64,000 bases of DNA, from NCBI GenBank assembly GCA_035477115.1, contig DATIKW010000039.1, positions 19,405-83,404 on the forward strand, written 5' to 3'. The stretch is from Bacillota bacterium. Its GTDB lineage: Bacteria > Bacillota > Sulfobacillia > UBA995. How positions within the stretch are numbered: position 1 is the first letter of the stretch; the number at the start of each line of letters is the position of its first letter. The notes beneath the pieces were generated by a model. The model was not told where the DNA came from. It made no database searches and saw nothing but the letters and a program-made list of their open reading frames with translations. Shown piece by piece: positions 1 to 64,000 of this stretch. The translations under genes were made by a program, and so were the position numbers.

Positions 1-2202
1 GACCCCCTGGTCGAGCAAGGCCTGATAGTGGCCGACCAGGATTTCCACCGGGTAACACATCTCGGTATCGAGGCGGCGCTTGCCTTCGAGCAGCGCCTGG
101 TCGGAGTTGATCGCCGAGACGACCACCCGCAGGCCGAGTTCTCTCAGGAAAGCCGCCCAGAACGGGTAGTGGTCGTAGAAGAGGCCAGCCCGGGCGACGC
201 CTACGGCGGGTCCGGTCTCGTTCACCTTGACCCGGGCAAGCAGGTCGTTACGGGCGGCGGCGAAGTCGGGCAGCCGATCCTGGCGGGCGGCCCGCCGGGT
301 CTCCAGTCCCGAGTAACGGCCGCAGCGGTCCCCGTAGAGGACGGTCGTGCCGTCGGCGAAGGTGAGGACGTCGAGCATGCAGTGGTGTCCGTGCTCGCAC
401 CGGGCGGAACACTTGCGCTGGCCGCGGGAGAACTGCCGCAACTGGTCAAGGCCGGGGAAGGCATTATCCCCCGCGATCCCCCGCCGGTGGAAATTCCGGG
501 CCATCAAGGCGCTGCCGAGGGCCCCGGTCAACTCGGGGGAGGGCGGCACGGTGATATCCTGCCCCACCTCGGCGGCCATCGCAGCGGCCAGGGCATGGTT
601 GCGGGCGGTGGCACCGGTGAAGATCACCCGGCCCTCCAGCGTCCGATTCTCCGCCGTCTTGCGCAGGTAGTTGCGGGCGGAGGAGTAGGCCAGGCTGGCC
701 AATTGCTCGGGCAGGGGGAGCCCCTGGGAGGCCGCCGAGGCCAGCGCCGACTGGGACAGGAGGGTGCAGATATCTCCCAGGTCCAAAGCATAGGCGGCGG
801 CGAAGGCCTGGGCGGAGAACTGGGTGGCGATGTCGATGCCCAGCAGGCCGGCCAGGTTCTCGAGGAAAGTGCCGGTACCCGCGGCGCACACCGGGTTCAT
901 GCGGTAGTCGTGAAGCACCCCGGCCTTGAGCTGCAGGAACTTGGAGTCCTCGCCGCCGATCTCGATGATCGCGAGGTCGTCGCTGCCGCCGCACAGGTAC
1001 TTGACTCCCTCGGCCTGGCAGGTGATCTCGTCCACCGCGTACTCCGCCCCGACGGTCTTCTGCGACAGGAAGCGGCCGGAACCGGTGGTGCAGGCGACGA
1101 TGGTGGAACCCGCCAGCCGCTCGCCGAACTGCTCCCGCACCCGGCGGATGAGTTCCAAGACCTGCAGGGCCGGGCGGCCCGCGGTAGGGAGGTAGATGCC
1201 GCCGATCAGCTTGCCCGTGCGGTCGAGGAGCACGCATTTGGTGGACACGGACCCGCAGTCCACCCCGAGGTACACGCAGGAGACATCTAGCTGGTCCGCC
1301 GCGCCCGTCAGGTCGGGCAAGTAGTGAACCCGGCCGGGGTCAAGGGGGGGCAGGGGACTGGTGGGGACGTAGGGGCGCGACAGGATGGCAGCGAAGTCGA
1401 TGTCTCTCAGGTCCACCTCCAAACCATCCCCCGCAGCGCCGAGGGCCACCAGATGCTCGTGATGGGGAGCGATGACCAGTCGGTCTTCCCCTATGCCCTC
1501 CCGCAGGAAGCGAAGGACGGCCGGATTGTTGGCCACTCCGCCGACGATGGCCACCCGGGCCCGGCCGAAGGCGCGGTTCTGAGCCACGCTGTGGAGCACC
1601 ATCTCCGCCAGTGTCCGGGCCAGCCCGGCGGCCACCGTGCTCTGCGTGGCCCCTTCGTTGATGGCGTGGGTCATATCCGACTTGGCGAAGATGGCGCACC
1701 GTCCGGAAATGCGGATCGGCGAGTCGGCGGTCAGCGCGAGTTCCGCCAACCCGCGGTCATCAAACCCCATGCGGGTGGCTTGTTGGTACCAGAAGGAGCC
1801 GCTGCCCGCCGCGCACTGGCCGTTGCGGTTGAAGAAGGTGGGGGTGCCCCCGGGGCCGATTTCGAGGTAGTACATGTTCTCATGACCGAGGGAGATGACG
1901 GCCTCGGCCGAGATGCCGGCAAGGGAAAGTCCTTGAGCCAGTGCCTCCATTTCCAGGACCGGACGGGCACCGAGTTCGCGGGCGAGCAAGTGGGCATTGG
2001 CGCCGGTGAGTCCGAGACGCACGCGCCCCGAAAGCTGGCCGCCGAACAGCTCGCGCAGGCACTCCCTGGCCGCTTCCACCGGCCGTCCGGCGGTGGGCAC
2101 GCTCGCCCGGCGTACTGCTTCCCCCGCGACCATCGTGCCCTTGACGGCGAACGTCCCCATGTCGAGTCCGACCGCCGGAAGATTTCCCTGCAGCGCAACC
2201 AT
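1..2202 (-). CDS. CoA-substrate-specific enzyme activase, partial. Two tandem BadF/BadG/BcrA/BcrD-type ATPase domains (2-hydroxyacyl-CoA dehydratase activator-like); the C-terminus lies beyond the 5' window edge.
   Basis: Own translation of the minus strand from ATG about 2202, preceded by GGAGGAGG: MVALQGNLPAVGLDMGTFAVKGTMVAGEAVRRASVPTAGRP.... A second acetate/sugar-kinase-like repeat follows (DCGSVSTKCVLLD...) and the frame stays open to position 1. It is absent from the ORF track because it has no in-window stop; the long plus-strand ORFs here are low-complexity antisense artefacts. Confidence 0.75.
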   Translation of the reverse strand, partial: MVALQGNLPAVGLDMGTFAVKGTMVAGEAVRRASVPTAGRPVEAARECLRELFGGQLSGRVRLGLTGANAHLLARELGARPVLEMEALAQGLSLAGISAEAVISLGHENMYYLEIGPGGTPTFFNRNGQCAAGSGSFWYQQATRMGFDDRGLAELALTADSPIRISGRCAIFAKSDMTHAINEGATQSTVAAGLARTLAEMVLHSVAQNRAFGRARVAIVGGVANNPAVLRFLREGIGEDRLVIAPHHEHLVALGAAGDGLEVDLRDIDFAAILSRPYVPTSPLPPLDPGRVHYLPDLTGAADQLDVSCVYLGVDCGSVSTKCVLLDRTGKLIGGIYLPTAGRPALQVLELIRRVREQFGERLAGSTIVACTTGSGRFLSQKTVGAEYAVDEITCQAEGVKYLCGGSDDLAIIEIGGEDSKFLQLKAGVLHDYRMNPVCAAGTGTFLENLAGLLGIDIATQFSAQAFAAAYALDLGDICTLLSQSALASAASQGLPLPEQLASLAYSSARNYLRKTAENRTLEGRVIFTGATARNHALAAAMAAEVGQDITVPPSPELTGALGSALMARNFHRRGIAGDNAFPGLDQLRQFSRGQRKCSARCEHGHHCMLDVLTFADGTTVLYGDRCGRYSGLETRRAARQDRLPDFAAARNDLLARVKVNETGPAVGVARAGLFYDHYPFWAAFLRELGLRVVVSAINSDQALLEGKRRLDTEMCYPVEILVGHYQALLDQGV

Positions 2203-2323
2203 GGCTGTTCCTCCTCCTGCCGGACTTCATTCGCCTCCGGCCTGAGCTTTCCCCTTGGCAGCAAAATGAACCGGAGGTGGCAATCGCGGATCTGGTCCAA
2301 GGGCGCAGGTAGAGGGGACCGGC

Positions 2324-3031
2324 TCACGCCCGCGAGGTTGCACCGCCCCACAGGGCGAGGATGGTCTCCGCCCCAGTGACCCGGTCACCTGGCCGGCACA
2401 GCACCGTTGCCCGCGCGTCGAAGATGACCAGGTCGACCTGGGAACCGCGATCGATGAAGGACAGCTTCTGGCCCGCCGTCACCTGATCGCCTTCCCTGAC
2501 GAAACAGGTGATGCGGTTCACGAAACGATCGCATATCTCCACCGCCGCCACCATTCGATCGCCTTGACGGAGCAAGATCGTATTGCGTTCGTTGACCAGA
2601 CGGTAGCGCGCAGCCAGGAGGTCTACCGCGCGACGCAGGTAAGTGAGTCGCAGGTAGTCAAGGAACCCCACCATCGGCAGGTTGACCCCGGTGGGCGTAT
2701 AGGCCACCCTCGTGACCTCTCCGGCGATCGGCGCATAGTTGAAATGTACATTCAGGGGGGACATGTACACGCCGACCAGCCAGCCGTCACCGCCCGCCGG
2801 CAGGGGCTGGCGAAGGATCTCCTCTACCCGGATGCGCCGGCCGGCTTTCTCGACTTCCACCTCGCCGTGATGAATGGGTCTGACGTACAACACGATCCCG
2901 TCGGCGGGGGAGATGATGGCATCGGCCTGAGCGGGCGGACGCCGCCGCGGGTCGCGGTAGAACCAGATGCGGCGCAAGAACAGGTGAAGCCCGAGCAGCC
3001 CCAGGAGCACCAGCCCAAGGTACTTGACCAT
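2324..3031 (-). CDS. psd: phosphatidylserine decarboxylase (short/archaeal-type proenzyme)
   Basis: MVKYLGLVLLGLLG... N-terminal TM segment, ...MSPLNVHFNYAPIAGEV... and the GS self-cleavage motif (FIDRGSQVDL). Trimmed from track ORF 2324..3214 to the ATG behind GAAGGGGGG. Confidence 0.85.
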   Translation of the reverse strand: MVKYLGLVLLGLLGLHLFLRRIWFYRDPRRRPPAQADAIISPADGIVLYVRPIHHGEVEVEKAGRRIRVEEILRQPLPAGGDGWLVGVYMSPLNVHFNYAPIAGEVTRVAYTPTGVNLPMVGFLDYLRLTYLRRAVDLLAARYRLVNERNTILLRQGDRMVAAVEICDRFVNRITCFVREGDQVTAGQKLSFIDRGSQVDLVIFDARATVLCRPGDRVTGAETILALWGGATSRA

Positions 3032-3044
3032 ACGCGGCCCCCCT

Positions 3045-4037
3045 TCACCACTCCTGCCAGGCTTTCCGCGCCTTGTAGGGCAGGCGAGGCAGGTAGTAGC
3101 CAAGCAGCCCGGCGACCACCCGGTCCGGTCGGACCCTGTACCGCGGCAGCCGGTCGGGCACCAGCGATCCCCCCCGGTAGGCGTTATCCAGTGCGCTGTA
3201 AGCGCCGGTGACACCGTGGCGGCGAACCAGGGTCACAATTGTCTCTGCCGGAGGCACGGCAAACAGCTCTTCATCGACGGGATGGATGTCGGCCAACTCC
3301 CGGTAGCGGGCGGCCAGTTCGCGGGTATAGCCGCAGGCAGCCGCTTGGTGCCGCAGTCGCGCGTATTCGTCGAGGTTGAGTTCCCGGTCAGGACCCCGCA
3401 TTGCCACCGCCAGGACGCACTCGATGAGGGTCTCAATGCGGCGCAGGTCCCAGGTGGGGTCGAACAGCCGGGCTTCCAGCGTCCCCAGCCGGCGCGCCAG
3501 GATGAGGTCCTGGAATCGGTAGTAGGGGTCGGCGCGCAGGCTACCCAGGGCATAGGAGTGGGCCAACCGATAAGACGTCCCCCAGCGGCTACCCTCCGAA
3601 TAGGGAGTGCTGGCGGTGAGCAGCGCGAGCAAGGGCAGGAATCGTGCCAGCCGGCGATAGGAGCGATGGGGGTCGGGTAGTCCTCCCAGATGCAGGTGCA
3701 GGCCGCAAGTCCTGGTGGCCGTCTCCCCCTGAACCAGGTGGCCGATCGCCACCAGCAGCGCTTGATCGCCACAAGCGGCGGCGAGCGCCCGGCGTCGCGC
3801 CGCGAGGTCGGCAACCAGCTCGGCGGGTGAAGAGCAGGGGTGGGTGGATACCTCCACCCCGCCCATTACTCCCCGCAGGACGTCTTCGCCCCGGGCGAAG
3901 TTGGAGTCGGTGTGCACGAAGTAGAATCGGGGGTCGGTCCAGAGCAGTCGGGCAAGGTAGTAAAGGGACTCGAGCGAGGGTTCGTCGGGCTGGGTCAGGA
4001 ATACTTCTTCCTCGAGGCCCAGCAGGATTCCCCGCAA
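3045..4037 (-). CDS. carboxylate-amine ligase, YbdK/GCS2 (glutamate-cysteine ligase family 2)-like
   Basis: Motif GLHLHLGG...RFLPLLALLTASTPYSEG matches E. coli YbdK GQHVHVGC...RFVPHFIALSAASPYMQG. 330-aa soluble protein. Confidence 0.7.
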   Translation of the reverse strand: MRGILLGLEEEVFLTQPDEPSLESLYYLARLLWTDPRFYFVHTDSNFARGEDVLRGVMGGVEVSTHPCSSPAELVADLAARRRALAAACGDQALLVAIGHLVQGETATRTCGLHLHLGGLPDPHRSYRRLARFLPLLALLTASTPYSEGSRWGTSYRLAHSYALGSLRADPYYRFQDLILARRLGTLEARLFDPTWDLRRIETLIECVLAVAMRGPDRELNLDEYARLRHQAAACGYTRELAARYRELADIHPVDEELFAVPPAETIVTLVRRHGVTGAYSALDNAYRGGSLVPDRLPRYRVRPDRVVAGLLGYYLPRLPYKARKAWQEW

Positions 4038-4137
4038 GCGTCACCCCTCCCCTCACCGGCAGACCGCTGCTTCGCCCCGAACCTGGCTGACTCCTGTTCG
4101 CCGCGGGGTGGATTGCCGGTCGCACCGCTCGCATAGC

Positions 4138-4410
4138 ATGGGGCCGGGAGGGATCGGGGTGGATCTCGAACTGGTGGCCGGAGTGTCGGCGGTGGCGCTG
4201 ATCATGTCCCTGGTGCAACTCGCCAAACAGGCGCAGTTGCTGCCCAGCCGATGGGCGGGACTCGCGGCGGTGGGGCTGGGGCTGATCCTGAGCCTGACCT
4301 GGACCGCCTACCAGGATGCGCCCTTGTTTCGGGGCACAATCACCGGTCTGGCGCTGGGCCTATCCGCGGCGGGGCTCTGGTCTACCGGCAAGAACGTCTA
4401 CCGCGGCTGA
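4138..4410 (+). CDS. small hydrophobic membrane protein (2 predicted TM segments), hypothetical
   Basis: Track ORF 4108..4410; internal ATG at 4138 (MGPGGIGVDLELVAGVSAVALIMSLV...GLAAVGLGLILSLTW...GLALGLSAAGLW). It is the only plausible plus-strand gene in a minus-strand block; composition is hydrophobic rather than antisense-like. Confidence 0.3.
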   Translation: MGPGGIGVDLELVAGVSAVALIMSLVQLAKQAQLLPSRWAGLAAVGLGLILSLTWTAYQDAPLFRGTITGLALGLSAAGLWSTGKNVYRG

Positions 4411-4532
4411 ACGGCGGCAATGATCCGCCCCGGCCCCGTCGCCGAGGATGGCACCCTGAGGCCGCCGAGTGCGGGCCGTTGCCCGAGGCCGCCGCTTTCA
4501 CGCCCCGTGCCGTCCCCCGGGCCATGCGGGTA

Positions 4533-5231
4533 TCACCGCACTTTGCCTACCGGGAGCAGCAGCAGGACCTCCTCGCCGATGCCCAGGACTTCGGCGACCT
4601 GGCGATCATGGAAGGCACCCACCACCACCGTCCCAAGCCCCAGCGTTTGCGCGGCCAGGCACAGGTTCTGGGCCAAGTGGCCGGCTTCCATGTACACATA
4701 GCGCACTCCCCGCTCGCCGTAGCGGGCGGTGGTCCGGGCGAAGACGGCCGTGACCACCATGGTCGCCGGGGCATTCCTGACCCACTCTTGGTCGAGGGCG
4801 GCCCGGGCGACTTCGGCCCGCACATCGCCGCCCCTCACCCGAATCAAGGCGTGATCTTCACGGTGGTAGCGATACACCCCAGGCTCGATCTCGCCTTCAC
4901 CCATCACTACATACAGTTCCAAGGGGTGGGTGGCTCCGGCCGATGGGGCATGCCGGGTGGCGCCGGTCACGGCGTCGGCCGGGCCGGCCGCCGACCACAA
5001 GAGCTGCCCTATCTGGGCGAGAGAAAGCCCTCCGGGGCGGTAAACCCTCACCGAGCCCCGCGCCGCCAGCGCATCGAGCAGCGCCATCCCTCCCCGGGTC
5101 TCCGGGGCCGGCAGCATCACCCGGTCAGGTCCCGGGACGGGCTGAGCCGATATTTCGGGCTCCCGGGGAGGGCACCCGGGGATCATGAGCAAGAACAGAA
5201 GTAGAGCGATGGTAATCGGAACCCGCATCAT
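4533..5231 (-). CDS. nitroreductase-family (SagB-type dehydrogenase-like) protein with lipoprotein signal peptide
   Basis: MMRVPITIALLLFLLMIPGC lipobox, then a nitroreductase fold (ATHPLELYVV...YVYMEAGHLAQNLCLAAQTLGLGTVVVGAF). Start ATGATG sits behind GGGAGG and forms a 4-bp overlap with the upstream gene's stop. Confidence 0.7.
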   Translation of the reverse strand: MMRVPITIALLLFLLMIPGCPPREPEISAQPVPGPDRVMLPAPETRGGMALLDALAARGSVRVYRPGGLSLAQIGQLLWSAAGPADAVTGATRHAPSAGATHPLELYVVMGEGEIEPGVYRYHREDHALIRVRGGDVRAEVARAALDQEWVRNAPATMVVTAVFARTTARYGERGVRYVYMEAGHLAQNLCLAAQTLGLGTVVVGAFHDRQVAEVLGIGEEVLLLLPVGKVR

Positions 5232-5755
5232 GGGCGCCTCCCGCTGCAACCATAGTCCCGCCCCTTCGGGTCTGTCCGTGCGCTGCCCGGGATAAACGCT
5301 TCCTGCCCGCAGCCGCCGCCCGGGTGACGGGCGACGCGGTAGGTGGGCGGCGGCAGGCGGCGGGCGACCTGGCGTGCTCCCCGCCAGGCGACGACCAGCC
5401 CCAGCCCCATTCCTGCCGCCGCCCCGAGGTCGGATCCGGCCAGCCAGTACCCGGCGAGCGCACCGGCCATGGCTCCAAGCAACGGCAAACCGAAAGCCAG
5501 GAGCCAGCCCCGCGTCAAATGGCGGCCATCGATGGTAACCAGCACCGCATCGCCGGGAGCGAGGCCGGGCTCCTCCGCTATCCCCTCCACTTCCCGCCAA
5601 CCGGCAGCCGGCAGCAACTGGAAATCCACTCCCCCGGGGCAGGGGCCGCCGCGCCCGCATGCCCGGTCGCGCTGAACCCGCACCCGCACCCTCGTGCCCT
5701 GCACGGCCACGACGCACCCGGCCGCCGCCACCTCACCGCCCCGCTCCTTGACCAT
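5228..5755 (-). CDS. RseC/MucC-family protein (SoxR-reducing system RseC-like; Cys-rich N-domain plus 2 TM segments)
   Basis: MVKERGGEVAAAGCVVAVQGTRVRVRVQRDRACGRGGPCPGG, then two hydrophobic helices. Architecture typical of PF04246. Confidence 0.6.
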   Translation of the reverse strand: MVKERGGEVAAAGCVVAVQGTRVRVRVQRDRACGRGGPCPGGVDFQLLPAAGWREVEGIAEEPGLAPGDAVLVTIDGRHLTRGWLLAFGLPLLGAMAGALAGYWLAGSDLGAAAGMGLGLVVAWRGARQVARRLPPPTYRVARHPGGGCGQEAFIPGSARTDPKGRDYGCSGRRP

Positions 5756-5775
5756 CGGCAATCCGTCCTCCCCGC

Positions 5776-7122
5776 TCAGTTGCCGCCAACCACCCTGAGT
5801 CTTTCGACGCGGACGGTCGGCGATCCGAGGTTCCCGAACCAGGTGAGGTCGGTGCCCACGCCGGTGATCCGCGCCAACAGGTCGCGTAGATTGCCGCAGA
5901 TGGTGAAGGGATCAAGCGACTCCGACAGTTGCCCGTGACGGATGCGACGCCCGGAGGCGGCTATCGAGAAGTCGCCCGTAATCCCGCTGACTCCGCCCGT
6001 GTCGGTGAAGGACACTACTTCTATCCCGTAGTCGACCGAGGACAGCAGCTTTCCTGGTGGGGTATCGCCGGCGGCGAGATAGGCATTCGACGGAGCTTGG
6101 CGCGGCGGACTTCGGTATCCCGGACGGCTGGCATTGCCGGTCGAGGGCACCCCTGCCCGCCTTGCGGAACGCAAGTCGTGGTAGTGTCCGCACAGCACTC
6201 CGTCGGTTATCAGTCGAGTGGTCTGGCGGGGCACGCCCTCTCCATCGACCGGCGAACTGCCGGGACGGCCGTCCAATCGCCCGTCATCGATGAGATTGAC
6301 CAGGGAAGACGCGACCTCCTGCCCCTGTTTGCCGACGAACATCGACTGCCCGAGTTGGACGGCCTCGCCGCTGAGGGCGGAGATCACCGCGTACAGGAAG
6401 CTCAGCGCCGCCCAAGGCTTGAATACGAGCGTGACCTCGTCAGTCTCCGGGGGGATGCCGTCAGCGGCGATGGCCGCCCGTCTCGCCGCCTCGCGGCCTA
6501 CTTGCCGCTTGCGAATGGGTTTCAAAGTCCTCTCTTCGACCACGCCCTCGCCCATGCTGCCCTTGGTCCTCCCGGTGGCCGTGCAGAAGACGATTATGCG
6601 ACACAGGGTGCCCGGATATGCCTGGTCAAGACCCCGGCTGTTCACGATGCGGGTGGTGGTCACGGCATCCTCGTAACGGGAGAAGATCACCGACTTGACA
6701 CGGGGATCGGCAGACAGGCAGTCCTTTTCCTCCGCCCGGGCCATGGCTAGCTTGGCGCCCACCTTCAGCCTCGCGAGTTCCGGATCCCAGATGCTGGGCG
6801 ATTCAGGGGCGGGCATGACTTCGCCAAGTCCGGCATACTCATCGGGCGTGGCCGCGCGGGCGGCGGCATCCGACCGCTCGAGCAGACCGTCCAGAGCATC
6901 GCTTTCCATGCTGGCAGCGAACGAGAAGCCGGTGGCCCCGTCCCGCAGTATGCGCAGGGCGACTCCGACCTCATGCGCGTGACCGAGTTCTTCGACCCGT
7001 CCTCCGCTCACTTCCACGCGGGTCCGCCTGGCCGTCTCGACCACCACTTCCGCCTGTTCGATCCCCCGCCGCCCGGCAGCCTCCAGGAGGTACTCCGGAG
7101 CCTCGATCGCGGACAGCCTCAC
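5776..7122 (-). CDS. pmbA: TldE/PmbA-family metallopeptidase
   Basis: 448-aa TldD/PmbA fold; partner of the adjacent tldD, with which it overlaps by 4 bp. Confidence 0.85.
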
Positions 7123-8537
7123 GATCCCGTCCCTCCCACCATCATCGCCCGAATCCGCACGGTAGGTTGGCCGAAGCTGACGCAGGCGGACTGGAGCTTT
7201 CCGCAGCGGCCGCTACCCCCCGGGTCCAGGTCGAAGTCATCGCCCACGGCATCGATGTTGAAGAGTACCTCCCGCCCATTGCCCACCAGGGTGCAACAGC
7301 GGACGGGCTCGGCCACACGCCCGTCGCGGATCAGGAAAGCCTCGGGGGCGGAGAAGACGAACTCGGCCCCCGCCACGTCTCCGCGCCCTCCCCCGATCCG
7401 CTTGACGTATAACCCGTGCGCGACCCCGCCGATGACGTCAGCCGGAGGGGTGGTCCCCCGGTCGATGTAAGTGACGGTCATGCGGGGGATGGGCACGGCC
7501 CGGAAGTCCTCGCGCCGGCCGTTGCCCGTAGGTTCCCGCCTACCCTCGCGGGCGGTGAGGAGGCTCTCCATGTAGCCAAGCAGCAAGCCCTGATCGATCA
7601 GTACATTGCGCCGGCAAGGTGTGCCCTCGTCGTCGATCTGCCCCGAGCCGGAACGGCCGGGCATGGTACCATCGTCGACCACGCTCACCAGGTGGCTGGC
7701 TACCGGCTGACCTATCTTGCCGGCATACATCGAGGCTCCCCTGTTGACCAGATCGGCTTCCAGCGCATGGCCTATGGCCTCATGGATCAGCACGCCGCCA
7801 TGGCCGGGACCGATCACCACCGGCAGTACCCCGGAGGGCGGGCGCGCGGCATCCAGCATCTGGACCGCCGCCTCGGCCGCCTCCCGGGCCAGCAGTTCAG
7901 GCGATGTCTCCTGGAAGACAGTCAGGTCCACCTGGCCTCCTCTGGCCCGCGATGCCACCTGTCGATCGCCGTCCCGTGCGGCCGTCACCGTGACGCGGAA
8001 TTCCATCATCGGACGAAAGTCGCCCGCCCACAGTCCCTCAGAGTTGGCGATCAGGACCGTCTGGGCGAAATCGCTATAGCGGATGTCCACCTGGACGATG
8101 TGCGGGCTGAAGGACCGCGCCGCCTCGTTGCTTCGGCGGACGAGGTCCAGCTTGTCGGATATCGGGGCGTCGGCCGCGGTTGGCATGACCCTAGCGGCCG
8201 CCGATTCGCCTTCCATCCGGATGGCCGGCCGCCTGCCCGGAAAGCGGCGCCGCGCCACCGTCGCGGCGGCTAGGGCCGCCCGCGCCAGACCCTCGGGCGT
8301 GAGGTCGGTGGTGTATGCATAGCCCGTACTCCCATCGGCCATCACGCGCACACCTGCTCCGCGGTCATCCCCGACTACCACCGACTCGATGCGGTCCTCC
8401 GTGAACCTGACCGAGGTGGAGCTGCGTTCCTCGAAGAAGATCTCCGCGAAATGCCCCCCTCTCGCCAGGGCCCGTTCAAGCACTCTCGCCACCGCGCCCC
8501 GGTCAAGAGGGAAGCACGCGTTCCTCAAACCCAGCAC
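7119..8537 (-). CDS. tldD: TldD metallopeptidase
   Basis: HEAIGH zinc motif and the ...[15 protein letters not shown]... region typical of TldD. Confidence 0.9.
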
Positions 8538-8737
8538 CTCCCGACTCCGGCCTTGGGACTGGTTAGAGTGGGACGGCGTTGTTCTATTATTCGCCGCCGA
8601 CGATGGCTCCGCCTTCCTCTAGCGCCATTGTTTGGGGTCAATCTGGGCACGGCTCCCTGGCAGGTAACCGATATCTCGGGTTAGAATGGGGTGACGCGAC
8701 CGAAAACGAGGTCCGGAGAGGTGGAGGATGGTCGGAC

Positions 8738-11236
8738 ATGAATGAGAGCCAGCCAACGATCCCGGCGGAGGAGCGGGAGACGATCCTTTCAATCACGGGC
8801 ATGAGTTGCGCCGCGTGCGCTCAGAGCGTGCAGGCTGCTCTGCTCAAGGTAGCCGGGGTCCGCTCGGCGACCGTGAACTTCGCCACCGGGCGCGCCTACG
8901 TCCACCACGATCCCGACCGCGCCGGTCTGGATAACCTGAAACGGGCGGTGGCCGCCGCCGGCTACCGCGTGGAGCAGGAGACGGCCACGGCGGTGTTGCC
9001 CATCGAGGGGATGACTTGCGCCGCCTGTTCGAGCGCCATCACCCTCAGCCTTGAGCGGACGCCCGGCGTCCACGAAGCTTCGGTCAACCTGGCGACGGCC
9101 CGGGCCACCGTCGTATACGACCCGGAACGCACCGACCTGCCGGCACTGCGGCGGGCGGTGGAGGCCGTCGGTTATCGGGTCAAAGAAGGGGAGGAACTGC
9201 GCCGGACTGACCGTCAGGAGGCCGAGCGCCGGGAGTTCAGCCTGGCCCGTCGCCGACTGCTGCTGGCGTGGGCGCTCACCATCCCGATCATCCTGTGGAT
9301 GATCCCCGATTTCTTCCTGCACCATGTCCCCTTCGGCCACCGGGCCATGAACCTGGGCATGATCTTCCTGGGAGCCCCGGTGCTGTTCGGCGCTGGCCTC
9401 GCCACCTACCGCTCGGCGGCCAACGCCCTCGCCCACCGGAACGCCAACATGGACGTGTTGATTGCCATGGGCACGCTGGCGGCTTTCGCCACCGGTCCCG
9501 CCTCCTTCGCCTTCCCCATCGCCAACTACGCGGGGGTTGCGGCGATGATCATGGCCGTGCACCTCACCGGTCGTTACTTTGAAGCCCGGGCAAGGGGGAA
9601 AGCCTCGGACGCAATCCGCAAGTTGCTCCAGCTCGAGGCGGACACCGCCAACCTGCTGGTGGATGGCGATGAGGTAGCCGTGCCCATCGAACAGGTGCAG
9701 GTGGGTGACGTGATGGTCGTGCGGCCCGGGGAGAAGATCCCGACCGACGGGGTGGTCCTCGAGGGGTTGAGCACGGTCGACGAGTCGATGGCGACGGGAG
9801 AGTCGCTGCCCGTGTCCCGTGGTCCCGGAGACGAGGTGATCGGCGCGACCATCAACCAACAGGGCATGTTGAAGATCCGGGCCGTCCGGGTGGGCCGCGA
9901 TACTTTCCTGGCGCAGGTCATCCGGCTGGTAGAACAAGCTCAGGGGACGCGGGTGCCCATCCAGGAGTTCGCCGACCGGGTCACGGCAGCCTTTGTGCCG
10001 GTGGTACTGGCTATCGCCGGACTGACCTTCGCCGCCTGGCTGCTGCTCCCCGATCGGCTGCACCGGGTGGTCGTTGCCGCCGCGCCGTTCATCCCCTGGG
10101 TCGATCCCGGACTTGACCCGATCACCCAGGCCATCGCCGCCACCGTGGCCGTGCTGGTCATCGCTTGCCCGTGCGCGTTGGGCCTGGCCACACCCACGGC
10201 GCTGATGGTGGGCAGCGGCCTCGGCGCCGAGAACGGAGTGCTGATTCGCCATGGAGCGGCAATCCAACTCCTGCAAGAAGCCCGGACCATCGTCTTCGAC
10301 AAGACGGGCACGTTGACTACCGGCCGTCCTGGGGTCACGGCCATCGAACCCCTGGGGGGTTTCGACTACCGGGAGTTGCTCCGGCTGGCCGCCGGGGCCG
10401 AACAGGGTTCGGAGCACCCCCTGGGTCGGGCCATGGTGGAGCGAGCCCGGCAAGAGCCTGACCTCGTCATCCCCCCGGTGGATCACTTTGAAGCGGTGGT
10501 GGGCAAGGGGGTGCGCGCCCGGGTGGAGGGACGGGAGGTGGTCCTCGGCACCCGCAGCTTGTTACGGGAAGCGGGGATCGACCCCGAACCGCTGGAAGAG
10601 GCGGCCAGGCGCCTTGAGGAAGAGGGCAACACGGCGGCACTGGTGGGCGTGGACGGAAGCCCGGCCGGAGTCATCGCTCTGGCCGACACCATCAAGGAGG
10701 ACGCTTCGCGCGCCATAGCCGAGCTTTCGCGGCTGGGTTACCGGACCAGCATGCTGACCGGAGACAATCGCCGCACCGCCGAGGCCATAGCGCGCAAGGC
10801 AGGGATCGGCAGGGTGCTGGCGGAGGTCCTCCCCGGCGACAAGGCGGCCGAGATCCGGCGGCTGCAGGCGGCCGGCGAGCGGGTGGTGATGGTGGGCGAC
10901 GGCATCAACGACGCGCCCGCTCTCACCCAGGCGGATGTAGGCGTGGCGCTGGGGACGGGCACCGACATCGCCATCGAGTCGGCGGCGGTGACGCTGGTGC
11001 GGGGCGACCTGGCGGCGGTGGTGACCGCCATCAACGTCTCGCGGCACACGTTCCGCAAGATCCGCGAGAACCTCTTCTGGGCGTCTTTCTATAACCTGGT
11101 CGCTATACCCCTGGCGGTACTGGGCCTGATGCACCCGGTGATCGCGGAGATCGCCATGGCGACCAGTTCCATCAGCGTGGTCGCCAATGCCAACCGGCTG
11201 CGGGGAGTACGGGTGCGACCGGACTTCACGCCCTGA
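8738..11236 (+). CDS. copA: copper-translocating P1B-type ATPase with two N-terminal HMA domains
   Basis: [11 protein letters not shown] and [11 protein letters not shown] metal-binding motifs, the CPC transmembrane motif ([13 protein letters not shown]), DKTGTLT phosphorylation site and GDGINDAP. Start trimmed to the ATG at 8738 behind GGAGAGGTGGAGG. Confidence 0.9.
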
Positions 11237-12284
11237 CCGGCAGTTCCCGCTCGCGGAACCAGGCCACGGCGTCGGCGATGGCGCCCCGCACCGGGTGGGG
11301 CCGAAAACCCAGTTCCCGGGCGGCTCGGGCATGGCTGATGTGGGAGTTGCTGCCCAGGGTATATACGGAGTCGCGGGTCAGCAACGGCCGCGTGCCCGCG
11401 AGCCGGCCATATAGCGTGAGGAGCCCGGCTGCCGGGTAAGCGCACCAGCGTGGAATCCGCAGCCGGGGAACGGGCGCTCCCGTCAGTTCGGCCAGGATGG
11501 CCAGGATCTGCCGGACCGCCAGCCGCTGGCCGGACAGGATGTAGCTCCGCCCCGCCCGGCCGCGCGCGGCGGCGGCGGCCATCCCCGCTGCAACATCGCG
11601 GACATCGACGAAATCGTAGGCGCCATCGACATAGGCCGGCAGCCGGCGCCGGGCGAAGTCCAGGATCAGCTGCCCCATCGGTGACGGCCGATAGTCATGC
11701 GGGCCGATCACCCCGGTAGGGCACACCACCACGGCGTCCAGACCCCGTTCCACCGCGGCGAGCACCTCGCGGGTTCCCCGCGCCTTGGACCGGCCGTAAA
11801 CGGTGTCGATGGCGGCGGGGTCGAACGCCTGCTCCTCGTCGATCTCGACGCCGGGACGCGGTTCCGCCAGAGCGTGGATGGAACTGGTGTGCACCAGCCG
11901 CTCGACTCCGCAAGCCAGGCAGGCCTCGGCCACCCGCCGGGCGCCCCGGACGTTGACTTCTTCAAGCGCCGGGGAGTCGCTCGGGTCGATGCTGACCATC
12001 GAGGCCAGATGATATACGAGGGCCGCCCCGGCGAACGCTTCGCGCAGGGCTACCGGGTCCCGCACATCGCCCCACCGCACTTCCACGGGAAGGCCGGCCA
12101 GCGGCTGGAGGTCGTCCCCGGGCAGGACCAGGCAGCGCACGCGACGGCCCGCCGCTACCAGATGCCGCACCAGGTTGTTCCCGATGTGGCCGGTGGCGCC
12201 CGTTACCACCGTCAGGCCGGTTACCGCGGGATGCGTTGGCCTGGTGACCGCATCGGGAGCGGATCCCTCAACGTCCAGGTGCAT
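11226..12284 (-). CDS. NAD-dependent epimerase/dehydratase (SDR family)
   Basis: [17 protein letters not shown] Rossmann motif and YGRSK catalytic motif. Convergent 11-bp overlap with the copA stop. The exact start is uncertain because the ORF overlaps the upstream gene's end by 17 bp. Confidence 0.75.
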
Positions 12285-13989
12285 GGCGGACCCCCAGTCT
12301 CCTCGCGGCCTCCCGGAACAGGGCGGCGAACCGATCCCACAGCCCTTTCGGTGGCTCGCCGGCCTCGCCGCCTGACGGGTCCGGGCTCACTGCCGCCGTT
12401 TCCTGGGCGGGCACTCGGAAGAGGAACTGCACTGACCGCGCGCGGCCCAGTCGCGGCGAGACGAAGGAGGGCGCCGGTGGGCGTTCCTCCCTGCCGGGGG
12501 CGTGTCCGTGAATCCCGGCCCGGACGTCGTCAACGCCTTCCTCCAGGCGCCGCTGGCCCTCCAACAAGGCTTGCGCGCCATCGGCGAGGGCCGCCGTGCC
12601 GCCGTCCAACTCCCGGGCCGCGCCGGCCAGGGCACCCGTTCCCGCGAGGACTTCCCGGGCTGCGGGAGTCACCTCGGCGAACCCTCGGGCGAGGTCGCGC
12701 GCCCCCATTGCCATCCCTTCGACTCCCTTGTGCAACTCCCGGTACTGCTGGGACACCTGCCTGACTCCTTCGCCATAGCCGGAGAGTGCGCTGTTCGCAC
12801 TGCGGATCGCCGCGTGAACCTCTTCCAGGCCCGCGAGCTTCTGTAAGACGCTTTCGGCCATCTTGCGGGTGTCGGGGTCGGCGCTGCGCCGAAGGGCGGC
12901 AGCGAGGGTCTTCAGGCCGCCGGCATCGTCCAGCATGCCGGCAAGCGCACTCTCCACCTGGATGTAAGCCTGATCCAGGGCCGGCGACTGCTCGCCAATC
13001 GCCGCCATGCTCGCCGCCATCGCCGCAGAGGCCGTCTCCAATTGCGACAGCCCTGCCGCGAGGCCAGTCAAGGCCTGTTCCGCACCCTCAACTCCCCGGA
13101 CCAGTAAGCGGCCGCCGCTTTCGAGTTCCGTCGCTCCCCCGTGCAGGCGCTTCGCGCCGGCGTTCACCGCCAGCGCGGCGTCGCTGAAAGCGGCGATGCT
13201 CGCCGTCATGGTCCCGAGCGCGCCCCCGAGGACGTCCAACTCCCGCTTCATGTCCTCGGCCGCCCCTCCCAGGACTGCCTCCGCCCGGATCGCGACGATC
13301 TGAAGCCCCGCGAACGCGAAGTCGCGCACCAGGGCCTCGGCGACCAGCGTGCCTTCTTCCCCCGGTAGCAGCGTGAAACCCAAGGACACGGTATCGCCGG
13401 CGATCAGGGTGGTCGCGCCCGGGGCGGTTATGGCGGTCGCCCGATCCAGGTCAAAGGGCAAAGTCACCTGAAGCAGGTGGCTGTCCCGGAAGCGGGCAAG
13501 TGCCGCCGGGCCCGAACTCACCTTGACGGTGATCCTGAGCTGCCCGCCGGCCCCGGGAAGCGAGCCGGCGGCGATGGGCCGGCCGTCGAGTTCGTAGCCG
13601 ATGGCGAACTCCCAGGGCAGTTGCCCGTTCACCGGGCGTCCCTGGTAACGGAAGATGCCGCCGGCGCCTCCCGCCGGAAAGGTGATTCGCTCGCCCCGCA
13701 CCACCGCCCGGCGCCCGTCGGTCAGGTTGAGGACCTCTTCGTATCGCCCGTAGTCGGTTATTTCCTGGCCGGTTGGGTAGAAAGTGTTCACCACGTAGAC
13801 CGTCTCGACGCTTCCGTCGAGCGCCAGGTTCACGAAGACGGTCTCATGTTTGGGCGTCGCCTCTTGTAGACCGCCGGGTGGACCGGCGGCGGACGAAGTG
13901 CCGGCGAGTCCCCCGAATGCCACAGCCGACGCGATCAGGAGGACGGCCCCCCACTTGAGCTGGTATCCCTTCCTCAGCACTCCCCGCAC
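12268..13989 (-). CDS. secreted protein with YhgE/Pip-like coiled-coil repeat region
   Basis: Signal peptide (LKWGAVLLIASAVAFGGLAGTSSA), then repeated A/L/G-rich heptad-like segments (ALAGAARELDGGTAALADGAQALLEGQRRLEEG...) resembling TIGR03057 repeats. No C-terminal TM bundle. Cotranscribed with the MMPL/TetR genes. Confidence 0.5.
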   Translation of the reverse strand: MRGVLRKGYQLKWGAVLLIASAVAFGGLAGTSSAAGPPGGLQEATPKHETVFVNLALDGSVETVYVVNTFYPTGQEITDYGRYEEVLNLTDGRRAVVRGERITFPAGGAGGIFRYQGRPVNGQLPWEFAIGYELDGRPIAAGSLPGAGGQLRITVKVSSGPAALARFRDSHLLQVTLPFDLDRATAITAPGATTLIAGDTVSLGFTLLPGEEGTLVAEALVRDFAFAGLQIVAIRAEAVLGGAAEDMKRELDVLGGALGTMTASIAAFSDAALAVNAGAKRLHGGATELESGGRLLVRGVEGAEQALTGLAAGLSQLETASAAMAASMAAIGEQSPALDQAYIQVESALAGMLDDAGGLKTLAAALRRSADPDTRKMAESVLQKLAGLEEVHAAIRSANSALSGYGEGVRQVSQQYRELHKGVEGMAMGARDLARGFAEVTPAAREVLAGTGALAGAARELDGGTAALADGAQALLEGQRRLEEGVDDVRAGIHGHAPGREERPPAPSFVSPRLGRARSVQFLFRVPAQETAAVSPDPSGGEAGEPPKGLWDRFAALFREAARRLGVRHAPGR

Positions 13990-14004
13990 CCCTTTCCCTG
14001 CCGC

Positions 14005-16140
14005 TCAATCGTCGGCCGCGGCCGCCCTCGGCGACGCAGATCGGAAGGTAGTGAGCCCGATCAGCCTATCCCCCAGGACGAGGATCTGCGGCAGCACTAT
14101 GAGCACCATCACGCACGACAACAGCGCCCCCCGCCCGATCAGGATCCCGAGGGTGGACACGCTCGGAATACCGGAGACCCATCCCAGCGTGAAGCCGGCC
14201 GCGGTCATTACGGCCGCCGAGGCGATGATGGATCTGCCGGCGGCATCGATGGCCCGCGCCGCCGCTTCGCGCGCGCCTACGACCTTGCGGTACGCCAGAT
14301 AGCGATCGGTGAGGAGGATGGCGTAGTCCACGGTTGCGCCCAGTTGTACGGCGCTGACGATCATGTAACCGATGAAGATGAGCGGAACCCCCAGGAAGTA
14401 TGGCACCGCCATGTTGAACCAGATGGAACTCTGGATGGTGAAGACCAGCAAGATGGGCAGTAGCAGCGACCGGAAGGTCAGGAGGATGATGCCGCCAACG
14501 GCGACCATGCTCAGCATGCTCACGATCCGGAAGTCGTACCCCACGACCTCCCTGATATCCCGGATGGCGGGCGACACACCCAGCATCCGGTGATCGCCGG
14601 GGTAGTACCGCTCGGCTACGGCCTCGATGTCGGCCAGGGCGGTGAAGGCCGCGGCGCTCTCCGCGGGAGCGGCCAGTCGCATCACAAGGCGCGAGTAGCG
14701 CTCTCCCTCAAAGTCATCCCGCAGCGCCTCCGGCAATGCGGAGCGCGGTATGCCGGGGCCGGCCAACGCGGCCAGCGAACGCACATCTTTCACGCCCGGC
14801 GAGTCCTTCAGGGCCCGGGTGAGCGCGACCTCGCCAGGGATGTTCCCTGCCGGCACGATCAGCACCAGCTGGTTTGAGGCGCCGAAGACTTCCGTCATCG
14901 CCCGCCCTCCCTCGTCGCCGCCGAGGGAATCCCCATAGAGGAAGTGGTTGGCCGACTGTCCGAGGTAAGCGATGGGCAACAAGATGATCACCACGACGGG
15001 GACCACGTACCGCTGCCGCAAGATCCGCCTTCCCAGGTCCCGCAACTCGGGGACGAGCGGTCGATGGCGGGTGCGATCGATCAGGCGCTCGCCGGCGACG
15101 ACCAGACCGGGAAGCACCGACATCACGGCAGCCAGGCTCAGCGCAACCCCTTTTACCAGTGTCAGCCCGAGTTCAACTCCGATTCCGTACCGCATGGCCA
15201 TGAGCGCGGCGAACCCCGCAGCCGTGGTCAACGCGCTCGCGCCGATGCAGGAGACCGAGTGCTTGAGTGCCCGCACCATGGCCTCGCCGGCTGCCGCGCC
15301 GGCAGCCCGCTCCTCGGCGAATCGGTGCAGCAGGAAGATGGAGTAATCCATCGTGACGGCGAACTGAAGCAGCGGCGCCGCTGCCTGGGTGATGAACGAG
15401 ACTTCCCCCAGCACCACGTTGGTGCCCATGTTGATCACGACGGATGCCCCTACCGTTGCCATGATCAAGAGCGGTTCGAACCAGGAAGTCGTGAACACGG
15501 CGAGGATGGCCAGGAAGATGGGCACCACCAGGATGGTGATCACCAGGATCTCGCGGGAGCCCCGTTCTCGAGACACGAGGGCGTCCACTGCCGGACCGCG
15601 CAGGACTACGTTCCCATCGCCCAGCCGTCTGAGGGAGGCAACGGCTCGACCCGTGACCGGGCTGTAGTCATTCTGCGCGAACAGCACATCGAATAGCGCG
15701 TGACCTTCCCGGTAGTATCGCCCGACAAGAGCGCCATCCAGGAACTCCAGGGGGACCGTCACGTCGGCGAAGTCATCCAGCCAGATGACATCGCTTACGC
15801 CGGGAGTCGCCGCGATCTCCCGTTTCATCTGGACCGCCTCGGGGATGCTCACCCCATCCACCATCAGTTGCGCCGTGCCGTGCGACCCGAATTCCTCGGC
15901 ATGGATCGCGATGGCCGCGCGCGTCCCCATCGCCTGCGGCAGGTAACGGGTATTGTCATAGTTGACGGTCACGCGAGGGATGAGGACGGCGCTGAGCAGG
16001 GTAGCCAACCCGAATAGCCCCAAGAACCATTGGCGTCTCCTGACCACGAAGCGGGCAAATCGGTCCAAATCGGCTACCTCCGCAATCGCGAACTTTTGTT
16101 CGCTTTTCAAGGACAAGAATCCGCAGCCTGAGCCACCCAA
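14005..16140 (-). CDS. MMPL-family (RND superfamily) membrane transporter
   Basis: 711 aa with two MMPL repeats, each a periplasmic loop followed by a 6-TM bundle. The TetR-MMPL(YdfJ-like)-YhgE arrangement is typical of Firmicutes. Confidence 0.85.
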   Translation of the reverse strand: MGGSGCGFLSLKSEQKFAIAEVADLDRFARFVVRRRQWFLGLFGLATLLSAVLIPRVTVNYDNTRYLPQAMGTRAAIAIHAEEFGSHGTAQLMVDGVSIPEAVQMKREIAATPGVSDVIWLDDFADVTVPLEFLDGALVGRYYREGHALFDVLFAQNDYSPVTGRAVASLRRLGDGNVVLRGPAVDALVSRERGSREILVITILVVPIFLAILAVFTTSWFEPLLIMATVGASVVINMGTNVVLGEVSFITQAAAPLLQFAVTMDYSIFLLHRFAEERAAGAAAGEAMVRALKHSVSCIGASALTTAAGFAALMAMRYGIGVELGLTLVKGVALSLAAVMSVLPGLVVAGERLIDRTRHRPLVPELRDLGRRILRQRYVVPVVVIILLPIAYLGQSANHFLYGDSLGGDEGGRAMTEVFGASNQLVLIVPAGNIPGEVALTRALKDSPGVKDVRSLAALAGPGIPRSALPEALRDDFEGERYSRLVMRLAAPAESAAAFTALADIEAVAERYYPGDHRMLGVSPAIRDIREVVGYDFRIVSMLSMVAVGGIILLTFRSLLLPILLVFTIQSSIWFNMAVPYFLGVPLIFIGYMIVSAVQLGATVDYAILLTDRYLAYRKVVGAREAAARAIDAAGRSIIASAAVMTAAGFTLGWVSGIPSVSTLGILIGRGALLSCVMVLIVLPQILVLGDRLIGLTTFRSASPRAAAADD

Positions 16141-16156
16141 GCTGCGCCGCGTTCGT

Positions 16157-16747
16157 TCAGCCCGTTACCCCGAGCCTACACTCGATGTCTTGGAAGTAGA
16201 AGATCAACATCCGGTTGATCAGTTCTTCAATGCGCTGGATATCGGAGATGCTGCGCAGGATGATGAACAGCCCCTCCACAAACCCGGATGCGATCAGGTG
16301 AATCAGCACATCGTCTCCTTCCCCCGCACCCGAATACAACTCTTCCTTGATTCGCCTCGCAACCATGGCGATGAGCGTCTCCAGAAAGTCTTCGTGGCGT
16401 GAGCCCGAACTCTTGTCGGCGACCACCAGGAGTTGCCGCCCGTGCCGCGAGTACACGCCCATGATGCCGCTCGCGATGTGCCGCGCTATCGAGCGAACAT
16501 CTCCCCGGTTCTGCTTGCTTAGCTGGTGCGACTCGAAGATCAACGCGGATATGTCGCGGTAACCCGCCTGAACGATCGCGTCGAATATCTCCTCTTTATT
16601 CTTGAAATAGCGATAGATATTGCCGGTAGCGACGCGGGCCCGCCTGGCCATCCGCCGCATCTGGGCGCCGCCGAACCCGTGTTGCTCGAATTCGGCGAGG
16701 GCGGCTTCCAAGATCCGCGCCCTGATCTCTTCCTTCTGATATTGCAT
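16157..16747 (-). CDS. TetR/AcrR-family transcriptional regulator
   Basis: N-terminal helix-turn-helix: ILEAALAEFEQHGFGGAQMRRMARRARVATGNIYRYFKNKEEIF. Confidence 0.85.
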   Translation of the reverse strand: MQYQKEEIRARILEAALAEFEQHGFGGAQMRRMARRARVATGNIYRYFKNKEEIFDAIVQAGYRDISALIFESHQLSKQNRGDVRSIARHIASGIMGVYSRHGRQLLVVADKSSGSRHEDFLETLIAMVARRIKEELYSGAGEGDDVLIHLIASGFVEGLFIILRSISDIQRIEELINRMLIFYFQDIECRLGVTG

Positions 16748-16840
16748 GCGTGAACCACCGTTCGCCTTTACTTCAGAGCTTACAGCAGATCGCCATCGCT
16801 GTCAAGGACTGCGAGTTGCCTTGCGACTGCGGGAACGGCA

Positions 16841-16908
16841 GGGGCGGGTTCCGGTCGCGATCCGGGTAACGGTCCGGGTAGGGGCGGGTTCCGAACCCGC
16901 CCCTACAG
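16841..16908. repeat. 1.5 copies of the 29-bp palindromic intergenic element GGGGCGGGTTCCGAACCCGCCCCTAC (a partial copy GGGGCGGGTTCCGG about 16841, a full copy about 16878-16908)
   Basis: Perfect inverted repeat (11-bp arms, 3-nt centre) seen directly in the sequence. The same element recurs at 20940-20968 and 39453-39478. Confidence 0.6.
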
Positions 16909-17008
16909 CCATCCCCCTTGCTCCTATCGACTATCTCGGCCTATCTCAATTCAGGGAGATGGGGCCCGCCTTTCCATGCACCCGGCACCCCGAACGCATA
17001 TGCGGGTC

Positions 17009-18682
17009 TCAGATCTCGACCCGCTGATAGCGACCGGCGGCCGTGCGCAGCAGCACCGCAAGGATGGCGGCTCCTGCCAGCAGCGATGCGGCGGACACCG
17101 TCAACAGGGCCGCGGCCAGATCCATCCCGGCGCCCAGCAGCCTCATCACCGCAACCCCTTGCCCCGCCATCAGCCCGCCCCCAAGGGCCATGGCCAACAG
17201 GACATTCAGGTTCTCCTTGATGGCGGCAACCGGGTTCTGCCAGGTCAGGTAAGGCCGCATGATATCCAGGAGCAGGCTCAGACCTATGAGGGGCAGACTG
17301 GCGGCCATGCCGGCTGCGGCTACCAGGAGGAAGTCCGTCACCGGCCATCCGGCGACTCCAAACCCGAGGATCGCCAGCACGGGAAGGGTCAGGAGCATGA
17401 TCAGATAGGCCTGAGCCAGCTTCGCCTGTACCTGGACCTTCGGGTCCACCGGGATCGTCCGCGACACCCAGAAGAGCCTGCCTTCCCTGGAGAAGGCCGA
17501 AGAAGACGCGGGGGCCATCAGGGCCATCGCCGCCACGTATCCGGCCCCTGCCAGCCGGGACACAGTGGGGCTGCCGAGCAGAAGATCCTGCAAACCGGGT
17601 TGGGCGGCATCACCAATGGCGAGGAGGGGGAGGGCCATCAGCACCGGCAGGAGGGGTATCATGGCAACGCTGTTCAGCAGCGACATCGGCTCGCGAGTGA
17701 GCAGCCGGAGATCGCGCAGCGCGATGGCCCATACCGGCCCTCGGACCCGCCGGACCCGCATCGCCAACTGGCTGTCCGTCAGGCCCCGTCCGGCGCGCAC
17801 TTCCTCGCCGCCGATCAGCCCGCCATAGAACAGCCGCTGTCCGAGGGCAAACGCGATGGCGGTCATCCCGAGCGCCCCGCCGGCCAACGCCAGCAGCCAC
17901 CCGAGACGTACCGCTACGGCAGGGGCGGTGAGGGCCCGGGTGGCCCAGACGGCCGGCGGGAAAGCCCTCCCTGCTTGGACGATGAGACCGTCTCCGGGGA
18001 GGAGGAGCCGGGCTACAAACTCCGCCTCGCGCCCGGGCGGTCCAATCCGGGCGGGCAGCATCGCGAAGACGGAGATGGCCAATGTCAGCACGATCATCCC
18101 GATCAGGCGCACGGCGTCCTTGTGCCGGGCTACGTTGGCCGCCCGCATCAGGACCATGACGGCCATGGCGGCCAGGCTCACGGGGATCACCGGGGTCACG
18201 AGGTAGACGGCAAAGGCTTGCAGCCAATAGAGGCCGCCCGCCCCCGATCGGATCCCATACACCAGTAGACCGGGCAGCACCAAGGGAGCCATGGTCAAGT
18301 ACCCGGCGACGAGCACGACGACGAACTTGCCGGACAGGACTTGCCAGGGCGCAAGGGGGAGAGCGATCAGCATGGGCAAGTCCGTGGAGAAGTAGAACAC
18401 GGACATAACGTACGCGAATCCGAGAAACAGGACCGCCGCCGCGGCCGCCACCATGGACATGGTCAGGACTACCGGGGTCTGGCCTAGCGGCAAGGTCAGG
18501 TCGTAGGCGGCGTTCAGGAGGCGCTGGTACAGGTAGACCATGGGGGCTACCCCGGCGGCCACCGCTACCGCTATCCCCACAAACGCCAGGCACCTGATGT
18601 CCCGGCGCCGGACGTAATACCAGGCCAAAGAGAGTCCGAAATGCGCTTTCAGGCTGGTGGTCCAGACGGCCCGGGTGGTCAT
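17009..18682 (-). CDS. ABC-exporter permease (12-TM, 'putative ABC exporter' family)
   Basis: 557 aa, highly hydrophobic. Its start overlaps the upstream ATPase stop by 4 bp. Paralogous to 23615..25297. Confidence 0.75.
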   Translation of the reverse strand: MTTRAVWTTSLKAHFGLSLAWYYVRRRDIRCLAFVGIAVAVAAGVAPMVYLYQRLLNAAYDLTLPLGQTPVVLTMSMVAAAAAVLFLGFAYVMSVFYFSTDLPMLIALPLAPWQVLSGKFVVVLVAGYLTMAPLVLPGLLVYGIRSGAGGLYWLQAFAVYLVTPVIPVSLAAMAVMVLMRAANVARHKDAVRLIGMIVLTLAISVFAMLPARIGPPGREAEFVARLLLPGDGLIVQAGRAFPPAVWATRALTAPAVAVRLGWLLALAGGALGMTAIAFALGQRLFYGGLIGGEEVRAGRGLTDSQLAMRVRRVRGPVWAIALRDLRLLTREPMSLLNSVAMIPLLPVLMALPLLAIGDAAQPGLQDLLLGSPTVSRLAGAGYVAAMALMAPASSSAFSREGRLFWVSRTIPVDPKVQVQAKLAQAYLIMLLTLPVLAILGFGVAGWPVTDFLLVAAAGMAASLPLIGLSLLLDIMRPYLTWQNPVAAIKENLNVLLAMALGGGLMAGQGVAVMRLLGAGMDLAAALLTVSAASLLAGAAILAVLLRTAAGRYQRVEI

Positions 18683-19404
18683 GTTTCCGTCAACTCCAGG
18701 AAGATCTGCTCCAGGGACTCCTTGTCGCGGGCTTGATCGCGCAGTTCATCCATGGTGCCGAGGGCGATGAGCTTGCCCTTGTGAATGATGCCGATCCGGT
18801 CGCACAGCTTCTCGGCCACCTCCAGGATGTGGGTGGAGAAGAAGACGGCCCGGCCGTGCGCGCATCGGTCGCGGAGGATCTCCTTGAAATGATGGGCCGA
18901 CCGCGGGTCCAGACCTACCATGGGCTCGTCCATGATGAAGATCATCGGGTCGTGCAGCAGCGCTCCCACCAGGACGATCTTGTGGCGCATGCCGTGGGAG
19001 TAGCTCTTGATGGGATCGGCCACGACCCGCGTGAGGGCGAACAGCTCAAGAAGGTGCGGGATCCGCTCCTGGCGCTCCTCGGCCTTGACTCGGTACACGT
19101 CGGCCAGGAAGTTCAGATACTCGATGCCCGTCAAACGCTGGTAGATATCAGGATTGTCCGGCACGTAACTCAGGCGCCGCTTCACTTCCAGCGGAGAACC
19201 GGCCAGATCGTACCCGGCCATCCGTATGCTCCCCCGGTCGGGCCGGAGCAGCCCCACCATCATCTTGATGGTGGTGGTCTTGCCGGCGCCGTTGGGCCCG
19301 AGAAAGCCGAAAACCTCGCCCGCCCTGACCGACAGGTCCAGGGCGTCCACGGCCTTGACTTGCCCCCGGTTGTAGGTCTTGGTCAGCCCGCTCAGCTCGA
19401 TCAA
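18679..19404 (-). CDS. ABC transporter ATP-binding protein
   Basis: Walker A (GPNGAGKTT), the YSHGMRHKIVLVGAL signature region, Walker B (IFIMDEP). Confidence 0.9.
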   Translation of the reverse strand: MIELSGLTKTYNRGQVKAVDALDLSVRAGEVFGFLGPNGAGKTTTIKMMVGLLRPDRGSIRMAGYDLAGSPLEVKRRLSYVPDNPDIYQRLTGIEYLNFLADVYRVKAEERQERIPHLLELFALTRVVADPIKSYSHGMRHKIVLVGALLHDPMIFIMDEPMVGLDPRSAHHFKEILRDRCAHGRAVFFSTHILEVAEKLCDRIGIIHKGKLIALGTMDELRDQARDKESLEQIFLELTET

Positions 19405-19658
19405 CGTCCCATGCCCTCCGTTTCCCCCCCGGTGCGACCGGCCGCCGCTCCGGCCTCCCCGCTGGCGGGGGACCGCCGTCCCTCCTCACGCTCGCGGTCC
19501 AGCTTCCTCCTCCTCTGTCGGACGCAGTCGGTCAACAAATACTCGATCTGCCCGTTGATGGAACGGAAATCATCCCGTGCCCATGCGGCCAACTCGCGCC
19601 ACAAGGCGGGCGACAGGCGCAACACCAGTTGCTTCTTGCCGTTCTCCCGGTCGGCCAC
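19401..19658 (-). CDS. Arc/MetJ-type ribbon-helix-helix DNA-binding protein (putative regulator of the downstream ABC exporter)
   Basis: KKQLVLRLSPALWRELAAWARDDFRSINGQIEYLL matches the Arc-like RHH pattern. 85 aa, 4-bp overlap with the ATPase gene. Apparent GTG start. Confidence 0.55.
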   Translation of the reverse strand: MADRENGKKQLVLRLSPALWRELAAWARDDFRSINGQIEYLLTDCVRQRRRKLDREREEGRRSPASGEAGAAAGRTGGETEGMGR

Positions 19659-19681
19659 GGCGGTACGCCCGCACCCCCGAT

Positions 19682-20710
19682 TCAGTATAGAGTCCCGCTG
19701 TTGACGATGGGCTGGACGTCACGGTTGCCGCATAGTACCACCAGGAGGTTGCTCACCATGGTCGCTTTGCGTTCCTCGTCGAGTTTGACGATATCGTTCT
19801 CGTTCAGCTTGGCCAGCGCCATCTCCACCATGCCCACCGCGCCTTCCACGATCAGTTGTCTCGCATCCACGATAGCCGAAGCCTGTTGGCGCTGGAGCAT
19901 GGCCGCCGCGATCTCGGGAGCGTAGGACAGGTGAGTGATGCGGGACTCCAGGACCTCGAGCCCCGCGGCCTCGACCTTGGCCTGGAGTTCCCCGCGGAGG
20001 CGGTCCGCCACTTCCTGGCTGCTGCCGCGCAGCGACATCTCCGCTTCATCGCGAGGAGAATCGTAAGGATAGTCGCGGACGATGTTACGCAGGGCCGCGT
20101 CGCACTGGATAGACAGGAATTCCTTGTAGTTCTCCACGTTGAACAGCGCCTTGGCCGTGTTGACCACCCTCCAGATGACCACGACGCCGATGATCACCGG
20201 GTTACCGAGCTTGTCGTTGACCTTCTGCTGGTCGTTGTTCAGCGTCTCCGCCTTGAGCGATATGGCCATCCGGCGACCGGCACCCGGGAGAGACAAGGCG
20301 CCGGAGCCGGCCCGCGCGGCAGGCGCGGCAGGACCGAATGGGTTCACCGGACTGACGAAGGGATGGACGAAGAAGAAGCCTTCGGACTTGAGCGTACCGT
20401 AGTACTTCCCGAACAAGGTCAGGACCAGCGCTTCATTGGGCCGCACCACTTTCAGCCCCAGGAAGATGATCGGCCCGATGATGGCAAGGTACAGCAGGCC
20501 GACACCGATCATGACCATGGCCGCCCTGAACCTTCCGGCGGGGACGAGCGCGCCTGCCGCTCCTTCCGCCATAACCGCTCCGTACACCACCACAACCAGG
20601 GCGGCGATCATCAAGGCCAGGTTGATCACCAGGACGGGCATCCCCGGCCAAGCAGGTGCATTCGCCTCAGCTTGAGGCGCGGTTCTGGGCCCAACAGCTC
20701 TTTCCGACAT
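19682..20710 (-). CDS. SPFH/band-7 (stomatin/prohibitin-like) membrane protein
   Basis: N-terminal TM segments followed by an SPFH domain (EALVLTLFGKYYGTLKSEGFFFV...QKVNDKLGNPVIIGVVVIWRVVNTAKALFNVENY...). Confidence 0.85.
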   Translation of the reverse strand: MSERAVGPRTAPQAEANAPAWPGMPVLVINLALMIAALVVVVYGAVMAEGAAGALVPAGRFRAAMVMIGVGLLYLAIIGPIIFLGLKVVRPNEALVLTLFGKYYGTLKSEGFFFVHPFVSPVNPFGPAAPAARAGSGALSLPGAGRRMAISLKAETLNNDQQKVNDKLGNPVIIGVVVIWRVVNTAKALFNVENYKEFLSIQCDAALRNIVRDYPYDSPRDEAEMSLRGSSQEVADRLRGELQAKVEAAGLEVLESRITHLSYAPEIAAAMLQRQQASAIVDARQLIVEGAVGMVEMALAKLNENDIVKLDEERKATMVSNLLVVLCGNRDVQPIVNSGTLY

Positions 20711-20734
20711 GTCCTCGCGTCCCCTCTGTCGTCG

Positions 20735-20775
20735 AGTGCGATATCATTATGATATCATATTGCATGATACGCCCT
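20735..20775 (-). promoter_or_regulatory. AT-rich island with near-palindrome GATATCATTATGATATCATATTGCATGATA upstream of the SPFH gene (putative promoter/operator)
   Basis: A sharp local AT excursion in a 68% GC background, just upstream of the 20710 start. Confidence 0.3.
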
Positions 20776-20939
20776 CCCATCGGCGGATGTCAAGCGCACG
20801 GCTCCGCGATCTCCTCCTCCGGAAGGGGACGGATGCGCGAGGAAGTGGTACGGATAGTTGCAAGCGCGGAGACTGCGGTTGGGAACCCGGTCGTGCAGAG
20901 GAGCTAGACTGGCGCCTCGACCCGGACTGTAGTCACGGC

Positions 20940-20968
20940 GGGGCGGGTTCGGAACCCGCCCCTACCTT
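20940..20968. repeat. copy of the 29-bp palindromic element (GGGGCGGGTTCGGAACCCGCCCCTAC)
   Basis: Exact match seen in the intergenic region between the SPFH gene and cupin A. Confidence 0.6.
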
Positions 20969-21017
20969 GGGATCGACCATGACCGTGACCATGGCGGGTA
21001 CCCACTGAGGCATGCGA

Positions 21018-21476
21018 CTACGGTTTCTTGGCGGCTATGACCTCTTTCATCTCCGCCCCGGTCTTGACCGGGCGGTTCGCGTCCCGATATAGCTGTTCAA
21101 GCCGCTGGAGCGAGTGGATCTTGAGATCGGGATGCGGCGGGGGCGAGTATACCAGGATGAAGCTCGCAGTGCGGTCACTGGTGTTCTTGATTTCCACCCG
21201 CGGCCCAGGCTGCAGCGGTATCAGCATCGCCATACGCGGCAGCAGTTCATACTTCTTGCCGTCACGGGTGATGTCCAATCGACCTTCCAGCATGTAGATC
21301 GCCCGCTCCAAGAATTCTTTGCTCTCCGGCGTCGAACCGGTGGTGATACTCACGCCCGGCAGCAGGTAGCTCACGCTCATGCTGATGTTCTCGCCGAACA
21401 CGAGGGGTTGATACCAGTCGGGCTTATGGAAGAATCCGGGCATGTCATCTAGCTTGACGACCTGGAACTCCGCCAC
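21018..21476 (-). CDS. cupin-domain protein (cupin_2), paralog A
   Basis: 152 aa (MAEFQVVKLDDMPGFFHKPDWYQPLVFGEN...). About 90% identical to the gene at 21775..22233. Apparent GTG start behind GGAGGAGG. Confidence 0.7.
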   Translation of the reverse strand: MAEFQVVKLDDMPGFFHKPDWYQPLVFGENISMSVSYLLPGVSITTGSTPESKEFLERAIYMLEGRLDITRDGKKYELLPRMAMLIPLQPGPRVEIKNTSDRTASFILVYSPPPHPDLKIHSLQRLEQLYRDANRPVKTGAEMKEVIAAKKP

Positions 21477-21774
21477 CGCACATCCTCCTCCACGTGCAAG
21501 TTACCTGCCCCCCGCCTACGGGTGGACAGGGCTCTCGTGCGTCTTACCAGCTAACCATGGCGTAGTAAGTGGCATCCCTCCCCTATCCATTCGCGCCAAC
21601 GGTGTTCTTCGCCACCCGGCGATCTCCTCCTCGCGCCGGTGCGGGGGGGGGCGGGACCGCGGTTGGGAGTCCCGGGTTGCAGTCGATAGTCGTAGAAAGA
21701 GGGAAGCGGGGGACGCCTCCGTCGGTTGCCGGCGCCAGCACTCAATGCTACGGCAGAACCCGCGAGGTATGTGA

Positions 21775-22233
21775 CTATGGTTTCTTGGCGGCTATGACGT
21801 CTTTCATCTCCGCGCCAGTCTTGACCGGCCGATTGGCGTCCCGATACAGCTGTTCAAGCCGCTGGAGCGAATGGATCTTCAGGTCCGGGTGCGGCGGAGG
21901 CGAATACACGCGCACGAAGCTCGCCGTGCGGTCACCGGTGTTCTTGAGTTCCACCCGCGGCCCAGGTTGCAGCGGTATCAGCATTGCCATACGGGGGACC
22001 AGTTCATACTTCTTGCCGTCCCGGATCACGTCCAACCGACCTTCCAGCATATAAATCGCCGTTTCCAGGAACTCCGTACTCTCCGGCGTCGAACCGGTGG
22101 TGACACCCGCGCCCGGAAGCAGATAGGCCACGCTCATCCTGAGGTTCTCGCCGAAGAGCAGAGCTTGATACCAGTCGGGCTTATGAAAGAATCCGGGCAT
22201 ATCATCGAGCTTGACGACCTGGAACTCGGCCAT
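21775..22233 (-). CDS. cupin-domain protein (cupin_2), paralog B
   Basis: 152 aa, ATG start behind GGAGGAGG. Tandem duplicate of paralog A. Confidence 0.7.
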   Translation of the reverse strand: MAEFQVVKLDDMPGFFHKPDWYQALLFGENLRMSVAYLLPGAGVTTGSTPESTEFLETAIYMLEGRLDVIRDGKKYELVPRMAMLIPLQPGPRVELKNTGDRTASFVRVYSPPPHPDLKIHSLQRLEQLYRDANRPVKTGAEMKDVIAAKKP

Positions 22234-22457
22234 GGCGCATCCTCCTCCGCGTGTAGCTACTCGCGCTCGCCTATGGGTACGCAGGGCTAGCAGGCATTGT
22301 ACCTGCTAAGCAGCATATTTGAGTGGCATCCCTCCCCTAGCCATTCCCGCCGACGATGTTCTCCACAACCCTGCGATCTCCTCCTCGGGCTGGCACGACG
22401 GAGCCGGGGCCTCGGCCTCTCCCGGGTGGCGATCAGACGCGGTGAGTGGCGGGCTGC

Positions 22458-23612
22458 TCACTCGGAAGCGCAGTCAGACCGCTCGAACTCGATGGCGCGC
22501 GCACCATGAAACCGGGCCCACTCTTCCAAGGCGGAGGCGAAGCCACCGGGCACCTCCTGCCCCTCCCACCAGGGTCCCCTCACCACCAGCGCCCCTCGGC
22601 GCCGATCGAGGCGGGGCGCGAAACGACCGGCCAGGCGGTCGCCGTGCAGGATGGCCATCGCGTACGATCCATAGGTTCGCCGTTCCCTGGGCACGTATGC
22701 CTCCCAGCGATACTGAAAGTCGAAGAGTTCGGCCGCCCGTCGCCGGCAGATGATCAGGTTGTCCAGCGGGGGCAAGAACTTGACCCCGTCTCCCCCGCAG
22801 TCGCCCGGCGACCGCAGTTCGCTCTCCAGTTCGGCGGAGAGGTAATAGGGGTCAGCGAGGCTCCCCACAGCGACGGGGATGAGTTCGCCCGCGCCGACCA
22901 GCCGGGCGATGGTCTTCCGCCTTCCTCCGGGCGGTTGGCGGCTCCAGGCCAGATGGGGGTCGGTCGAGCTGGCCAGCCCGGCGGCCCGGAAGTACGCCCG
23001 AGCCAGGAAATCCGGGTCATCAGCGGCGCCGGCGCTGATGCCGGGCAAGACCCGCCCGGTCAAGTCGAAGAAGCGCAGGTTCCCGTGGCGGTGGTGGATG
23101 ACCAGCCGGCCGAAGTGCCATAGCCACTCCAGGGCTTGGCTGATGGCCCTGGTCCCTGCCTTCCCCTCCCGATCCCACCAGCCCTGCACCTTGTCCCGGG
23201 AGTCGAAGCAGCGCGAACTCATGGGGCCGCGAGCACCGATCGCCCGCTCGATCGCCTCGAACATGGGTTCGAAGTCCTTCAGACCCGGGCGGTAGCGCTG
23301 CTCCAACTCCCGGAATCGCGGGAGGAAGTGCGGGAACAGGACCGTGGGGACGATGCAGCGTACGGTGGTGACGGCTTCGATCAAACTGCGTTCGGCATAG
23401 AGCAGTCGATCGAGATGGGCCGGCGCATATCCGGCCACGCGGGCCTGCAGCACCAGGTGATGATTGCGCTCCACCACCTGAATGGGGTCGATCTGGACGT
23501 AGCCGAGACCGTCCACCGCCGCCCGCGCATCCGCCCACCGGGACTCGGCGGTGAGGCCATGCCGTCGCACGAGGAAAGCGCGAGCAGTCGCCGGTTCAAT
23601 CCGCAGCGGCAC
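22458..23612 (-). CDS. YcaQ-family (DUF1006) winged-helix DNA-binding protein, putative interstrand-crosslink DNA glycosylase
   Basis: Track ORF 22458..24905 trimmed to the GTG at 23612 (GGGAG upstream, 2 nt after the permease stop). VPLRIEPATARAFLVRRHGL...GYVQIDPIQVVERNHHLVLQARVAGY... is typical of YcaQ/AlkZ. Confidence 0.7.
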   Translation of the reverse strand: MPLRIEPATARAFLVRRHGLTAESRWADARAAVDGLGYVQIDPIQVVERNHHLVLQARVAGYAPAHLDRLLYAERSLIEAVTTVRCIVPTVLFPHFLPRFRELEQRYRPGLKDFEPMFEAIERAIGARGPMSSRCFDSRDKVQGWWDREGKAGTRAISQALEWLWHFGRLVIHHRHGNLRFFDLTGRVLPGISAGAADDPDFLARAYFRAAGLASSTDPHLAWSRQPPGGRRKTIARLVGAGELIPVAVGSLADPYYLSAELESELRSPGDCGGDGVKFLPPLDNLIICRRRAAELFDFQYRWEAYVPRERRTYGSYAMAILHGDRLAGRFAPRLDRRRGALVVRGPWWEGQEVPGGFASALEEWARFHGARAIEFERSDCASE

Positions 23613-23614
23613 GC

Positions 23615-25293
23615 TCAACTCCCGCGCGCGGGTTCGCCGGCATCGATCAAGGCGCCGGCCAAGAGGGCAGGCAGCGCCACCCCGCCCATGCCGAAGACCG
23701 CGAGCAATACCAGGCCGAGGGCGCGTCCCCAGCCGGGGATGTCCAAGGGGGCGGTGGCCAGGATGGCTGCGCCCCCCAGCAGTCCCAGGTATACGAGGGG
23801 CAGGACGAACCCGGCCAGCAGGGACCATCCCGACATGACCTGTTGGGTTTGCTCGCTGCTGTACCGGCTGAGCCCCACTCGGCTGAACAGGGCCCCGGCC
23901 GCGAGGGTCAGCGCCACCATCCCCGGCGTCGCGAAGACCACCGCCCCGGCCAGCGCAAGATAGTCCCATCCCCGGGCCTGCATCACCAGGCCGGTGGCGG
24001 GTACCAGCAGTATCCCGGGAGCGATGGCCAGGACCGAGGCGCCGAGGACCTTGCCCCCCACGATGTCCAGGCCGGCCAGGGGCGCGCTGCGCATCAGCAC
24101 CCAGGCTTGCCCCTCGCCGAACAGCATCCTCGTACCCATCTGAGAGGCGAGGAAGGCGTGGACCAAGCACAGTATGCCCATCGTCAGATACAGGCGAAGC
24201 GGGCCCTCCCGCCATCCGCCGGCCCCGCCGCCGGCCATGGCCGCCGGCAGGATCATCCCGATCACGACGAAGATGATCAAGTGAAAAGAGCCTGCCCAGT
24301 TCTGGGGATCGCGCACAAATATCCGCATCTCCTTGAGGGCGATGGCGAGCACCGGCGAGCGCCGGGGAAGAGGCCCGGCCGGAGCCCGGACCGCCCGGCG
24401 GCGCCTCCGCCTCCATACCTCGCCGCTGCCTGCCCATCCCCCGTAAAACGCCTCGCGAACCAGCCCGAAAGCGGCGACCAGGACGAGCAGGGATGCGGCG
24501 GTGGCCAGTGACGACCAGCCCAAAGCGACGCCCGCGTGACCCCGGGCCGCGGCGTAGGTGGCTCGTGCCAGCCACCAGGCAGGGGACAACTCGGCTTCCG
24601 ACAGCCGGAGTACCCCGATGGCCTCGGCCAAGCGCCCGGGGTCCATCCGGCCCGCGAAACGGGCGCCTAGCTGGGTCGCCGCATAGGTGATCGAAGCGAA
24701 GAGCATGCCGATGAAGCCGCCGATTTCTCGTACGCGATGGGCGGGTATCAAGCGCAGGGCAAGCAGGTTCAACAGCATGCCAACGGCCACCGGCAAGAAT
24801 ATCGTCAGCGTGCTCAGGTAGAGGACGGCTGGATAGAAGGTCCAGGATGCTCCGTAGCCGGCGCCGAAGCCGATGGTCACGGGCAGCACGAGCAATAGCA
24901 CCCACAGGCTCTGCGGCACCATCACTTCCAGCAGTTTAAGACTGAACACCTGGTTGACGGTGAGGGGGGCCACGAACAGCCTTGCCAGGTCGGAGGACGA
25001 GTACATGACCAGGAAAGCGGCGCCCACGGCGCTGAAAAGGCAGGCTACCAGTCCGATCAGGTAGATGCCGGCCAGAAGGGGCAGCGTCATGCCGGCCATG
25101 CGCTCCGCGAGGTCGGAGGGGGCGCCGGGCATGCCCGCCGCCATCCAGGCGAAAAGCTCGTATGCCCCATAGGTGAGCAAGGACGCCCAGCCGAGGGCCG
25201 CCAGCCCGCCGAGGGAGCCCAGGACGGCGGCCAACCAGGGTCTCCGGGTGTAACCGCGCCAGAGGAGGCGGAGTTTCCAGACGGCCAGGCGGA

Positions 25294-25297
<4 letters not shown>
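23615..25297 (-). CDS. ABC-exporter permease (12-TM), paralog 2
   Basis: Trimmed to the GTG at 25297, which overlaps the ATPase TGA (GTGA). Hydrophobic throughout; same family as 17009..18682. Confidence 0.75.
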
Positions 25298-26064
<767 letters not shown>

Positions 26065-26218
26065 CCGGCGCCGACCCCCTGGCGTCCTGCCCTATCCGGC
26101 AGGGATATGGGTCGACATTCGACGCCGCCCGGTGGTATCCTCGCTCGCCGCCCGCCAAACACGAAGCGAGGGCGGCCAGCCCCCCTGAGCAGCCGGCCGC
26201 CCCTGCTTGCCGATCAGC

Positions 26219-29200
26219 TTACGGGTCTACCACGATCACCCCAGGACCAGCCACTACTCGTGCCCCGTGCTGAGCATCGGTCACCGTCCCGCTCAAGGGG
26301 TAGGGTCCTGGCTCGACGGTTGCCGCGACCCGAACCCGATAGGTCACCTCGATAGTCTCCCCGGGGGAGAACCGGGAAGTGCCGGTACGGTTCCAGGTCC
26401 ACCCGGCGTGGCCGTCGTAATCTCGACCGACCACCGGCGGGCTGGACTTCCAGCGCACGACCGAGAATCCCGCGGGCAGGATCTCCCGCAACGTCACCGA
26501 TGGCGCGGTGGTCGGCGCGTCGAACTTCACCGTTATCTCCACCTCGCCGCCCCGGCGGACGCGCACGGCGTCCGTTGACCGCGCGGGGAGCACCATCGAA
26601 CTCCGCCCGGCCACGACGCCCGAGTATGGGCCGGAGTCGGCGGTCATCCTCAGCGTATAGCTCCCGGGCAACACGGTTCCCGGGTCGATGACGAACGGGA
26701 ATGGCCGCTGCCCCCACTCCACGCTCCCGGCCCGAACGTCGCGCCCGTAGGGCTCGTCGCGCCCGGCGGGCTCGAAGAGCCGCAAGAGCGGCCGGTGGAG
26801 CGTGCCTTCCGCCGTCAACGGCAGCTCGAGGCTCAGCCACCGCGGCTCGAGCCGAAGCGGGCCGGCCGCCTGGCCGAACGGGATTACGGCCGTCTGCGCG
26901 ATGGACTGCAGGGTCCGGCCGCCGGCGTCGCGGACGGCCCAGTCGAGCGTGATGTTGGGCGCCGCCTGGCCCCGGATGTCGGCCAAGATGACGGACAGAC
27001 GCCCGCCCAGCTCGTACTCGAATCCGTCGCCTACATTGAAGGTCTCCACCGTCGTCAGGTAATCCCAGACGCTGTCCAGATTGTCGATGGTGGTGCGGCT
27101 GACGATCATCGTGGGCTGCTTCGCGATCACGACTCTCCCCGGCCGGAAACCGAACCCGAACGGCAACGTATCCGCGCTGGCCAGGAAGGTCCAGGCGGTA
27201 TGCCGCCGGTGGACGGGAGTGAAGTCGATTTCGGCCGCCACGTGCGTCGCGGGCACCGGCACGAAGCTCAAGGCGATGTCATCGTCGACCATCACCGCCC
27301 GGGTGAGCAGGTAGGCGCGCCCATCGGCCGCCTCGGGATGGAGCAACACCACGGTGAACTGGTCGATGGAAGTGATAGCCTCGAAGACCAGTCGCCCGGC
27401 CGCATCGGTCATCCCCCGGTCGATCACTGCGCCCCCCCTGACCAGCAGGACGTGCGCTCCGGCCAGCGGCTGCGGCGGCAATCCGGGAGTGCCCGGCCGG
27501 CCGCCCCGCCCGGGGATGGGCTCGCGAATCATGGTCTGCGCTTCCACCGTGACCCGGGGCGGACGGACCCGGAACGTCCCGTGGAGGTGTGCCACCCGCA
27601 CGCGATGGATTCCCAGGGCGACGGGCGCGGTCAGGGTGAAGCTGACCTGAGTTGCCTGGCCGCTCTCCAGGGTGACGGTCTGGCTATCCACCGCGACGTC
27701 GTTGAGCAGCAACTCCACGACGTGCGGGCCGGCGAGATTGCCGATGTTCTTCACCGAGACCGAGATGTTGACCGGCCGGCCGTGCAGCGTCTCCTCGGGA
27801 CTGATGGCCAGATCCCAGAAGGCGAAGCGCGGCCCTTCGACCGGGCGGCCCGCCCAGGTCAGGGCGTTGCGCATGATCTGCAGCGAGGCGGGGCTCATCC
27901 AGCCCGGCCGGGACCACAGCGACGAACCGTGCATGGAGAGGAGCACGTGCCGGTTGCCCGGGGTCTGGCGGACGGCGATGCCATGACCGCGGACGCCGAT
28001 CCCGGGACGCGGGTCGTACACCTCCGCCAGGATCTGCACCCCTTCGCCGGTGAACCCGGTGAACCAGGCGTGATCATGGTCCGCCGAGCCCGGATCGTGC
28101 AAGATGTCCTCGCCCACCATGTGGCCTGCCAGCACCGGGTGCTCGGCGACCACCCGGTAGAACATGTTGGGTATGGCGCTGGACCAGCCGGTCCCTCGCC
28201 CGGTCGGATTGCGGGTGTAGGTCCACAGCGCCCAGATGCCGTTGCCGGCGGTGCTCCAGGTGTCGAGGAAGATGACTCCCGTGCCCGCAGCCTGGGTCGC
28301 GGCGAGGAAGGCGTGGAAAGCGGGACTGGTCCACGCGCCCGGCCGGTTGTAGATGATCGCCCCCCACTCCGCCACGTCGCCCAGGTTGGCGAAGGTCCTC
28401 AGCGTCGCATCCCAGCCGTCCGCGCGCAACCAGTTGAGCCAGTCGAGCGCCGCGGTGTCGCCGAGCAGGGCAACCCGCCCCTTCGCCACCAGGGTGAAGT
28501 TCAAGATGACCTGCACATCCGCCTCAACGACCGCGGTCGCGATGGCTTCGGGCAAGCCCTGGCCGCTCACCCGTAATGTATACTCGCCGGGCGGCAAGGT
28601 CATGGCGTACTGGCCCTGCGCATCGGTCAGGGCGAGTATCCGCTCCGGCGCTCCCACCGTCTCGACCGTCATGCCCGGCACGGGATGGGTGACCCCGCCC
28701 GAAGTGAAGTTCACCACGCCGGCGAGCGTACCCCGGGGCCCGATCGCCAGGTCGGCATCGACCGCGGTGAACTGCCCTTCGGCGACGGCCACTCCGGGGA
28801 CGACCTCGGTCACGTATCCCCACCGGCTGAACTGAACGTCATAGGTCGCGGGCGCAAGGCGGATCTCATAACGACCGTCGAGGCCGGTCAGCACCTTCCG
28901 CCCGCCCGCCTCAACCCTGACTCCCGGCAGCGGCAACCCCGTGCCTGCCGCGGTTACCGTGCCCCGTATGCCGCTGTCCAAAGCTACCAGCTCGACGGCG
29001 GCCAGGGCATCGATCCTGCCCCAGCCGAACCGCGTGTTCGGCCGTGCGGGTCCGTGCCTGTCATCCCAGAACGAGGTCTCCCGCAGCACCCCGAGGACTT
29101 CCGTCACCGTCAGCGTGGGATCCGCCGACAGCATCAGCGCGACCGTCCCCGCGACGTGGGGGGCGGCCATGGAGGTCCCGCTGCCCGTGAAATAACCGCC

Positions 29201-30460
29201 GCCGGGATGCGCCGACAGGACGTCGACTCCGGGAGCGGAGATGTCGGGTTTCACCCAGGTATCCGGCCATTCCGGAGGTGGGTCGATCCAGGCCGTCCTG
29301 GACACTACGGCACCGCTGGACCAGGTAGCCACGTTGTCGTTGATGTCGGTGGCTCCCACGCCCACCGCCTCGAAGACATTGCCGGGGCTGCCGGTCAAGC
29401 CGTCGCCGGCATTGCCGATGGAGATGGCGGGGAAGATGCCGGCGAAGAACAGGTTGCGGACCGGCGTGATCATCACCGAATGGTGACCGGTCGCGCCCAG
29501 GGACATGTTAACGATATCCGCCGGGCGTCCGGCCGGGTTACCGAAGCGATCTACCGGCGCTATCGCCCATTGCATGCCGGCCGCAACTTGCGCGAAGGTC
29601 CCGCCGCCGCCCGGGATCACCAGCCCGTGCATGTGGCGGGCGGCGGGCGCCACGCCGATGGCCGTGCCCCCGGCCGCTCCCCCCAGCACCGTCCCGGTGA
29701 CGTGCGTGCCGTGGGTGGACGTGTCGTGGGGAAAGGAGGATACCCGGTTGCCGGCACCGTCGAACTCCATCCAGCCGCCGGGGAAGTGCGGGTCGGCCGG
29801 GTTATCCGTGGCCATCTTCCCGGCCAAGTCGGGGTGGGTGATGGCGACCCCGGTATCCAGCACCGCCACCAGCGCCCCTTCACCCCGGATGCCCATTCCC
29901 CAGGCGCCCGGAGCCCGGATCCGCTCAAGGCCCCAGGTGACGGCAGTCGGGGGGACGGCCGCGGCCGCCGGGGCCGGTTCCGGGGCCGACACGGTGAAGT
30001 TGGGGAGGATCTGGGCGACCGCCTCGAAGCCGGTCAACTCCCCAATCAGCTGCGGCGTACCTCGCATCAGGATCAGGTTGGCGATCCAGAAAGTGTTCAG
30101 CACCTCGCCGCCCTCGGCCTCAATGTAACGGAGGATAGGGCTCTGGCTGGCCGCAGCCGTCTCCTGCAGGGCGGCCACGACCGCCGAAGTATTGAACTTG
30201 ATGGCTTGAAGGTCGGGAGCCACGGATAGCCACACTAGTGCCGTCACCTGCTGATCGGCAACGGCGATGGCGACTTCCGCCCGCTCGATCTGCGCCCGCA
30301 GATCGGGGTGAATGATCTCCGGTCGCGGATCACCCGGTCTCAGGAGACCGGGATCCGCCGGTTCTTCGGCGAAAACCCCGCGCGGCAAGCCGGTTCCCGC
30401 GAGCAGCACCAGGACCGTTAGCAGACCTAACACCCGTACCCAGGAACCTCGGACCGCCAC
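26219..30460 (-). CDS. secreted S8 subtilisin-family serine peptidase, 1413 aa, with an inhibitor-I9-like propeptide, two carboxypeptidase-regulatory-like beta domains and a long C-terminal extension
   Basis: Signal peptide MAVRGSWVRVLGLLTVLVLLAGTG. Catalytic triad motifs VLDTGV (Asp), HGTHVTGT (His), GTSMAAPHVAG (Ser). Apparent GTG start behind GGGGAGGG. Confidence 0.85.
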   Translation of the reverse strand: MAVRGSWVRVLGLLTVLVLLAGTGLPRGVFAEEPADPGLLRPGDPRPEIIHPDLRAQIERAEVAIAVADQQVTALVWLSVAPDLQAIKFNTSAVVAALQETAAASQSPILRYIEAEGGEVLNTFWIANLILMRGTPQLIGELTGFEAVAQILPNFTVSAPEPAPAAAAVPPTAVTWGLERIRAPGAWGMGIRGEGALVAVLDTGVAITHPDLAGKMATDNPADPHFPGGWMEFDGAGNRVSSFPHDTSTHGTHVTGTVLGGAAGGTAIGVAPAARHMHGLVIPGGGGTFAQVAAGMQWAIAPVDRFGNPAGRPADIVNMSLGATGHHSVMITPVRNLFFAGIFPAISIGNAGDGLTGSPGNVFEAVGVGATDINDNVATWSSGAVVSRTAWIDPPPEWPDTWVKPDISAPGVDVLSAHPGGGYFTGSGTSMAAPHVAGTVALMLSADPTLTVTEVLGVLRETSFWDDRHGPARPNTRFGWGRIDALAAVELVALDSGIRGTVTAAGTGLPLPGVRVEAGGRKVLTGLDGRYEIRLAPATYDVQFSRWGYVTEVVPGVAVAEGQFTAVDADLAIGPRGTLAGVVNFTSGGVTHPVPGMTVETVGAPERILALTDAQGQYAMTLPPGEYTLRVSGQGLPEAIATAVVEADVQVILNFTLVAKGRVALLGDTAALDWLNWLRADGWDATLRTFANLGDVAEWGAIIYNRPGAWTSPAFHAFLAATQAAGTGVIFLDTWSTAGNGIWALWTYTRNPTGRGTGWSSAIPNMFYRVVAEHPVLAGHMVGEDILHDPGSADHDHAWFTGFTGEGVQILAEVYDPRPGIGVRGHGIAVRQTPGNRHVLLSMHGSSLWSRPGWMSPASLQIMRNALTWAGRPVEGPRFAFWDLAISPEETLHGRPVNISVSVKNIGNLAGPHVVELLLNDVAVDSQTVTLESGQATQVSFTLTAPVALGIHRVRVAHLHGTFRVRPPRVTVEAQTMIREPIPGRGGRPGTPGLPPQPLAGAHVLLVRGGAVIDRGMTDAAGRLVFEAITSIDQFTVVLLHPEAADGRAYLLTRAVMVDDDIALSFVPVPATHVAAEIDFTPVHRRHTAWTFLASADTLPFGFGFRPGRVVIAKQPTMIVSRTTIDNLDSVWDYLTTVETFNVGDGFEYELGGRLSVILADIRGQAAPNITLDWAVRDAGGRTLQSIAQTAVIPFGQAAGPLRLEPRWLSLELPLTAEGTLHRPLLRLFEPAGRDEPYGRDVRAGSVEWGQRPFPFVIDPGTVLPGSYTLRMTADSGPYSGVVAGRSSMVLPARSTDAVRVRRGGEVEITVKFDAPTTAPSVTLREILPAGFSVVRWKSSPPVVGRDYDGHAGWTWNRTGTSRFSPGETIEVTYRVRVAATVEPGPYPLSGTVTDAQHGARVVAGPGVIVVDP

Positions 30461-30723
30461 CTGGCATCCCTCCCCTTGGTGATTGCGATACTAATCCGAA
30501 AACGCCACGCGCTACCGGGAATGGTGATTCGTCCCATGGCCGATACTTCCTCCTCGCCCGCGATCGAAAATCGGACCCATTCCCCGGCTCGCATCGGTGC
30601 CCCGTCCACCGCCAAAATGCGGTCGCGGGGGTTACGGCCGCGGGATGGTCGTGGCCGCCCTCTCCGCCGCGGCAGGGGTTGGCTTCCCTGGGCCGAATCT
30701 TGAGCACTCAGAGGAGGCGGCGC

Positions 30724-31437
30724 ATGCCCTTCAGATCTGGCAACCCTTCCGCGATCGCCGTCCTGCTCGCCGCCCTGGGGGTGGGCCTGTCCGGGGCGCT
30801 GATGCCGGGGCCGCTCACCGTGGTGGTGCTACATCAGGCCATGCGCCTGGGAACCGCGGCCGGCTTGCTGGCCGGATCGGCTCACGCGCTGCTGGAGTTC
30901 TTCATGGTGTTGGCGCTCGGAGTCGGCCTGGGCCGGCTGCTGAACCGTCCGGCGGTGGCCGGCGGCGTGGCCCTGGCGGGAGGTCTGGCCATGTTGGCCA
31001 TATCCTGGCAGATGGTGATGGCACCACCGCCCTTGCCTCCGGCGGTCCAGCCGGGGCCGGGCCTCATCCCCTCGGGGGCGCTGCTGGGAGGCGCCGTCGC
31101 CACCCTCGGCAATCCGTACTGGTTCGTGTGGTGGGCCACCGTCGGCGCTTCCCAGATCGCCTGGGCCGGCCGGCGGCATCGCCTGATCTTCTGGCTCGGG
31201 CACATCACGGCCGACCTGGCCTGGTTGACGGTGTTGGCCGTCGCCGTCAGCCGCGGCCGCAATCTGCTGGGCGGCCCCGCGTATTCGCTCCTGTTGCAGG
31301 GACTGGGGGCGGCGGTCGCCGTCCTCGGGCTGTACTTCGTCCTCAGCGCGCGCCGGCTGGCTCGAGGAAGGGGACCCACCGGCAATCCGACCCGGAAGGA
31401 ATCGACGGGGCAGCGTGGAAGGAAACTGGGCAGGTGA
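30724..31437 (+). CDS. LysE/RhtB-family amino-acid exporter
   Basis: Six hydrophobic helices (AIAVLLAALGVGLSGALMPGPLTVVVL...). ATG at 30724 behind GAGGAGG; the track ORF begins upstream at 30679. Confidence 0.75.
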   Translation: MPFRSGNPSAIAVLLAALGVGLSGALMPGPLTVVVLHQAMRLGTAAGLLAGSAHALLEFFMVLALGVGLGRLLNRPAVAGGVALAGGLAMLAISWQMVMAPPPLPPAVQPGPGLIPSGALLGGAVATLGNPYWFVWWATVGASQIAWAGRRHRLIFWLGHITADLAWLTVLAVAVSRGRNLLGGPAYSLLLQGLGAAVAVLGLYFVLSARRLARGRGPTGNPTRKESTGQRGRKLGR

Positions 31438-31514
31438 GGCGGGAGGCTCGCCGCCGGGGTGGGGCGGGCGGCGGTCCTCGCGGTGACAACACTTCGCGAA
31501 GGAGGCGGAATGGC

Positions 31515-31982
31515 ATGAAGGGCGATCCCAAGCTCATCAAGGTCTTGAATTCGCTGCTGGCCGATGAATTGACTGCCATCAATCAGTACATGGTCCACTC
31601 GGAGATGTGCGCCAACTGGGGCTACGGCAAGCTGCATGAGCGGATCGAGAAGCGCGCGATCGTGGAGATGAAGCACGCGGAGAAACTGATTGCCCGGATA
31701 CTCTTCCTTGAGGGTACCCCTGTCGTGAGCGATTTGAAGGAGATCAACATCGGGGCCGAGATACCCAAGCAACTCGCTTTCGACCTGGCCGCGGAGAAGG
31801 GCGCGGTGGCGGCGTACAACGCTGCCATCCTGGTGGCCGGTGAGGCCAGGGACTTCGCGACGCGGGAGCTGCTCGAACACATCCTCACCGATGAAGACGA
31901 ACATGTCGATGAGATCGAGGCATTGCAGGATCAGATAGGGCACATGACCTTGCCCATCTTCCTGACCACCCAGATCGAGTAA
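31515..31982 (+). CDS. bfr: bacterioferritin
   Basis: MKGDPKLIKVLNSLLADELTAINQYMVHSEMCANWGY...EMKHAEKLIARILFLEG, 155 aa, with ferroxidase-centre Glu/His residues and the Met52 haem ligand context. Start trimmed from the 30597 track ORF. Confidence 0.85.
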   Translation: MKGDPKLIKVLNSLLADELTAINQYMVHSEMCANWGYGKLHERIEKRAIVEMKHAEKLIARILFLEGTPVVSDLKEINIGAEIPKQLAFDLAAEKGAVAAYNAAILVAGEARDFATRELLEHILTDEDEHVDEIEALQDQIGHMTLPIFLTTQIE

Positions 31983-32093
31983 CCTCTTGGTTACGTCGGC
32001 GACCGGCATGGGGGTTGCTGCTGATTGCGGCATCCCCCTCTGTCACCTCTGGCAGTAACCCGACATCTGCCTGCCTCAGTGGTCGTCGCCTCG

Positions 32094-33713
32094 TCAGGGC
32101 AACCGCAGGGCCCGCGCGAAACAGGCGGCGAAGTCGCGGTCGCTCCCCAGTTCCACGCACTCGATACGGGCTGCCAGCGCCTCGAATGCTCCGCGGCTGG
32201 CGGACGAGGCGAGCACCTCCCTGGCTCCCGCTCCCGCCGCGTTGCCGACCGCCCGAAACCGGTTGGCACTTATGTCAGGGAACATACCTACCCTCACCGC
32301 CACCCGTGCATCCAGGTGAGTGCCGAAGGCGCCCGCGATCCAGAAAGCATCGACGTCGCCGGGACTCGCTCCGGCGTGACTCAGCATCAGGTCGATCCCG
32401 GCCCGGATTGCCCCCTTGGCGAGGAGCACTTCCTGGACATCCTTCTGGGTGACGGTGATATCCCCGTCGCCGCCTCGGGCCAGCAGGTACTCCCGGCGGC
32501 CATCGGGACCGCGCCGAACGCCCGGTCCGTCGCGAAAGCCCCCGGAGGGGGTCAGGAGGCCGGCCAGGCGGAGTTCGGCGACCGCTTCCAGGATGCCCGT
32601 CCCACAGATGCCGGCAGGGGCCCGGCCTGCCACCGTACCGACTCGTGCCAGGCCCGTGGCCGGGTCGATCCGGACGCGATCCACGGCGCCCGGGGCGGCC
32701 CGCATGCCATGGCGGATGCGGGCGCCCTCGAAAGCCGGCCCCGAGGCGCAGGAGCAACTGAAGATGCGACCGGCCGGCGTCGACAGCGAGACCTCGGTGT
32801 TGGTCCCCACGTCCACCAGTACCTGGTGGCCGGGCCGCCTCCAGAGCTGCAGCGCACCCATGGCGGCGAGGTGGTCGGATCCGATGTGGCCGCCGATGAG
32901 GGGCGGAAGATAGCAGCAGGCGCCGGGAGCGGCCTCCAAGCCCAGTTCCCGGGCTGTCAGTTCGAGGGGGCCGCCGAAAGCCGGCAGGAAAGGCGCGGCG
33001 GCCAGCCGGGCCACGGGCAGGCCCAGGAACAGATGGTGCATGGCCGCATTGCCGACGAGGCTGACCGCCAGGAGGTGATCGGGACGCACCCCCGCCCCCG
33101 CGCAGGCCAGCCGGACGGCGGCGCCGATCCCCTCCCGCGCCGTCTCCCGCAAGGCTGTGCCCCCTCCCGGCGCCCGCAGAGCATGGTCGAGCCGAGACAT
33201 CACGTCATGGCCGAAACTCGCCTGGGGGTTAGCGACGGCGGCGGCGGCCAGAGAACGGCCATCCCGGAGATCCACAAGGTAAACGGCAATCTTGGTGGTG
33301 CCGAGGTCGATGGCCAGCCCGACCGGGGCGGCCGGCGGCCCGTCCGGGTCAACCGGCGCCGCCCGCGCACCGGAGAAGTCGGGAGGCACGATCGGGGCCG
33401 GCAAGTCATCGCCGGCATCCAGCTGGAGTTCAAGCTCCGCGCTCGCGACGGGGATGAAGACGGTGAGGTCGCGTTCCCCCGCCCGCAGGCGGCAGGCCAA
33501 CCGGTAGCCCAGCGCCAGTTCCGCCGGGCCGATTGACTGCTCGTCTTCCGGGGCGACCGGACCGGCCGGCGAGGCGAGCACGCGACAATTCCCACAACTG
33601 CCCCTGCCGCCGCACGCCGAGGCCAGCAGGATGCCGGCCGACCTGGCGACTTCCAGCACGGTGTCCCCAGGTCGGGCCATCACCCGCCGGCCCCCGGGCT
33701 CGAAGGTGATCAT
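32094..33713 (-). CDS. 2Fe-2S ferredoxin domain + ASKHA (DUF4445) protein, RACo-like reductive activator of corrinoid proteins
   Basis: N-terminal plant-type ferredoxin motif (CGGRGSCGNCRV), then an ASKHA fold (GLAIDLGTTKIAVYLVDL...DVGTNTEVSL...). Confidence 0.75.
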   Translation of the reverse strand: MITFEPGGRRVMARPGDTVLEVARSAGILLASACGGRGSCGNCRVLASPAGPVAPEDEQSIGPAELALGYRLACRLRAGERDLTVFIPVASAELELQLDAGDDLPAPIVPPDFSGARAAPVDPDGPPAAPVGLAIDLGTTKIAVYLVDLRDGRSLAAAAVANPQASFGHDVMSRLDHALRAPGGGTALRETAREGIGAAVRLACAGAGVRPDHLLAVSLVGNAAMHHLFLGLPVARLAAAPFLPAFGGPLELTARELGLEAAPGACCYLPPLIGGHIGSDHLAAMGALQLWRRPGHQVLVDVGTNTEVSLSTPAGRIFSCSCASGPAFEGARIRHGMRAAPGAVDRVRIDPATGLARVGTVAGRAPAGICGTGILEAVAELRLAGLLTPSGGFRDGPGVRRGPDGRREYLLARGGDGDITVTQKDVQEVLLAKGAIRAGIDLMLSHAGASPGDVDAFWIAGAFGTHLDARVAVRVGMFPDISANRFRAVGNAAGAGAREVLASSASRGAFEALAARIECVELGSDRDFAACFARALRLP

Positions 33714-33738
33714 CGCGGACCCACGGCCTCGCCGCCGC

Positions 33739-34527
33739 CTAGTCCATATCGATGGCGTCGATCACCCAGACGCCGCCGGGGCCTGCCCGAACCGGCTGCC
33801 GCAGGCGGATGAAGTGAACCCGGCCCTGGTGGGTGGCCTCTACCAGGGCCACTCCCGCCTCCACGCCAAACAGCCGGAACTCGTCCGCCAGTCGAAATCC
33901 GGCCATGCGGCCGTCGCGGCGGGCGACCTCCACCGGGTCAAGCCGCCATACCTCTTGCCCGCGGTCTACCTGGTCCTGCAACCAGGCCACCCGATCGAGG
34001 TCGACGAACACCGGCGCGGACCGGATCCCCCCCCGGGGCAGGTTCTCCAGGAGGTCCATGTGGCCGGCCAGCGTGTCCAGGGGAGTCCCGTCCACGAGGA
34101 TGGTAACTGCTTCCACCCCTTCGAGGTCGGTCAGGGTGTACACGATCGCGTTGATGGTCATGAACTCGCCGGTACTGCCGCCGGGATGGTTGTCGACCAG
34201 TTCCCGCGAGAAGTCAACCCGCGCCACGCCGCCTTCGACCGTCGCGCCCAGCACCCGGGTGCCAGTCGGCAAAGTGGCATGAAGGCCGGGCGTCCTGGGT
34301 CCGGCGACGAGTTCCTCCAGCACGCGAACTACCAGGGGCCGGCCGCGCAGTTCGATCACCCGGTCCTCCGGCACGGTGAACTGGGCCATGGCGTCCCCGA
34401 AGTACACGGCCACCTGGACCCGCTCCTCGGCGGGAGCCTCGGGCGCCGGCCGGCAACCGGCCAGCACCAGGCCCAGGAACAACATCCCCGGGAGCAGCAT
34501 CCCCATGAGCCGTCTCGTCCCCGTCAC
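33739..34527 (-). CDS. GerMN-domain lipoprotein (sporulation/germination protein GerM-like)
   Basis: Lipobox LVLAGC, then GerMN-type repeats (VQVAVYFGDAMAQF..., VTILVDGTPLDTLAGHMDL...). Start chosen at a GTG 8 nt after AAGGAGG; other in-frame starts within about 20 codons are possible. Confidence 0.65.
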   Translation of the reverse strand: MTGTRRLMGMLLPGMLFLGLVLAGCRPAPEAPAEERVQVAVYFGDAMAQFTVPEDRVIELRGRPLVVRVLEELVAGPRTPGLHATLPTGTRVLGATVEGGVARVDFSRELVDNHPGGSTGEFMTINAIVYTLTDLEGVEAVTILVDGTPLDTLAGHMDLLENLPRGGIRSAPVFVDLDRVAWLQDQVDRGQEVWRLDPVEVARRDGRMAGFRLADEFRLFGVEAGVALVEATHQGRVHFIRLRQPVRAGPGGVWVIDAIDMD

Positions 34528-34588
34528 TCTCCCTGCCTCCTTATGGTGCCCTGCGGGGCATGAGGGGCCCACTCCCTGATCGCGCTCT

Positions 34589-35467
34589 CTAGGAGCAGCT
34601 CGCAGCCAGGCGCTCCTGGACCAGGCCCGTCACTTCCCAGGGCAGCCGGGCCACGGCCACCCCCGCGCCGGCCAGCGCCTGCACCTTGCCGTCGAAACTC
34701 CCCCACCCTCGCTCGATGATCGCGCCCGCGTGGCCCATCCGCTTGCCCGGGGGCGCGCTGCGGCCGGCAAGGTAAGCCACTACCGGTTTGGTCATGCCCT
34801 TGATGAACTCCGCCGCCTCTTCCTCGGCGCTGCCCCCGATTTCCCCTATCAGCACCACGGCGTGAGTCGCCGGGTCGGCCTCCAGCCGGCGCAGCACGTC
34901 CACGAAGCTGAGGCCGACCACTCGGTCGCCGCCCAGGCCGACTACCGTGGATTGGCCGATGCCGGCGGCGGTCAGGGCCGCGGCTATCTCGTAGCTCAGG
35001 GTGCCGCTGCGGGCGACCATCCCGACCGTCCCCGGCAGGTAGGCTGGGGCCGGCATGATCCCCAGTTTGCAGCGTCCCGGGGAGATGAGGCCGAAGGTAT
35101 TCGGGCCCACCACCGTCGCCCCCTGCATCCGGGCGAAAGCCATGACTTCCATGGCATCGTGGACGGGTATGCCCTCGGTGATGACCGCGATCACGCCGAT
35201 GCCCGCTTCCAGGGCTTCCAGACAGGCGTCGCGGGCCAGCGGCGCGGGCACGAAGAGGATGGAAGCGTTGGCGCCGTGGCGCTGGACCGCCTCTTCCACC
35301 GTATCGTACACGGGGATCCCCTCGATGGCCGTCCCCCCCTTGCCCGGGGAAACGCCGGCCACGACGCGGGTACCGTATTCCATCATCCGCAAGGTCTGGA
35401 ACCGGCCCTGGTTGCCGGTGGCTCCTTGCACGACCACCCGCGTCTTCTCGTCGATCAGGATAGACAA
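34589..35467 (-). CDS. sucD: succinyl-CoA synthetase alpha subunit
   Basis: VVVQGATGNQGRF CoA-binding motif and the phosphohistidine loop region (GHAGAII). Confidence 0.9.
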   Translation of the reverse strand: MSILIDEKTRVVVQGATGNQGRFQTLRMMEYGTRVVAGVSPGKGGTAIEGIPVYDTVEEAVQRHGANASILFVPAPLARDACLEALEAGIGVIAVITEGIPVHDAMEVMAFARMQGATVVGPNTFGLISPGRCKLGIMPAPAYLPGTVGMVARSGTLSYEIAAALTAAGIGQSTVVGLGGDRVVGLSFVDVLRRLEADPATHAVVLIGEIGGSAEEEAAEFIKGMTKPVVAYLAGRSAPPGKRMGHAGAIIERGWGSFDGKVQALAGAGVAVARLPWEVTGLVQERLAASCS

Positions 35468-36588
35468 GCGCTACCCCCCTCCCCGCCTCGGGCCAGGGCC
35501 ACGGCTCGCGCGGCCGCTTCCTGCATGGTGGTGAAACCGTCCAGTCCATGAAGGCGAAGGATGGCGAGTCCCTCGGCCTGGTTGGTCCCGGCCAGGCGCA
35601 CCACCAGCGGCACCGTCGCGCCGCAGGCCGCCCGCGCGGCGACGACCGCGTTGGCCACATCATCGCACCGGGTGATGCCGCCGAAGATGTTGATCAGCAC
35701 CACCCTTGGCTGCTGTTCCAGCAGCATCTCCATCGCTCGGGTCATCGGTTCCACCCCGGCGCCGCCGCCCGCGTCGAGGAAATTGGCCGGCCGGCCGCCG
35801 AGTTCGCGCAGGACATCGAGCATGGCCATGGTGATACCGGCGCCGTTCGCCATCACCGCGATATCGCCGTCGAGTTCGACGTAAGCCAGCCCCAGGGCCC
35901 GCGCCCGCCGCTCGCGCGCCGAACCCTCCTCCACCCGGGCCACCCCGGGATGGCGGAACAGGGCGTAATCATCCAGGCTCATCCGGCCGTCGGCCGCCAC
36001 CGGGCCGTCGGGCGTCAGGGCCAGGGGGTTGATCTCGGCCAGTTCAGCATCGTACTCTCGGAAGACTCCCCACAGCCGGTGGAGGATATCCGCGACCTGC
36101 ATGCCGGACGACCCCGTCAGGCCCATCCGCCGGACGACCTCCCGCGCCCGATGGGGGCGGAACCCCCAGATGGGGTCCACCGTACGGCGGACGATCGACC
36201 GCTCGGCGACTTCCTCGATGTCCATCCCCCCGCGGTCGGAGGCGATGACCACCGGCCGGCGGGCCGAGCCCTCGATGGCCATCCCGAGATACAGCTCGGC
36301 CTGAATGACCAACTGCTTTTCGACCAGGATTTCCGTCACCGGATAGCCCCGGATCTCCCGGCCGAGGAGTCCCAATGCGCGAGAAGCGGCTTCCGCCGGG
36401 CTTGAGGCGAAGACGATGCCGCCCGCCTTGCCCCTGCCCCCCGCAAGTACCTGCGCCTTCAGCACGACCGGGCCGATCTCCTGACAGACGGCGGCCGCCT
36501 CGGCTGCCCCCGTGACTACCCTGCCCGGCGGAACCGGGATGCCCGCCTCGGCGAAGGCGCTCTTTGCCCGGTACTCGGGGAGCCTCAT
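35455..36588 (-). CDS. sucC: succinyl-CoA synthetase beta subunit
   Basis: MRLPEYRAKSAFAEAGIPVP...VVLKAQVLAGGRGKAGG ATP-grasp fold. Start at the ATG 36588 overlaps the malic-enzyme stop (ATGA). Confidence 0.9.
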   Translation of the reverse strand: MRLPEYRAKSAFAEAGIPVPPGRVVTGAAEAAAVCQEIGPVVLKAQVLAGGRGKAGGIVFASSPAEAASRALGLLGREIRGYPVTEILVEKQLVIQAELYLGMAIEGSARRPVVIASDRGGMDIEEVAERSIVRRTVDPIWGFRPHRAREVVRRMGLTGSSGMQVADILHRLWGVFREYDAELAEINPLALTPDGPVAADGRMSLDDYALFRHPGVARVEEGSARERRARALGLAYVELDGDIAVMANGAGITMAMLDVLRELGGRPANFLDAGGGAGVEPMTRAMEMLLEQQPRVVLINIFGGITRCDDVANAVVAARAACGATVPLVVRLAGTNQAEGLAILRLHGLDGFTTMQEAAARAVALARGGEGGSACLS

Positions 36589-37838
36589 CCCGCCTTGCCC
36601 TGCCCGCTGAGCCTCTCGACCTGCCGCGCGCACTCCTCGGCCACCTGGGAGGGATTCACCTTGATCCGCGCCACGCCGCTGTCCATGGCCGCCCGGGCCA
36701 CCGCTGCCGCCACCGCCGGGGCCACCCGCCGGTCCAGGGCCCGCGGGATTATGTAACCCTCATTCAGCTCCGAATCGCTTATCACGGCGGCAATGGCGCG
36801 AGCCGCGGCCTGCTTCATCGGCTCGTTGATATCGCGAGCCCGGCAATCCAGGGCGCCGCGCAGGACGCCGGGGAAAGCCAACACGTTGTTGACCTGGTTG
36901 GGGAAGTCGGACCGTCCGGTTCCGATCACTCTGGCCCCCGCGGCGCGCGCGTCGTCGGGGAAGATCTCGGGGATGGGATTGGCCATGGCCAGGACGATGG
37001 CGTCCCGGGTCATGCTGGACACCATTTCCCGGGTGACGACCCCGGGGCCGGAAAGGCCGATGAACACGTTGGTGCCGCGGAAAGCATCCTCGAGCGTCTT
37101 GACCCGCCGGCTGTTGGTGCGCCGGGCCATCTCCTCCTTGGCCCAGTTCATCCCCTCGGTTCGGCCCTGCCAGATGGGACCAACGCGGTCGGTCAGGATG
37201 ATCTCCCCCGCCCCCATGTCGAGCAGCAGCTTGGCGGTGGCGATCGACGAAGCGCCCGCCCCGGTGATCACCATGCTCACCTCGCTGAACCCCTTGCCGA
37301 TGACCTTCAAGGCGGAGATCAGGGCGCCGGCCACGACGATGGCCGTGCCGTGCTGATCGTCATGGAAGATGGCCATCTCCGTCTCCCGCTTGAGCTGATC
37401 CTCGATCTCGAAGCAGCGCGGCGCGGAAATGTCCTCGAGGTTGACCCCGGCGAAGGTCGGCTCCAGCAGCTTGACGAGGTTGACGATCTCTTTCGGCTCC
37501 TTGGTGGCGACGCAGATGGGAAAGGCATCGACCCCGGCGAAGTACTTGAACAGGATGCACTTGCCCTCCATCACCGGCATGGCGGCCTCGGGGCCGATGT
37601 CGCCGAGACCCAGCACGGCCGTGCCGTCGGACACCACGGCCACCATATTCCCGCGGGAAGTGTAGGTATTGACCAGATCGCGCTCGCGGTGGATTTCCCG
37701 GCAGGGCTCGGCCACTCCCGGGGTGTAGGCGAGGGACAGGTCCTTCTGGTCGACCAGGGGCACGCGGGATAGGACCTCAATCTTCCCCCGGCTGTCGCGG
37801 TGCAGCTTCAGGGCTTGTTCCTTCAGGCTCAGGCTCAA
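36585..37838 (-). CDS. NAD(P)-dependent malic enzyme (short, MaeB-N-type)
   Basis: LSLAYTPGVAEPC, ...VITGAGASSIATAKLL Rossmann segment; 417 aa. Confidence 0.85.
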   Translation of the reverse strand: MSLSLKEQALKLHRDSRGKIEVLSRVPLVDQKDLSLAYTPGVAEPCREIHRERDLVNTYTSRGNMVAVVSDGTAVLGLGDIGPEAAMPVMEGKCILFKYFAGVDAFPICVATKEPKEIVNLVKLLEPTFAGVNLEDISAPRCFEIEDQLKRETEMAIFHDDQHGTAIVVAGALISALKVIGKGFSEVSMVITGAGASSIATAKLLLDMGAGEIILTDRVGPIWQGRTEGMNWAKEEMARRTNSRRVKTLEDAFRGTNVFIGLSGPGVVTREMVSSMTRDAIVLAMANPIPEIFPDDARAAGARVIGTGRSDFPNQVNNVLAFPGVLRGALDCRARDINEPMKQAAARAIAAVISDSELNEGYIIPRALDRRVAPAVAAAVARAAMDSGVARIKVNPSQVAEECARQVERLSGQGKAG

Positions 37839-37854
37839 GCATCACACCTCCGCT

Positions 37855-38421
37855 TCACTTCTGCGGCCGCGCATAGCGGCGCTTTCCTTCCGCATACATG
37901 TCGTTGCCCAGCGTGTCGATGGCCACGATCGCGGGGAAGTCCCGCACTTCCAGCCGGTGGATGGCCTCGGGGCCCAGGTCGGGATAGGCGATGACGTCCG
38001 CCCGCATGATCTGCCGGGCTAGCAGGGCGCCCGCCCCGCCGGTAGCCGCGAGGTAGACGGAACCGTGCCGCTTCATGGCCTCCACCACCGCCGGGCTACG
38101 CAAGCCCTTGCCCAGCATGGCCCGGAGACCCAGTTCGATCAAGGTCGGGGCATACGTGTCCATGCGGCCGGAGGTGGTGGGGCCGGCGGAGCCGATGGCC
38201 TGGCCCGGGCGGGCCGGGCAGGGACCTACATAGTAGATGATCTGTCCGGCGAGGTCCACGGGGAGCGGCTCGCCCCGCTGGCTCGCTTCCACCAGGCGCT
38301 TGTGGGCGGCATCGCGGGCGGTGTAGATCACGCCGGTAATCGACACGCGCTCGCCGGCCCGCATCGCCCGGACTTCTTCCTCGCTCAGAGGAGGCGTCAC
38401 CCGAATCGTCCGGTCCTTCAT
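37855..38421 (-). CDS. class I (Fe-S) fumarate hydratase, beta subunit
   Basis: MKDRTIRVTPPLSEEEVRAMRAGERVSITGVIYTARDAAHKRL...; beta region of the FumA/TtdB family. Start trimmed within track ORF 37855..38487; an alternative ATG lies 12 nt upstream. Confidence 0.8.
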   Translation of the reverse strand: MKDRTIRVTPPLSEEEVRAMRAGERVSITGVIYTARDAAHKRLVEASQRGEPLPVDLAGQIIYYVGPCPARPGQAIGSAGPTTSGRMDTYAPTLIELGLRAMLGKGLRSPAVVEAMKRHGSVYLAATGGAGALLARQIMRADVIAYPDLGPEAIHRLEVRDFPAIVAIDTLGNDMYAEGKRRYARPQK

Positions 38422-38450
38422 GCTGCCATCCATCCTTTCGCCCGGAGAGG

Positions 38451-39296
38451 TCACAGCATGCGTTCGGCGTGCCGGGCCGCATGGCATTGCAGGTTCACGG
38501 CCACCGGCAGGGCGCCGATGTGGGTCGGCGCGGTCTCGATGTGGACCGCCAGGGCGGTTATCCGCCCGCCCAGTCCCGCCGGTCCGATGCCCAGGTCGTT
38601 GACCGCCTGGAGGATCTCCCGCTCCAGGGCGGCAGTGCTCGGATCGGGGTGAGCGGTGCCGACCTCGCGCAACAGGGCCTTCTTCGACAGCAGGGCCGCC
38701 CGGTCCATCATGCCGCCGACGCCCACGCCGACGACTACCGGCGGACAGGGGTTGGAGCCGGCCCGATCGACGACTTCGACGACGAAGTCGCGGATTCCGC
38801 GGGCGCCCTGGGCGGGGGTGAGCAGCTTGAGCCCGCTCATGTTCTCGCTCCCGGTGCCCTTGGGCACCACGGCGAGGGACAGGCGGTCGCCGGGCACAAT
38901 GTCGATGTACACGATGGCGGGGGTGTTGTCCTGGGTGTTAGCCCGGCGGAAGATCGGGTCGTCCACTACGGACTTCCGCAGGTAACCGGCTTCATATCCC
39001 TGGCGCACCCCTTCGTCGATGGCCGCTTTCAGGTGGCCTCCGGTCAGGTGCACATCCTGTCCGAGTTCCACGAAGACGTGGACCACGCCCGTGTCCTGGC
39101 ACATCGGCATGCGATCCTGGCGGGCGATGGCGGCGTTCTCCAGCAATTCCTCGAGGATCTGCTTGCCGAGCGGCGACTCCTCCGCCTCGCGAGCCCGCGC
39201 CAGAGCTGCTGCTACATCCGGGGGCAAATCACAGTTCGCGGTCAGGCACAGATCCCGCACGGCCTCCGTAACCGATCGGACATGGATCTCCCGCAA
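38451..39296 (-). CDS. class I (Fe-S) fumarate hydratase, alpha subunit
   Basis: Cys ligands in ...RMPMCQDTG... and the CPPVVVGVGVGG region; 281 aa. Confidence 0.85.
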   Translation of the reverse strand: MREIHVRSVTEAVRDLCLTANCDLPPDVAAALARAREAEESPLGKQILEELLENAAIARQDRMPMCQDTGVVHVFVELGQDVHLTGGHLKAAIDEGVRQGYEAGYLRKSVVDDPIFRRANTQDNTPAIVYIDIVPGDRLSLAVVPKGTGSENMSGLKLLTPAQGARGIRDFVVEVVDRAGSNPCPPVVVGVGVGGMMDRAALLSKKALLREVGTAHPDPSTAALEREILQAVNDLGIGPAGLGGRITALAVHIETAPTHIGALPVAVNLQCHAARHAERML

Positions 39297-39452
39297 GCCT
39301 TACCTCCCCCTTCGCCGGCAATGACCGGCGGCGGCTGCCGCCGATCCTGAGCGATCGCCGGCCTTCCCCGGTCTCGATAGTTCGCCGAAGGGGGCGCGGA
39401 ACCTGCCGGTCGTCGCGATGGGGCCATTGTGTTAGATACATCCGGATGATAG

Positions 39453-39478
39453 TGGGCGGGTTCGGAACCCGCCCCTAC
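39453..39478. repeat. copy of the 29-bp palindromic element (GGGCGGGTTCGGAACCCGCCCCTAC)
   Basis: Exact copy in the intergenic region between the fumarase alpha start and hicA. Confidence 0.6.
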
Positions 39479-39664
39479 CACCCTGCTGGGTCTCGGCCTG
39501 TTCTGCTACGAAAATGGACTCCCGACCAGGCGATCGGGTAGGGGTCGAGGCCACGGTGATGCCCGTCCTCGCGGTCACGGCCCCGGCACGAAAATGGGGG
39601 CTACCGCCTCCCCGCCGTTTTCGTGCCCCGGGGTGTCCCCGCGTGCCCCGGGGGGCATGGGTGT

Positions 39665-39913
39665 CTACTCGTTAGCCTGCCGCCACTCGCGTTGCCGCTG
39701 CAGTAGCTCCTCAACGGCGAGCCCTACATCCCGAGCAATCTTGCGAAGCAAGGTCGGTGAGATATCGCGACCCGAGTGGAAAGGGACTGTCGTGCCTCGC
39801 CCATCCGGGTGCCGGTACTGATGATGCGACCCGCGCCGGCGGACCTCCCGAAAGCCGAGGCGGACCAATAGTACTGCCACCTCGCCAGGCTTCAAGACCG
39901 GCAAAGAACCCAT
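39665..39913 (-). CDS. hicA: HicA-family mRNA-interferase toxin
   Basis: KPGEVAVLLVRLGFREVRRRGSHHQYRHPDGRGTTVPFHSGRDISPTLLRKIARDVGL, a YcfA/HicA signature. 82 aa. Confidence 0.8.
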   Translation of the reverse strand: MGSLPVLKPGEVAVLLVRLGFREVRRRGSHHQYRHPDGRGTTVPFHSGRDISPTLLRKIARDVGLAVEELLQRQREWRQANE

Positions 39914-39916
39914 CGG

Positions 39917-40126
39917 TCACGCGACCTGGATGGTCTGAAGGCCGACGAATTCCGACTCGAGCCTTGGGTCGCCGTCTTCGAGAAGCATCGTAATAACCTC
40001 TCGCAGGTTCTTCTCGAGTTCATCGAATGTGGCTCCCTGACTGTGCGCGCCGGGCCAGCCCGGAACTGAACCGACCAAAGACCCCGTGTCGGGATCTCGC
40101 TCGATGATCACGTTAAACGTGCGCAT
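39917..40126 (-). CDS. hicB: HicB-family antitoxin (UPF0150)
   Basis: MRTFNVIIERDPDTGSLVGSVPGWPGAHSQGATFDELEKNLREVI. Lies 3 bp upstream of hicA on the same strand. Confidence 0.7.
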   Translation of the reverse strand: MRTFNVIIERDPDTGSLVGSVPGWPGAHSQGATFDELEKNLREVITMLLEDGDPRLESEFVGLQTIQVA

Positions 40127-40401
40127 GTCCTTGCCTCCCAGGTCTTTCCTCAAGCGTCCTCAGTCTACGGCGGACGCTGTCCGGCCAACACCCTCCTCCC
40201 ACAAGGAAGCGCCTCTTGCTTCCCTCTCGCAAGCTAGACTACCCGTGTCCGGAGGCGGCTACTAAACACAATAATCTCGGACCACTGCCCGGGGGGGTCA
40301 GTCTGGGCCTGGACTTCCATCTCGCGCTTGTGAACTCCTTCCAACTGAACAGCGGCCTTGCCCTGCCGGTCGCCGGTCGGGAAGGACCGGCAGAGCAGCG
40401 A

Positions 40402-41046
40402 TCAAACCGGCGGGCCGGAGAGGAGACGGCTAACTTCCTTCTCCACCTCCGCCAGGCGCCCCTCGCGGATCAGGGCTATGACCTCCTGGCTCACCAGTCG
40501 ATCCCAGAAGGCCTGGCGGTTACCGGGGTCGGCCACCCGGGCGGTCACCGCCCCGCCGAGTTGCGTCACCAATTCCAGGACTACCCCGTACTCCGGGCCG
40601 TAGCTGGCGTCCAGGTCCTGCCGGATGCGGCGGGCGAGCGCCGGGCTTTGCCCTCCCGTATCCACGGCCAGGGACAGCGCCCCTCGGCGGACGACTTCGG
40701 GAAACAAGAAGTCACCCTGCAGCGGATCGGCGGCCAGGTGTACCAGGGCCCGCAGGCGCCTCGCATCCGCCGCCACCCGCTGGTCGAGGCCCGGATCGCC
40801 GGAGGCGATCCCCACCACCATCGCTCGCGCCAGATCAGACGGCCCGGCGTATTCCTGGGCCGCCCATTGAACCCGCCCGCCCCGTACCAGTGACTCCATG
40901 AGACCGTCAATCTTCGGGGCAATGACCAGGACTTCTCCTCCCCCGCCGGCCAGGCCGGCGGCCACGGCTGCTGCCGCGTCGGCCCCTCCCACGACCACGC
41001 AGGGCCGGCCAAGCAGTCGCAGACTCACCGGGCAGTGACCGGACAC
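40402..41046 (-). CDS. sirC: precorrin-2 dehydrogenase / sirohydrochlorin ferrochelatase (CysG N-terminal-type)
   Basis: VSLRLLGRPCVVVGGADAAAAVAAGLAGGGGEVLVIAP Rossmann motif. GTG start behind GGAGGTGGGG. Confidence 0.75.
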   Translation of the reverse strand: MSGHCPVSLRLLGRPCVVVGGADAAAAVAAGLAGGGGEVLVIAPKIDGLMESLVRGGRVQWAAQEYAGPSDLARAMVVGIASGDPGLDQRVAADARRLRALVHLAADPLQGDFLFPEVVRRGALSLAVDTGGQSPALARRIRQDLDASYGPEYGVVLELVTQLGGAVTARVADPGNRQAFWDRLVSQEVIALIREGRLAEVEKEVSRLLSGPPV

Positions 41047-41133
41047 CGTCCCCCACCTCCCCCTCCCCATCCCTCTGTCCTTATGCCAGGGTGGTCGGGG
41101 GAGATTCCGGCCGGCGCCACCGCCGGGCGCCGG

Positions 41134-42318
41134 TCAGCCGCAGATCATGCTGTCGAGATCCCGCGGGTAGTAAGTGAGGAGTTCGATGCCCTCGCCGGTG
41201 ACCACCAGCGTGTCGGAGTGGCGGAACCCGCCCAGCCCCGGCACGTAGAGCCCGGGCTCCACGCTGAAGACCATCCCCGGCTCGATGATCGTGGCGTCGC
41301 CTATGTCGAAGAAAGGCGCCTCATGGCCCAGCATCCCCAGGGCGTGCCCCACATGATGCCGCCAGTTAGGCCACAAGTCATGGCGGTCGAAGAAGGACCG
41401 CACCGCCCGGTCCACCTCCGAGCAAGGAAGACCCGGCCGGATGCTGGCAAACGCCAGGTCCTGCATTTCGACCATGAGGTCGAAGAACCGCTGCTGCTGC
41501 GGATCGGGTTTGCCCACGAACATGGTGCGCTCGAGTTCGCTGTGGTAGCCCCAGACGGCGGCGCTGGCGCCGGTCACCAGGACGTCTCCCGGCCGCAAGC
41601 GGAGGTTGCGGGTGATGGCGTGAGGCAAGGCGGAGTTGGGACCGATCTGGCCCCGAAACCCGGCGAAGGCTCCTTCGCCGCCTCGGGGCTCAAAGCTCGA
41701 TCCGAGCGTGCGGATCATCGCCTGGGTGGCCTCCAGCGATGCGCGCATGGCGATCTCGTTCTCGCTGAGCCCGGGACGGGAGTATTCCTGAAGGAGGGCA
41801 TGGGCGAGGTTGCCCCAGCGGGCGCTCTCGCGGATCAGCCGGACTTCCTGGGGCGACTTGATCATCCGCAAGCGCTCGATCAGTTTCGGGAAGAGGCGCA
41901 ACTTCACCGAAGGCAGCACTTCCTCCAGACGCGGGCCCTCGTATCCCATGCCCGAACCATAGCCGGGAGCATCCGCCGCCAGGCTGTCGGACGCCAGTCC
42001 CAGCTCGCGCAGGAAGTCGGCCAGACCCCGCATGGGGTGATGCTCGCCCGGATACTCGGGATAGGTACGCACGTGATCCACTATGGCCGTCTCCTCCGCG
42101 TGCTCCTGGTCGAGCCTCGGGAGGTAGAGGCTGGCCCGACCTCGTTCCAGTACGAGGGCGGCGGGGCGTTCGGTGGGGATGAAGGCGAAAGCCGTGAGGT
42201 AGGCGATGGAGGTGCTGTTGAACAGCAGCATAGCCGCGACGCCTTCGCGCTCGAGGGCCGCGGTGACGCGGGCGCGCCGGTCAAGGTACTCCTCCCGGGA
42301 TATGGACAGGTCGGCCAT
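41134..42318 (-). CDS. M24-family Xaa-Pro aminopeptidase/dipeptidase
   Basis: Creatinase-like N-domain plus the pita-bread fold, with metal ligands (HHVGHALGMLGHEAP, FSVEPGLY). ATG behind AGGAGG. Confidence 0.85.
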   Translation of the reverse strand: MADLSISREEYLDRRARVTAALEREGVAAMLLFNSTSIAYLTAFAFIPTERPAALVLERGRASLYLPRLDQEHAEETAIVDHVRTYPEYPGEHHPMRGLADFLRELGLASDSLAADAPGYGSGMGYEGPRLEEVLPSVKLRLFPKLIERLRMIKSPQEVRLIRESARWGNLAHALLQEYSRPGLSENEIAMRASLEATQAMIRTLGSSFEPRGGEGAFAGFRGQIGPNSALPHAITRNLRLRPGDVLVTGASAAVWGYHSELERTMFVGKPDPQQQRFFDLMVEMQDLAFASIRPGLPCSEVDRAVRSFFDRHDLWPNWRHHVGHALGMLGHEAPFFDIGDATIIEPGMVFSVEPGLYVPGLGGFRHSDTLVVTGEGIELLTYYPRDLDSMICG

Positions 42319-42391
42319 GGCCGTCAGACCTCCTGGAAACCGCATGTTGGTGGTTCATTCTTCTCCGGGATGGGGCGCACCTGCCGCCGGA

Positions 42392-43069
42392 TTACCGGGC
42401 GCCGGATCGGGCATCCGGCACGTGGACATAGGCGACCCCGGGGGCGATCACGCAATACAGCAGCGGTTCTTCGGCCGATGACCCGAGCACCGGCCGGCGT
42501 TCCGCGGCTGCCAAGCGCAACAGGTCTTCGAGGTCGTCCACGTACACGCGAGGCTGGCGGTGCAGGGCGGTGGCGAGACCCCGGGCCCGCAGCAGGCGGC
42601 GGTGGAGGCGGGGATCAGGGCGGGGCGCTCGCGCCGATGGGGGGCGGCGATGGCGGCGCCTCTGGCGGAACCCCCATACGCCGAGGAGGCCGGCCGCGGC
42701 CGCGCCGGCCGCGCGAAGGGCGGTCGCGAGCCATGGTTGCCGCCATGCCTCGGGAAGCCGCTCGGCAAGGAGCCCGGCGTGCCCGATGAAAGGCGCCAGC
42801 CACGCCCATGCGCCGGCAACCGCGGCCAAGCCGACGAGCAGCGCGATGACCGCCGGTCGGACGTTCCCCTTCGCCGGTCGGCGCCGACCATCGGGACGGG
42901 CCGACGTGTTGCGTAACAGCGGGTTGGTCCGTGCCTGCCAGTCGCGTCTTGCCCTGCGCCGCTTGGTGCGGCAGGCGTCGGGAACGGGTATCGCTTTCGG
43001 CTCCGGCAGCATGCGCCGCCCCCTCGGCTCCGCCCAGTCGGATAGTAGCCGGGGAGTTCCCTGCGGCAA
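42392..43069 (-). CDS. hypothetical protein (two hydrophobic segments)
   Basis: Track ORF only. Arg-rich N-terminus, two TM-like stretches, and a non-repetitive C-terminal segment. The real start may be internal. Confidence 0.3.
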   Translation of the reverse strand: MPQGTPRLLSDWAEPRGRRMLPEPKAIPVPDACRTKRRRARRDWQARTNPLLRNTSARPDGRRRPAKGNVRPAVIALLVGLAAVAGAWAWLAPFIGHAGLLAERLPEAWRQPWLATALRAAGAAAAGLLGVWGFRQRRRHRRPPSARAPRPDPRLHRRLLRARGLATALHRQPRVYVDDLEDLLRLAAAERRPVLGSSAEEPLLYCVIAPGVAYVHVPDARSGAR

Positions 43070-43159
43070 GACGCTTGCCCTGCGAGACCGGCTGTCGAAC
43101 GTACGACAGGTAACGACGGTCTCCGACTGTCCAGGCAGGCCGCCATGACCGGGGCCGAA

Positions 43160-44134
43160 TCAGCGGTGCAGTTCTACCACGTCGCCGTCGTGGAGCACGT
43201 GATCCCGTTGCACCATCTGTCCGTCGAAGGTCCCCTTGCCCCATACTCGGGCGAACTTGAGGCTCGAGGCGAAGTCTTTGTGGACGGCGGCGGCCGCCTC
43301 GACCAGCGTCGTCCCGTTGGGGAGGACGAAGGGTGCGTTGAGGTCGGGTCGCTTGCCGGGGGCGCGGGTGTAGATGCGAATGACCCCCAGTGCGTCGAAC
43401 AATTGCCGCTGGAGGACGGGGAGGTTGTCCCCCCGGGTCGTCGAAATGGCCACGGCCGGGAGGTCGGGCCCCAGGATCTCGGGGAGCAACGGCAGATTAT
43501 CAGCCACGCCGGGTATGTCGGCGCGCGTACCGGCGATGACGGCGCGGGCCAGGCTTACCTTGCCCTCGGCCAGCAGAGTCTTCAGGTCCTCGGCCTGCTC
43601 CACGAGGGCCGGGTCACTTAGATCGAAGACGAGCAGGATCGCATCCGCCCCCCGGATCAGGCTGAAGATCCACGGGGGAGTCAAGCCCGGGGCCAGCGGC
43701 GGCATATCCACGAGTTGGATCTGGAGGTTCTCGTAGGGCATCATCCCCGGCAGCGGCTCGCGGGTCGAGAAGGGGTAGTCCGCCACCACCGGCCGGGCAT
43801 TGGTCACGGCGGCGACCAGGGAGGACTTGCCGCTGTTGGGGGGACCCACCAGGACCACCTGGCCCGCCCCCTCGCGCGGCACGTGATGCCCTGCCCGTTG
43901 CCGGGCGGTGGCCGGCCGCCGGGCAGCTTCCGCCTTGAGCTTGGCGATGCGGCGCTTGATGTCGGCCTGCATCTTCTCCGTGCCTTTGTGCTTGGGGATG
44001 GACCGCAGCATCGCCTCCAGGGCGGCGAGCTTCTCCTCGCCGGTCTGGGCCGACCGGAAACGCTCTTCTGCCTCACGAAACTCCGGCGTAAGGTTGGCCG
44101 GCACCCGTTGTTCCCCCCGGTCTCGCTGCGTCAC
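43160..44134 (-). CDS. OBG/HflX-like (DRG-type) GTPase with C-terminal TGS domain
   Basis: G1 motif GPPNSGKSS, G3 motif DMPPL, and a C-terminal TGS domain (...IRIYTRAPGKRPD...GDVVEL). Confidence 0.75.
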   Translation of the reverse strand: MTQRDRGEQRVPANLTPEFREAEERFRSAQTGEEKLAALEAMLRSIPKHKGTEKMQADIKRRIAKLKAEAARRPATARQRAGHHVPREGAGQVVLVGPPNSGKSSLVAAVTNARPVVADYPFSTREPLPGMMPYENLQIQLVDMPPLAPGLTPPWIFSLIRGADAILLVFDLSDPALVEQAEDLKTLLAEGKVSLARAVIAGTRADIPGVADNLPLLPEILGPDLPAVAISTTRGDNLPVLQRQLFDALGVIRIYTRAPGKRPDLNAPFVLPNGTTLVEAAAAVHKDFASSLKFARVWGKGTFDGQMVQRDHVLHDGDVVELHR

Positions 44135-44352
44135 CGCCGCGCCCTGCCCGCGAGATGCTGCTGATGCCTACCTGTCCCCGCCGGCCTGCGCCAGTCGGCG
44201 ATTCGGCGGCACGCCGGCGAGTTCCTTCCCCAGCCGCCGACACGGCTGCCGTCCCCGGCGTCGGATGGTCCCGAGTTCCTGGAAGCAGGGAACAGGGGAC
44301 GGCTGCCGAAACAAGCCATTCCAGATCATTTCTGACCGGAGGAACCGCCTAC

Positions 44353-45486
44353 TTGCGAGACGTCCGGATCCTGCATACGGCCGATGTTCACCTGGACTAC
44401 CTGTTCTCCGACCTTCCCTACGACCAGCGAGGGATCCGGAGACGCGAGGTGTTCGCCGGTCTTCGCCGCGTTGTCGAGTTAGCCCGCGAGTACCGGGTGG
44501 ATGCTCTGCTGATCGCCGGCGACCTATTTGACCCCGAACAGCTTTCCCGGGAGACACTCGCCCAGACCGCTGCCTTGTTCCGGTCCCTGACCGCCGACGG
44601 CATCGCTACCTTGATCGTGCCCGGCAATCACGATACGGTTGATGGTCCGGGCAGCCCGTACGCGGAAGGCGTCTTCCCGCCGCGCGTCCACATCTTCCGG
44701 GGGCAGGACTTCACCGCGTGCCGGGTGGTTGAGGGACTCACCGTCTGGGGCATGCCCTTCACGGCAGCCGCCCGGCGTCAAAGATCGCTGCGCGGTTTCG
44801 CCGAACGCTTTCCCTTGGACCCGGGGGAAGGTTTCCGGGTGGTGGCCCATCACGGAGCCTTCACCGGCTTCTCCTTGCCCGAGGGCGACTACGCGCCCGT
44901 GGCCCCGCAGGACCTCCTTGATACCGGCGCGCACTACGTGGCGCTGGGCCACCATCACAACCCGCGGGACTGCTCCGGGCCCGCCGGTGTACCCGCCTGG
45001 TATCCGGGAACGCCCACCCGGCTGGATTGGACCAACTTGCCCGACCGCCAGGTGCTCCTGGTGCGGTTCCGGCCCGGCGCCCGGGCAGCGGAAGTGCAGC
45101 CGCTGCCGATCGACGATCGCCCGTTGTCCCTGGTGGAGTTCAGCCCCGGCGAAAAACCGCTCGAGGAGTTGTTCTCCTACCTGGAAGCCCTGGCCGATCC
45201 CCGCGCGCTGGTGCGCGTCGTGCTGGAAGGTGCGGTCGACGGCGCCAGCCTGGTCAACGCGCGCCGCCTGGAAGAGGCTCTGCGCGGCCGGTTCTTCCAC
45301 TTGCGCGTACTGGACCGTACCCGCGTCGCCGATTCCCGGCAGCCCGGGTCCACCATCGCCTCGCTCTTCCTGGCACGGTTGCAGCAGCACCTGGAGGATC
45401 CGGCCGGGGAGGTAAAGGATGGCGAACTCGTGGACCTGGCCAGGAAGTACGGCCTGGCAGCCCTGCAAGGTGAGGACCTGCGCTGA
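44353..45486 (+). CDS. sbcD: SbcD/Mre11-like DNA-repair exonuclease (YhaO-like metallophosphoesterase)
   Basis: ILHTADVHLD, AGDLFD, GNHD, HHGAF and LGHHH phosphoesterase motifs. Start trimmed to the TTG at 44353, 9 nt after GGAGG. Confidence 0.8.
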   Translation: MRDVRILHTADVHLDYLFSDLPYDQRGIRRREVFAGLRRVVELAREYRVDALLIAGDLFDPEQLSRETLAQTAALFRSLTADGIATLIVPGNHDTVDGPGSPYAEGVFPPRVHIFRGQDFTACRVVEGLTVWGMPFTAAARRQRSLRGFAERFPLDPGEGFRVVAHHGAFTGFSLPEGDYAPVAPQDLLDTGAHYVALGHHHNPRDCSGPAGVPAWYPGTPTRLDWTNLPDRQVLLVRFRPGARAAEVQPLPIDDRPLSLVEFSPGEKPLEELFSYLEALADPRALVRVVLEGAVDGASLVNARRLEEALRGRFFHLRVLDRTRVADSRQPGSTIASLFLARLQQHLEDPAGEVKDGELVDLARKYGLAALQGEDLR

Positions 45487-45487
45487 A

Positions 45488-47995
45488 GTGAGAATCGTGC
45501 GGCTGGAATCGCATGGTTTCGGCAGACTGGTGAACCTGGCGATCGCTTTCGAACCGGGTCTGAATGTAGTCCTGGGGCTAAACGAGGCGGGCAAGTCCAC
45601 CCTGGTGGACGCCATCCTGGCGGGCCTCTATGGGCTGAAGGGCCGATCCGGGTCCGTGCGCGAACTGCGGGACCTCAAGGCCCCCTGGTCCGCCGGCGCC
45701 CCTTACGCGATCGCCTTGACCATGACCGACCGGCGAGGTCAGGAACTCCTGGTCCACCGCAATTTCCGGGATGGCGAGGTCCAGGTCTGGCGGCGTACGG
45801 CCGCGGGCATCCTGCCGGCGGAGGAAGCCGCCATCGGCTCGGTCCTCGGGTCGATGGGAGCCGCCTCGTTCTCGCTGTTCACCTCCACTTTCCTGGTACG
45901 CCAGACGGAGGTAGCGGCGCTCGACCGCAAGTCGCTGGGCCAAGCGCTGGTCGAGAAGCTCACCGATGGCGAATCGGAGGTGAGCGCGCGCGAGGCGATC
46001 CGCGGCTTGGATCGGCGTCGCGAGGAGTTGGTGCGCGGCGGCGACCGGCAGCCGGGGTTGCTCGCCCAAGCGGGGGAGCGCCTTCGGCGCTACCAGGAGA
46101 TCCGGGAGAGGACCCGGCACAAGGCCGACCAGTATCATGAGGCCCGGGCGGAAACTCGCTCCCTGCAGGACCGGAGAGAGGCGGCGCTGGCCGAGTACGA
46201 AGGACTGCGGCCGATGGTTGACGGCTACCTGCAATTGGATGCGGCCGACGAAGAACTCAAGCGAAAAGGGGAGGAGCTGCGGAGGGCCGTCTCCCGCCGG
46301 GAGGAAGGCGAAGGACTGAGCCGGCGCCTTGGGGAAGTCGAGGCCGAGCTGGCGGAGATGATCGCGGCCACCCGGTATGATTCCTGGCGGGAGCGCACCG
46401 GGGATACCCTGGAAGGGCTGGAGCAGGCGGTGGACGGGCTGACCCGCCAGTGTCAGGCGACCCGCCAGGCGGAACTGCGGAAACAAGAGGAACTCAGGGA
46501 ACTCGTCGCCCAACTGGAAACGGCGGCCGATGAGGTAAGGCGACTCGACCCGTCCGGGCTGGGCCGAGCGGGATGGGAACGGCTCGAGGAACTGGCCCGG
46601 GAGCGGGAGGAGCACCTCGAGAAGGCGGGCGAGCGACAGGCGCAGTCGGACGGCCTCGCCCCGCGTGCCCGACTGTCCCAGTGGTGTTTCGGAGGAATGC
46701 TGATCGCCCTCGCCGTCACTGCCGGCTTGCTCACCGCATGGTTGCGGCAGTGGACCCCGGGGCTCTGGGCGGCCGCGGGTACGGCCGTGCTGTGCGGCCT
46801 GTTACTCGGGGCATACCTCCGGACCATGGGCGAGATTCGCCATCGCGACCTGCTGGCTTCCGAGGCCGCCCAGTTGCGGCGTAAGGCCGAGGAACTAGAG
46901 CGCCGGCTGGTCGTCGTCACCGGCGATGGGACCGCGGAGCAAGTTCGAGAACGAGTCCGCCAACTGGCCTCGGTCGAGGGACGATTGGCCCAACTCGAGC
47001 GTTCGCGCGAGGCAATCGGGCTCGCGATGGAGATGTCGGGGAGAGAAGCGCTGGAAGCGGCGGCAGGCGATCGGCAGCGCCAACTCGGCGAACTCCTGGC
47101 CGAGTTGGGCGTCGAAGGCCCGGAAGGAGCCCGGTCGCTGCTCGAACGGTATCGCAGGCTCCTGGACTCGCGGAAGCTCTTGCGCGCGGAGTTGACCGGC
47201 CACCTCGGCTCGGAGCGGCTGGAGGATCTCCGAAGCCGGACCGACCGCCTGGCGGCGGAAATGGCTGCGCTCCAGGCTCGTCGCGATCTGATCGCCAGGG
47301 ACCTCCGCATCACCCTGAAGCCTCATGAGTTTCTTCAGTATAGAGACCGGTTGGACCACCTGGAGAGCGAACTGGCGCAAGGCGAGACAGCTCTGACCCG
47401 GCTCGATGAACGGACGAAGGGCCTGGAGGCCGACCTGGCGGAGGGCGATCCCTGGCAGTTGGCGGCGCACATCGACGCGGAGACGCAGTTGATCGCGAGG
47501 CTGGAGAGGGAGGCCCTGGCACTGGGACTGGCCAAGAAGTGTCTGGAAGGGGCGACGGAAGAAGCGCAGCGCATGGTGGCGCCGGCCCTTCAGGAACGGG
47601 CGGGGGAGTTGTTGGCGGGCTTCACCGGGGGCCGCTATCACACGGTCGCCATCGAAGTCGAGGACGGCGAGCTTCAGGTGCAGGTCCGTTCACCGGATAC
47701 CGGCGGACTGGTCCCCGACCGGGCTTTGAGCGCCGGCGCCCGGGACCAACTCTATCTGGCCTTGCGAGTCGCACTGGCCGAGCACCTGGCAGGCACATCG
47801 AGCTTCCCCCTGATCCTCGATGATCCCACGGCGCACTACGATCGGGAGCGCCTGGCGGCGACCGCCTCGGCCATCGTCGAACTCGCCCGCCGGCACCAGG
47901 TCATCTGGGTAACGCGGGACTTGTCACTCCCCGAGCGCTTGCCCTCGGCGAACCTGATGTACCTCAAGGAAGGGGCGATCCAGGCTTGGTCGTGA
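45488..47995 (+). CDS. SbcC/YhaN-like AAA ATPase with long coiled coil and a central pair of TM helices
   Basis: N-terminal Walker A (GLNEAGKST), extensive coiled coil, two hydrophobic helices (GMLIALAVTAGLLTAWL, AAAGTAVLCGLLLGAYL), and a C-terminal signature/D-loop region (SAGARDQLYLALRVAL...LILDDP). GTG start 2 nt after the sbcD stop. Confidence 0.75.
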   Translation: MRIVRLESHGFGRLVNLAIAFEPGLNVVLGLNEAGKSTLVDAILAGLYGLKGRSGSVRELRDLKAPWSAGAPYAIALTMTDRRGQELLVHRNFRDGEVQVWRRTAAGILPAEEAAIGSVLGSMGAASFSLFTSTFLVRQTEVAALDRKSLGQALVEKLTDGESEVSAREAIRGLDRRREELVRGGDRQPGLLAQAGERLRRYQEIRERTRHKADQYHEARAETRSLQDRREAALAEYEGLRPMVDGYLQLDAADEELKRKGEELRRAVSRREEGEGLSRRLGEVEAELAEMIAATRYDSWRERTGDTLEGLEQAVDGLTRQCQATRQAELRKQEELRELVAQLETAADEVRRLDPSGLGRAGWERLEELAREREEHLEKAGERQAQSDGLAPRARLSQWCFGGMLIALAVTAGLLTAWLRQWTPGLWAAAGTAVLCGLLLGAYLRTMGEIRHRDLLASEAAQLRRKAEELERRLVVVTGDGTAEQVRERVRQLASVEGRLAQLERSREAIGLAMEMSGREALEAAAGDRQRQLGELLAELGVEGPEGARSLLERYRRLLDSRKLLRAELTGHLGSERLEDLRSRTDRLAAEMAALQARRDLIARDLRITLKPHEFLQYRDRLDHLESELAQGETALTRLDERTKGLEADLAEGDPWQLAAHIDAETQLIARLEREALALGLAKKCLEGATEEAQRMVAPALQERAGELLAGFTGGRYHTVAIEVEDGELQVQVRSPDTGGLVPDRALSAGARDQLYLALRVALAEHLAGTSSFPLILDDPTAHYDRERLAATASAIVELARRHQVIWVTRDLSLPERLPSANLMYLKEGAIQAWS

Positions 47996-48660
47996 AGCTC
48001 AAGTGGTTCGGGCACGCCATGTTCGGCGTGGAGTCACCCCGAGGTATCCGGGTGGTGACCGATCCCTACCCCCGCGGCATGGGGTACGGGCGGGCGGGGG
48101 CGGAAGCGGAAGTGGTAACCATCAGCCACGAGCACTTTGACCACAACGCGGCGGACGAGGTCGGGGGGGAACCCGTGGTCCTGCGTGGCCTGGGCGGGAG
48201 CGGCCAGTGGGTCCGGCACGACCGCACCCTGTCCGACGTGCAGATCACGGCCATCGGCGGGACCTACCACGATGACCGGCAAGGGACGATCCGGGGACTC
48301 AATTGCCTGTGGCGGATCGAGACGGACGGCATCCGCATCCTGCATCTGGGCGACCTCGGGCATGTCCCCGCGCCCGCAGTCGCGGCGGCCGCCGGTCGGG
48401 TGGACGTGCTGCTGGTCCCGGTGGGCGGCGTGTACACCATCGATGCCGGGACGGCCGACCGGGTGGCGGATGCCTTCAAGCCCCGGGTCGTCATCCCCAT
48501 GCACTACCGGACGGACGCGGTGAAGGACTGGCCGATTGCCCCGGTGGACGATTTCCTCAGAGGTAAGTCCGGTCTGAGGCAACTCCCCGAGCGCGAAGTG
48601 GCCGTTGACCCCGAGCGACTGCCCGCTGGGCGCGAGCTATGGCTTTTCCCTTACGGCTGA
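47986..48660 (+). CDS. MBL-fold metallo-hydrolase (UPF0173-like)
   Basis: LKWFGHAMF...ISHEHFDHN...HLGDLGH motifs. Alternative start codon; overlaps the preceding gene's end by 10 bp. Confidence 0.75.
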   Translation: MVVKLKWFGHAMFGVESPRGIRVVTDPYPRGMGYGRAGAEAEVVTISHEHFDHNAADEVGGEPVVLRGLGGSGQWVRHDRTLSDVQITAIGGTYHDDRQGTIRGLNCLWRIETDGIRILHLGDLGHVPAPAVAAAAGRVDVLLVPVGGVYTIDAGTADRVADAFKPRVVIPMHYRTDAVKDWPIAPVDDFLRGKSGLRQLPEREVAVDPERLPAGRELWLFPYG

Positions 48661-48664
48661 TGGT

Positions 48665-49837
48665 TCAGAACAGGGTCGCTTCTTCGATCAGTTGCCCGGC
48701 GGCGAAGCGCTCGAAGCCATAAGGACTTGCGTCCAGCTCCCGGTAGCCGCCGTGGTGGATCAGGTCGGCCAGCGCCCGCCCGGCAGCCGGGGCCTGCATC
48801 ATGCCGTGACCGGAGAAAGCACCGATCAAGTAGAACCCGTCAAGGTCGGGATGGGCACCGATGATGGCGTTGTGGTCGTGATGGTTGACCTCATACAGCC
48901 CCGCCCACAGGCGATCGAGGGACAGCCGGTCAAGCAGCGGCATCCGCTCGGCCAGCACCGGCCACACCTCATCGAGGAAGTAGTTGCGGTCGGTCTGGAA
49001 GTCGAAGCCGGGCGCGGCCGACTTGTCGGACTTGCCCACCAGGATACGCTTTCCCGCCTCGCTGCGGAAGTATAGCCCGCTCGGGTCGACGATCATGGGG
49101 AGCGGGTAGTCGAGTTCCCCGGGGACAATACAGGTGAAAAGCTGGCGGCGCAGCGGCTGTACCGGCACCTCCACCCCCGCCATGCCCCCGATCTCGCCCG
49201 CCCACGGGCCCGCGGCATTGACGATCACCGGCGCGTGGACCTCGCGGGAGGCGGCAGTCCGCACCCCGGTCGCCTTGCTGCCCGACCGCAGTATCTGCAC
49301 CACCTCCTCGTGCAGGTACTGAACTCCCAGCGACTTGGCCTTCGCCTCGTAGGCGGCCATCACCGCGTAGGGATCGAGGTAGCCGTCCCGGGAGCAGTAA
49401 CTCGCGCCGGCGATCCCCTGCAGATCGAGGTGAGGCACGCGCTCGAGGATGGCTTCGGGTGGCAGGAACGAGACCTCCACCCCGAGCGACTGCTGGAGGC
49501 ACATGCGCTCGCGCAGGGCCGGCAGTGCTTCCTCGGTGACGAGTACGAGGTAACCGCGCTGCCGGAACTCGATGTCCGGCTGGTGTCCGCGGACTTCCAT
49601 GGCCGCGCCGAACTGCTCGTACCGGCGGATGCTGTACGAACTGAAGCGGATATTCGCCGGATGGCCGAACTGGTGGCGAACCCCTCCGGCGCTCAGCCCG
49701 GTCGAGCCATACTGATGCACGGGGTCGCGCTCGAACACCACGATCTGGCCGGTGAATCCCGAAGCGGCCAGACTGTATGCGGTAGCCGAACCCATCACGC
49801 CGCCGCCGATGATCACGACATCGCGAACCAAAGCCAT
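48665..49837 (-). CDS. FAD-dependent oxidoreductase (DAO family: glycine/sarcosine/D-amino-acid oxidase-like)
   Basis: VVIIGGGVMGSATAYSLA dinucleotide-binding motif and a C-terminal AFSGHGMMQAPAAG segment. Confidence 0.8.
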   Translation of the reverse strand: MALVRDVVIIGGGVMGSATAYSLAASGFTGQIVVFERDPVHQYGSTGLSAGGVRHQFGHPANIRFSSYSIRRYEQFGAAMEVRGHQPDIEFRQRGYLVLVTEEALPALRERMCLQQSLGVEVSFLPPEAILERVPHLDLQGIAGASYCSRDGYLDPYAVMAAYEAKAKSLGVQYLHEEVVQILRSGSKATGVRTAASREVHAPVIVNAAGPWAGEIGGMAGVEVPVQPLRRQLFTCIVPGELDYPLPMIVDPSGLYFRSEAGKRILVGKSDKSAAPGFDFQTDRNYFLDEVWPVLAERMPLLDRLSLDRLWAGLYEVNHHDHNAIIGAHPDLDGFYLIGAFSGHGMMQAPAAGRALADLIHHGGYRELDASPYGFERFAAGQLIEEATLF

Positions 49838-49872
49838 TTTCGCCTACCCCCACCGGTGGAACATGCTGACGG

Positions 49873-50799
49873 TCAAGAAGGGCGGGGTAACAGCCCCGCC
49901 TCCTCGACGATGCGCGGGACCATCTCCTCCCACATGATGGCCATGATGTGCACGCCGGCGACGCCGGGGATCCGCCGCAGTTCCTGGATGGCTTCCACGG
50001 CGATCTTCACCCCTTCCTCCGGCTGTTTCTTCCGCTCGACCCCTTTCATTCGGGCCAGCAGGGGTTCCGGCACGACCATGCCCGGGACGGTGCTCATGTG
50101 GCGGAGGGCGCCGAAGGACTTGGCGGGGCAGATGCCTCCCAGGATGTAAGTCTTCCGGTCGAGGCCCGCCTCGCGGACCATCTCCATCCACCGGGCGAAC
50201 CGCGGCAGGTCGAAGATGGCCTGGGTCTGGATGAAGCGGGCTCCCGCCGCCACCTTCTTGGCCAGCCGGCGAACGCGGAAAGCGAACGGCTCGGCGAACG
50301 GGTTCTCCGCCGCCCCCACGAAGAAACGAGGCCGGTGCTCGGCGGCGATGGCCTCCCCGTTCTGAAAGACCCCGGGATCCCCGAGGTCCCGAGCCATCTT
50401 CACGAGCTGCACCGAATCCAGGTCAAAGACGTTACGGGCCGCCGCGTGATTGCCGAAGGACTGATGGTCGCCGGTGAGGCACAGGAGATTGCGGGCGCCC
50501 AGGCTGTATGCTCCGAGGAGGTCGCTCTGCATGGCGATCCGGTTGCGGTCGCGGCAAGTCATCTGGATGATCGGCTCGCCCCCGGCCGCCAGGACATGGA
50601 CGGCGGCGGCGATGCTGGACAGGCGGACGATGGCCGTCTGGTTGTCGGTGAGGTTCTGCCCGTCGGTCACGCCCTTGAGCAATGCGGTGTGATGGCGGAT
50701 GCCCTCGGCCTCCGCTCCCTGGGGCGGCCCCACTTCCCCGGTGACGGCGAAGTGTCCCTGCTCCAGCAGACGCTCCAGCCTGCTCCGCTCGGCGCTCAT
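49873..50799 (-). CDS. metF: 5,10-methylenetetrahydrofolate reductase, acetogen-type catalytic subunit
   Basis: MSAERSRLERLLEQGHFAVTGEVGPP...TCRDRNRIAMQSDLLGA..., an MTHFR TIM-barrel. Start trimmed to the ATG at 50799 behind GGGAGGA; overlaps the metV stop. Confidence 0.85.
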   Translation of the reverse strand: MSAERSRLERLLEQGHFAVTGEVGPPQGAEAEGIRHHTALLKGVTDGQNLTDNQTAIVRLSSIAAAVHVLAAGGEPIIQMTCRDRNRIAMQSDLLGAYSLGARNLLCLTGDHQSFGNHAAARNVFDLDSVQLVKMARDLGDPGVFQNGEAIAAEHRPRFFVGAAENPFAEPFAFRVRRLAKKVAAGARFIQTQAIFDLPRFARWMEMVREAGLDRKTYILGGICPAKSFGALRHMSTVPGMVVPEPLLARMKGVERKKQPEEGVKIAVEAIQELRRIPGVAGVHIMAIMWEEMVPRIVEEAGLLPRPS

Positions 50800-51452
50800 A
50801 GGGCGACGTCCTCCCTGACCAGCTTGCGCGGGCCGCCGTCCCTGGCCCGGGACCAGTCCTTGGCCGGCAGCACCACGTCGAGGAGATCGAGGCGGCCGAG
50901 TCCCTCCAGTCGATCGTGTATCTTCTGCCAGGCGCACTCGATCGCCTCGTCAATCTCGCATTTGCCTTGCTGGGAGCCGCCGCAAGGCCCATTGAGCAGG
51001 CTCTTGGAACAACGGATGATCGGGCAGATCCCCCCGGTCAAGTGGAGCACGCAGTCGCCGCAGAAACCGCACCGCTCCTCCCACACGCCGGGCTGGCGGG
51101 CGCCGCCGCCGAAGCGGGTGTCCACCGCCGGGAACACCCAGGTGTGCGGGTAGCGTTCGGCCAGGAACTGCGCCCCCACGCCGCAGGCCATCGATATCAG
51201 ACAGTCGGCTTCCCCGGCCAGGGCGTCCAGGGCTTCCAGGAACTCCCCGTCGCACTGCCGGGTCAGCACGATGGTGCCCAGCTCGAGGTCGGGGCGTGCC
51301 AGGAGGAGGAGATCCCGCAGCAAAGCGACTTCCTTCTCACCGCCGGCATGGCAGACGGTGACGCATTCCGAGCAGCCGGCGATCACCGCCCGGCGGCGCC
51401 CCGCCAGGTTCTCCAGGATGGCGGGCAGGGGTTTGCGCTCGCAGACGATCAA
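50796..51452 (-). CDS. metV: MetV (zinc-ribbon/Cys-rich MTHFR-associated subunit)
   Basis: Cys-rich 218-aa protein (CSECVTVCHAGG...CGFCGDCVLHLTGGICPIIRCSKSLLNGPCGG...). Sits immediately upstream of metF, as in the Moorella hdr-mvhD-metVF cluster. Confidence 0.75.
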   Translation of the reverse strand: MIVCERKPLPAILENLAGRRRAVIAGCSECVTVCHAGGEKEVALLRDLLLLARPDLELGTIVLTRQCDGEFLEALDALAGEADCLISMACGVGAQFLAERYPHTWVFPAVDTRFGGGARQPGVWEERCGFCGDCVLHLTGGICPIIRCSKSLLNGPCGGSQQGKCEIDEAIECAWQKIHDRLEGLGRLDLLDVVLPAKDWSRARDGGPRKLVREDVAL

Positions 51453-51474
51453 CGCTTTCCCTCCTCCGAGCCTG

Positions 51475-52311
51475 TCAGTATTCGGCCGGCATCTGCCGGA
51501 GTTGCTCGTAGCTGAAGACCGGGCCGTCCTGGCAGACGTAGCGGGAGCCGATGTTGCACCGCCCGCACTTGCCGATGCCGCACTTCATGCGCATCTCCAG
51601 GGTGGTAATGACCTGGTCCGGGGTGAAGCCCAGTTTTTCGAGATCCTGGAGCACGAACTTGATCATGACCGGCGGCCCGCAGGTGACGGTGACGGCGTTT
51701 TCCGGCCGGGGCGCCAGCTCCCGGAGCACCTGGGGCACGAAGCCGACGCGGCCCTGCCAGGAAGCATCGCCCCGGTCCACCGTTACCTCGAGGGCGAGGT
51801 CGTCCCGCTGCCGCCACCGCTCGAGTTCCCACTTGAAGACCAGATCGCCGGGGCTGCGCGCCCCGTAGATGATGCTGACCGCGCCATACCGGTCCCGGTT
51901 GGCCGGGTCCAGCACGAAGGTGATCAGCGAGCGGAGGGGGGCCAGGCCGATGCCGCCGGCGATGAACACCACATCCTTGCCTTCCATCTCCCGGTAGGGG
52001 AAGTGGTTGCCGTAGGGGCCCCGGATCCCGAGATAATCTCCCGGCCGGGCGTGATGCATGGCCGTGGTCATCACCCCGGCCCGCTTCACGGCGAATTCCA
52101 GGTAACCTTCCTGGGTCGGCGACGAGGTGATGGATATGGGAGCCTCGCCGACCCCAATCACCGATACCTCGGCGAACTGGCCCGGCTCGTACCGGAATCC
52201 ATCCCGCACCTCCGGTTCGGCGAAGGCGACGCGGAAGGTCTTGACGTCCTGGGAAGCGGTCTCGGGGATGACCTCCTGGATGACGGCCAGGTGAGGCAGG
52301 TACGGATTCAA
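51475..52311 (-). CDS. FlxA/HydG-like NAD(P)H:FAD oxidoreductase subunit with C-terminal 2Fe-2S (sulfhydrogenase gamma / NfnA-like)
   Basis: FNR-like FAD/NAD-binding fold (FIAGGIGLAPLRSL) and a C-terminal CGIGKCGRCNIG cluster motif. Start trimmed to the TTG at 52311, immediately after the upstream stop and 7 nt after AAGGGGG. Confidence 0.75.
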   Translation of the reverse strand: MNPYLPHLAVIQEVIPETASQDVKTFRVAFAEPEVRDGFRYEPGQFAEVSVIGVGEAPISITSSPTQEGYLEFAVKRAGVMTTAMHHARPGDYLGIRGPYGNHFPYREMEGKDVVFIAGGIGLAPLRSLITFVLDPANRDRYGAVSIIYGARSPGDLVFKWELERWRQRDDLALEVTVDRGDASWQGRVGFVPQVLRELAPRPENAVTVTCGPPVMIKFVLQDLEKLGFTPDQVITTLEMRMKCGIGKCGRCNIGSRYVCQDGPVFSYEQLRQMPAEY

Positions 52312-53333
52312 GCTCGCACCCCCTTGAGCTGGTCGAGGACCGAGCGGAGGTCCACGTTGGCCGGACAAATCTCCACGCAGCGGCCGCAGCCGACGCAGGC
52401 CGGGCGGCCCCGGCGCTCCGGGTAATAGCAGAACTTGTGCATCAGCCGCTGGCGCATGCGCTCCTTCCCGGTGGTGCGCGGGTTATGGCCGGAAGCGTGG
52501 AGGGTGAAGGCCGGGAACATGCACGAGTCCCAGCGCCGCCAGCGCCGGCCGTCCTCGTCGCCCACGTCGAAACAGTGGCAGGTAGGACACAGATAAGTGC
52601 ACGCGGCACAGCCCAGGCAGCGTTCGTGCAGCCGATCCCATAGCGCGTGCTCGAAACCCCGGGCCAGCGTCGCCTGAAGGTCGACGGGGGGCGAGCCCGC
52701 CAGTCGTTCCCGGGCGCGGGCCGCGACGGCCTCCGCCGCCGCCTGCTGCTCCGGCCGGGCGGGCGGGAGCCCCAGCGGCTCCGTCCAGGCCCGACCCCGC
52801 TCGGTCAGGGGGCGCACCAGGTAGCCGCCGTCCACGGGCACCAGCAACACGTCCAGGCCTTCCTCGCCCAGGGGGTCGCCGCCCGCCGCCGGGCAGAAGC
52901 AGGCCGGGCCGGGCCGGTCGCACCCCAGCCCCACCAGGGTGGCCGCTTGCCGCCGGCCCGCCCAAAGGCCATCGACATGCGGGGGTTCCTCGAACACCGG
53001 ATCGAGCAAGGCCAGCGCCCGGGCGTCGCACGGCCTCACCCCGAAGACCACCATGGGCTGGCCGGAGGGTTCGGCCGGTTGCAGCCGGGGGACGCCGTCC
53101 ACCGTCGCGTAACCGAACAACACCTCGGCGCGGGGGAAGAACACTTCCTTGAGCGTGCGGCGGGTGGGACCGGCTTCCCGGTCGAGACACAGTCCGGGGC
53201 GGTAAGGGATGAAGCCCGAATCCTCGCCCCGTCCCGCCGCCACCCAGGTCGGGCCGCGCTCGGCGGAAGCCGCCAGGACCGCAGGCAGCTGGTCGCGAGT
53301 CAGGAAGACCGCCATGGCAGGCCTCTCCTTCAT
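52308..53333 (-). CDS. FlxB/HydB-like 4Fe-4S iron-sulfur subunit (sulfhydrogenase beta / AsrA-like)
   Basis: CFCPAAGG, CLGCAACTYLCPTCHC and CVGCGRCVEICPANVDL cluster motifs. Start trimmed to the ATG at 53333, which overlaps the upstream stop (ATGA) behind GGGAGGAG. Confidence 0.7.
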   Translation of the reverse strand: MKERPAMAVFLTRDQLPAVLAASAERGPTWVAAGRGEDSGFIPYRPGLCLDREAGPTRRTLKEVFFPRAEVLFGYATVDGVPRLQPAEPSGQPMVVFGVRPCDARALALLDPVFEEPPHVDGLWAGRRQAATLVGLGCDRPGPACFCPAAGGDPLGEEGLDVLLVPVDGGYLVRPLTERGRAWTEPLGLPPARPEQQAAAEAVAARARERLAGSPPVDLQATLARGFEHALWDRLHERCLGCAACTYLCPTCHCFDVGDEDGRRWRRWDSCMFPAFTLHASGHNPRTTGKERMRQRLMHKFCYYPERRGRPACVGCGRCVEICPANVDLRSVLDQLKGVRA

Positions 53334-54268
53334 AGGATGAACTCCTCCCGGTCGTCCGGTCGGAAACTGCCGACCAGGGGGCGCGCCTCCGGGTCGACTC
53401 CCGGGCGGTGGTCGAAGCGTTCGGCGGCCTCCCGCTCCAGCGCCAGGTGGAGGTGACGCAGATCGACGCCCACCGGGCACGCACGGGCGCAGGCGCCGCA
53501 GTCGACGCACCGGCCGGCCAGGTGCATGGCCCGGACGAGATGGAATAGCATCGCCTCCGACGGGTCGGCGGTCGGCCCCAGCAGGGCCGGGGCGGTACGG
53601 TCGGCGAAGCACTCCGCGCAGACGCACATGGGGCATGCCTGGCGGCAAGCATAGCAGGCGATGCACCGTTCGGCCGCCTGCCGGAACTCCTCCCGGCGCT
53701 GCTCGGGCGAAAGGGCGGTCCGCGCGTCGAGCCGTGCGAAGCGGTCGCCTTCGGGAGGGGCGGGCGCCTCGGGCGCCACCCAGTATATCCCGGGATCAGG
53801 CAGCCGGCACCCCTGGCACGCCGGGTCCCGCACTTCCACCCAGGGAAACTCCTCCTGCCAACCGTCCCCCACCACGACCAGGCGGTCGCCGGCCAGGCGA
53901 CCCTCGCGGATCACGCGGTCGGCCAGGCGGGAGGCGAGGGCGCGCCGGGAGATCATGCCCGAACACGGCAGGCCGATGGCCAGCACCCGGTCGCGGGCAA
54001 TCCGATTTTCCCGCACCTGTTCCACCAGCGTCCGGGCTTCGCAGGGCCGGGCGGCCAGCGCCACCCGCTCTTCCTTGAGGCGCCCGAGATATCCGGACAG
54101 GTTATGGTCGCAAGTGGGATCATACACCAGCCGCTCGGCATCCCCCGGCTCCCTGGCGAACAGGGGCGTGGTCCGCAAGGGCAAGGTCCCCCGCTCCCAG
54201 CCCAGCACGAGTTGAACCGTGCCCTCCGCCAGCAGTCGGGCCGCCGTTTCCCGCAGGTTCGCCGTCAA
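53330..54268 (-). CDS. FlxC-like 4Fe-4S iron-sulfur subunit
   Basis: Track ORF 53330..55030 trimmed to the TTG at 54268, which overlaps the mvhD stop (TTGA). C-terminal CIACYACRQACPMCVCAEC and CVDCGACARACPVGVDL ferredoxin motifs. Confidence 0.6.
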   Translation of the reverse strand: MTANLRETAARLLAEGTVQLVLGWERGTLPLRTTPLFAREPGDAERLVYDPTCDHNLSGYLGRLKEERVALAARPCEARTLVEQVRENRIARDRVLAIGLPCSGMISRRALASRLADRVIREGRLAGDRLVVVGDGWQEEFPWVEVRDPACQGCRLPDPGIYWVAPEAPAPPEGDRFARLDARTALSPEQRREEFRQAAERCIACYACRQACPMCVCAECFADRTAPALLGPTADPSEAMLFHLVRAMHLAGRCVDCGACARACPVGVDLRHLHLALEREAAERFDHRPGVDPEARPLVGSFRPDDREEFIL

Positions 54269-54711
54269 GGACAGGATGCTCGCCCCGCTTTCGACAGGAA
54301 TCCCGCCGGCCCCAGCGCCTTCACGTCGCCGACGACCTTGCGGATGACATCGGCGAACTTCTGGCCCTCGGCCGCCGAGACCCAGGAGAATTGCACCCGC
54401 TGTTCCTCCATCCCCACCTGTTCCAGGAGCCGCTTGAGCAAGGCGAACTTGCGCCGCGCCACCAGGTTGCCCGCCAGGTAGTGGCAATCTCCGGGATGAC
54501 ACCCCGAGACCAGCACGCCATCCGCCCCTCGCTGCAAGGCTTTCAGGATGTAGATGGGGTTGACCGCTCCGGAACACGGTACGCGCACCACCCGGACATT
54601 GGGCGGGTACTGCAGGCGGGATATGCCCGCCAGGTCGGCCCCGGCGTAGCTGCACCAGTGGCACAGGAAGGCGACGATCTTCGGTTCCCAGGTCGCACTC
54701 GCCGCATTCAT
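54265..54711 (-). CDS. mvhD: MvhD/FlxD-like hydrogenase iron-sulfur (2Fe-2S) subunit
   Basis: KIVAFLCHWCSYAGADLAG...VVRVPCSGAVNPIYILKALQRGADGVLVSGCHPGDCHYLAGN, the canonical MvhD motif set. ATG at 54711 overlaps the hdrL stop (ATGA). Confidence 0.8.
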   Translation of the reverse strand: MNAASATWEPKIVAFLCHWCSYAGADLAGISRLQYPPNVRVVRVPCSGAVNPIYILKALQRGADGVLVSGCHPGDCHYLAGNLVARRKFALLKRLLEQVGMEEQRVQFSWVSAAEGQKFADVIRKVVGDVKALGPAGFLSKAGRASCP

Positions 54712-57700
54712 AGGAGCGCCGCCACCTCCGCCAGGATCTGTTCCTCGGTGAAGCCGCGGAGCACGATCGCGCCACACCAGCAGGTGGCGGCGCAGGCCCC
54801 GCAGCCCTTGCACAGCGCCTTCTCCACCGCCGCCTTGCCCCGGGCCGGGTCGAGTTTGATGGCCGAGTACTGGCACACGCTCTCACAGGTGCGACAGCCG
54901 CCGCAGCGGGCCTCGCGAACCTCGGCCACGGCCCCTCCGGCCTCGATCGAGTCGCGGGCGATGACCGTAGCCGCCCGGCCCACCGCCGCCAGCGCCTGGG
55001 CCATGCTCTCGGACAAGGTCTTGGGAGCATGGGCCAGCCCCGCGACGAAGACCCCGTCGGTGGCGAAGTCGACCGGTCGCAGTTTGGCGTGGGCCTCGAG
55101 GAAGAAGCCGTCGGCGTTCAGCGGCACTTTGAGCGCCTGAGCTAGTTCGCGGGCGTCGGGCCGCGGGGCGATCCCCGAGGCCAGCACCACCAGGCCCGCC
55201 GGGATGCGCACCGGCATGCCCAGCAAGTCGTCGGTGACCGTCACTTCCCGCCGCCCGTCTTCGCCGGCGGCCACCCGGGGGGGATCATCCTCCGTGTAGC
55301 GATAGAAGATGACGCCCGCCTCCCGCGCCTCGCGGTACTGCTCTTCTTTCAGCCCATAGGTGCGGATGTCGCGGTGGATGACGTGGACCTCGCGCCGGGG
55401 ATCGAGCGCCTTCAACGCCAGGGCATTCTTCACCATGTGCGAGCAACACACCCGGCTGCAGTACGGCCGTTCGGGAGTACGCGACCCCGCGCAGCCGATC
55501 ATGACGATATCGCCCTCCGGCACCCGTCCCCCGGCCAGCGCTTCTTCCAGTTCGAGTTGCGTGATCACCCGGGGGTCAGTGCCGTAGCCGGTATCGGAGG
55601 GCACGGCCGGGAGGGCGCCGGTCGCGACCACCACCACCCCGTGGCGCACGGCGACCTCACCCTCCGGCGTGGCCAGGAGGGTCTCGAAGTTGCCCACAAA
55701 GCCTTCGATGTTGCGGACACGGGATCCGGTGTGCACGGTCACCAGCGGGTGGGTCTTGACCGCCTCGATGGTCCGGGCCACCAGGGCGGGCACATCCTCG
55801 CCCTCCAGCGTCCGGGTCAGCCGGCGGGCCTGCCCTCCCAGCTCGACCTCGCGCTCCACGAGGCCTACCGGGTAACCCTGCCGGGCGAAGGCGAGGGTCG
55901 CGGTCAAGCCGGCCATGCCGCCCCCGATCACCAGCGCGGCCCGCGTCACCGGGACAGGCACCCGGTACAGCGGTTCCAGGTGGCGGGCCTTGGCCACCGC
56001 CATCGCCAACAGGTCGCGGGATTTGGCCGTGGCGGCGTCGGGATCGTGCATGTGCACCCAGGAACACTGGTCGCGGATGTTGGCCATCTCGAACAGGTAA
56101 GGGTTCAGGCCGCCCTCGCGGATGCTCTGCTGAAATAACGGCTCGTGGGTCCGCGGCGAGCAGGAAGCCACGACCACCCGATTGAGGTCGTGCTCCTCGA
56201 TGAGCTGCTTGATGCGGTCTTGCGTGTCTTGCGAGCAGGTGTACAGGTTGTCCTCGACATGCACCACGTACGGCAGACCGCGCGCAAAGTCGGCCACTTC
56301 CTTGACCCGGACGACGCCGCCGATATTGATGCCGCAGTGGCACACGAACACGCCGATCCGGGGCGGGCGGTTGGCCACGGCCCGCTCGAGGGGGTACTCC
56401 TTGTGCCGGACGAGTTCGCCGCGGCTGGAGGCGAGCACCGTCCCCGCTTCCGCGGCGGCGGCGCTGGCCTCCACCACCGTCTCGGGTATGTCCTTGGGGG
56501 CGGCGAAGGGGCCGGCCACGAGGATGCCGGGACGGGAAGTGCAAGTCGGCTTCCCGGAGGGGGTGCGGGGGAAACCGTGCCGGTCGGTGCTGATCCCCAG
56601 CCGCTCGACCAGTTCGACCATGGCCGGTTCCGGCCGCATGCCCACCGACAGCACCACGAGATCGAAGTCCTCCCGGGCCGGCCGGCCGTCTTCCCCGGCA
56701 TAATGCACGGTGAGGTCCCCCGGGGCGCCGCCGGCTTCTACCGCCTCCACCCGGCTGCGTACCAGGCGCACCCCGTACTCCCGCTGGGCGCGGTTCAGGT
56801 AGTGCTCGAAATCCTTGCCGTAGGCGCGCATATCCATGTAGAAGATGCTGATCGCCAGTTCCTCGGCCGAGTGCTCTTTGGCGATGACCGCCTCTTTCAG
56901 GGCGTACATGCAGCACACGGAGGAGCAGTATCCCTCGCCGTGCCGGAGGTCCCGCGAGCCGATGCATTGCAGGAAGGCGATGCGCCGCGGGACCTTGCGG
57001 TCCGACGGCCGCACCACATGCCCGTCGTAGGGCCCGGAGGCCGACAGGATCCGCTCGAACTCCATGCTGGTGACGACATTGGGGTGGCGCCCGTAGCCGA
57101 GCGGTACGAGGTCCTCCGGGGCGGTGGTGGCGAAGCCCGGACACAGGATGACCGCCCCTACCTTCAACTCGACCTCTTCGGGCGCCATGTCGTGGACGAT
57201 GGCGCGAGCCTGGCATACCCGCTCGCACTCCCGGCACTCGGCGCAGACGCCGCAGTCCAGGCAGCGCCCAGCCTCGGCCATCGCCGCCTCCTGGCTCAGC
57301 CCGAGTTCCACTTCCCGAAAGTCGCCTCGGCGGGCTACGGGATCGAGTTCCGGCATGGCCGCGCGCGGCGCCCGTGCCTCACCCCACGGCACCGGCCCCA
57401 CGGCCGGGGCCGGGACGGGCCGAGCGGCGATCGGGATCTCTCCGTCCAGGTGGCGGCGGATGGAGGCGGCGGCCCTGCGGCCGGCGGCGATGGCTTCGAC
57501 GGCCGTGGCCGGACCGGTCACCGCGTCGCCGCCGGCGAACACACCCGGGCGGGCGGTGGCGAGCGTCTCCGGGTCGGCCGCCAGGTTGCCCCACCGGTCG
57601 GTCATCCCCGGCGGGGCGAAGGCGGTGTCCGGCGTCTGACCGATGGCGACGATCACCTGGTCCGCCTCGAGGGTGAAGTCGGAGCCGGGCACGGGCACCG

Positions 57701-59111
57701 GCCGGCGCCGGCCCGAGGCATCGGCCTCGCCTAGCTGCATGCGGAGGCAGCGCAGGCCCTGCGCCTGACCTTCGCCCAGCACGGCGGCAGGCGCGGTGAG
57801 GAACCGGAACTCGATCCCTTCCTCCTCGGCGGCCGCCACCTCGTGGGCTGCGGCCGGCATCTCCCCCCGGGACCGGCGGTACACCACGGTGACGCTGCGG
57901 GCGCCCAGGCGAAGGCTGCTGCGGGCGGCGTCGATGGCGACGTTGCCGCCGCCGATCACCAGCACCTGCCGGCCCACGGTCACCGGCTCGCCCAGGTTGA
58001 CCTGCCGCAGGAACTCCACCCCGGATACCACGCCCGGGACATCCTCGCCGGGCACGCCCAGCTTCTGATCCCGGTGGGCCCCGACCGCCAGGAATACCGC
58101 CTGGTAGCCGCCGGCGGCCAGATCGTCCAGGGTGAAGTCGCGGCCCAGAGCTGTCCCGGTGCGGATCTCCACCCCCAGGCGGGCGATCTGATCGATCTCC
58201 GCCCGCAGGATGTCCCGCGGCAAGCGGTATTCGGGGATGCCCACGGTCAACATCCCGCCGGCTACCGGCAAGGCCTCGAACACGGTCACGGGGAAGCCGT
58301 CGAGGGCCAGGTAATGGGCACAGGTCAGTCCCGCGGGGCCGGAGCCCACCACCGCCACCCGTTCCCGGCGCGGCGCGGAACATTCGGGCAAGGCGATTTC
58401 GCCGGCATGCTCGAGTTCATAGTCGGCAATCATCCGCTTCAGCGGGCGGATGGCCACCGGTTCGTCGAGTAGCCCGCGGCGGCATGCCGCTTCGCAGGGG
58501 TGGTGGCAGACCCGGCCGCATACGGCGGGGAAGGGGTTATCGCGCTTGACCAGAGTCACGGCTTCCTGGAACTTGCCGGCGGCGATCAGGGCGACATACC
58601 CCTGGGCATGCACCCCCGCCGGGCAAGACACCTGGCACAGGGGCCGGTCGGCCTTGTCGATGGCGAAGGCATTGGGGTAAGCCTGGGGGAAGGGCCGGAA
58701 AATGGCCTTGCGCAGGTTGAGCCCGCCCTCATACTCGTTGGGCAGCCGGACCGGGCACTCTTTCTCGCAGTCGCCGCAGCCGGTGCAACGCGCGAGATCG
58801 ATGTACCGGGGCCGGCGCCGCACCCGAACGGTGAAGTTGCCCGGCTCGCCGGCGATGTCCAGCACTTCCGAACCGGTGAGCGTCTCGATGTTCAGGTGGC
58901 GGCCGCACTCCACCAGCTTCGGCGACAGGATGCACATGGCGCAGTCATTGGTCGGGAAGGTCTTGTCCAGCCGGGCCATGGTCCCGCCGATCGAGGGCGA
59001 CTTCTCTACCAGGTAAACGTAGAAACCGGACTCGGCCAGGTCCAGGGCGGCCTGCATCCCGGCGATGCCGCCTCCTACCACCAGGGCCGCGCCGGTCACG
59101 CCGCCGCTCAT
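54708..59111 (-). CDS. giant HdrA-family fusion (HdrL-like): HdrA module + GltD/NfnB-like NAD(P)H oxidoreductase module + ferredoxin + second HdrA module, 1467 aa
   Basis: Module 1: GGGIAGMQAALDL (FAD), CTGCGDCEKECP, CQVSCPAGVHA, CGRVCHHPCEAAC. Module 2: VAVVGSGPAGLTCAHYL ... VIGGGNVAIDAA (GltD-like). Ferredoxin CLDCGVCAECRECERVC. Module 3: VFVCHCGINIGGVV, ALVIGGGMAGLTA, CAGSRTPERPYCSRVCC, C-terminal CGGCRTCESVC...CKGCGACAATC. Confidence 0.85.
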   Translation of the reverse strand: MSGGVTGAALVVGGGIAGMQAALDLAESGFYVYLVEKSPSIGGTMARLDKTFPTNDCAMCILSPKLVECGRHLNIETLTGSEVLDIAGEPGNFTVRVRRRPRYIDLARCTGCGDCEKECPVRLPNEYEGGLNLRKAIFRPFPQAYPNAFAIDKADRPLCQVSCPAGVHAQGYVALIAAGKFQEAVTLVKRDNPFPAVCGRVCHHPCEAACRRGLLDEPVAIRPLKRMIADYELEHAGEIALPECSAPRRERVAVVGSGPAGLTCAHYLALDGFPVTVFEALPVAGGMLTVGIPEYRLPRDILRAEIDQIARLGVEIRTGTALGRDFTLDDLAAGGYQAVFLAVGAHRDQKLGVPGEDVPGVVSGVEFLRQVNLGEPVTVGRQVLVIGGGNVAIDAARSSLRLGARSVTVVYRRSRGEMPAAAHEVAAAEEEGIEFRFLTAPAAVLGEGQAQGLRCLRMQLGEADASGRRRPVPVPGSDFTLEADQVIVAIGQTPDTAFAPPGMTDRWGNLAADPETLATARPGVFAGGDAVTGPATAVEAIAAGRRAAASIRRHLDGEIPIAARPVPAPAVGPVPWGEARAPRAAMPELDPVARRGDFREVELGLSQEAAMAEAGRCLDCGVCAECRECERVCQARAIVHDMAPEEVELKVGAVILCPGFATTAPEDLVPLGYGRHPNVVTSMEFERILSASGPYDGHVVRPSDRKVPRRIAFLQCIGSRDLRHGEGYCSSVCCMYALKEAVIAKEHSAEELAISIFYMDMRAYGKDFEHYLNRAQREYGVRLVRSRVEAVEAGGAPGDLTVHYAGEDGRPAREDFDLVVLSVGMRPEPAMVELVERLGISTDRHGFPRTPSGKPTCTSRPGILVAGPFAAPKDIPETVVEASAAAAEAGTVLASSRGELVRHKEYPLERAVANRPPRIGVFVCHCGINIGGVVRVKEVADFARGLPYVVHVEDNLYTCSQDTQDRIKQLIEEHDLNRVVVASCSPRTHEPLFQQSIREGGLNPYLFEMANIRDQCSWVHMHDPDAATAKSRDLLAMAVAKARHLEPLYRVPVPVTRAALVIGGGMAGLTATLAFARQGYPVGLVEREVELGGQARRLTRTLEGEDVPALVARTIEAVKTHPLVTVHTGSRVRNIEGFVGNFETLLATPEGEVAVRHGVVVVATGALPAVPSDTGYGTDPRVITQLELEEALAGGRVPEGDIVMIGCAGSRTPERPYCSRVCCSHMVKNALALKALDPRREVHVIHRDIRTYGLKEEQYREAREAGVIFYRYTEDDPPRVAAGEDGRREVTVTDDLLGMPVRIPAGLVVLASGIAPRPDARELAQALKVPLNADGFFLEAHAKLRPVDFATDGVFVAGLAHAPKTLSESMAQALAAVGRAATVIARDSIEAGGAVAEVREARCGGCRTCESVCQYSAIKLDPARGKAAVEKALCKGCGACAATCWCGAIVLRGFTEEQILAEVAALL

Positions 59112-59599
59112 GTCGTCTCCCCCACCTCGGCGAACAGTCGCTTGAGGTTGCCCGGATCGGGAGGGCCGGCGGCCGCTTTATCCCGCGCCAGGGCGCGCGC
59201 CGCTCCCAGCCTCAGTTGCTGAGCCAGATCGTCCATGGCTTTCAGCCGGGCGGGGAAAGACGGGTGCACGTAGCCGCGTTCGACGGCCAGTTCCCGGAGC
59301 ACGCCCATGACATCGGTGAACTTCACATCCTGAGGGCAGCGGGCATAGCAGGTAAAGCACAGCGTACACAACCAGATCAGGTCGGAGGTCAGCACGTCCT
59401 CCTCCAGTCCCAGGAGCACCATGCGGATGATGCGCCGGGGATTGTAGGCGCCGTCCACTTCCGCCACCGGACAGCCGGCCGTGCACACCCCGCAGCCGAA
59501 ACAAGCCTTGATGGCCTGGCCCCCGGGGCGCGCGGCCACCTCGTACTTGAACCTGGGGCTGACCAGCCGGGCGGGACTCGCGCTTGCCGCCGCCTTCAT
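59108..59599 (-). CDS. hdrC: HdrC-like 2x[4Fe-4S] subunit
   Basis: CFGCGVCTAGCP and CTLCFTCYARCP motifs. Trimmed from track ORF 59108..59965 to the ATG at 59599 behind GGGGGAGGGG; overlaps the upstream stop. Confidence 0.8.
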   Translation of the reverse strand: MKAAASASPARLVSPRFKYEVAARPGGQAIKACFGCGVCTAGCPVAEVDGAYNPRRIIRMVLLGLEEDVLTSDLIWLCTLCFTCYARCPQDVKFTDVMGVLRELAVERGYVHPSFPARLKAMDDLAQQLRLGAARALARDKAAAGPPDPGNLKRLFAEVGETT

Positions 59600-59985
59600 G
59601 ACCCCTCCCCCTTCCCGATGGCGTCCACCTGCCGCCGCATCTCCCGCGCCGCCCGAGCCAGGCGGGCCGCGCCCGCGGGTGAGGCGAACTCCAGCCGCAC
59701 CCTGGCGGGGTCCACCCCGGCTTCCTTCAGCAATCCGCGCAGGTATTCGATCCGGCGGCCGGCCACCAGGTTCCCCTGCAGGAACTCGCACGCCTCTTCG
59801 AAACACCCTACTACCATCACGCCGGCATAGCCCCGGGTGAGGGCGCCCGTCACATGCAGGACGTCGACCCTGCCCGAGCAGGGCACGGGGGAGAGCGTCC
59901 AGCCCGGCGGCCAGAAGCCGCCGGCCTCGGCCTCCTCGACGGCCCGCAAGGCGGAACGTTCGCATACGAAAGCCAGGAGCTTCAT
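59596..59985 (-). CDS. MvhD-like iron-sulfur subunit, divergent second copy
   Basis: AFVCERS...PVPCSGRVDVLHV...VVGCFEEACEFLQGN, a variant MvhD motif (GCxxxxCxF instead of GCHPGDCHY). 129 aa. Confidence 0.7.
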   Translation of the reverse strand: MKLLAFVCERSALRAVEEAEAGGFWPPGWTLSPVPCSGRVDVLHVTGALTRGYAGVMVVGCFEEACEFLQGNLVAGRRIEYLRGLLKEAGVDPARVRLEFASPAGAARLARAAREMRRQVDAIGKGEGS

Positions 59986-61157
59986 GCCGTCACCCCCAGC
60001 CGGCCGTATATCGCTTCATCGGTGGAGGACTGGATGGTGATGGCCAGCGCCGGACAGGCGGCGGCACACACCCCGCAGCCGCGGCAGGCGGCCGGGTCGG
60101 GGACGGCCACCACCAGGATCCCGGCCGGATCGGGTTGGATGGCGATCGCCCGGTGCGGGCACAGCCGTACGCAGGTGAGACATCGGGCACAACGCTGTCC
60201 GTCCACCCGCGCTCGGGCTTCCTCCGCCGGCTGCCGGAGGAAGGCGGCGACCGCGGCGGCGGCCGCCCGACCGTCGCCCAGGCACCCCTCCAGGTCGAGG
60301 TCGGCCCGGAGACTGCCGGCGAGGAAGATGCCGGGCCGAGGACTGCGGCTCCCAAGGCGCACATTGGCCCGGGCGGGCCCGAGGTCGATGCCTTCCCCCC
60401 GCGGCGCCTCCCGCTCGTCGATGGCCGCCAGGTCGAGGGTGACGCCCACCGGCAGTCCGTCAACCCCTGCCTCGAGGAAGAATGAGTCGCCGTCGTCTTG
60501 GAGCTTCAGGGGGTGCGCCCCTTGCTTGAAGAAGGTAACGCCCAGGTCGCGCGCCACCCGGTACCGGGCATCCAGACCGTCGCCGGCCACCCGCAGGTCC
60601 CGGCCGAACCAGGTGACCTCCGCCGCGAAATCGCGTCGCGCGGCAATGGCCAGGTTGAGGGCGGCCGCATGCTGGCGGCGGCTATCGGCGGCCGAGCCGT
60701 CGAGGAAGAGGCCGATGCGGCGGCCGCGCAGGCGGGCGATGGCGGTTTCCGGCCGGCCCAGCAGCTCGGCCAGCATCGACAAGCCGAGCACGCGAGGGCC
60801 CGGCTTCAAGCCGTGCGCCTCCGGCACGGGTATCCGCTCCACCCCCATGGCCAGGACCACGGCACGGGCCTCGCCCGGCCTGCCGTCCAAGTCTAGCTGG
60901 AACCGGCCCGGTCCGCCCCGGACGGCGCGCAGCCGGGTGCCGGGCAGCACCTCGACAGGGCTGAGATCTCCCTCCAGTTCGGCCAGCAGGCGGCGGTCAT
61001 CCGCCGGCGACCCGAGGTACCCGGGGAGGCTGCGCAGGGTGCCGCCGAGGGTGGATTTCGCCTCCGCCAGGGCGACCTGATGGCCCAGGCGGGCCAACGC
61101 GCCGGCGCAGGCCAGGCCGCTGGCGCCGCCGCCCGTGACGAGGATATCGGCCTTCAT
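59982..61157 (-). CDS. HdrA-like FAD oxidoreductase with C-terminal 2x[4Fe-4S] ferredoxin (half-HdrA, C-type)
   Basis: ADILVTGGGASGLACAGALA FAD motif; C-terminal CARCLTCVRLCPHRAI and CRGCGVCAAACPALAI. Start trimmed to the ATG at 61157 behind GGGAGGTG. Confidence 0.7.
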   Translation of the reverse strand: MKADILVTGGGASGLACAGALARLGHQVALAEAKSTLGGTLRSLPGYLGSPADDRRLLAELEGDLSPVEVLPGTRLRAVRGGPGRFQLDLDGRPGEARAVVLAMGVERIPVPEAHGLKPGPRVLGLSMLAELLGRPETAIARLRGRRIGLFLDGSAADSRRQHAAALNLAIAARRDFAAEVTWFGRDLRVAGDGLDARYRVARDLGVTFFKQGAHPLKLQDDGDSFFLEAGVDGLPVGVTLDLAAIDEREAPRGEGIDLGPARANVRLGSRSPRPGIFLAGSLRADLDLEGCLGDGRAAAAAVAAFLRQPAEEARARVDGQRCARCLTCVRLCPHRAIAIQPDPAGILVVAVPDPAACRGCGVCAAACPALAITIQSSTDEAIYGRLGVTA

Positions 61158-62170
61158 CCGACCTTCACCTCCCAGCGAGCGGCCGCGCCGGCCGCAGCCG
61201 CGGTCGCGGCAGCCCGACCGTGAGCAATGCTGTCGGCCAGGGTGCGCGGTTTCTGGCAGCAACCGGCCAGGAACACCCCCGGCCGGGACGATAGCCAGTT
61301 GGCGCCGGGTTGGCCGGCGAAGAAACCGGCGGCATCCAGGTTGATCCCCAGCGCCCGGGCCAGGGCCGGGGCGTCGGGGCGCGGCCAGATGCCTACGGAC
61401 AGGACCACGCCGTCGAATGCCTCGCGGCTCACGGCCGCCTGGCGGACATCGTCGTACACCAGCGTGAGCCGGCCGTCCGCTTGGCCGACCCGGGCGGGTA
61501 TCCCCTGGACCAGCCGGATCTTCTCCCGCGCCTGCTCATACAGGTTGTGGGTGATGCGCCCGGCGGTCTGCAGGTCATTATAGAAAATGCTGATTTTGAG
61601 GTCAGGGCGATCGACCAGCAGGCCGAGCGCCAAGCGCAACGCGTAAGGACAACACACCTCCGAGCAGTAGTCCCGGCCTCGCGCCGGGCAGCGCGAGCCC
61701 ACACACTGCACGAAAGCGAGTTGCCCCCCGGTCGGCGGCTCGCCCCTCCGGACCGCCTGCTCCAGGTCGGTGCCGGTCAGGACGCCGGGCAGCCGCCCAT
61801 AGCCCAGGTCGGGCCATTCGGCGGCGGGGGCCGGCGTCATCCCCGAAGCCACGATGATCGCCTCGGCCTCCAGGACGCCGTCGCTCAACTCGACGCGAAA
61901 TGCGCCCGGCCGACCCTCCAAGGCCTGGAGGGTCGTGCCCGTCCGCACGGTGGCGGCGGATGCGGCGAGTTCCTCCCGGAGATCGGACACGAGGCACACG
62001 CCGCAGTGCAGGCAGCGGTCGGTGGCCTTGCAGGCGTAAGCAATCGCCTGGCCGCCGAGCCGTGGTTCGCGCTCGACCAGGATGACCTCACAGCCCAGTT
62101 GGCCGGCGGCGACGGCGGCAGCCATCCCCGCCACGCCTCCTCCTATCACCAGTATCCTCTCAGCAACCAA
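61154..62170 (-). CDS. HdrA-like FAD oxidoreductase (half-HdrA, N-type)
   Basis: ILVIGGGVAGMAAAVAAGQLG, CLHCGVC and CVGSRCPARGRDYCSEVCC (the HdrA CSxVCC-type motif). Confidence 0.7.
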   Translation of the reverse strand: MVAERILVIGGGVAGMAAAVAAGQLGCEVILVEREPRLGGQAIAYACKATDRCLHCGVCLVSDLREELAASAATVRTGTTLQALEGRPGAFRVELSDGVLEAEAIIVASGMTPAPAAEWPDLGYGRLPGVLTGTDLEQAVRRGEPPTGGQLAFVQCVGSRCPARGRDYCSEVCCPYALRLALGLLVDRPDLKISIFYNDLQTAGRITHNLYEQAREKIRLVQGIPARVGQADGRLTLVYDDVRQAAVSREAFDGVVLSVGIWPRPDAPALARALGINLDAAGFFAGQPGANWLSSRPGVFLAGCCQKPRTLADSIAHGRAAATAAAAGAAARWEVKVG

Positions 62171-62200
62171 GGCGCGGCCCCCTTCCGCGGCAATTCCCGT

Positions 62201-62968
62201 TCAATCCGAGGTACGGCCGTCCGTCAAGCCCGCCCGAGCGGCGACGGCCCGGACCGCCTGCAGGGCGGCCGAATCCGCCGGCAGCCGGGCCAGCGGTTCC
62301 CCATGGAGGTCGAGGTCGGCCACGTCCCGGTCGTCGGGGATGAAACCGCCAACTTCTAGACCGGTCGCCGCGATGGCATCCTCCAGCGGACGCCGGTCGA
62401 TCACCCGGTTGACCACCAGCCACACCCGACCCGGCTTCAACCCGATCTCGTCGACCAGTTCCCGGATGCGGCCGGCCGTGCGCAAGCCCCGGACGGTGGC
62501 GTCGCTCAGCACGAAGGTCATGTCCATGTCCTGCGCCACGCGGCGCGACAGATGCTCCATGCCCGCCTCGTTGTCTACGACCAGGAAGTCGTAGTCGCGA
62601 GCCAGCGCCCCCAGGTGGTTGCGGATGAGGTCATTGGGGAAGCAGTAGCAGCCGGGCCCTTCGGGCGTGCCCATGCTCAGGAGGTCCAGCCGCGGCGTCT
62701 CCACCAGCACCGAGCGGAGCCGGTATTCGATGAGCTGGCTCTTGGGCATGCCGGCCGGGGGAGGTCCGGGAGCCTTCACCTCCTCCAGCACGTCGGCCAC
62801 CGTCCGGGGGACGGCGATCCCCAGCGCCTCGTGCAAGTTGGAGTTGGGGTCGGCGTCCACGGCCAGGATGGTGCCCCCGGTCCCTTCCTGCAGGGTCCGG
62901 ATGAGCATGGCGGCGAAGCTCGTCTTGCCGGTGCCGCCCTTGCCCGCGATCGCTACCCGTACGGGCAT
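62201..62968 (-). CDS. cooC: CooC-type Ni-insertion ATPase (CO dehydrogenase maturation factor), copy 1
   Basis: MPVRVAIAGKGGTGKTS deviant Walker A, and the CYCFPN Cys motif typical of CooC/AcsF. Start trimmed to the ATG at 62968 behind GGGGAGGGA. Confidence 0.85.
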   Translation of the reverse strand: MPVRVAIAGKGGTGKTSFAAMLIRTLQEGTGGTILAVDADPNSNLHEALGIAVPRTVADVLEEVKAPGPPPAGMPKSQLIEYRLRSVLVETPRLDLLSMGTPEGPGCYCFPNDLIRNHLGALARDYDFLVVDNEAGMEHLSRRVAQDMDMTFVLSDATVRGLRTAGRIRELVDEIGLKPGRVWLVVNRVIDRRPLEDAIAATGLEVGGFIPDDRDVADLDLHGEPLARLPADSAALQAVRAVAARAGLTDGRTSD

Positions 62969-62970
62969 CG

Positions 62971-63756
62971 TTACTCCCTCCCCGGGGTCTCTCCCATCAT
63001 CTCCAGCACCCGCCGGCCCACTTCCTGCACGTCGGCCCACAGTTCGGGAGCGGCGACCGGCGGCGGCCCTCCCGGCCCGGCGATGGACCGTTCCAGCACC
63101 GCTTCATCGTGGCGGAGATGACCGAGGACCTCGATGCCGTCCAGGCGTGACTCCAGGAAAGCCCGTTCGGCGGCGTTGCGGAGCTTGTTGCCTACGACCG
63201 CTACCCGCGGGATGCCCAGGTCGGCCGCAAGGCGGGCGATGGTCCCGGCGGACTTCACGCCGGCCGGGCTGGGCTCACTGACGATGATCAGGAGGTCAAC
63301 GCCGCGGGCGGTACCCCGGGTGAAGCCCTCAATCCCCGCCCCCATGTCCATCACCACCTGGTCCTGTCTCCCCAGGAACAACGCGGTGACCACGGCTCGC
63401 AAGAAACTGGCCTCGCTGCAATAACATTCGCTGCCCCCCGGCTTCACCGCCCCCATGCGCAGCAGCCGGATGTTGCCGTGCCGCACCGAATAGCGGTCGA
63501 GCAGGTCGTCGACCCGGGGATTCAACACGAAGAACAGGCCGCTGCCCGCCCGGTCCTTGACGACCTCCTGCATCTCGATCAGCGGGACCAGACCATCGAG
63601 CGACGCGGGTGGGAAACCGAGGGCGAGACCCAGGCTGGCATCGGGGTCGGCGTCGACCGCATACACCTGATAGCCCTGACCGGCGAGGAACAAACACAAT
63701 CCCGCAGCCAGGGTGGTCTTCCCCGAACCGCCTTTTCCGCCGATGGCCAGTTTCAT
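62971..63756 (-). CDS. cooC: CooC-type Ni-insertion ATPase, copy 2
   Basis: MKLAIGGKGGSGKTT, and the ECYCSEASF Cys motif. Confidence 0.85.
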   Translation of the reverse strand: MKLAIGGKGGSGKTTLAAGLCLFLAGQGYQVYAVDADPDASLGLALGFPPASLDGLVPLIEMQEVVKDRAGSGLFFVLNPRVDDLLDRYSVRHGNIRLLRMGAVKPGGSECYCSEASFLRAVVTALFLGRQDQVVMDMGAGIEGFTRGTARGVDLLIIVSEPSPAGVKSAGTIARLAADLGIPRVAVVGNKLRNAAERAFLESRLDGIEVLGHLRHDEAVLERSIAGPGGPPPVAAPELWADVQEVGRRVLEMMGETPGRE

Positions 63757-63837
63757 CGCATGGCGATGCCCCTTATCCGGTCATCGTTCACTATCAGGGT
63801 ACCATGAAGTGAGGCTTCCAGGCCGGAAGGCCGAACA

Positions 63838-64000
63838 TTAAGTCTTCGGCAAGGCGCGGATGAGAGCGGACAGGGCATCGCCCGCCACCCCCGCCAGGTC
63901 CTCCGTGGCCAGGTGGGCGGGCGCGGTCGCGTCGAACAATACGTTGCCGGCGGGTCCCGTCACCGCGTCGCCGCCCCACAGGACGAAGGCCACCGGCAGC
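63838..64000 (-). CDS. 3' end of an unidentified gene continuing beyond the window (C-terminus ...LPVAFVLWGGDAVTGPAGNVLFDATAPAHLATEDLAGVAGDALSALIRALPKT*)
   Basis: Own translation of the minus strand with a TAA stop about 63838-63840. Absent from the track because it lacks an in-window start. Sits directly upstream of the cooC pair, so a Wood-Ljungdahl/CODH-associated function is plausible but not demonstrable from 54 residues. Confidence 0.4.
   Translation of the reverse strand, partial: LPVAFVLWGGDAVTGPAGNVLFDATAPAHLATEDLAGVAGDALSALIRALPKT

Follow-up and report, generated by a model that had tools for sequence, protein, structure and literature searches.

The closest described relatives of the repeat reported here are the REP elements of TnpA_Y1 subclass 2.4, which is the same group as Bertels' RAYT Group 4. 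According to the available text of Quentin et al. (2018, PMC6006769), enzymes of this subclass carry the motifs NH[IFV]H, WQ, and YIxNNP, and their REPs are 'long' or 'double foot' elements with a 5′ GT[AG]G and a 3′ C[TC]AC. The same text describes, as unique to subclass 2.4, a REP inserted in frame into tnpA_REP; the insertion falls between HuH and Y, where the length varies and short repeats occur. The authors also suggest that single-unit REPs could be collapsed dimers. Table S1 of that paper (PMC6006769) gives GTAGGGGCGGGTTCTAAACCCGCCC for Chloroflexus aurantiacus and Chloroflexus sp. Y-400-fl, and a GGGCGGGTT/AACCCGCCC stem with long loops in cyanobacteria. In the available portions of two other studies, RAYT Group 4 is placed in 17 bacterial classes (Bertels et al. 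2017) and GTAG repeats in Proteobacteria, Cyanobacteria, Chloroflexi, and the PVC group (Di Nocera et al. 2013); within the available text of these three papers, Bacillota is not named for subclass 2.4 or GTAG repeats. The exact sequence reported here was absent from the Quentin 2018 table and the Di Nocera 2013 supplements, and an exact-sequence literature search gave one match, an irrelevant chicken primer. The core phenomenon, double-foot REPs and their in-frame insertion in the RAYT, is already published. What is modestly unusual here is the sequence identity across phyla, the presence in Bacillota, and the recurrent half-arm duplications.

In the window, by which we mean the whole stretch of 64,000 nucleotides analysed, the 21-nt core GGGCGGGTTC[C/G]GAACCCGCCC showed three exact matches at 16882–16902, 20941–20961, and 39454–39474 (search pattern GGGCGGGTTCSGAACCCGCCC). 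No match was obtained in 100 dinucleotide-preserving shuffles, even with three mismatches, so a chance origin of the three window copies is excluded. By direct reading, copy 1 (16878–16906, + strand) is a perfect 29-bp palindrome, GTAGGGGCGGGTTC-C-GAACCCGCCCCTAC, with the anatomy GTAG-GGGCGGGTTC-C-GAACCCGCCC-CTAC, i.e., both feet are present. Copy 2 (20940–20965, − strand) is a 23-bp palindrome with one GTAG foot, GTAGGGGCGGGTTCCGAACCCGCCCC when read on the − strand; its + strand is GGGGCGGGTTC-G-GAACCCGCCCC and then TAC, and CTAC is present on just one of its sides. Copy 3 (39454–39478, − strand) likewise has a single GTAG foot and a palindrome of 21 bp; its + strand is GGGCGGGTTC-G-GAACCCGCCC followed by CTAC, and the extended flank pairing is imperfect. 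On the + strand the central nucleotide of copy 1 is C, and the other two copies have G there. In a GTAG-first reading all three copies are GTAGGGGCGGGTTCCGAACCCGCCC, which is the + strand for copy 1 and the − strand for the other two. The palindromes span 21–29 bp with arms of 10–14 bp. A half copy, AGGGGCGGGTTCCG (16840–16853, + strand), lies 40 nt upstream of copy 1; it runs from the left arm to the hairpin apex and directly repeats the arm of copy 1 that is closer to it.

The sequence-only reading had announced three identical copies and a half copy of a perfect 29-bp palindrome, with TAC or CTAC beside each copy. The copies and the half copy are real, the latter starting one base earlier than announced, and the tetranucleotide was found at every copy; the 29-bp length holds for copy 1 but not for copies 2 and 3. 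A CRISPR-like arrangement had been dismissed, and the spacing of 4 kb and 18.5 kb in mixed orientation agrees with this. No extra full or degenerate copy was detected in the 64-kb window at up to four mismatches, and 11-nt arms with one mismatch outside the copies stayed at chance level (7 found vs ~6 expected). The three window copies share nothing beyond GGTAG and the core. No inverted-pair (BIME/REPIN) arrangement, which is typical of proteobacterial REPs but no necessary feature of the double-foot type of subclass 2.4, was seen in the window; the copies are isolated, copy 1 being accompanied only by its half arm in the same orientation. The window has a G+C content of 62–73%, and only three perfect hairpins of at least 10 bp occur in its 64 kb, two of which are REP copies. 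The other perfect 10-bp hairpin, at 61911–61935 (CGACCCTCCA-AGGCC-TGGAGGGTCG), is unrelated to the REP, and no further palindrome families were found in the window.

We consider it very probable that the window copies are GTAG-tagged double-foot REPs of the RAYT/TnpA_REP subclass-2.4 type (Bertels Group 4). This class was assigned because of the GTAG foot, the extragenic placement 3′ of genes, and the occurrence of the same palindrome in or beside subclass-2.4 RAYTs elsewhere. The copies share with the Chloroflexus double-foot REP the foot, the 9-bp stem GGGCGGGTT/AACCCGCCC, and a wide, patchy taxonomic spread, but the apex is C-C/G-G here and a CTA loop in Chloroflexus. Unlike the subclass-2.4 hosts named in the available published text, the host of the window is a high-GC uncultured member of Bacillota, with no RAYT in the stretches searched.

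Similarities to better-known repeats were also observed. The REP/BIME elements of E. coli (TnpA_REP subclass 2.2) have, like the window copies, a GTAG guide tetranucleotide at the foot of a GC-rich extragenic hairpin 3′ of genes, and are associated with a single-copy HUH/Y1 enzyme, an association known here from other genomes. E. coli REPs have an imperfect, bulged stem with a single foot and usually stand in inverted pairs, whereas the window copies stand alone as perfect, symmetric palindromes. These elements and their TnpA_REP were reportedly the subject of work by Nunvar in 2010 and by Ton-Hoang and Messing in 2012. Pseudomonas REPINs, said to go back to Bertels and Rainey in 2011, are also short palindromic repeats that are dispersed extragenically and linked to RAYTs, but a REPIN consists of two inverted REPs and a spacer, in contrast to the single units at low copy number in the window. 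The subterminal hairpins of IS200/IS605 elements resemble the window copies in so far as the latter, by analogy, would be single-stranded hairpins recognised by a Y1 HUH transposase of the PF01797 family; unlike them, the window hairpins are free-standing and not at the ends of a transposase-carrying unit. The mechanism of E. coli TnpA_REP and of IS200/IS605 was reportedly treated by Ton-Hoang and Messing in 2012 and by Corneloup in 2021.

All three copies are intergenic, as had been read from the sequence, and all genes flanking them lie on the − strand and are Pfam-supported. Copy 1 follows an ABC_tran_2 permease gene (17009–18682, −), 102 nt past its stop, and precedes the start of a TetR gene (16747, −) by 130 nt. 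Copy 2 follows a cupin gene (21018–21476, −), 52 nt past its stop, and precedes the start of a Band_7 gene (20710, −) by 226 nt. For copy 3 the gene before is hicA of a hicB-hicA pair, with its stop (39665) 186 nt away, and the gene after is that of the fumarase alpha subunit, whose start (39296) is 153 nt away. The predicted RNA hairpins of the three copies are very stable, again in line with the sequence-only reading, with energies of −25 to −32 kcal/mol and z-scores of −3.5 to −5.9 versus shuffles. Copy 1 showed −27.9 kcal/mol on the + strand and −32.4 kcal/mol on the − strand, copy 2 showed −25.3 kcal/mol, and copy 3 showed −31.7 kcal/mol. With the half copy included, the distal arm can take the place of the proximal one in pairing (86 nt, −47.4 kcal/mol). 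A resemblance to a tRNA T-arm was dropped because the loop TTCGGAA is without the invariant A58, and neither Rfam at gathering thresholds nor a tRNA/tmRNA scan returned anything in the whole window.

The distance of 52–186 nt past the stop codons of − strand genes and the stability of the stems would suit locally evolved terminators, or stem-loops that stabilise mRNA 3′ ends, rather than mobile DNA; the identity of the copies would then reflect selection for one optimal stem. Rho-independent terminators are likewise stable GC-rich stem-loops shortly after stop codons. In three other genomes the 21-mer even stands between A and T tracts, resembling a bidirectional terminator: L013:860 (an Oscillospiraceae MAG), L016:1721 (a SAR202 MAG), and L063:1122 (Pseudomonas sp. 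CR3202). Without GTAG feet, these three are probably no members of the family but ordinary bidirectional terminators with the same stem. The window copies differ from Rho-independent terminators in the GTAG foot, in being identical at unrelated loci, and in having no U tract: direct reading showed no T tract after any of the three stems on either strand, and a terminator scan of 16000–22000 did not call copies 1 and 2. The terminator role proposed from the sequence was thus not borne out. Local selection for a stem also fits poorly with an identity that reaches into the non-pairing GTAG foot, with the identical sequence in frame within RAYT genes, and with the decayed orthologous copy in UBA8125, where a stem mismatch argues against strong local selection. 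We regard this explanation as improbable, although a secondary, exapted RNA role beside the REP origin is conceivable.

Perfect dyad symmetry and the TetR gene next to copy 1 could instead indicate the operator of a dimeric host regulator, such as this TetR, or a site for a nucleoid protein, with the copies marking a regulon. E. coli REPs are themselves bound by host proteins such as IHF and gyrase. The neighbours of the three copies are functionally unrelated (ABC transporter/TetR, cupin/Band_7, and hicA/fumarase), though, and the identical sequence is present in ~12 phyla without a common neighbour among the matches listed. A stem of 10–14 bp with a centre of 1–3 nt is also atypical for a helix-turn-helix operator. 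An operator is therefore very improbable, and the conserved protein-binding site that had been suggested found no support beyond recognition by the RAYT itself.

Three further features were noted near copy 2. The spacer upstream of Band_7 contains, at ~20740–20800 (−), a promoter-like TTGACA-18-TATCAT and, after it, palindromic repeats of the ATGATATCA type. Promoter and repeats are kept in UBA8125 (L093 ~5640–5740) while the remaining spacer has diverged, and the repeats are therefore probably an operator, as judged from this conservation. The cupin gene at 21018–21476 has a tandem paralogue at 21775–22233; both encode 152-aa cupin-like proteins with a weak Cupin_2 match each. An AlkZ-like glycosylase gene follows at 22458–24905.

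The placement of the copies relative to genes was then compared over the window and UBA8125, with genes called by a simple GC3-based caller that was checked against the Pfam-supported genes of the window. Fully intergenic positions were observed for 20 of the 27 copies (12 tandem, 3 convergent, 1 divergent, and 4 at contig edges); four others overlap an ORF end, and three lie 10–58 nt before an ORF stop. As uncalled DNA makes up 18% of bases (P ~3e-10 for the intergenic excess), this placement is far from random, and the random occurrence within coding regions that would have spoken against a positional bias was not seen. Between tandem genes the copies are mostly nearer the stop of the upstream gene than the start of the next one. 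Annotators should call such sites REP elements and avoid the labels terminator, operator, or small ORF.

The ABC_tran_2 protein of the window is 89% identical to one on DOZU01000054.1 (Clostridiales bacterium UBA8125), where gene order is kept, and the fumarase protein is 95% identical to a partial protein of a 'Clostridiales bacterium' MAG. From these identities and the conserved gene order, the window organism is placed as an uncultured high-GC member of Bacillota and a close relative of UBA8125. With the window copies, the range of the GTAG double-foot REP family comes to include a high-GC clade of uncultured Bacillota.

An orthologue of copy 2, GGTAGGGGCGGGTTCTGAACCTGCCCC, stands at the same place in UBA8125 (L093:5447) and in L094 (a JGI contig). 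The family therefore predates the split of the window organism from UBA8125, and copy 2, judging from its shared position, is inherited vertically; it provides a dated example of a REP, older than this split. In UBA8125 the cupin-side flank is conserved and the orthologue shows two substitutions, one of which breaks a stem pair. This decay indicates that the copy is not under strong constraint in UBA8125.

Copy 1 has no orthologue in UBA8125, where two extra genes occupy the junction. It therefore lies at a synteny break. The UBA8125 junction (L093:9373–11627) holds a PRPP-synthetase gene and a 141-aa ORF between ABC_tran_2 and TetR; the window junction (16747–17009) is just 260 bp long and holds REP copy 1 and the half copy. 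Copy 3 is identical in L090, an independent assembly of the window organism, and is absent from the corresponding region of the relatives L091 and L092, where the whole segment differs. The region upstream of the fumarase operon varies in its toxin-antitoxin cassette: HicB/HicA is found in the window (39665–40153), RHH/PemK with a 90-aa ORF in the 94%-identical relative (L091:179–1087), and no toxin-antitoxin cassette in the 80% relative (L092:4270–4549). Short-read assemblies may also break at the palindrome: the end of one independent contig of the window organism is 64 nt away from copy 3.

In the relatives compared, none of copies 1–3 has a clean empty counterpart, the copy 2 region of the more distant relative L099 being too diverged to align, and no target site or target-site duplication could be defined from these relatives. 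Copies 1 and 3 lie at larger rearrangements. These comparisons thus give no demonstration of current mobility, and the suggestion that the element is actively propagating is not supported: copy 2 is old and has a decayed orthologue in UBA8125, and no RAYT was found in the window or the 21 UBA8125 stretches.

In an exact-match scan of reference genomes, the 21-mer was found in at least 89 stretches. Among the matches listed, about 13 phylum-level lineages are represented, namely Chloroflexota, Binatia, Desulfobacterota, Omnitrophota, Spirochaetota, Actinomycetota (Rubrobacter), Pseudomonadota, Bacillota, Bacteroidota, Ignavibacteriae, Armatimonadota, Lentisphaeria, and candidate division FCPU426. 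Desulfacinum hydrothermale DSM 13146 and Geobacter argillaceus, both cultured strains, are among the organisms with the exact 21-mer. UBA8125 accounts for at least 24 exact copies, spread over 21 stretches, and a single copy among the matches listed belongs to the related Firmicutes bacterium UBA995. A search of viral contigs with the 21-mer gave no matches.

A tally of feet and symmetry took in 100 copies, the three of the window and 97 found in other genomes; both flanks were readable in 99 of them. The four bases adjoining each end are strongly conserved: 48 copies have GTAG 5′ of the core and 45 have CTAC 3′ of it; the two occur together (GTAG...CTAC) in 31/99, and at least one GT[AG]G foot was present in 66/99. 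A symmetric variant, GTAC...GTAC, accounted for 9/99 copies. It occurs at L003, L014, L033, L041, L043, L055, L061, and L078 (Anaerolineaceae BF4_28, Chloroflexia), where the longer flanks of the BF4_28 copies are often similar. A compensatory change from C:G to T:A at the stem apex, which keeps the palindrome, was observed in GTAGGGGCGGGTTTGAAACCCGCCCCTAC, the DNA of one VGAGLKPAPT protein.

Beyond the feet, the flanks in the pooled set are unrelated between copies, which bears on the possibility that the palindrome is a passenger in a longer non-autonomous MITE moved by a DDE transposase. This is apparently the case in Desulfacinum hydrothermale DSM 13146, where the palindrome is central in a ~230-bp repeated unit with inverted ends GGAGCCTGTCYGA...TCAGACAGGCTCC (L006, L015, L018, L020, L024, L036, L038, L056, L080, and L088). 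The unit looks like a MITE-like carrier that picked up the REP. Two pairs of UBA8125 copies also share 48–59 nt of flank. Against such a carrier in the window lineage, the window copies have only GGTAG and the core in common, and just five pairwise flank matches were found among 28 copies (window, UBA8125, and UBA995), one of them being the half arm. The flanks being unrelated in this lineage, the repeat unit is the palindrome itself and not a longer MITE, and we see hardly any likelihood that the window copies were carried in this way. The REP/MITE-like character that the sequence-only reading proposed first was right, given the GTAG foot, the extragenic position, and the RAYT link in other genomes.

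An extra half arm within 80 nt was observed in 14 of the 100 pooled copies, including the window's (<1 expected), and in every case it was a direct repeat of the nearer arm. The loci are the window, L003, L007, L029, L030, L055, L067, L072, L077, L083, L085, and L089; at the UBA8125 locus L085 the half arm has a 40-nt offset, matching that of the window. Tandem half copies also occur within RAYT ORFs (e.g., VGAGSVGAGSEPAPT; five left-arm units in L083), where they appear as in-frame runs of VGAGS or EPAPT (15-nt units). This pattern suggests breakage or template switching at the hairpin apex.

The link to RAYTs came from the search for an associated RAYT/IS200-like transposase that the sequence-only reading had rightly recommended, in which the palindrome was found inside and beside subclass-2.4 RAYT genes in nine other genomes. 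By tblastn, it lies within an IS200-like Y1 transposase ORF in 9/89 listed stretches from different phyla. Eight stretches include the relevant part of the ORF, and all eight have the palindrome in frame at one and the same position, after the HuH motif and before the next helix; in L002, for example, the ORF reads ...MPNHVHGIVLIVDDL-VGAGSEPAPT-MAMVTTRRHGLPEIVRQFKTFSARRIN...NYYEHIIR.... The remaining one, L007, is a fragment at a contig end, and there the palindrome falls close to the C-terminus of the ORF. Six of the nine transposase genes have an additional copy outside the ORF within ~200 nt. The motifs read from these sequences, NH[VIL]H, WQ, and YIxNNP, agree with the signature published for subclass 2.4. 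Two of the proteins were scanned; both passed Pfam Y1_Tnp with 26–29 bits (cutoff 23), and their best NCBIfam match was REP_Tyr_transpos with 70 bits, below the 80-bit equivalog cutoff. A protein database search gave at least 7965 homologues, several of them named 'REP element-mobilizing transposase RayT'. At the palindrome site many of the homologues carry VGAGSEPAPT, VGAGLKPAPT, or VGAGFKPAPT, with variable runs of VGAGS or EPAPT.

In the RAYT frame (first codon GTA), the 29-bp palindrome encodes VGAGSEPAPT on either strand, because its only asymmetric base falls on the wobble position of Ser (TCC/TCG). Whichever way round it went in, an insertion in this frame would therefore contribute the same ten residues. 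Spurious 'VGAGSEPAPT' peptides are also easily read from the palindrome in high-GC genomes.

The search for a RAYT in the host lineage itself was negative. No RAYT or other HuH/Y1 ORF was detected in the 64-kb window by tblastn at E up to 1 or by a six-frame HuH...Y search, and none was found in the 21 UBA8125 stretches (~122 kb); tblastn was run with and without the palindrome insert in the queries. A weak match in L084 (UBA8125) was owed to the palindrome and vanished with insert-free queries. Among the 120 RAYT homologues listed, none bears a Bacillota name. For the window genome, a RAYT partner is thus putative, by analogy with the other genomes. Plasmids gave only seven distant matches in the RAYT protein search, all below 42% identity and all non-mobilizable, so there is no obvious vector of spread.

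If the window copies are REPs of this type, they would, by analogy with E. coli TnpA_REP and IS200/IS605, fold as hairpins in single-stranded DNA at the replication fork, where an HUH/Y1 enzyme would recognise the hairpin together with the GTAG guide tetranucleotide. The Y1 enzyme would then cut and rejoin the strand, dispersing REP copies to new sites, and copies would persist where they are harmless, chiefly in 3′ untranslated regions. Once transcribed, the hairpin could shield upstream mRNA from 3′ exonucleases or attenuate read-through.

A more speculative extension is that the subclass-2.4 RAYT gene carries an in-frame 'master copy' of its REP, so that horizontal transfer of the gene alone would re-seed the identical REP in each new host across phyla, and the half arms would be footprints of the enzyme or of template switching at the hairpin apex. 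We offer this as a tentative idea and consider it rather unlikely; on it, the window copies could be orphans left after loss of the RAYT gene. One exact REP in many phyla, with copies within the RAYT reading frame and with the half-arm expansions, may interest students of REP/RAYT spread and diversification.

One further RAYT locus was observed. In L100:5667–9729 (also in L101–L103; 23 contigs), a type I restriction-modification operon has a subclass-2.4 RAYT gene, with the insert VGAGLKPAPT, placed between hsdM and hsdS and overlapping each of them; AAA_15/DUF4276 genes and hsdR follow. This is a conserved and unexpected placement of a RAYT in a defence locus.

Follow-up and report, generated by a model that had tools for sequence, protein, structure and literature searches.

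We find by sequence comparison that the conserved block in the leaders of two tandem cupin genes, located in the 64-kb stretch of DNA that was analysed as a whole (the window), is the upstream half of a larger control module, which is conserved over about 165 nt. Of the four islands in this module, the block contains islands (i) and (ii). In the lineage of the window the module lies directly 5' of the cupin gene, and in more distant relatives it lies upstream of a gene for a CPC-type, His-rich P1B heavy-metal ATPase. It is in all likelihood a shared cis-regulatory element of a metal-stress regulon, and the upstream region is very probably a metal-stress switch, which may work as DNA or as RNA. 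A search of the literature found no description of such a leader.

An old tandem duplication of a cupin gene

Both cupin genes are on the minus strand and, according to the ORF list, encode proteins of 152 aa: paralogue B (21775..22233) starts with ATG and paralogue A (21018..21476) with GTG. The layout described in the first-pass annotation, two direct-repeat units of about 757 bp that each carry the 152-aa gene and its upstream region, was confirmed, as the coding regions are spaced 757 nt apart and the leader blocks 754 nt. The protein identity, put at about 90%, was measured at 88% (86.5% for DNA), and the intergenic gaps upstream of B and A are 224 and 298 nt, respectively, instead of the 240-300 nt given for the leaders. 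The units are arranged head-to-tail, their flanks are homologous, and the junction can be defined. The spacer between A and B can be aligned in its 5' part with the sequence that follows A and in its 3' part with the sequence that precedes B, and the homology switches at the 14-mer GAGGAGGAGATCGC.

The duplication had been considered recent. However, the two paralogues differ with a dN of 0.06 and a dS of 0.52, and a diverged relative, L006, contains both an A-type and a B-type cupin copy, which indicates that the duplication is old. Orthologues of the B type are present at L004a and L006a, and those of the A type at L002, L004b, L006b and L014. The module was copied along with the cupin gene in this old event, giving one copy per paralogue. 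The view that paralogue A acquired its GTG start is probably the reverse of what happened: GTG is found in the A-type copies, in the B-type copy of L006, and in L003 and L008, and it is the ATG start of window B that looks like the derived state.

The 64 kb contain three exact copies of the 14-mer GAGGAGGAGATCGC, where 0.1 would be expected, and all three fall within 1.6 kb. Two of these constitute island (i) of leaders B and A; the third (20806..20819, minus strand) precedes the -35 hexamer of an SPFH/Band-7 gene promoter by 12 nt, and is probably the end repeat of the duplication, in the order repeat-segment-repeat-segment-repeat. Three identical 14-mers bracketing two units of 754-813 bp resemble the products of unequal recombination between short direct repeats. 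The present case differs in that the duplication is old and in that L006 shares it, yet has a single 14-mer; the third copy is missing at the equivalent position in both L002 and L006. The three identical 14-mers may instead have been kept by selection or gene conversion.

Downstream of B there is a terminator-like hairpin followed by a T-rich tail (21702..21720, minus strand), and this suggests that A has its own, separate transcription. A perfect GC-rich hairpin read from the sequence 3' of A, GGGGCGGGTT-CCG-AACCCGCCCC (20940..20962, minus strand), is kept in L002 and is likely a terminator.

The assignment of the proteins to the cupins is tentative. Their match to Cupin_2 (PF07883) is weak, with a Pfam score of 20.8 bits that is below the gathering score of 27.2. 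The predicted fold, on the other hand, is consistent with a small cupin: the AlphaFold model (pLDDT 63) has an all-beta core, and its Foldseek matches, of which the top-ranked are cupin-like domains within larger proteins, include the small single-domain cupins TM1459, XC5357 and EutQ (probability 1.0, TM 0.42-0.50). The HxH motif, as defined by cupin motif 1, G(X)5HXH(X)3-4E(X)6G, was not found in the sequences, in which the residues E54, E57, E64 and H115 are invariant. A tblastn search of the cupin against plasmids yielded one remote cupin. This is an uncharacterised and narrowly distributed cupin family without the canonical metal-binding histidines.

Conservation of the leader module and its link to metal-pump operons

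The leader block is located at 21568-21639 in leader A and at 22322-22393 in leader B, 89-163 nt upstream of the start codons. The two blocks are identical at 62 of 72 positions, whereas the leaders outside the block are 63% identical, which agrees with the first-pass annotation of a conserved block between diverged flanks. The identity of the block (86%) also exceeds that at the four-fold degenerate sites of both genes (71%). At this neutral rate the probability of finding 10 or fewer differences in 72 nt is 0.0024, so the selective conservation is real and the block is under purifying selection. Conservation at orthologous loci had been set beforehand as a test of the proposed regulatory role, and the block was found 5' of every close cupin orthologue located (L002, L003, L004, L006 and L014).

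It is highly improbable that the block has no function of its own and that A and B are similar there by chance or through local gene conversion. Conversion could account for the identity of the three GAGGAGGAGATCGC copies at a dS of 0.52. However, the block is kept in the single-copy loci L002, L003 and L014, beyond the reach of conversion between paralogues, and in ATPase leaders from organisms that share no more than 67-79% identity in this protein, and the deviation from the neutral rate is a further argument against this explanation.

When the window and every locus were searched with a profile of the block, matches were confined to cupin and ATPase leaders, the latter as weak matches about 100 nt upstream of the ATPase genes of L007 and L008. 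Direct reading of these two ATPase leaders revealed all four islands, with order and spacing kept, and the same is true for L017, L018 and L023, which were obtained via ATPase orthologues. In total, 13 leaders were available for comparison. A near match at 30462-30477 of the window is the ordinary ribosome-binding site of a 1413-aa ORF. A pattern scan of metagenomes gave four unrelated matches, including an apparent queG-type coding region, a telomeric contig from a ciliate and one unidentified sequence, and a scan of viral contigs gave one chance match.

The module extends from GGAGGAGAT, which is island (i), to an inverted repeat with a C-tract-ATAGG (island iv) that ends 20-35 nt before the ribosome-binding site; in between are island (ii), ATGG followed by 14 G-rich nt and CCA, and island (iii), YTAGCAG. 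All islands are on the minus strand. In leader B, island (i) is the Shine-Dalgarno-like GAGGAGGAGATCGC (22373..22386), whose homologue before the ATPase genes of relatives is CAGGAGGAAAT. It is followed by island (ii), ATGG-CTAGGGGAGGGATG-CCAC (22323..22344), a G-tract with TGG/CCA flanks; by island (iii), TTAGCAGG (22302..22309), whose YTAGCAG is shared by 10 of 12 aligned leaders; and by island (iv), CCCATAGG (22270-22277), in a weak inverted repeat (22256..22291; GCTA..CTGCG / CGCgAG..TAGC) with a folding z of +0.35, which is not significant. The corresponding islands of leader A are the exact 14-mer (21619..21632), ATGG-ATAGGGGAGGGATG-CCAC (21569..21590), TTAGCTGG (21547..21554), and an inverted repeat or hairpin, CCTGTCC-ACCCGTAGGC-GGGGGGCAGG (21504..21530), with the apex CCCGTAGG at 21515-21522; this hairpin has a folding energy of -19.8 kcal/mol (z=-2.9, p=0.017 versus dinucleotide shuffles). 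A good island (i) is missing in L006b and L023. In L006a, a deletion of about 45 nt removed islands (iii) and (iv), while islands (i) and (ii) are almost unchanged and the gene is intact.

The genes downstream of the module tie it to metals. The ATPase matches TIGR01525/TIGR01512 and contains a CPC motif, and its N-terminus is (HD)n-rich. An intact cupin homologue follows the ATPase gene in L007, L008/L009 and L016, and in L017 the cupin at this position is shortened to 65 aa. An LmbE/BshB1-like gene is located after the cupin in L008, L016 and L017, and directly after the ATPase in L023. In L018, the gene directly 3' of the ATPase encodes a CsoR/RcnR-family protein (PF02583), with Cys and His at what we take to be the metal-ligand positions of the family. 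A tblastn search of the 64-kb window and the other loci found no CsoR-family gene besides that of L018.

Operator, structured RNA, leader peptide or stabiliser

The first-pass annotation proposed that the block is a cis-regulatory RNA or an operator controlling each copy. One cis-regulatory element per copy is what we find, although a riboswitch or structured RNA within the block is unsupported. Among the possible readings of these sequences we tentatively rank first a metal-responsive promoter/operator that couples cupin expression to metal stress. According to this model, islands (i) and (ii) would form the promoter region and include a G-tract operator located roughly at the start of transcription. 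A repressor that senses metal would bind this operator, and the CsoR/RcnR (DUF156) family is the most plausible source of it. The 5' UTR would then contain islands (iii) and (iv), and the inverted repeat around CCC-ATA-GG would form a hairpin there that acts on mRNA stability or translation; alternatively, this repeat may be a second, inverted operator.

Several features are in line with an operator. Type-1 operators of the CsoR/RcnR family are defined by one G/C-tract, 3-8 bp long, between inverted repeats, and often occur as tandem sites (PMC3902906). Tracts in this range are present in island (ii), which has 4-8 G across the leaders (GGGG-A-GGG up to G8), and in island (iv), which has C3 to C8. 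The inverted repeat that flanks the tract of island (ii) across the leaders is TGG-N14-CCA (ATA-N14-TAT in L023), and island (ii) of the cupin-type leaders reads AT-N9-AT. The module shares with sites such as that of Escherichia coli RcnR (TACT-G6-N-AGTA, rcnA-rcnR) a single tract of 4-8 bp with a flanking inverted repeat, the presence of two tract sites per control region (island ii and, on the opposite strand, island iv), a position at or near the promoter of a metal-efflux gene and, at the L018 locus only, a DUF156-family gene in the same operon. It differs from them in that the flanks are TGG/CCA and 14 bp apart, instead of AT-rich and 6-9 bp apart, in that the two candidate sites are about 60-70 bp apart and inverted, in that the pump looks like a Zn/Cd-type and not a Ni/Co or Cu pump, and in that no regulator gene is seen beside the putative sites at the cupin loci. 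The operator reading is further supported by L006a, where islands (i) and (ii) are kept along with an intact gene despite the loss of the other two, and by the lack of local RNA structure in island (ii), of any match to Rfam and of covariation.

With regard to promoters, a sigma-70 site was defined as -35 and -10 hexamers with a spacer of 16-18 bp at a conserved position. L017 and L007 contain a good promoter, TTGACG/TCGACG-N17-TATGGT, that overlaps island (ii) and places the G-tract at about +1 to +15; it scores 14.3 in L017 and 9.3 in L007, compared with 18.9 for the clear SPFH promoter. No consistent sigma-70 site scoring above about 5 was found in window leaders A and B or in L002, L003, L006, L008, L014, L018 and L023, and a separate promoter scan of the minus strand of the leaders found no sigma-70 promoter either. 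Other promoter types, checked by eye, were discarded: for sigma-54 the GG/GC spacing is off by 3, the putative -10 of an ECF-type GAAC...CGT promoter falls on variable positions, and sporulation sigma F/G/E/K, sigma-H and sigma-B promoters do not fit the conserved spacing.

The absence of a consistent sigma-70 promoter at island (ii) of the window copies, L002, L003, L008, L018 and L023 argues against the operator, as do several other observations. First, islands (iii) and (iv), which follow island (ii) at a distance of about 60-80 nt, are conserved and keep their spacing whatever the downstream gene, a pattern more typical of a functional RNA leader. Second, the arms around island (iv) are wholly different between lineages, which argues against a conserved protein recognising them. 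Third, CsoR/RcnR sensors are known mainly for Cu and Ni/Co, while the pump looks Zn/Cd-type. Finally, a CsoR-family gene adjoins the module in one locus only, and none is present in the window.

It is plausible, though in our view still a minority possibility, that the module is a cis-acting RNA, either a new riboswitch-like or a protein-binding leader, in which island (ii) provides a single-stranded G-tract and island (iv) the surplus C residues to pair with it. These C residues would be located in or next to a hairpin loop, so that a long-range helix or pseudoknot would be formed, and the pairing would be shifted by a ligand, either a metal ion or a factor that depends on metal, with a resulting change in translation of the downstream gene. 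Besides the paucity of convincing promoters near the block, this possibility is favoured by the four islands, whose order and spacing over about 110 nt are kept with either an ATPase or a cupin gene downstream. Complementarity between islands (ii) and (iv) was seen in 84% of cells, compared with 50-65% when the partner is slid, with U-G wobbles in the A-type copies and L017, and the two islands pair in the minimum-free-energy folds of L003, L007, L017, L008 and L018.

The tests of RNA structure, however, gave little in its favour. Both the comparison with Rfam covariance models and the analysis of covariation, which the first-pass annotation had put forward as checks, had negative outcomes. 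Rfam 15 gave no match in the whole window at the gathering score, including NiCo/czcD, yybP-ykoY and M-box; at E<=10, the region 20400-22800 gave only three chance matches, far under gathering; and at E<=1 nothing relevant was found in L003, L006, L007, L008 and L014. Consensus folding with RNAalifold was nearly structureless, with a covariation term of -0.22 kcal/mol for 9 leaders and a total of -1.1 kcal/mol in a local run with 13. None of the four explicit helices (Ha-Hd) rose above the control, since their covariation scores were reached by 37, 416, 58 and 356 of 500 shuffles, and the pairing rests on invariant columns. Three registers of (ii):(iv) pairing failed on the alignment or against controls, and so did hairpins drawn by eye (an SD-loop at island (i), CCGUU/AAUGG and GCAGG/CCUGC). 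CsrA-type GGA motifs and TRAP-type UAG repeats were dropped for want of regular spacing, and we know of no link between CsrA or TRAP systems and metal pumps.

The block had also been called structured, which is not borne out by its local folding z-scores of about 0. For whole leaders and for the span from island (ii) to (iv), z ranged from -2.7 to +1.9 with a mean of about -0.3 to -0.5. The sole structural signal is the inverted repeat with lineage-specific arms around island (iv), which is not part of the block but follows it at a distance of 45-65 nt. The roughly 35 nt around this island folded better than shuffles in 7 of 12 leaders (z -1.7 to -4.3), among them L008 (-4.3), leader A (-2.9), L018 (-2.7), L023 (-1.9) and L014 (-1.7), and this counts for an RNA. 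The hairpin was not significant in the other five (leader B, L004a, L003, L007 and L017), and it has no strand-specific signature, as the antisense strand folds at least as well. Two further points against an RNA are that the L006a gene is intact without islands (iii) and (iv), and that the best promoter of L017 and L007 would begin the transcript inside island (ii).

The module resembles the known metal riboswitches (NiCo/czcD RF02683, yybP-ykoY for Mn and M-box for Mg) in that it is long and conserved, precedes P-type ATPase or exporter genes of Bacillota, has conserved islands at fixed spacing and may form long-range G/C pairs. In contrast to them, it has no Rfam match, no covariation-supported helices and no known ligand, and, one small hairpin excepted, it folds no better than shuffles. 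We consider it rather unlikely that the module is a previously undescribed class of metal-responsive RNA in high-GC Bacillota, with a pseudoknot between the G-tract and the C-rich loop and a regulon of Zn/Cd-type P1B ATPase, cupin and LmbE-like genes. Such a pseudoknot would possibly be coupled to a leaderless MxRGGxP mini-ORF.

This mini-ORF is the basis of another explanation, to which we give little credence, namely that a short regulatory peptide of the leader, M-x-R-G-G-x-P, begins in island (ii) and in most cases stops at the TAG/TAA in island (iii). Translation would start at a leaderless or SD-independent AUG, and ribosome occupancy or stalling would set the folding of the downstream hairpin and through it expression, as in attenuation. 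In leader B, the ORF could be the 12-codon MARGGMPLKYAA. The ATG is present in 11 of 13 leaders, codons 3-5 and 7 vary at third positions only (AGG/AGA, GGA/GGG), and codon 8 is CTT, CTC, CTG or CTA in five leaders. Furthermore, an in-frame stop falls on island (iii) in leader B, L004a, L003 (TAA, not TAG), L008 and L018; L007 and L017 stop at codon 11 (TAA), with the TAG of island (iii) in the same frame two codons on; and a TACAAT hexamer 7 nt upstream of the ATG of L017 is compatible with a leaderless transcript. The ATG, however, has no Shine-Dalgarno sequence and, in the other leaders, no consistent -10 at the right distance, and it is absent from L023 and from L006b, which has ACG instead and has lost 1 nt. 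A-type leaders carry an insertion of 1 nt that shifts the stop to island (iv), and the peptide sequence is not conserved beyond residue 8. Since only purine-rich codons are used (AGG, GGR; never CGN/GGC) in a GC-rich genome, it is the nucleotides that are constrained and not the peptide. The statistical support for the peptide is weak, as we estimate p ~0.09 for the two third-position sites. A short MxRGGxP ORF followed by a hairpin upstream of a P-type ATPase recalls attenuation by leader peptides such as mgtL, which precedes the P-type ATPase gene mgtA, and those of erm/cat. The differences are that the uORF has no SD and is lost or frame-shifted in some leaders, that there is no terminator U-tract, and that Arg-Gly-Gly-x-Pro offers no sensing logic. 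An ORF from an ATG inside GGGATGCC was rejected, as ATPase-type leaders have ACC or AGG in place of this codon and L006b has AGG.

Another explanation, which we regard as very unlikely, is that islands (i) and (ii) are stabilisers of a long 5' UTR of the STAB-SD type, which would bind 30S subunits or another factor and protect against 5' decay without any sensing. In our own comparison, GGAGGAGAUC agrees at 9 of 10 positions with the complement of the 16S rRNA 3' end (Bacillus-type anti-SD), and islands (i) and (ii) and the true SD are all GGAGG-like. A usable start codon follows island (i) only in some leaders and is lost in L002, L014 and L006a; an ORF from the GTG after island (i) of window A was discarded, as this codon is GTA in L002 and L014 and GCA in L006a, and L003 has no stop. 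Stabilisation leaves islands (iii) and (iv), the C-tract and the link with metal-pump operons unexplained, and it does not fit L006b and L023 with their lack of a good island (i). The cry3A leader of Bacillus thuringiensis likewise has a perfect SD-like sequence far upstream, with no conserved start after it, in a long Gram-positive leader; the module differs by its second G-rich island, C-tract, hairpin and tie to a metal operon.

Implications for the cupin family and its proposed regulon

If the module is a metal-responsive switch, the cupin family would gain a physiological context, stress by Zn/Cd or related metals, and a small regulon of uncultured high-GC Bacillota would be defined, comprising the pump, the cupin and an LmbE/BshB1-like deacetylase. 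It would also be a compact test case of a control region that moves between genes and is then duplicated along with a gene. If the operator reading is true, G-tract operators of the CsoR/RcnR type would be extended to an unusual geometry and a different pump type, which would be useful, though unsurprising. If the RNA reading is true, it would add a metal-sensing leader for the Zn/Cd type of pump, for which we know of no riboswitch.

Age and layout of the cupin duplication

The window carries two cupin genes of 152 aa each on the minus strand: cupin A (21018..21476), which starts with GTG in the ORF list, and cupin B (21775..22233), which starts with ATG. They share 88% identity at the protein level and 86.5% at the DNA level, and according to the repeat finder, the starts are 757 nt apart in the coding parts and 754 nt apart in a 72-nt block upstream of them. 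In the first-pass annotation this tandem duplication was regarded as recent. However, it is an old one. Firstly, the copies differ by dN = 0.06 and dS = 0.52, and are therefore not young. Secondly, the diverged relative L006 contains both types (the first copy orthologous to cupin B, the second to cupin A), and hence the duplication took place before these lineages diverged. Only the A-type copy is present in L002 and L014. It had also been proposed that cupin A acquired its GTG start. Yet GTG is widespread, being used by the A-type copies, the B-type copy of L006, L003 and L008, and because of this distribution of start codons it is the ATG of cupin B that is likely to be derived.

A 14-mer, GAGGAGGAGATCGC, is present in three exact copies in the window (22373-22386, 21619-21632 and 20806-20819; 0.1 expected). 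The B-A spacer is composite: its 5' part aligns with sequence that follows A, its 3' part with sequence that precedes B, and the switch falls at the 14-mer. Unequal recombination would be expected to leave such a repeat-segment-repeat-segment-repeat layout. The third copy lies 12 nt upstream of the promoter of the SPFH/Band-7 gene, a position at which the 14-mer was not found in L002 and L006. A short ORF starting from the GTG after the 14-mer was rejected, because this codon is replaced by GTA or GCA in L002, L014 and the first cupin copy of L006. The terminator-like hairpins downstream of B (21702-21720) and of A (20940-20962) suggest that each cupin copy is transcribed as a unit of its own.

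The cupins belong to a tiny family (13 clusters among 5.8 billion proteins), and their Cupin_2 Pfam match of 20.8 bits is below the cut-off of 27.2. An AlphaFold model based on 13 family members was modest (pLDDT 63), with a beta-barrel core; its Foldseek matches include the small single-domain cupins TM1459, XC5357 and EutQ, the top-ranked ones being cupin-like domains within larger proteins. The canonical HxH motif was not found in the family, and residues E54, E57, E64 and H115 are invariant. Read on in frame directly past its TAG, cupin A would continue as SHASVGTRHGHGHGRSQG, with a His-Gly repeat that the direct repeat CATGGTCACGGTCATGGTCG gives rise to (region of 20974-20993). In the second copy of L006 and in L014, a sense codon replaces the homologous stop, and the protein runs on into the Cys-rich sequence SCSSGRCGA; a metal-binding tail may thus have been present in the ancestral cupin.

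The SPFH/Band-7 gene (19682..20710, minus strand) has a near-consensus promoter, TTGACA-N18-TATCAT. Directly after it, within the same region (20739-20793, minus strand), lie two tandem palindromic boxes, ATATGATATCAT-AATGATATCG, which are kept in L002, L004 and L006 and are likely to be an operator, perhaps bound by the 85-aa protein encoded just downstream of the SPFH gene (19401..19658; no Pfam match). An 815-aa ORF (22458..24905, minus strand) proved to be an over-extension; following the call in L004, it corresponds to an AlkZ-like DNA glycosylase gene of about 384 aa (roughly 22458..23612, minus strand), with an ABC_tran_2 gene (23615..25471) as its immediate neighbour. L004 and L006 keep the same gene order: ABC_tran_2, AlkZ-like, cupin(s), SPFH, the 85-aa gene and ABC ATPase.

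A leader module shared with heavy-metal ATPase operons

The 72-nt block (21568-21639 for A, 22322-22393 for B) is 86% identical between the copies, compared with 71% at four-fold degenerate sites and 63% in the remaining leader. Such identity has a probability of P=0.0024 under the neutral rate, so the block is under purifying selection, and the selective conservation of a leader segment noticed earlier is borne out. It also extends to orthologous loci: the block is located upstream of the cupin in every close relative retrieved, i.e. L002 (a UBA8125 MAG), L003 (a UBA995 MAG), L004, L005, L006 (both copies) and L014. That the block has no function is thus hardly credible.

The block is part of a module of ~165 nt with four islands: (i) an SD-like sequence, (ii) a G-tract after ATGG, (iii) YTAGCAG and (iv) a C-tract followed by ATAGG; the first two constitute the block. 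The SD-like character of island (i) would fit an mRNA stabiliser, which we consider improbable. Together with the next bases (GGAGGAGATCGCCGGGTGGCGAAG, 21619-21640), this island resembles the translation start of cupin A (GGAGGAGGATGTGCGGTGGCGGAG, 21481-21491), which could go back to an internally duplicated initiation region, or be a chance likeness among SD-like sequences.

The same module is present upstream of ATPase operons that contain a cupin homologue. Distant cupin homologues (57-68% identity) have no block in front and are located directly downstream of a ~710-aa gene. A profile search with the block gave weak matches ~100 nt upstream of this gene in L007 and L008, and these regions show the complete leader architecture: island (i) as CAGGAGGAAAT, island (ii) as TATGG-TAAGGGGAGGGACC-CCAC or TATGA-CTAGGGGGGGGACC-CCAC, island (iii) as YTAGCAGC and island (iv) as CCCCCCATAGG. 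The gene encodes a heavy-metal P1B ATPase (TIGR01525/TIGR01512 match, CPC motif, (HD)n-rich N-terminus), predicted from its sequence to be of the Zn/Cd type. Among further loci, retrieved via ATPase orthologues of at least 67% identity, the module is carried by L017, L018 and L023. It is absent from L019-L022, whose ATPase orthologue P0021 is 67% identical, and hence even close orthologues of the ATPase do not all have it; P0021 adjoins Coat_F (spore-coat) genes. In an alignment of 13 leaders, homology extends from island (i) to ~20-35 nt before the ribosome-binding site, whether the next gene is the ATPase or the cupin.

The ATPase is followed by the cupin and an LmbE/BshB1-like gene in L008, L016 and L017, by the LmbE-like gene in L023, and by a DUF156 (PF02583, CsoR/RcnR-family) gene in L018 (3779..4066, genome GCA_031082145.1). 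The latter protein has Cys/His at positions that we take to be the metal ligands of the family; a DUF156 gene was not found in the 64-kb window. The cupin homologue of L017 (3810..4007) is only 65 aa long, owing to either a frameshift or an early stop codon, the ATPase and LmbE-like genes being intact. The non-coding stretch before the ATPase is unusually long, 550-800 nt (246-813 in L008, 951-1500 in L017, ~661 to ~1473 in L018); the conserved module occupies only its last ~165 nt, and the rest of the stretch showed no convincing ORF at these three loci.

The window has a CopA-type P1B ATPase gene (8579..11236, plus strand; likely start the ATG of MNESQP near 8739), with two GMxCxxC domains and a CPC motif. 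Its product is 40% identical to the module-bearing ATPase of the relatives, and upstream of it lie TAGAAT and then GGGGTGAC; the four-island module is not present there. The simplest history is that the window lineage lost or separated the module-bearing ATPase, which placed the module directly before the cupin, and that this unit was then duplicated.

RNA structure, leader peptide or operator

The first-pass annotation envisaged a structured, riboswitch-like leader. Rfam searches gave no match in the whole window at the gathering score, and nothing relevant either in the cupin region at E<=10 or in five related loci at E<=1; the module thus matches no known RNA family. Covariation lends the proposal no support either. 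RNAalifold gave -11.2 kcal/mol for nine close leaders, with a covariation term of -0.22, and -1.1 kcal/mol in a local run on 13 leaders. Single-sequence z-scores were -1.0 and +0.65 for the full leaders and -1.9 to +1.2 for ten segments from island (ii) to (iv). For four helices scored on alignment A4 (TGG/CCA on either side of the G-tract, two (ii):(iv) registers, and GCAGG/CCUGC), covariation scores were equalled or exceeded by 37, 416, 58 and 356 of 500 shuffles; their existing pairing rests on invariant columns, which are uninformative on structure either way.

Island (ii) and its flanks have no local structure (mean z +0.3). Against dinucleotide shuffles, the ~35 nt surrounding island (iv) show a more stable fold in seven of 12 leaders (z of -2.9 for cupin A of the window, -2.2 for L002 and the second copy of L006, -1.7 for L014, -4.3 for L008, -2.7 for L018 and -1.9 for L023), but no significant signal in those of cupin B of the window, the first copy of L004, L003, L007 and L017. 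The hairpin arms differ wholly between lineages (CCUGCCC/GGGCAGG; GGCGUC/GACGCC; GCUGUgCCCU/AGGGACAGC; GGCU..CCUA/UAGG..AGCC), and all enclose the invariant CCC-AUA-GG. When eight lineages, which are not fully independent, are combined by a rough Fisher calculation, p is ~1e-4. The opposite strand folds equally well or better, and the signal is therefore an inverted repeat without strand signature. We consider a novel RNA switch, our second-ranked reading, less likely than not.

Island (ii) can also be read as codons, ATG-NNN-AGG-GGR-GGG-ANS-CCA (M-x-R-G-G-x-P), raising the alternative of a leader peptide. Eleven of the 13 leaders have this ATG, and what little variation the tract shows falls on third codon positions. 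The mini-ORF stops at the TAG of island (iii) in the B-type leaders, L008 and L018, and at a TAA in the equivalent position in L003; that of L007 and L017 is already closed by an in-frame TAA after 10 codons, the island (iii) TAG lying two codons on. However, the frame is shifted by one base in the A-type leaders, the ATG is absent from the second copy of L006 and from L023, and no Shine-Dalgarno sequence precedes it, so that translation would have to be leaderless. Moreover, the codons are only purine-rich ones, which argues for constraint on the nucleotides and not on a peptide. We regard a leader peptide as a minor and quite unlikely rival.

As DNA, island (ii) is a G-tract between TGG-N14-CCA (ATA-N14-TAT in L023), and island (iv) is a motif of the same kind (WATGG and a G-run) on the opposite strand. 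The type-1 operators of CsoR/RcnR regulators are defined by G/C-tracts, often in tandem, that lie between inverted repeats (PMC3902906). The module resembles these in its G/C-tracts, but its flanks and spacing fit poorly. A simple position-weight scan, in which the SPFH promoter scores 18.9, placed a good sigma-70 promoter over island (ii) only in L017 (TTGACG-N17-TATGGT, 14.3) and L007 (9.3); no consistent sigma-70 site appeared in either window copy or in the remaining leaders. In the first copy of L006, a natural deletion of ~45 nt removes islands (iii) and (iv), with islands (i) and (ii) nearly unchanged and the gene intact.

All of the complementarities observed are inverted repeats at the DNA level as well, and the sample comprises 13 leaders from ~8 independent lineages; for these reasons, DNA and RNA readings are not separable. 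We tentatively rank first, at somewhat less than even confidence, a combination in which the promoter-proximal G-tract would serve as an operator and the hairpin would lie downstream in the 5' UTR. From its association with heavy-metal ATPase operons, we infer that the module gives metal-responsive control.

Follow-up and report, generated by a model that had tools for sequence, protein, structure and literature searches.

Gene content and organization of the cluster

Between positions 63756 and 49873 of the window (the whole 64,000-nucleotide stretch of DNA that was analysed) lie 13 intact minus-strand ORFs, each with a GGAGG-like ribosome-binding site (Table 1), which after two CooC ATPases encode eleven soluble redox proteins. 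The original prediction placed 14 genes here, all on the minus strand; the strand was right and the count is 13, with a 14th gene, that of a DAO-family FAD oxidoreductase (48665-49837, same strand), following 35 nt past metF and not present in the related loci. Nine junctions are 4-nt start/stop overlaps (seven ATGA, two TTGA, no GTGA), and all nine positions had been listed correctly, but their number had been given as eight and GTGA had been named among the types. The remaining intergenic gaps are 2 nt (cooC1/cooC2), 30 nt (cooC2/hdrAa) and 22 nt (flxA/metV), in agreement with the predicted limit of 30 bp. Consensus scans for internal promoters or terminators that might split the cluster found no excess of either: one promoter-like site versus 0.8 expected, and three terminator-like sites versus 5.6 expected, all three within cooC1. 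Together with the overlaps, these scans support the cluster as one operon-like unit, as had been proposed, and the overlap pattern was kept in one related metagenome locus.

Table 1. Genes and overlapping junctions of the cluster, by position in the window
Feature	Position	Strand	Description
cooC1	62971..63756	-	CooC/AcsF-type Ni-insertion ATPase, 261 aa; Pfam CbiA, E 2e-16
cooC2	62201..62968	-	Second CooC-type ATPase, 255 aa; Pfam CbiA, E 8e-15
hdrAa	61154..62170	-	Short HdrA, 338 aa, TTG start; HdrA2 model, E 8e-53
hdrAb	59982..61157	-	Degenerate HdrA-like flavoprotein with C-terminal 2x[4Fe-4S] ferredoxin domain, 391 aa
mvhD1	59596..59985	-	MvhD/FlpD [2Fe-2S] protein, 129 aa; PF02662, E 7e-28
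hdrC	59108..59599	-	HdrC-like 2x[4Fe-4S] protein, 163 aa; TIGR03290, E 1.6e-28 (below curated cut-off)
hdrL	54708..59111	-	1467-aa fusion of two HdrA modules and a GltD/NfnB-like domain
mvhD2 (flxD)	54265..54711	-	MvhD [2Fe-2S] protein, 148 aa; PF02662, E 2e-55
flxC	53330..54268	-	FdhB/FrhB-like Fe-S protein, 312 aa, TTG start
flxB	52308..53333	-	HydB/AsrA-like Fe-S protein, 341 aa; PF17179 Fer4_22, E 6e-31
flxA	51475..52311	-	HydG/AsrB-like FAD, NAD(P)H and [2Fe-2S] diaphorase subunit, 278 aa, TTG start; PF00970, PF00175, PF10418
metV	50796..51452	-	Fe-S subunit of MetVF methylene-THF reductase, 218 aa, TTG start; PF12225, E 2e-35
metF	49873..50799	-	Catalytic flavoprotein of methylene-THF reductase, 308 aa; PF02219, E 3e-36
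hdrAa/hdrAb	61154/61157	-	4-nt overlap
hdrAb/mvhD1	59982/59985	-	4-nt overlap
mvhD1/hdrC	59596/59599	-	4-nt overlap
hdrC/hdrL	59108/59111	-	4-nt overlap
hdrL/mvhD2	54708/54711	-	4-nt overlap
mvhD2/flxC	54265/54268	-	4-nt overlap
flxC/flxB	53330/53333	-	4-nt overlap
flxB/flxA	52308/52311	-	4-nt overlap
metV/metF	50796/50799	-	4-nt overlap

The starts of flxB and hdrAa are less certain than the others of the cluster: a metagenome gene caller places them 6 and 15 codons later, respectively, and the later hdrAa start would take away the FAD motif ILVIGGGVAG, whose alignment to sHdrA begins at residue 5. The source MAG, that of an uncultured high-GC Firmicute, was deposited with generic annotation. 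Pfam and NCBIfam searches confirmed all domains expected in the products, namely two CbiA, two HdrA-like and two MvhD (PF02662) domains, the second MvhD included, as well as HdrC-like, HdrA plus GltD fusion, Fer4_22/HydB-like, FAD_binding_6 with NAD_binding_1 and DHODB_Fe-S, MetV and MetF domains. CooC1, which has a P-loop GGKGGSGKT and a CYC motif and whose gene sits 81 nt downstream of a DUF3786 gene, gives a Wood-Ljungdahl context and is no redox subunit. CooC2 is 70% identical to the CooC encoded between acsC and acsD in a related locus, L003, and MetV is 78% identical to its counterpart there; MetF is 59% identical to Desulfoscipio MetF and 54% to that of locus L086.

HdrA-type, HdrC-like and Flx-type subunits

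The two genes upstream of mvhD1 had been described as half-HdrA genes, a description that did not hold. HdrAa is a complete short sHdrA-like flavoprotein that holds only a thioredoxin-reductase-like FAD domain and a CxGSR...CSxxCC [4Fe-4S] motif; its best solved relative is sHdrA (6tjr, E 5e-44, residues 5-326), and of the glutamate/lysine signature it retains E (in DLEQ) with R instead of K (in CCPYALR). HdrAb carries a GGGASG FAD motif and two CX2CX2CX3C motifs and matches residues 410-646 of HdrA 9sfi_A (E 3e-19); the HdrA cysteine cluster motif is absent from its sequence. The gene is fused to mvhD in L008 and L086, and the mvhD1 of the cluster is flanked on both sides by ATGA overlaps. 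Judged from these sequences, the hdrAa/hdrAb split is conserved and no artefact.

HdrC carries two CX2CX2CX3C motifs. No HdrB gene follows hdrC, and a search of the cluster by Pfam domain and ORF found no CCG ORF. Although PF02754 (CCG) had been on the list of domains to be checked, the absence of HdrB, a defining subunit of both the Moorella and the Desulfovibrio reference complexes, had been overlooked. In HdrL, the first HdrA module (residues 4-153 and 618-841) is split by a GltD/NfnB-like NAD(P)H and FAD domain (156-631), and the second (913-1467) comes after it; the modules align to methanogen HdrA with E 1e-190. HdrL contains three FAD motifs, a single NAD(P)H motif and two glutamate/lysine pairs, E686/K739 and E1189/K1228, of the signature used to flag bifurcating flavins. 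In 121 homologues E686 and K739 are invariant, E1189 is found in 114 and K1228 in 108. The fusion had been taken as an addition to the Moorella scheme; however, it has the published architecture and E/K pairs of Moorella HdrA, a 1487-aa protein into which GltD is inserted and whose two flavin modules, both thioredoxin-reductase-like, bear the E/K signature (Kremp et al. 2022). The inserted ferredoxin domain, which binds ferredoxin in methanogen HdrA, is absent from HdrL module 2, and the copy in module 1 is broken by GltD.

An MvhD gene lies directly 3' of HdrL in most of 42 HdrL loci. FlxC, which has two CX2CX2CX3C motifs, aligns over residues 12-141 and 192-300 to the FdhB subunit in solved structures of methanogen Fdh-Hdr complexes, with 9t1s_M matched at E 2e-26 and further matches to 7bkb_E and 8rvu_E. 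FlxB and FlxA match the beta and gamma subunits of sulfhydrogenase I (9nez_B, E 2e-40; 9nez_C, E 8e-68), and FlxA shows the NfnA/PyrK domain architecture.

Recurrence in other genomes

The original prediction had seen no description of this exact arrangement. We found no paper or biochemical study describing it, but about a dozen further genomes share the gene set, and a synteny comparison showed that it recurs in two orders in several phyla. The order is identical in L003, L004, L084, L085 and L005 (the last without metVF), and permuted to hdrAa-hdrAb[-mvhD]-metV-metF-hdrC-hdrL-mvhD2-flxCBA in L008, L009 and L040, and in truncated form in L016 and L021; permuted-order carriers are Calditrichales, Bacillota and Oscillospiraceae genomes. 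The acs genes usually adjoin the set in related loci: in L003, L084 and L085 the set is immediately preceded by acsB/C/D/E, and in L008 acsD/acsE are found upstream. Because the gene set is conserved across phyla with a shuffled order, these comparisons argue for a functional link. CCG proteins were found in none of seven HdrL loci bearing HdrAa/HdrAb versus 29 of 35 other HdrL loci (Fisher p 6e-5, the loci being phylogenetically non-independent).

Three observations count against reading the cluster as one methylene-THF reductase system. The nine Hdr/Flx genes of L005 stand alone among DNA-metabolism genes, with neither metVF nor acs nearby; HdrL-MvhD-FlxC-like trios occur with many other partners, so that the module is generic; and in the source genome the cluster has no acs structural genes as neighbours.

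Relationship to known systems

Domain searches bore out the proposal that an Hdr/MvhD/MetVF set like that of Moorella is merged here with an NAD(P)H module of Flx type. As in the Hdr-type (type IV) MetFV-HdrABC-MvhD enzyme of Moorella thermoacetica (Moth_1191-1196; Mock et al. 2014, via PMC9430772, PMC8578096 and PMC5861303), metF and metV close the operon, HdrA spans about 1470-1490 aa and includes both a GltD/NAD(P)H insertion and a pair of E/K flavin modules, hdrC precedes and mvhD follows hdrA, and relatives of the cluster sit behind acsE. Unlike that enzyme, whose plain gene order is found in L011 and L029, the cluster is without HdrB, has flxCBA between mvhD and metV and carries the additional upstream hdrAa-hdrAb-mvhD1 set. 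In domain content it also resembles Desulfovibrio vulgaris FlxABCD-HdrABC (Ramos et al. 2015), with a FAD/NAD(P) FlxA-type protein, two Fe-S subunits and an MvhD-type FlxD beside an HdrA-type protein; however, the output there was proposed to be DsrC via HdrBC, whereas the cluster has MetVF as the adjacent catalytic module and HdrL as its HdrA. Related loci in Desulfotomaculum reducens (Dred_0137-48, Dred_1325-30) include a large NADH-binding HdrA as well (PMC4759654).

The split-HdrA hdr-metVF cluster of marine Chloroflexi type (Sewell et al. 2017, PMC5736913) is exemplified by L086, assigned to this type by gene order alone (hdrAa-hdrAb::mvhD-hdrC-hdrB-metV-metF). Its hdrAa, hdrAb(::mvhD) and hdrC are homologous to the hdrAa-hdrC genes of the cluster, which has hdrL-mvhD2-flxCBA where L086 has HdrB. 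HdrL and FlxC align to HdrA and FdhB of the methanogen Fdh/Mvh-MvhD-HdrABC supercomplexes (5odc, 7bkb, 8rvu, 9t1s). The order hdrL-mvhD-flxC mirrors the FdhB-MvhD-HdrA electron input chain that structural work on 7bkb reportedly traced, but NAD(P)H would take the place of H2 or formate as donor, and HdrB, heterodisulfide and F420 have no part. Class II benzoyl-CoA reductase BamBCDEFGHI, a precedent for hierarchically coupled (stacked) bifurcation modules, is likewise a large soluble assembly in which a catalytic subunit is coupled to an NADH-linked module and to a double-HdrA protein with MvhD; its catalytic module is tungsten BamB, its NADH module is of NuoEF type instead of Flx type, and it has an HdrBC-like BamD (preprint, bioRxiv 10.64898/2026.04.10.717634).

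Proposed function and alternative readings

From gene content and homology, we lean toward the cluster encoding one methylene-THF reductase system of the Wood-Ljungdahl pathway, soluble, linked to NAD(P)H and of Hdr/Flx type but lacking HdrB, which probably passes a second pair of electrons to an acceptor of low potential. FlxA would take hydride from NAD(P)H and pass electrons via FlxB and FdhB-like FlxC to MvhD2, from which they would enter HdrL as they enter HdrA from FdhB-MvhD in the methanogen complexes. Besides two HdrA-type flavins that bear the glutamate/lysine signature, HdrL would contribute an NAD(P)H site of its own, of GltD/NfnB type, and HdrC with the HdrAa/HdrAb/MvhD1 set may connect to MetV and MetF, where methylene-THF would be reduced. 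Since HdrB is missing, no disulfide substrate is expected. In the least secure step, the energy released when NAD(P)H reduces methylene-THF would drive the second electron pair to the low-potential acceptor, for which ferredoxin is the default candidate; bifurcation to ferredoxin is plausible, and ferredoxin as the partner is an assumption. The system could equally run in reverse as a methyl-THF dehydrogenase.

Counting against ferredoxin are the lack of its inserted domain in HdrL module 2, the interruption of that domain by GltD in module 1, and the Moorella complex, in which ferredoxin is not reduced (review). The Hdr-type enzyme of Sporomusa, which did not use NADH and was membrane-associated, also speaks against the proposed system.

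It is unlikely, though worth weighing, that the operon encodes two enzymes: MetVF, perhaps with HdrAa/HdrAb/MvhD1, as methylene-THF reductase, and HdrC-HdrL-MvhD2-FlxCBA as a separate soluble transhydrogenase, of NAD(P)H:ferredoxin or Nfn-like type, with no role beyond balancing the redox carriers of the pathway. The permuted loci do fall into two such blocks (hdrAa-hdrAb-(mvhD)-metVF and hdrC-hdrL-mvhD2-flxCBA), L005 dispenses with metVF, HdrL-MvhD-FlxCBA occurs with HdrBC and without metVF in L006, L007, L018 and L028, and the NfnB-like domain of HdrL and the architecture of FlxA would suit an Nfn-like enzyme. However, flxCBA lies between hdrL and metVF, joined by 4-nt overlaps or a 22-nt gap, in the cluster and in L003, L004, L084 and L085; both blocks occur together in every metVF-bearing locus with HdrAa/HdrAb; and Moorella HdrA, of the same HdrL type, was reported in complex with MetFV.

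A single methylene-THF reductase system might also be non-bifurcating, with the Hdr/Flx proteins as a mere electron wire from NADH and/or NADPH to methylene-THF, without second acceptor or energy coupling. Short sHdrA-type proteins, to which HdrAa with its R in place of the signature K belongs, are regarded as non-bifurcating, and bifurcation has been demonstrated for no Hdr-type methylene-THF reductase. We consider this reading improbable, as the E/K signature is retained at both flavin sites of HdrL, and a wire would need far less than eleven redox proteins in which at least five flavin-binding sites are predicted; Acetobacterium woodii performs the NADH-dependent reaction with MetFV and one RnfC-like subunit. 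A membrane-coupled system of the kind proposed for Sporomusa ovata (HdrCBA-MvhD-MetVF proteins at the membrane and membrane-bound H2-dependent methylene-THF reduction) would have the Hdr proteins dock MetVF to a chain containing quinone or cytochrome, with respiration instead of bifurcation conserving energy. It is highly improbable here, as no transmembrane helix was predicted in any of the 13 products, no membrane subunit gene was found in the cluster or related loci, and S. ovata HdrA lacks the two NAD(P)H-binding modules present in the cluster.

Operon structure and gene content

The interval from 63756 to 49873 was found to contain 13 intact ORFs, all on the minus strand and all with a GGAGG-like ribosome-binding site upstream, in a window whose GC content is approximately 68%. 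Nine junctions are 4-nt start/stop overlaps (ATGA in seven, TTGA in two), and the three non-overlapping junctions have gaps of 2, 30, and 22 nt. The original prediction had counted 14 genes, one too many, and eight overlaps, where its own list, which is correct, gave nine. Consensus scans for internal promoters and terminators that might divide the proposed polycistronic unit returned one promoter-like and three terminator-like sites, not exceeding shuffled sequence and none at a gene boundary, so that nothing above chance was seen, in scans that are weak and of low power at 68% GC. The products were identified by Pfam and NCBIfam searches and by comparison with solved structures; PF02219, PF12225, PF02662, HdrA-type, Fe-S, and PF10418 domains were all found, as had been expected.

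Features of the cluster and of the surrounding window, with assignments
Feature	Position (strand)	Product	Assignment
Whole cluster	49873-63756 (-)		cooC1 to metF
cooC1, cooC2		261, 255 aa	CooC-type ATPases; P-loop and CYC motif
hdrAa	61154-62170 (-)	338 aa	Short HdrA; aligns along its full length to sHdrA 6tjr, E 5e-44
hdrAb		391 aa	FAD motif present, cluster motif absent; C-terminal 2x[4Fe-4S] domain resembling C-terminal third of HdrA
mvhD1		129 aa	MvhD
hdrC		163 aa	HdrC-like; TIGR03290 E 1.6e-28, under equivalog cut-off; two CX2CX2CX3C motifs
hdrL		1467 aa	HdrA+GltD fusion
mvhD2 (flxD)		148 aa	MvhD, PF02662 E 2e-55; start overlaps hdrL stop codon
flxC		312 aa	Nearly full-length alignment to FdhB of methanogen Fdh-Hdr complexes, E 2e-26
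flxB	52308-53333 (-)	341 aa	Fer4_22/HydB-like; nearest, Pyrococcus sulfhydrogenase I beta, E 2e-40
flxA		278 aa	PF00970 + PF00175 + PF10418; nearest, Pyrococcus sulfhydrogenase I gamma, 9nez_C E 8e-68
metV		218 aa	MetVF methylene-THF reductase; PF12225 E 2e-35
metF		308 aa	MetVF methylene-THF reductase; PF02219 E 3e-36; joined to metV by ATGA overlap
DAO-family gene	48665-49837 (-)	390 aa	FAD oxidoreductase, sarcosine-oxidase-beta/ThiO-like
DUF3786 gene	63838-64000 (-)		Last 163 nt in window; continues at 6691-7320 of the adjoining upstream DNA (L083)
RACo gene	32094-33761 (-)		Fer2, RACo middle, and RACo C-terminal domains
Subtilase gene	26219-30490 (-)	1423 aa	Subtilase with CarboxypepD_reg and CARDB domains
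Tandem metallopeptidase pair	5776-8618 (-)		PmbA/TldD
Metal ATPase gene	8567-11236 (+)		Heavy-metal P-type ATPase, two HMA domains
Succinyl-CoA ligase and malic enzyme genes	34589-37841 (-)		Alpha and beta ligase genes, then malic enzyme; raw ORFs overlap, starts approximate

The hdrAa product consists solely of a FAD domain and a [4Fe-4S] cysteine motif. A frameshift or pseudogene as the origin of the hdrAa/hdrAb split was ruled out, since the split is kept with its ATGA overlap in at least nine loci. In automatic gene calls on matching metagenome contigs, hdrAa starts 15 codons late, with loss of the GxGxxG FAD-binding motif, and flxB starts 6 codons late; deposited annotations of both genes may share these truncations. 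The DAO-family gene lies 35 nt 3' of metF, and no terminator was detected between the two. It was rejected as a fourteenth member and left out of the count because it is missing after metF in related loci.

The cluster lacks HdrB. PF02754, the CCG domain of HdrB, was missing from all 14 products searched (the 13 cluster products and the DAO-family protein), and a CCG-domain pattern scan of the entire 64-kb window returned no HdrB/HdrD-like ORF; the same scan recovered HdrB/HdrD in the positive control loci L002, L010, L011, and L029. HdrC also matches the N-terminus of QmoC (E 3e-19). The assignment of hdrAa, hdrAb, mvhD1, and hdrC to a soluble Qmo-like module was discarded, given the absence of a membrane domain and of apr/sat and the homology of these genes to a metVF-linked set in another genome (L086).

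Architecture of HdrL

HdrL matches HdrA over residues 4-153 and 618-841 and NfnB/GltD over residues 156-631; residues 913-1467 match a second HdrA, which is devoid of the inserted ferredoxin domain. The inserted ferredoxin-binding domain is interrupted in module 1 and missing from module 2. HdrL also contains FAD motifs at three sites, a single NAD(P)H dinucleotide motif, and two E/K pairs, E686/K739 and E1189/K1228. When HdrL was aligned with 120 homologues, E686/K739 proved invariant, and E1189 and K1228 were kept in 114 and 108 of the 121 sequences, respectively. The HdrA of M. thermoacetica, according to its published description, on which the comparison relies, is a 1487-aa protein of the same layout with E/K pairs E696/K750 and E1204/K1246 (Kremp et al. 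2022). HdrL belongs to a very large family: every one of 8000 scored candidates passes E 1e-20, and the best 120 matches listed are mostly 1465-1518 aa long. The name HdrL itself dates from 2009. Because the Moorella protein shares this layout and the family is so large, the "mega-fusion" cannot be counted as an addition to the reference complex, as had been suggested; HdrL is known, widespread, and part of the Moorella complex.

The cluster does not have the make-up of an NfnAB transhydrogenase, a heterodimer of separate NfnB and NfnA. Its NfnB-like domain lies inside HdrL (4ylf_B, E 2e-102), and FlxA is far closer to sulfhydrogenase gamma, at E 8e-68, than to NfnA (4ylf_A), at E 1e-13.

Relation to known systems

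The Moorella MetFV-HdrABC-MvhD and Desulfovibrio FlxABCD-HdrABC complexes are the closest known systems, and the cluster lacks HdrB, a defining feature of both. With the Moorella-type reductase it shares adjacent metV and metF, a large HdrA in which a FAD/NAD(P)H domain of the GltD type is inserted and two flavin modules resembling thioredoxin reductase bear E/K pairs, an MvhD gene beside hdrA, and an HdrC with 2x[4Fe-4S]; the Moorella HdrB, whose CCG domains hold non-cubane clusters, is missing. With the Desulfovibrio type, compared by domains and gene order only, it shares a FlxA with FAD, NAD(P)H, and [2Fe-2S] domains, as well as two Fe-S subunits and an MvhD-like FlxD in the hdrA operon. 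The Desulfovibrio complex, however, has canonical HdrABC with HdrB as the DsrC disulfide site, whereas the window encodes the HdrL fusion and no HdrB.

A third relative is the Chloroflexi-type split-HdrA cluster (Sewell et al. 2017, PMC5736913), represented, going by gene order, by L086, a locus of MAG GCA_964615245.1 with the order hdrAa-hdrAb::mvhD-hdrC-hdrB-metV-metF. Both clusters have hdrAa, hdrAb, mvhD, and hdrC upstream of metVF, with blastp identities of 38-42%, 35%, 30%, and 40%, respectively; L086 carries hdrB between hdrC and metV, whereas hdrL-mvhD2-flxCBA stands at this position in the window. Over 5066-21821 of L086, the hdrAa-to-metF genes are preceded by acsE, a gene resembling Mur ligase, an additional metV, and fhs, and followed by two response regulators, a second metF, a histidine kinase, and finally a protein of >1350 aa in which an HdrL-like body is fused to a cNMP-binding domain.

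Partial precedents have been reported. D. reducens loci encode HdrA, two Fe-S proteins, a FlxA orthologue, MvhD, HdrD, and a large NADH-binding HdrA (PMC4759654); HdrABC/HdrL has been described in Syntrophobacter; and in a candidate-phylum acetogen MAG, HdrB is said to be "replaced by HydB". A description of HdrL with Flx and MetVF, or of an HdrB-less form, was not found in the part of the relevant literature that was covered.

Distribution and gene order

The window proteins were mapped on 42 HdrL-anchored loci and on three more reached via hdrAb homologues. The nearest genome locus belongs to a MAG labelled Symbiobacterium thermophilum (HdrL identity 77%). The gene set recurs in related genomes in two orders. 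The window order is also present in L003, L084, and L085, with acsB-acsC-(RACo)-cooC-acsD-acsE directly upstream (L084 additionally includes acsA, and L085 starts at acsC), in L004, with acsE upstream, and, without metVF, in L005. The permuted order hdrAa-hdrAb(::mvhD)-metV-metF-hdrC-hdrL-mvhD2-flxCBA occurs in L008 (Calditrichales bacterium MX18-03, where hdrAb and mvhD are fused in one frame, 6460-7827), L009 (Bacillota), and L040 (Oscillospiraceae), and incompletely in L016 and L021.

L005 (Firmicutes bacterium UBA3570, 6092-17615) comprises nine genes, hdrAa-hdrAb-mvhD1-hdrC-hdrL-mvhD2-flxCBA, with dnaE and a MatE gene at one end and PD-(D/E)XK nuclease and UvrD-type helicase genes at the other. 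No metVF or acs genes lie within this locus, and hence the Hdr/Flx set can stand as its own unit.

Reduced forms were also found: acsE-hdrL-mvhD-flxCBA-hdrD(CCG)-...-metVF in Desulfoscipio sp. XC116 and hdrB-hdrL-mvhD-flxCBA-metVF in UBA8153 (L010). The plain Moorella order hdrC-hdrB-hdrL-mvhD-metVF is seen in L011 and L029. Desulfobacterota, among other groups, commonly have HdrL-MvhD-FlxC-like trios that lack metVF. A CCG ORF was present in none of the seven loci with hdrAa and hdrAb versus 29 of the 35 others (Fisher p 6e-5, a value that ignores the kinship of the loci).

Proposed mechanism and significance

What is shown directly is which proteins are encoded, that their genes form a tight operon, and that co-localisation of these genes is conserved in two orders, often with acs genes. 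In the likeliest mechanism, FlxA-FlxB-FlxC-MvhD2 would form an NAD(P)H input chain feeding HdrL; this proposal draws on the homology of FlxC to FdhB and on analogy to the FdhA-FdhB-MvhD-HdrA input chain that structure 7bkb of a methanogen complex reportedly contains. HdrL would contribute a further NAD(P)H site and two flavins that are candidates for bifurcation, and HdrC with the HdrAa/HdrAb/MvhD1 set would join this unit to MetV/MetF. A disulfide would presumably not be involved, because HdrB is absent. The potentials of NADH (-320 mV) and methylene-THF (-200 mV) provide a thermodynamic argument for bifurcation. Ferredoxin or another carrier is a candidate, not an established, low-potential partner of the system; ferredoxin was not reduced by the Moorella complex, and NADH did not serve the Sporomusa enzyme as a donor.

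The main rival explanation is that the operon encodes two enzymes, one a MetVF reductase and the other an HdrL-Flx oxidoreductase that acts independently, which fits both the division of the permuted loci into two blocks and the presence of the Hdr/Flx genes without metVF in L005. Two further rivals, a non-bifurcating wire and a membrane-docked system, are each less likely than two enzymes; no credible transmembrane segment was predicted in any cluster product. A more far-reaching, possible but rather improbable reading is a fifth class of methylene-THF reductase, lacking HdrB, in which the split sHdrA-like pair and HdrL-MvhD-FlxCBA would replace the disulfide site. Two pyridine-nucleotide sites (FlxA and the GltD portion of HdrL) and up to three HdrA-type flavins might then support stacked bifurcation or confurcation steps, as in class II benzoyl-CoA reductase, which demonstrates that bifurcation modules can be stacked (bioRxiv 10.64898/2026.04.10.717634). 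If this reading is true, the missing low-potential partner would be built into or defined by the complex, for example as NADH plus NADPH, or as NAD(P)H reducing methylene-THF and ferredoxin.

The second electron acceptor of Hdr-type methylene-THF reductases has never been identified, and the coupling of methylene-THF reduction to energy conservation is unsettled in acetogens and syntrophic acetate oxidisers. The present variant drops HdrB, the presumed disulfide site, and has instead an NAD(P)H input module that is well understood and of a type that feeds HdrA in solved methanogen complexes. The substrates are therefore narrowed to pyridine nucleotides, methylene-THF, and a low-potential carrier, which makes the bifurcation hypothesis directly testable. 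The variant is widespread in genomes and uncharacterised, and its use lies in this limit on the substrates that the enzyme class could have. Genomes not labelled as MAGs also have the gene set: Calditrichales bacterium MX18-03 carries all of it, possibly in a cultured organism, and Desulfoscipio sp. XC116 carries a reduced form. Biochemical work may thus be feasible without the uncultured source organism.

Surroundings in the window

The cluster starts with two cooC genes, and acsABCDE are not adjacent. Directly upstream of cooC1 lies the DUF3786 gene, of a family also found inside the acs cluster of L086; beyond it follow a 960-aa protein with a faint alpha/beta-hydrolase match and then pilin-like (N_methyl) and DUF7305 genes, all unrelated to the Wood-Ljungdahl pathway. 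The RACo gene, which in relatives sits between acsC and cooC, is located 16 kb from the cluster, where it stands alone between a gene without a Pfam match and a Germane (sporulation/germination) domain gene. The cluster therefore appears detached from acsABCDE in this genome, unlike in L003, L084, and L085.

The rest of the window holds mainly housekeeping genes, and neither a tRNA gene nor an Rfam family at gathering threshold was found in 1-64000. Succinyl-CoA ligase and malic enzyme genes are present, as is a PmbA/TldD pair that adjoins the metal ATPase gene on the opposite strand, and the subtilase is probably a large protease that is either secreted or located at the cell surface.
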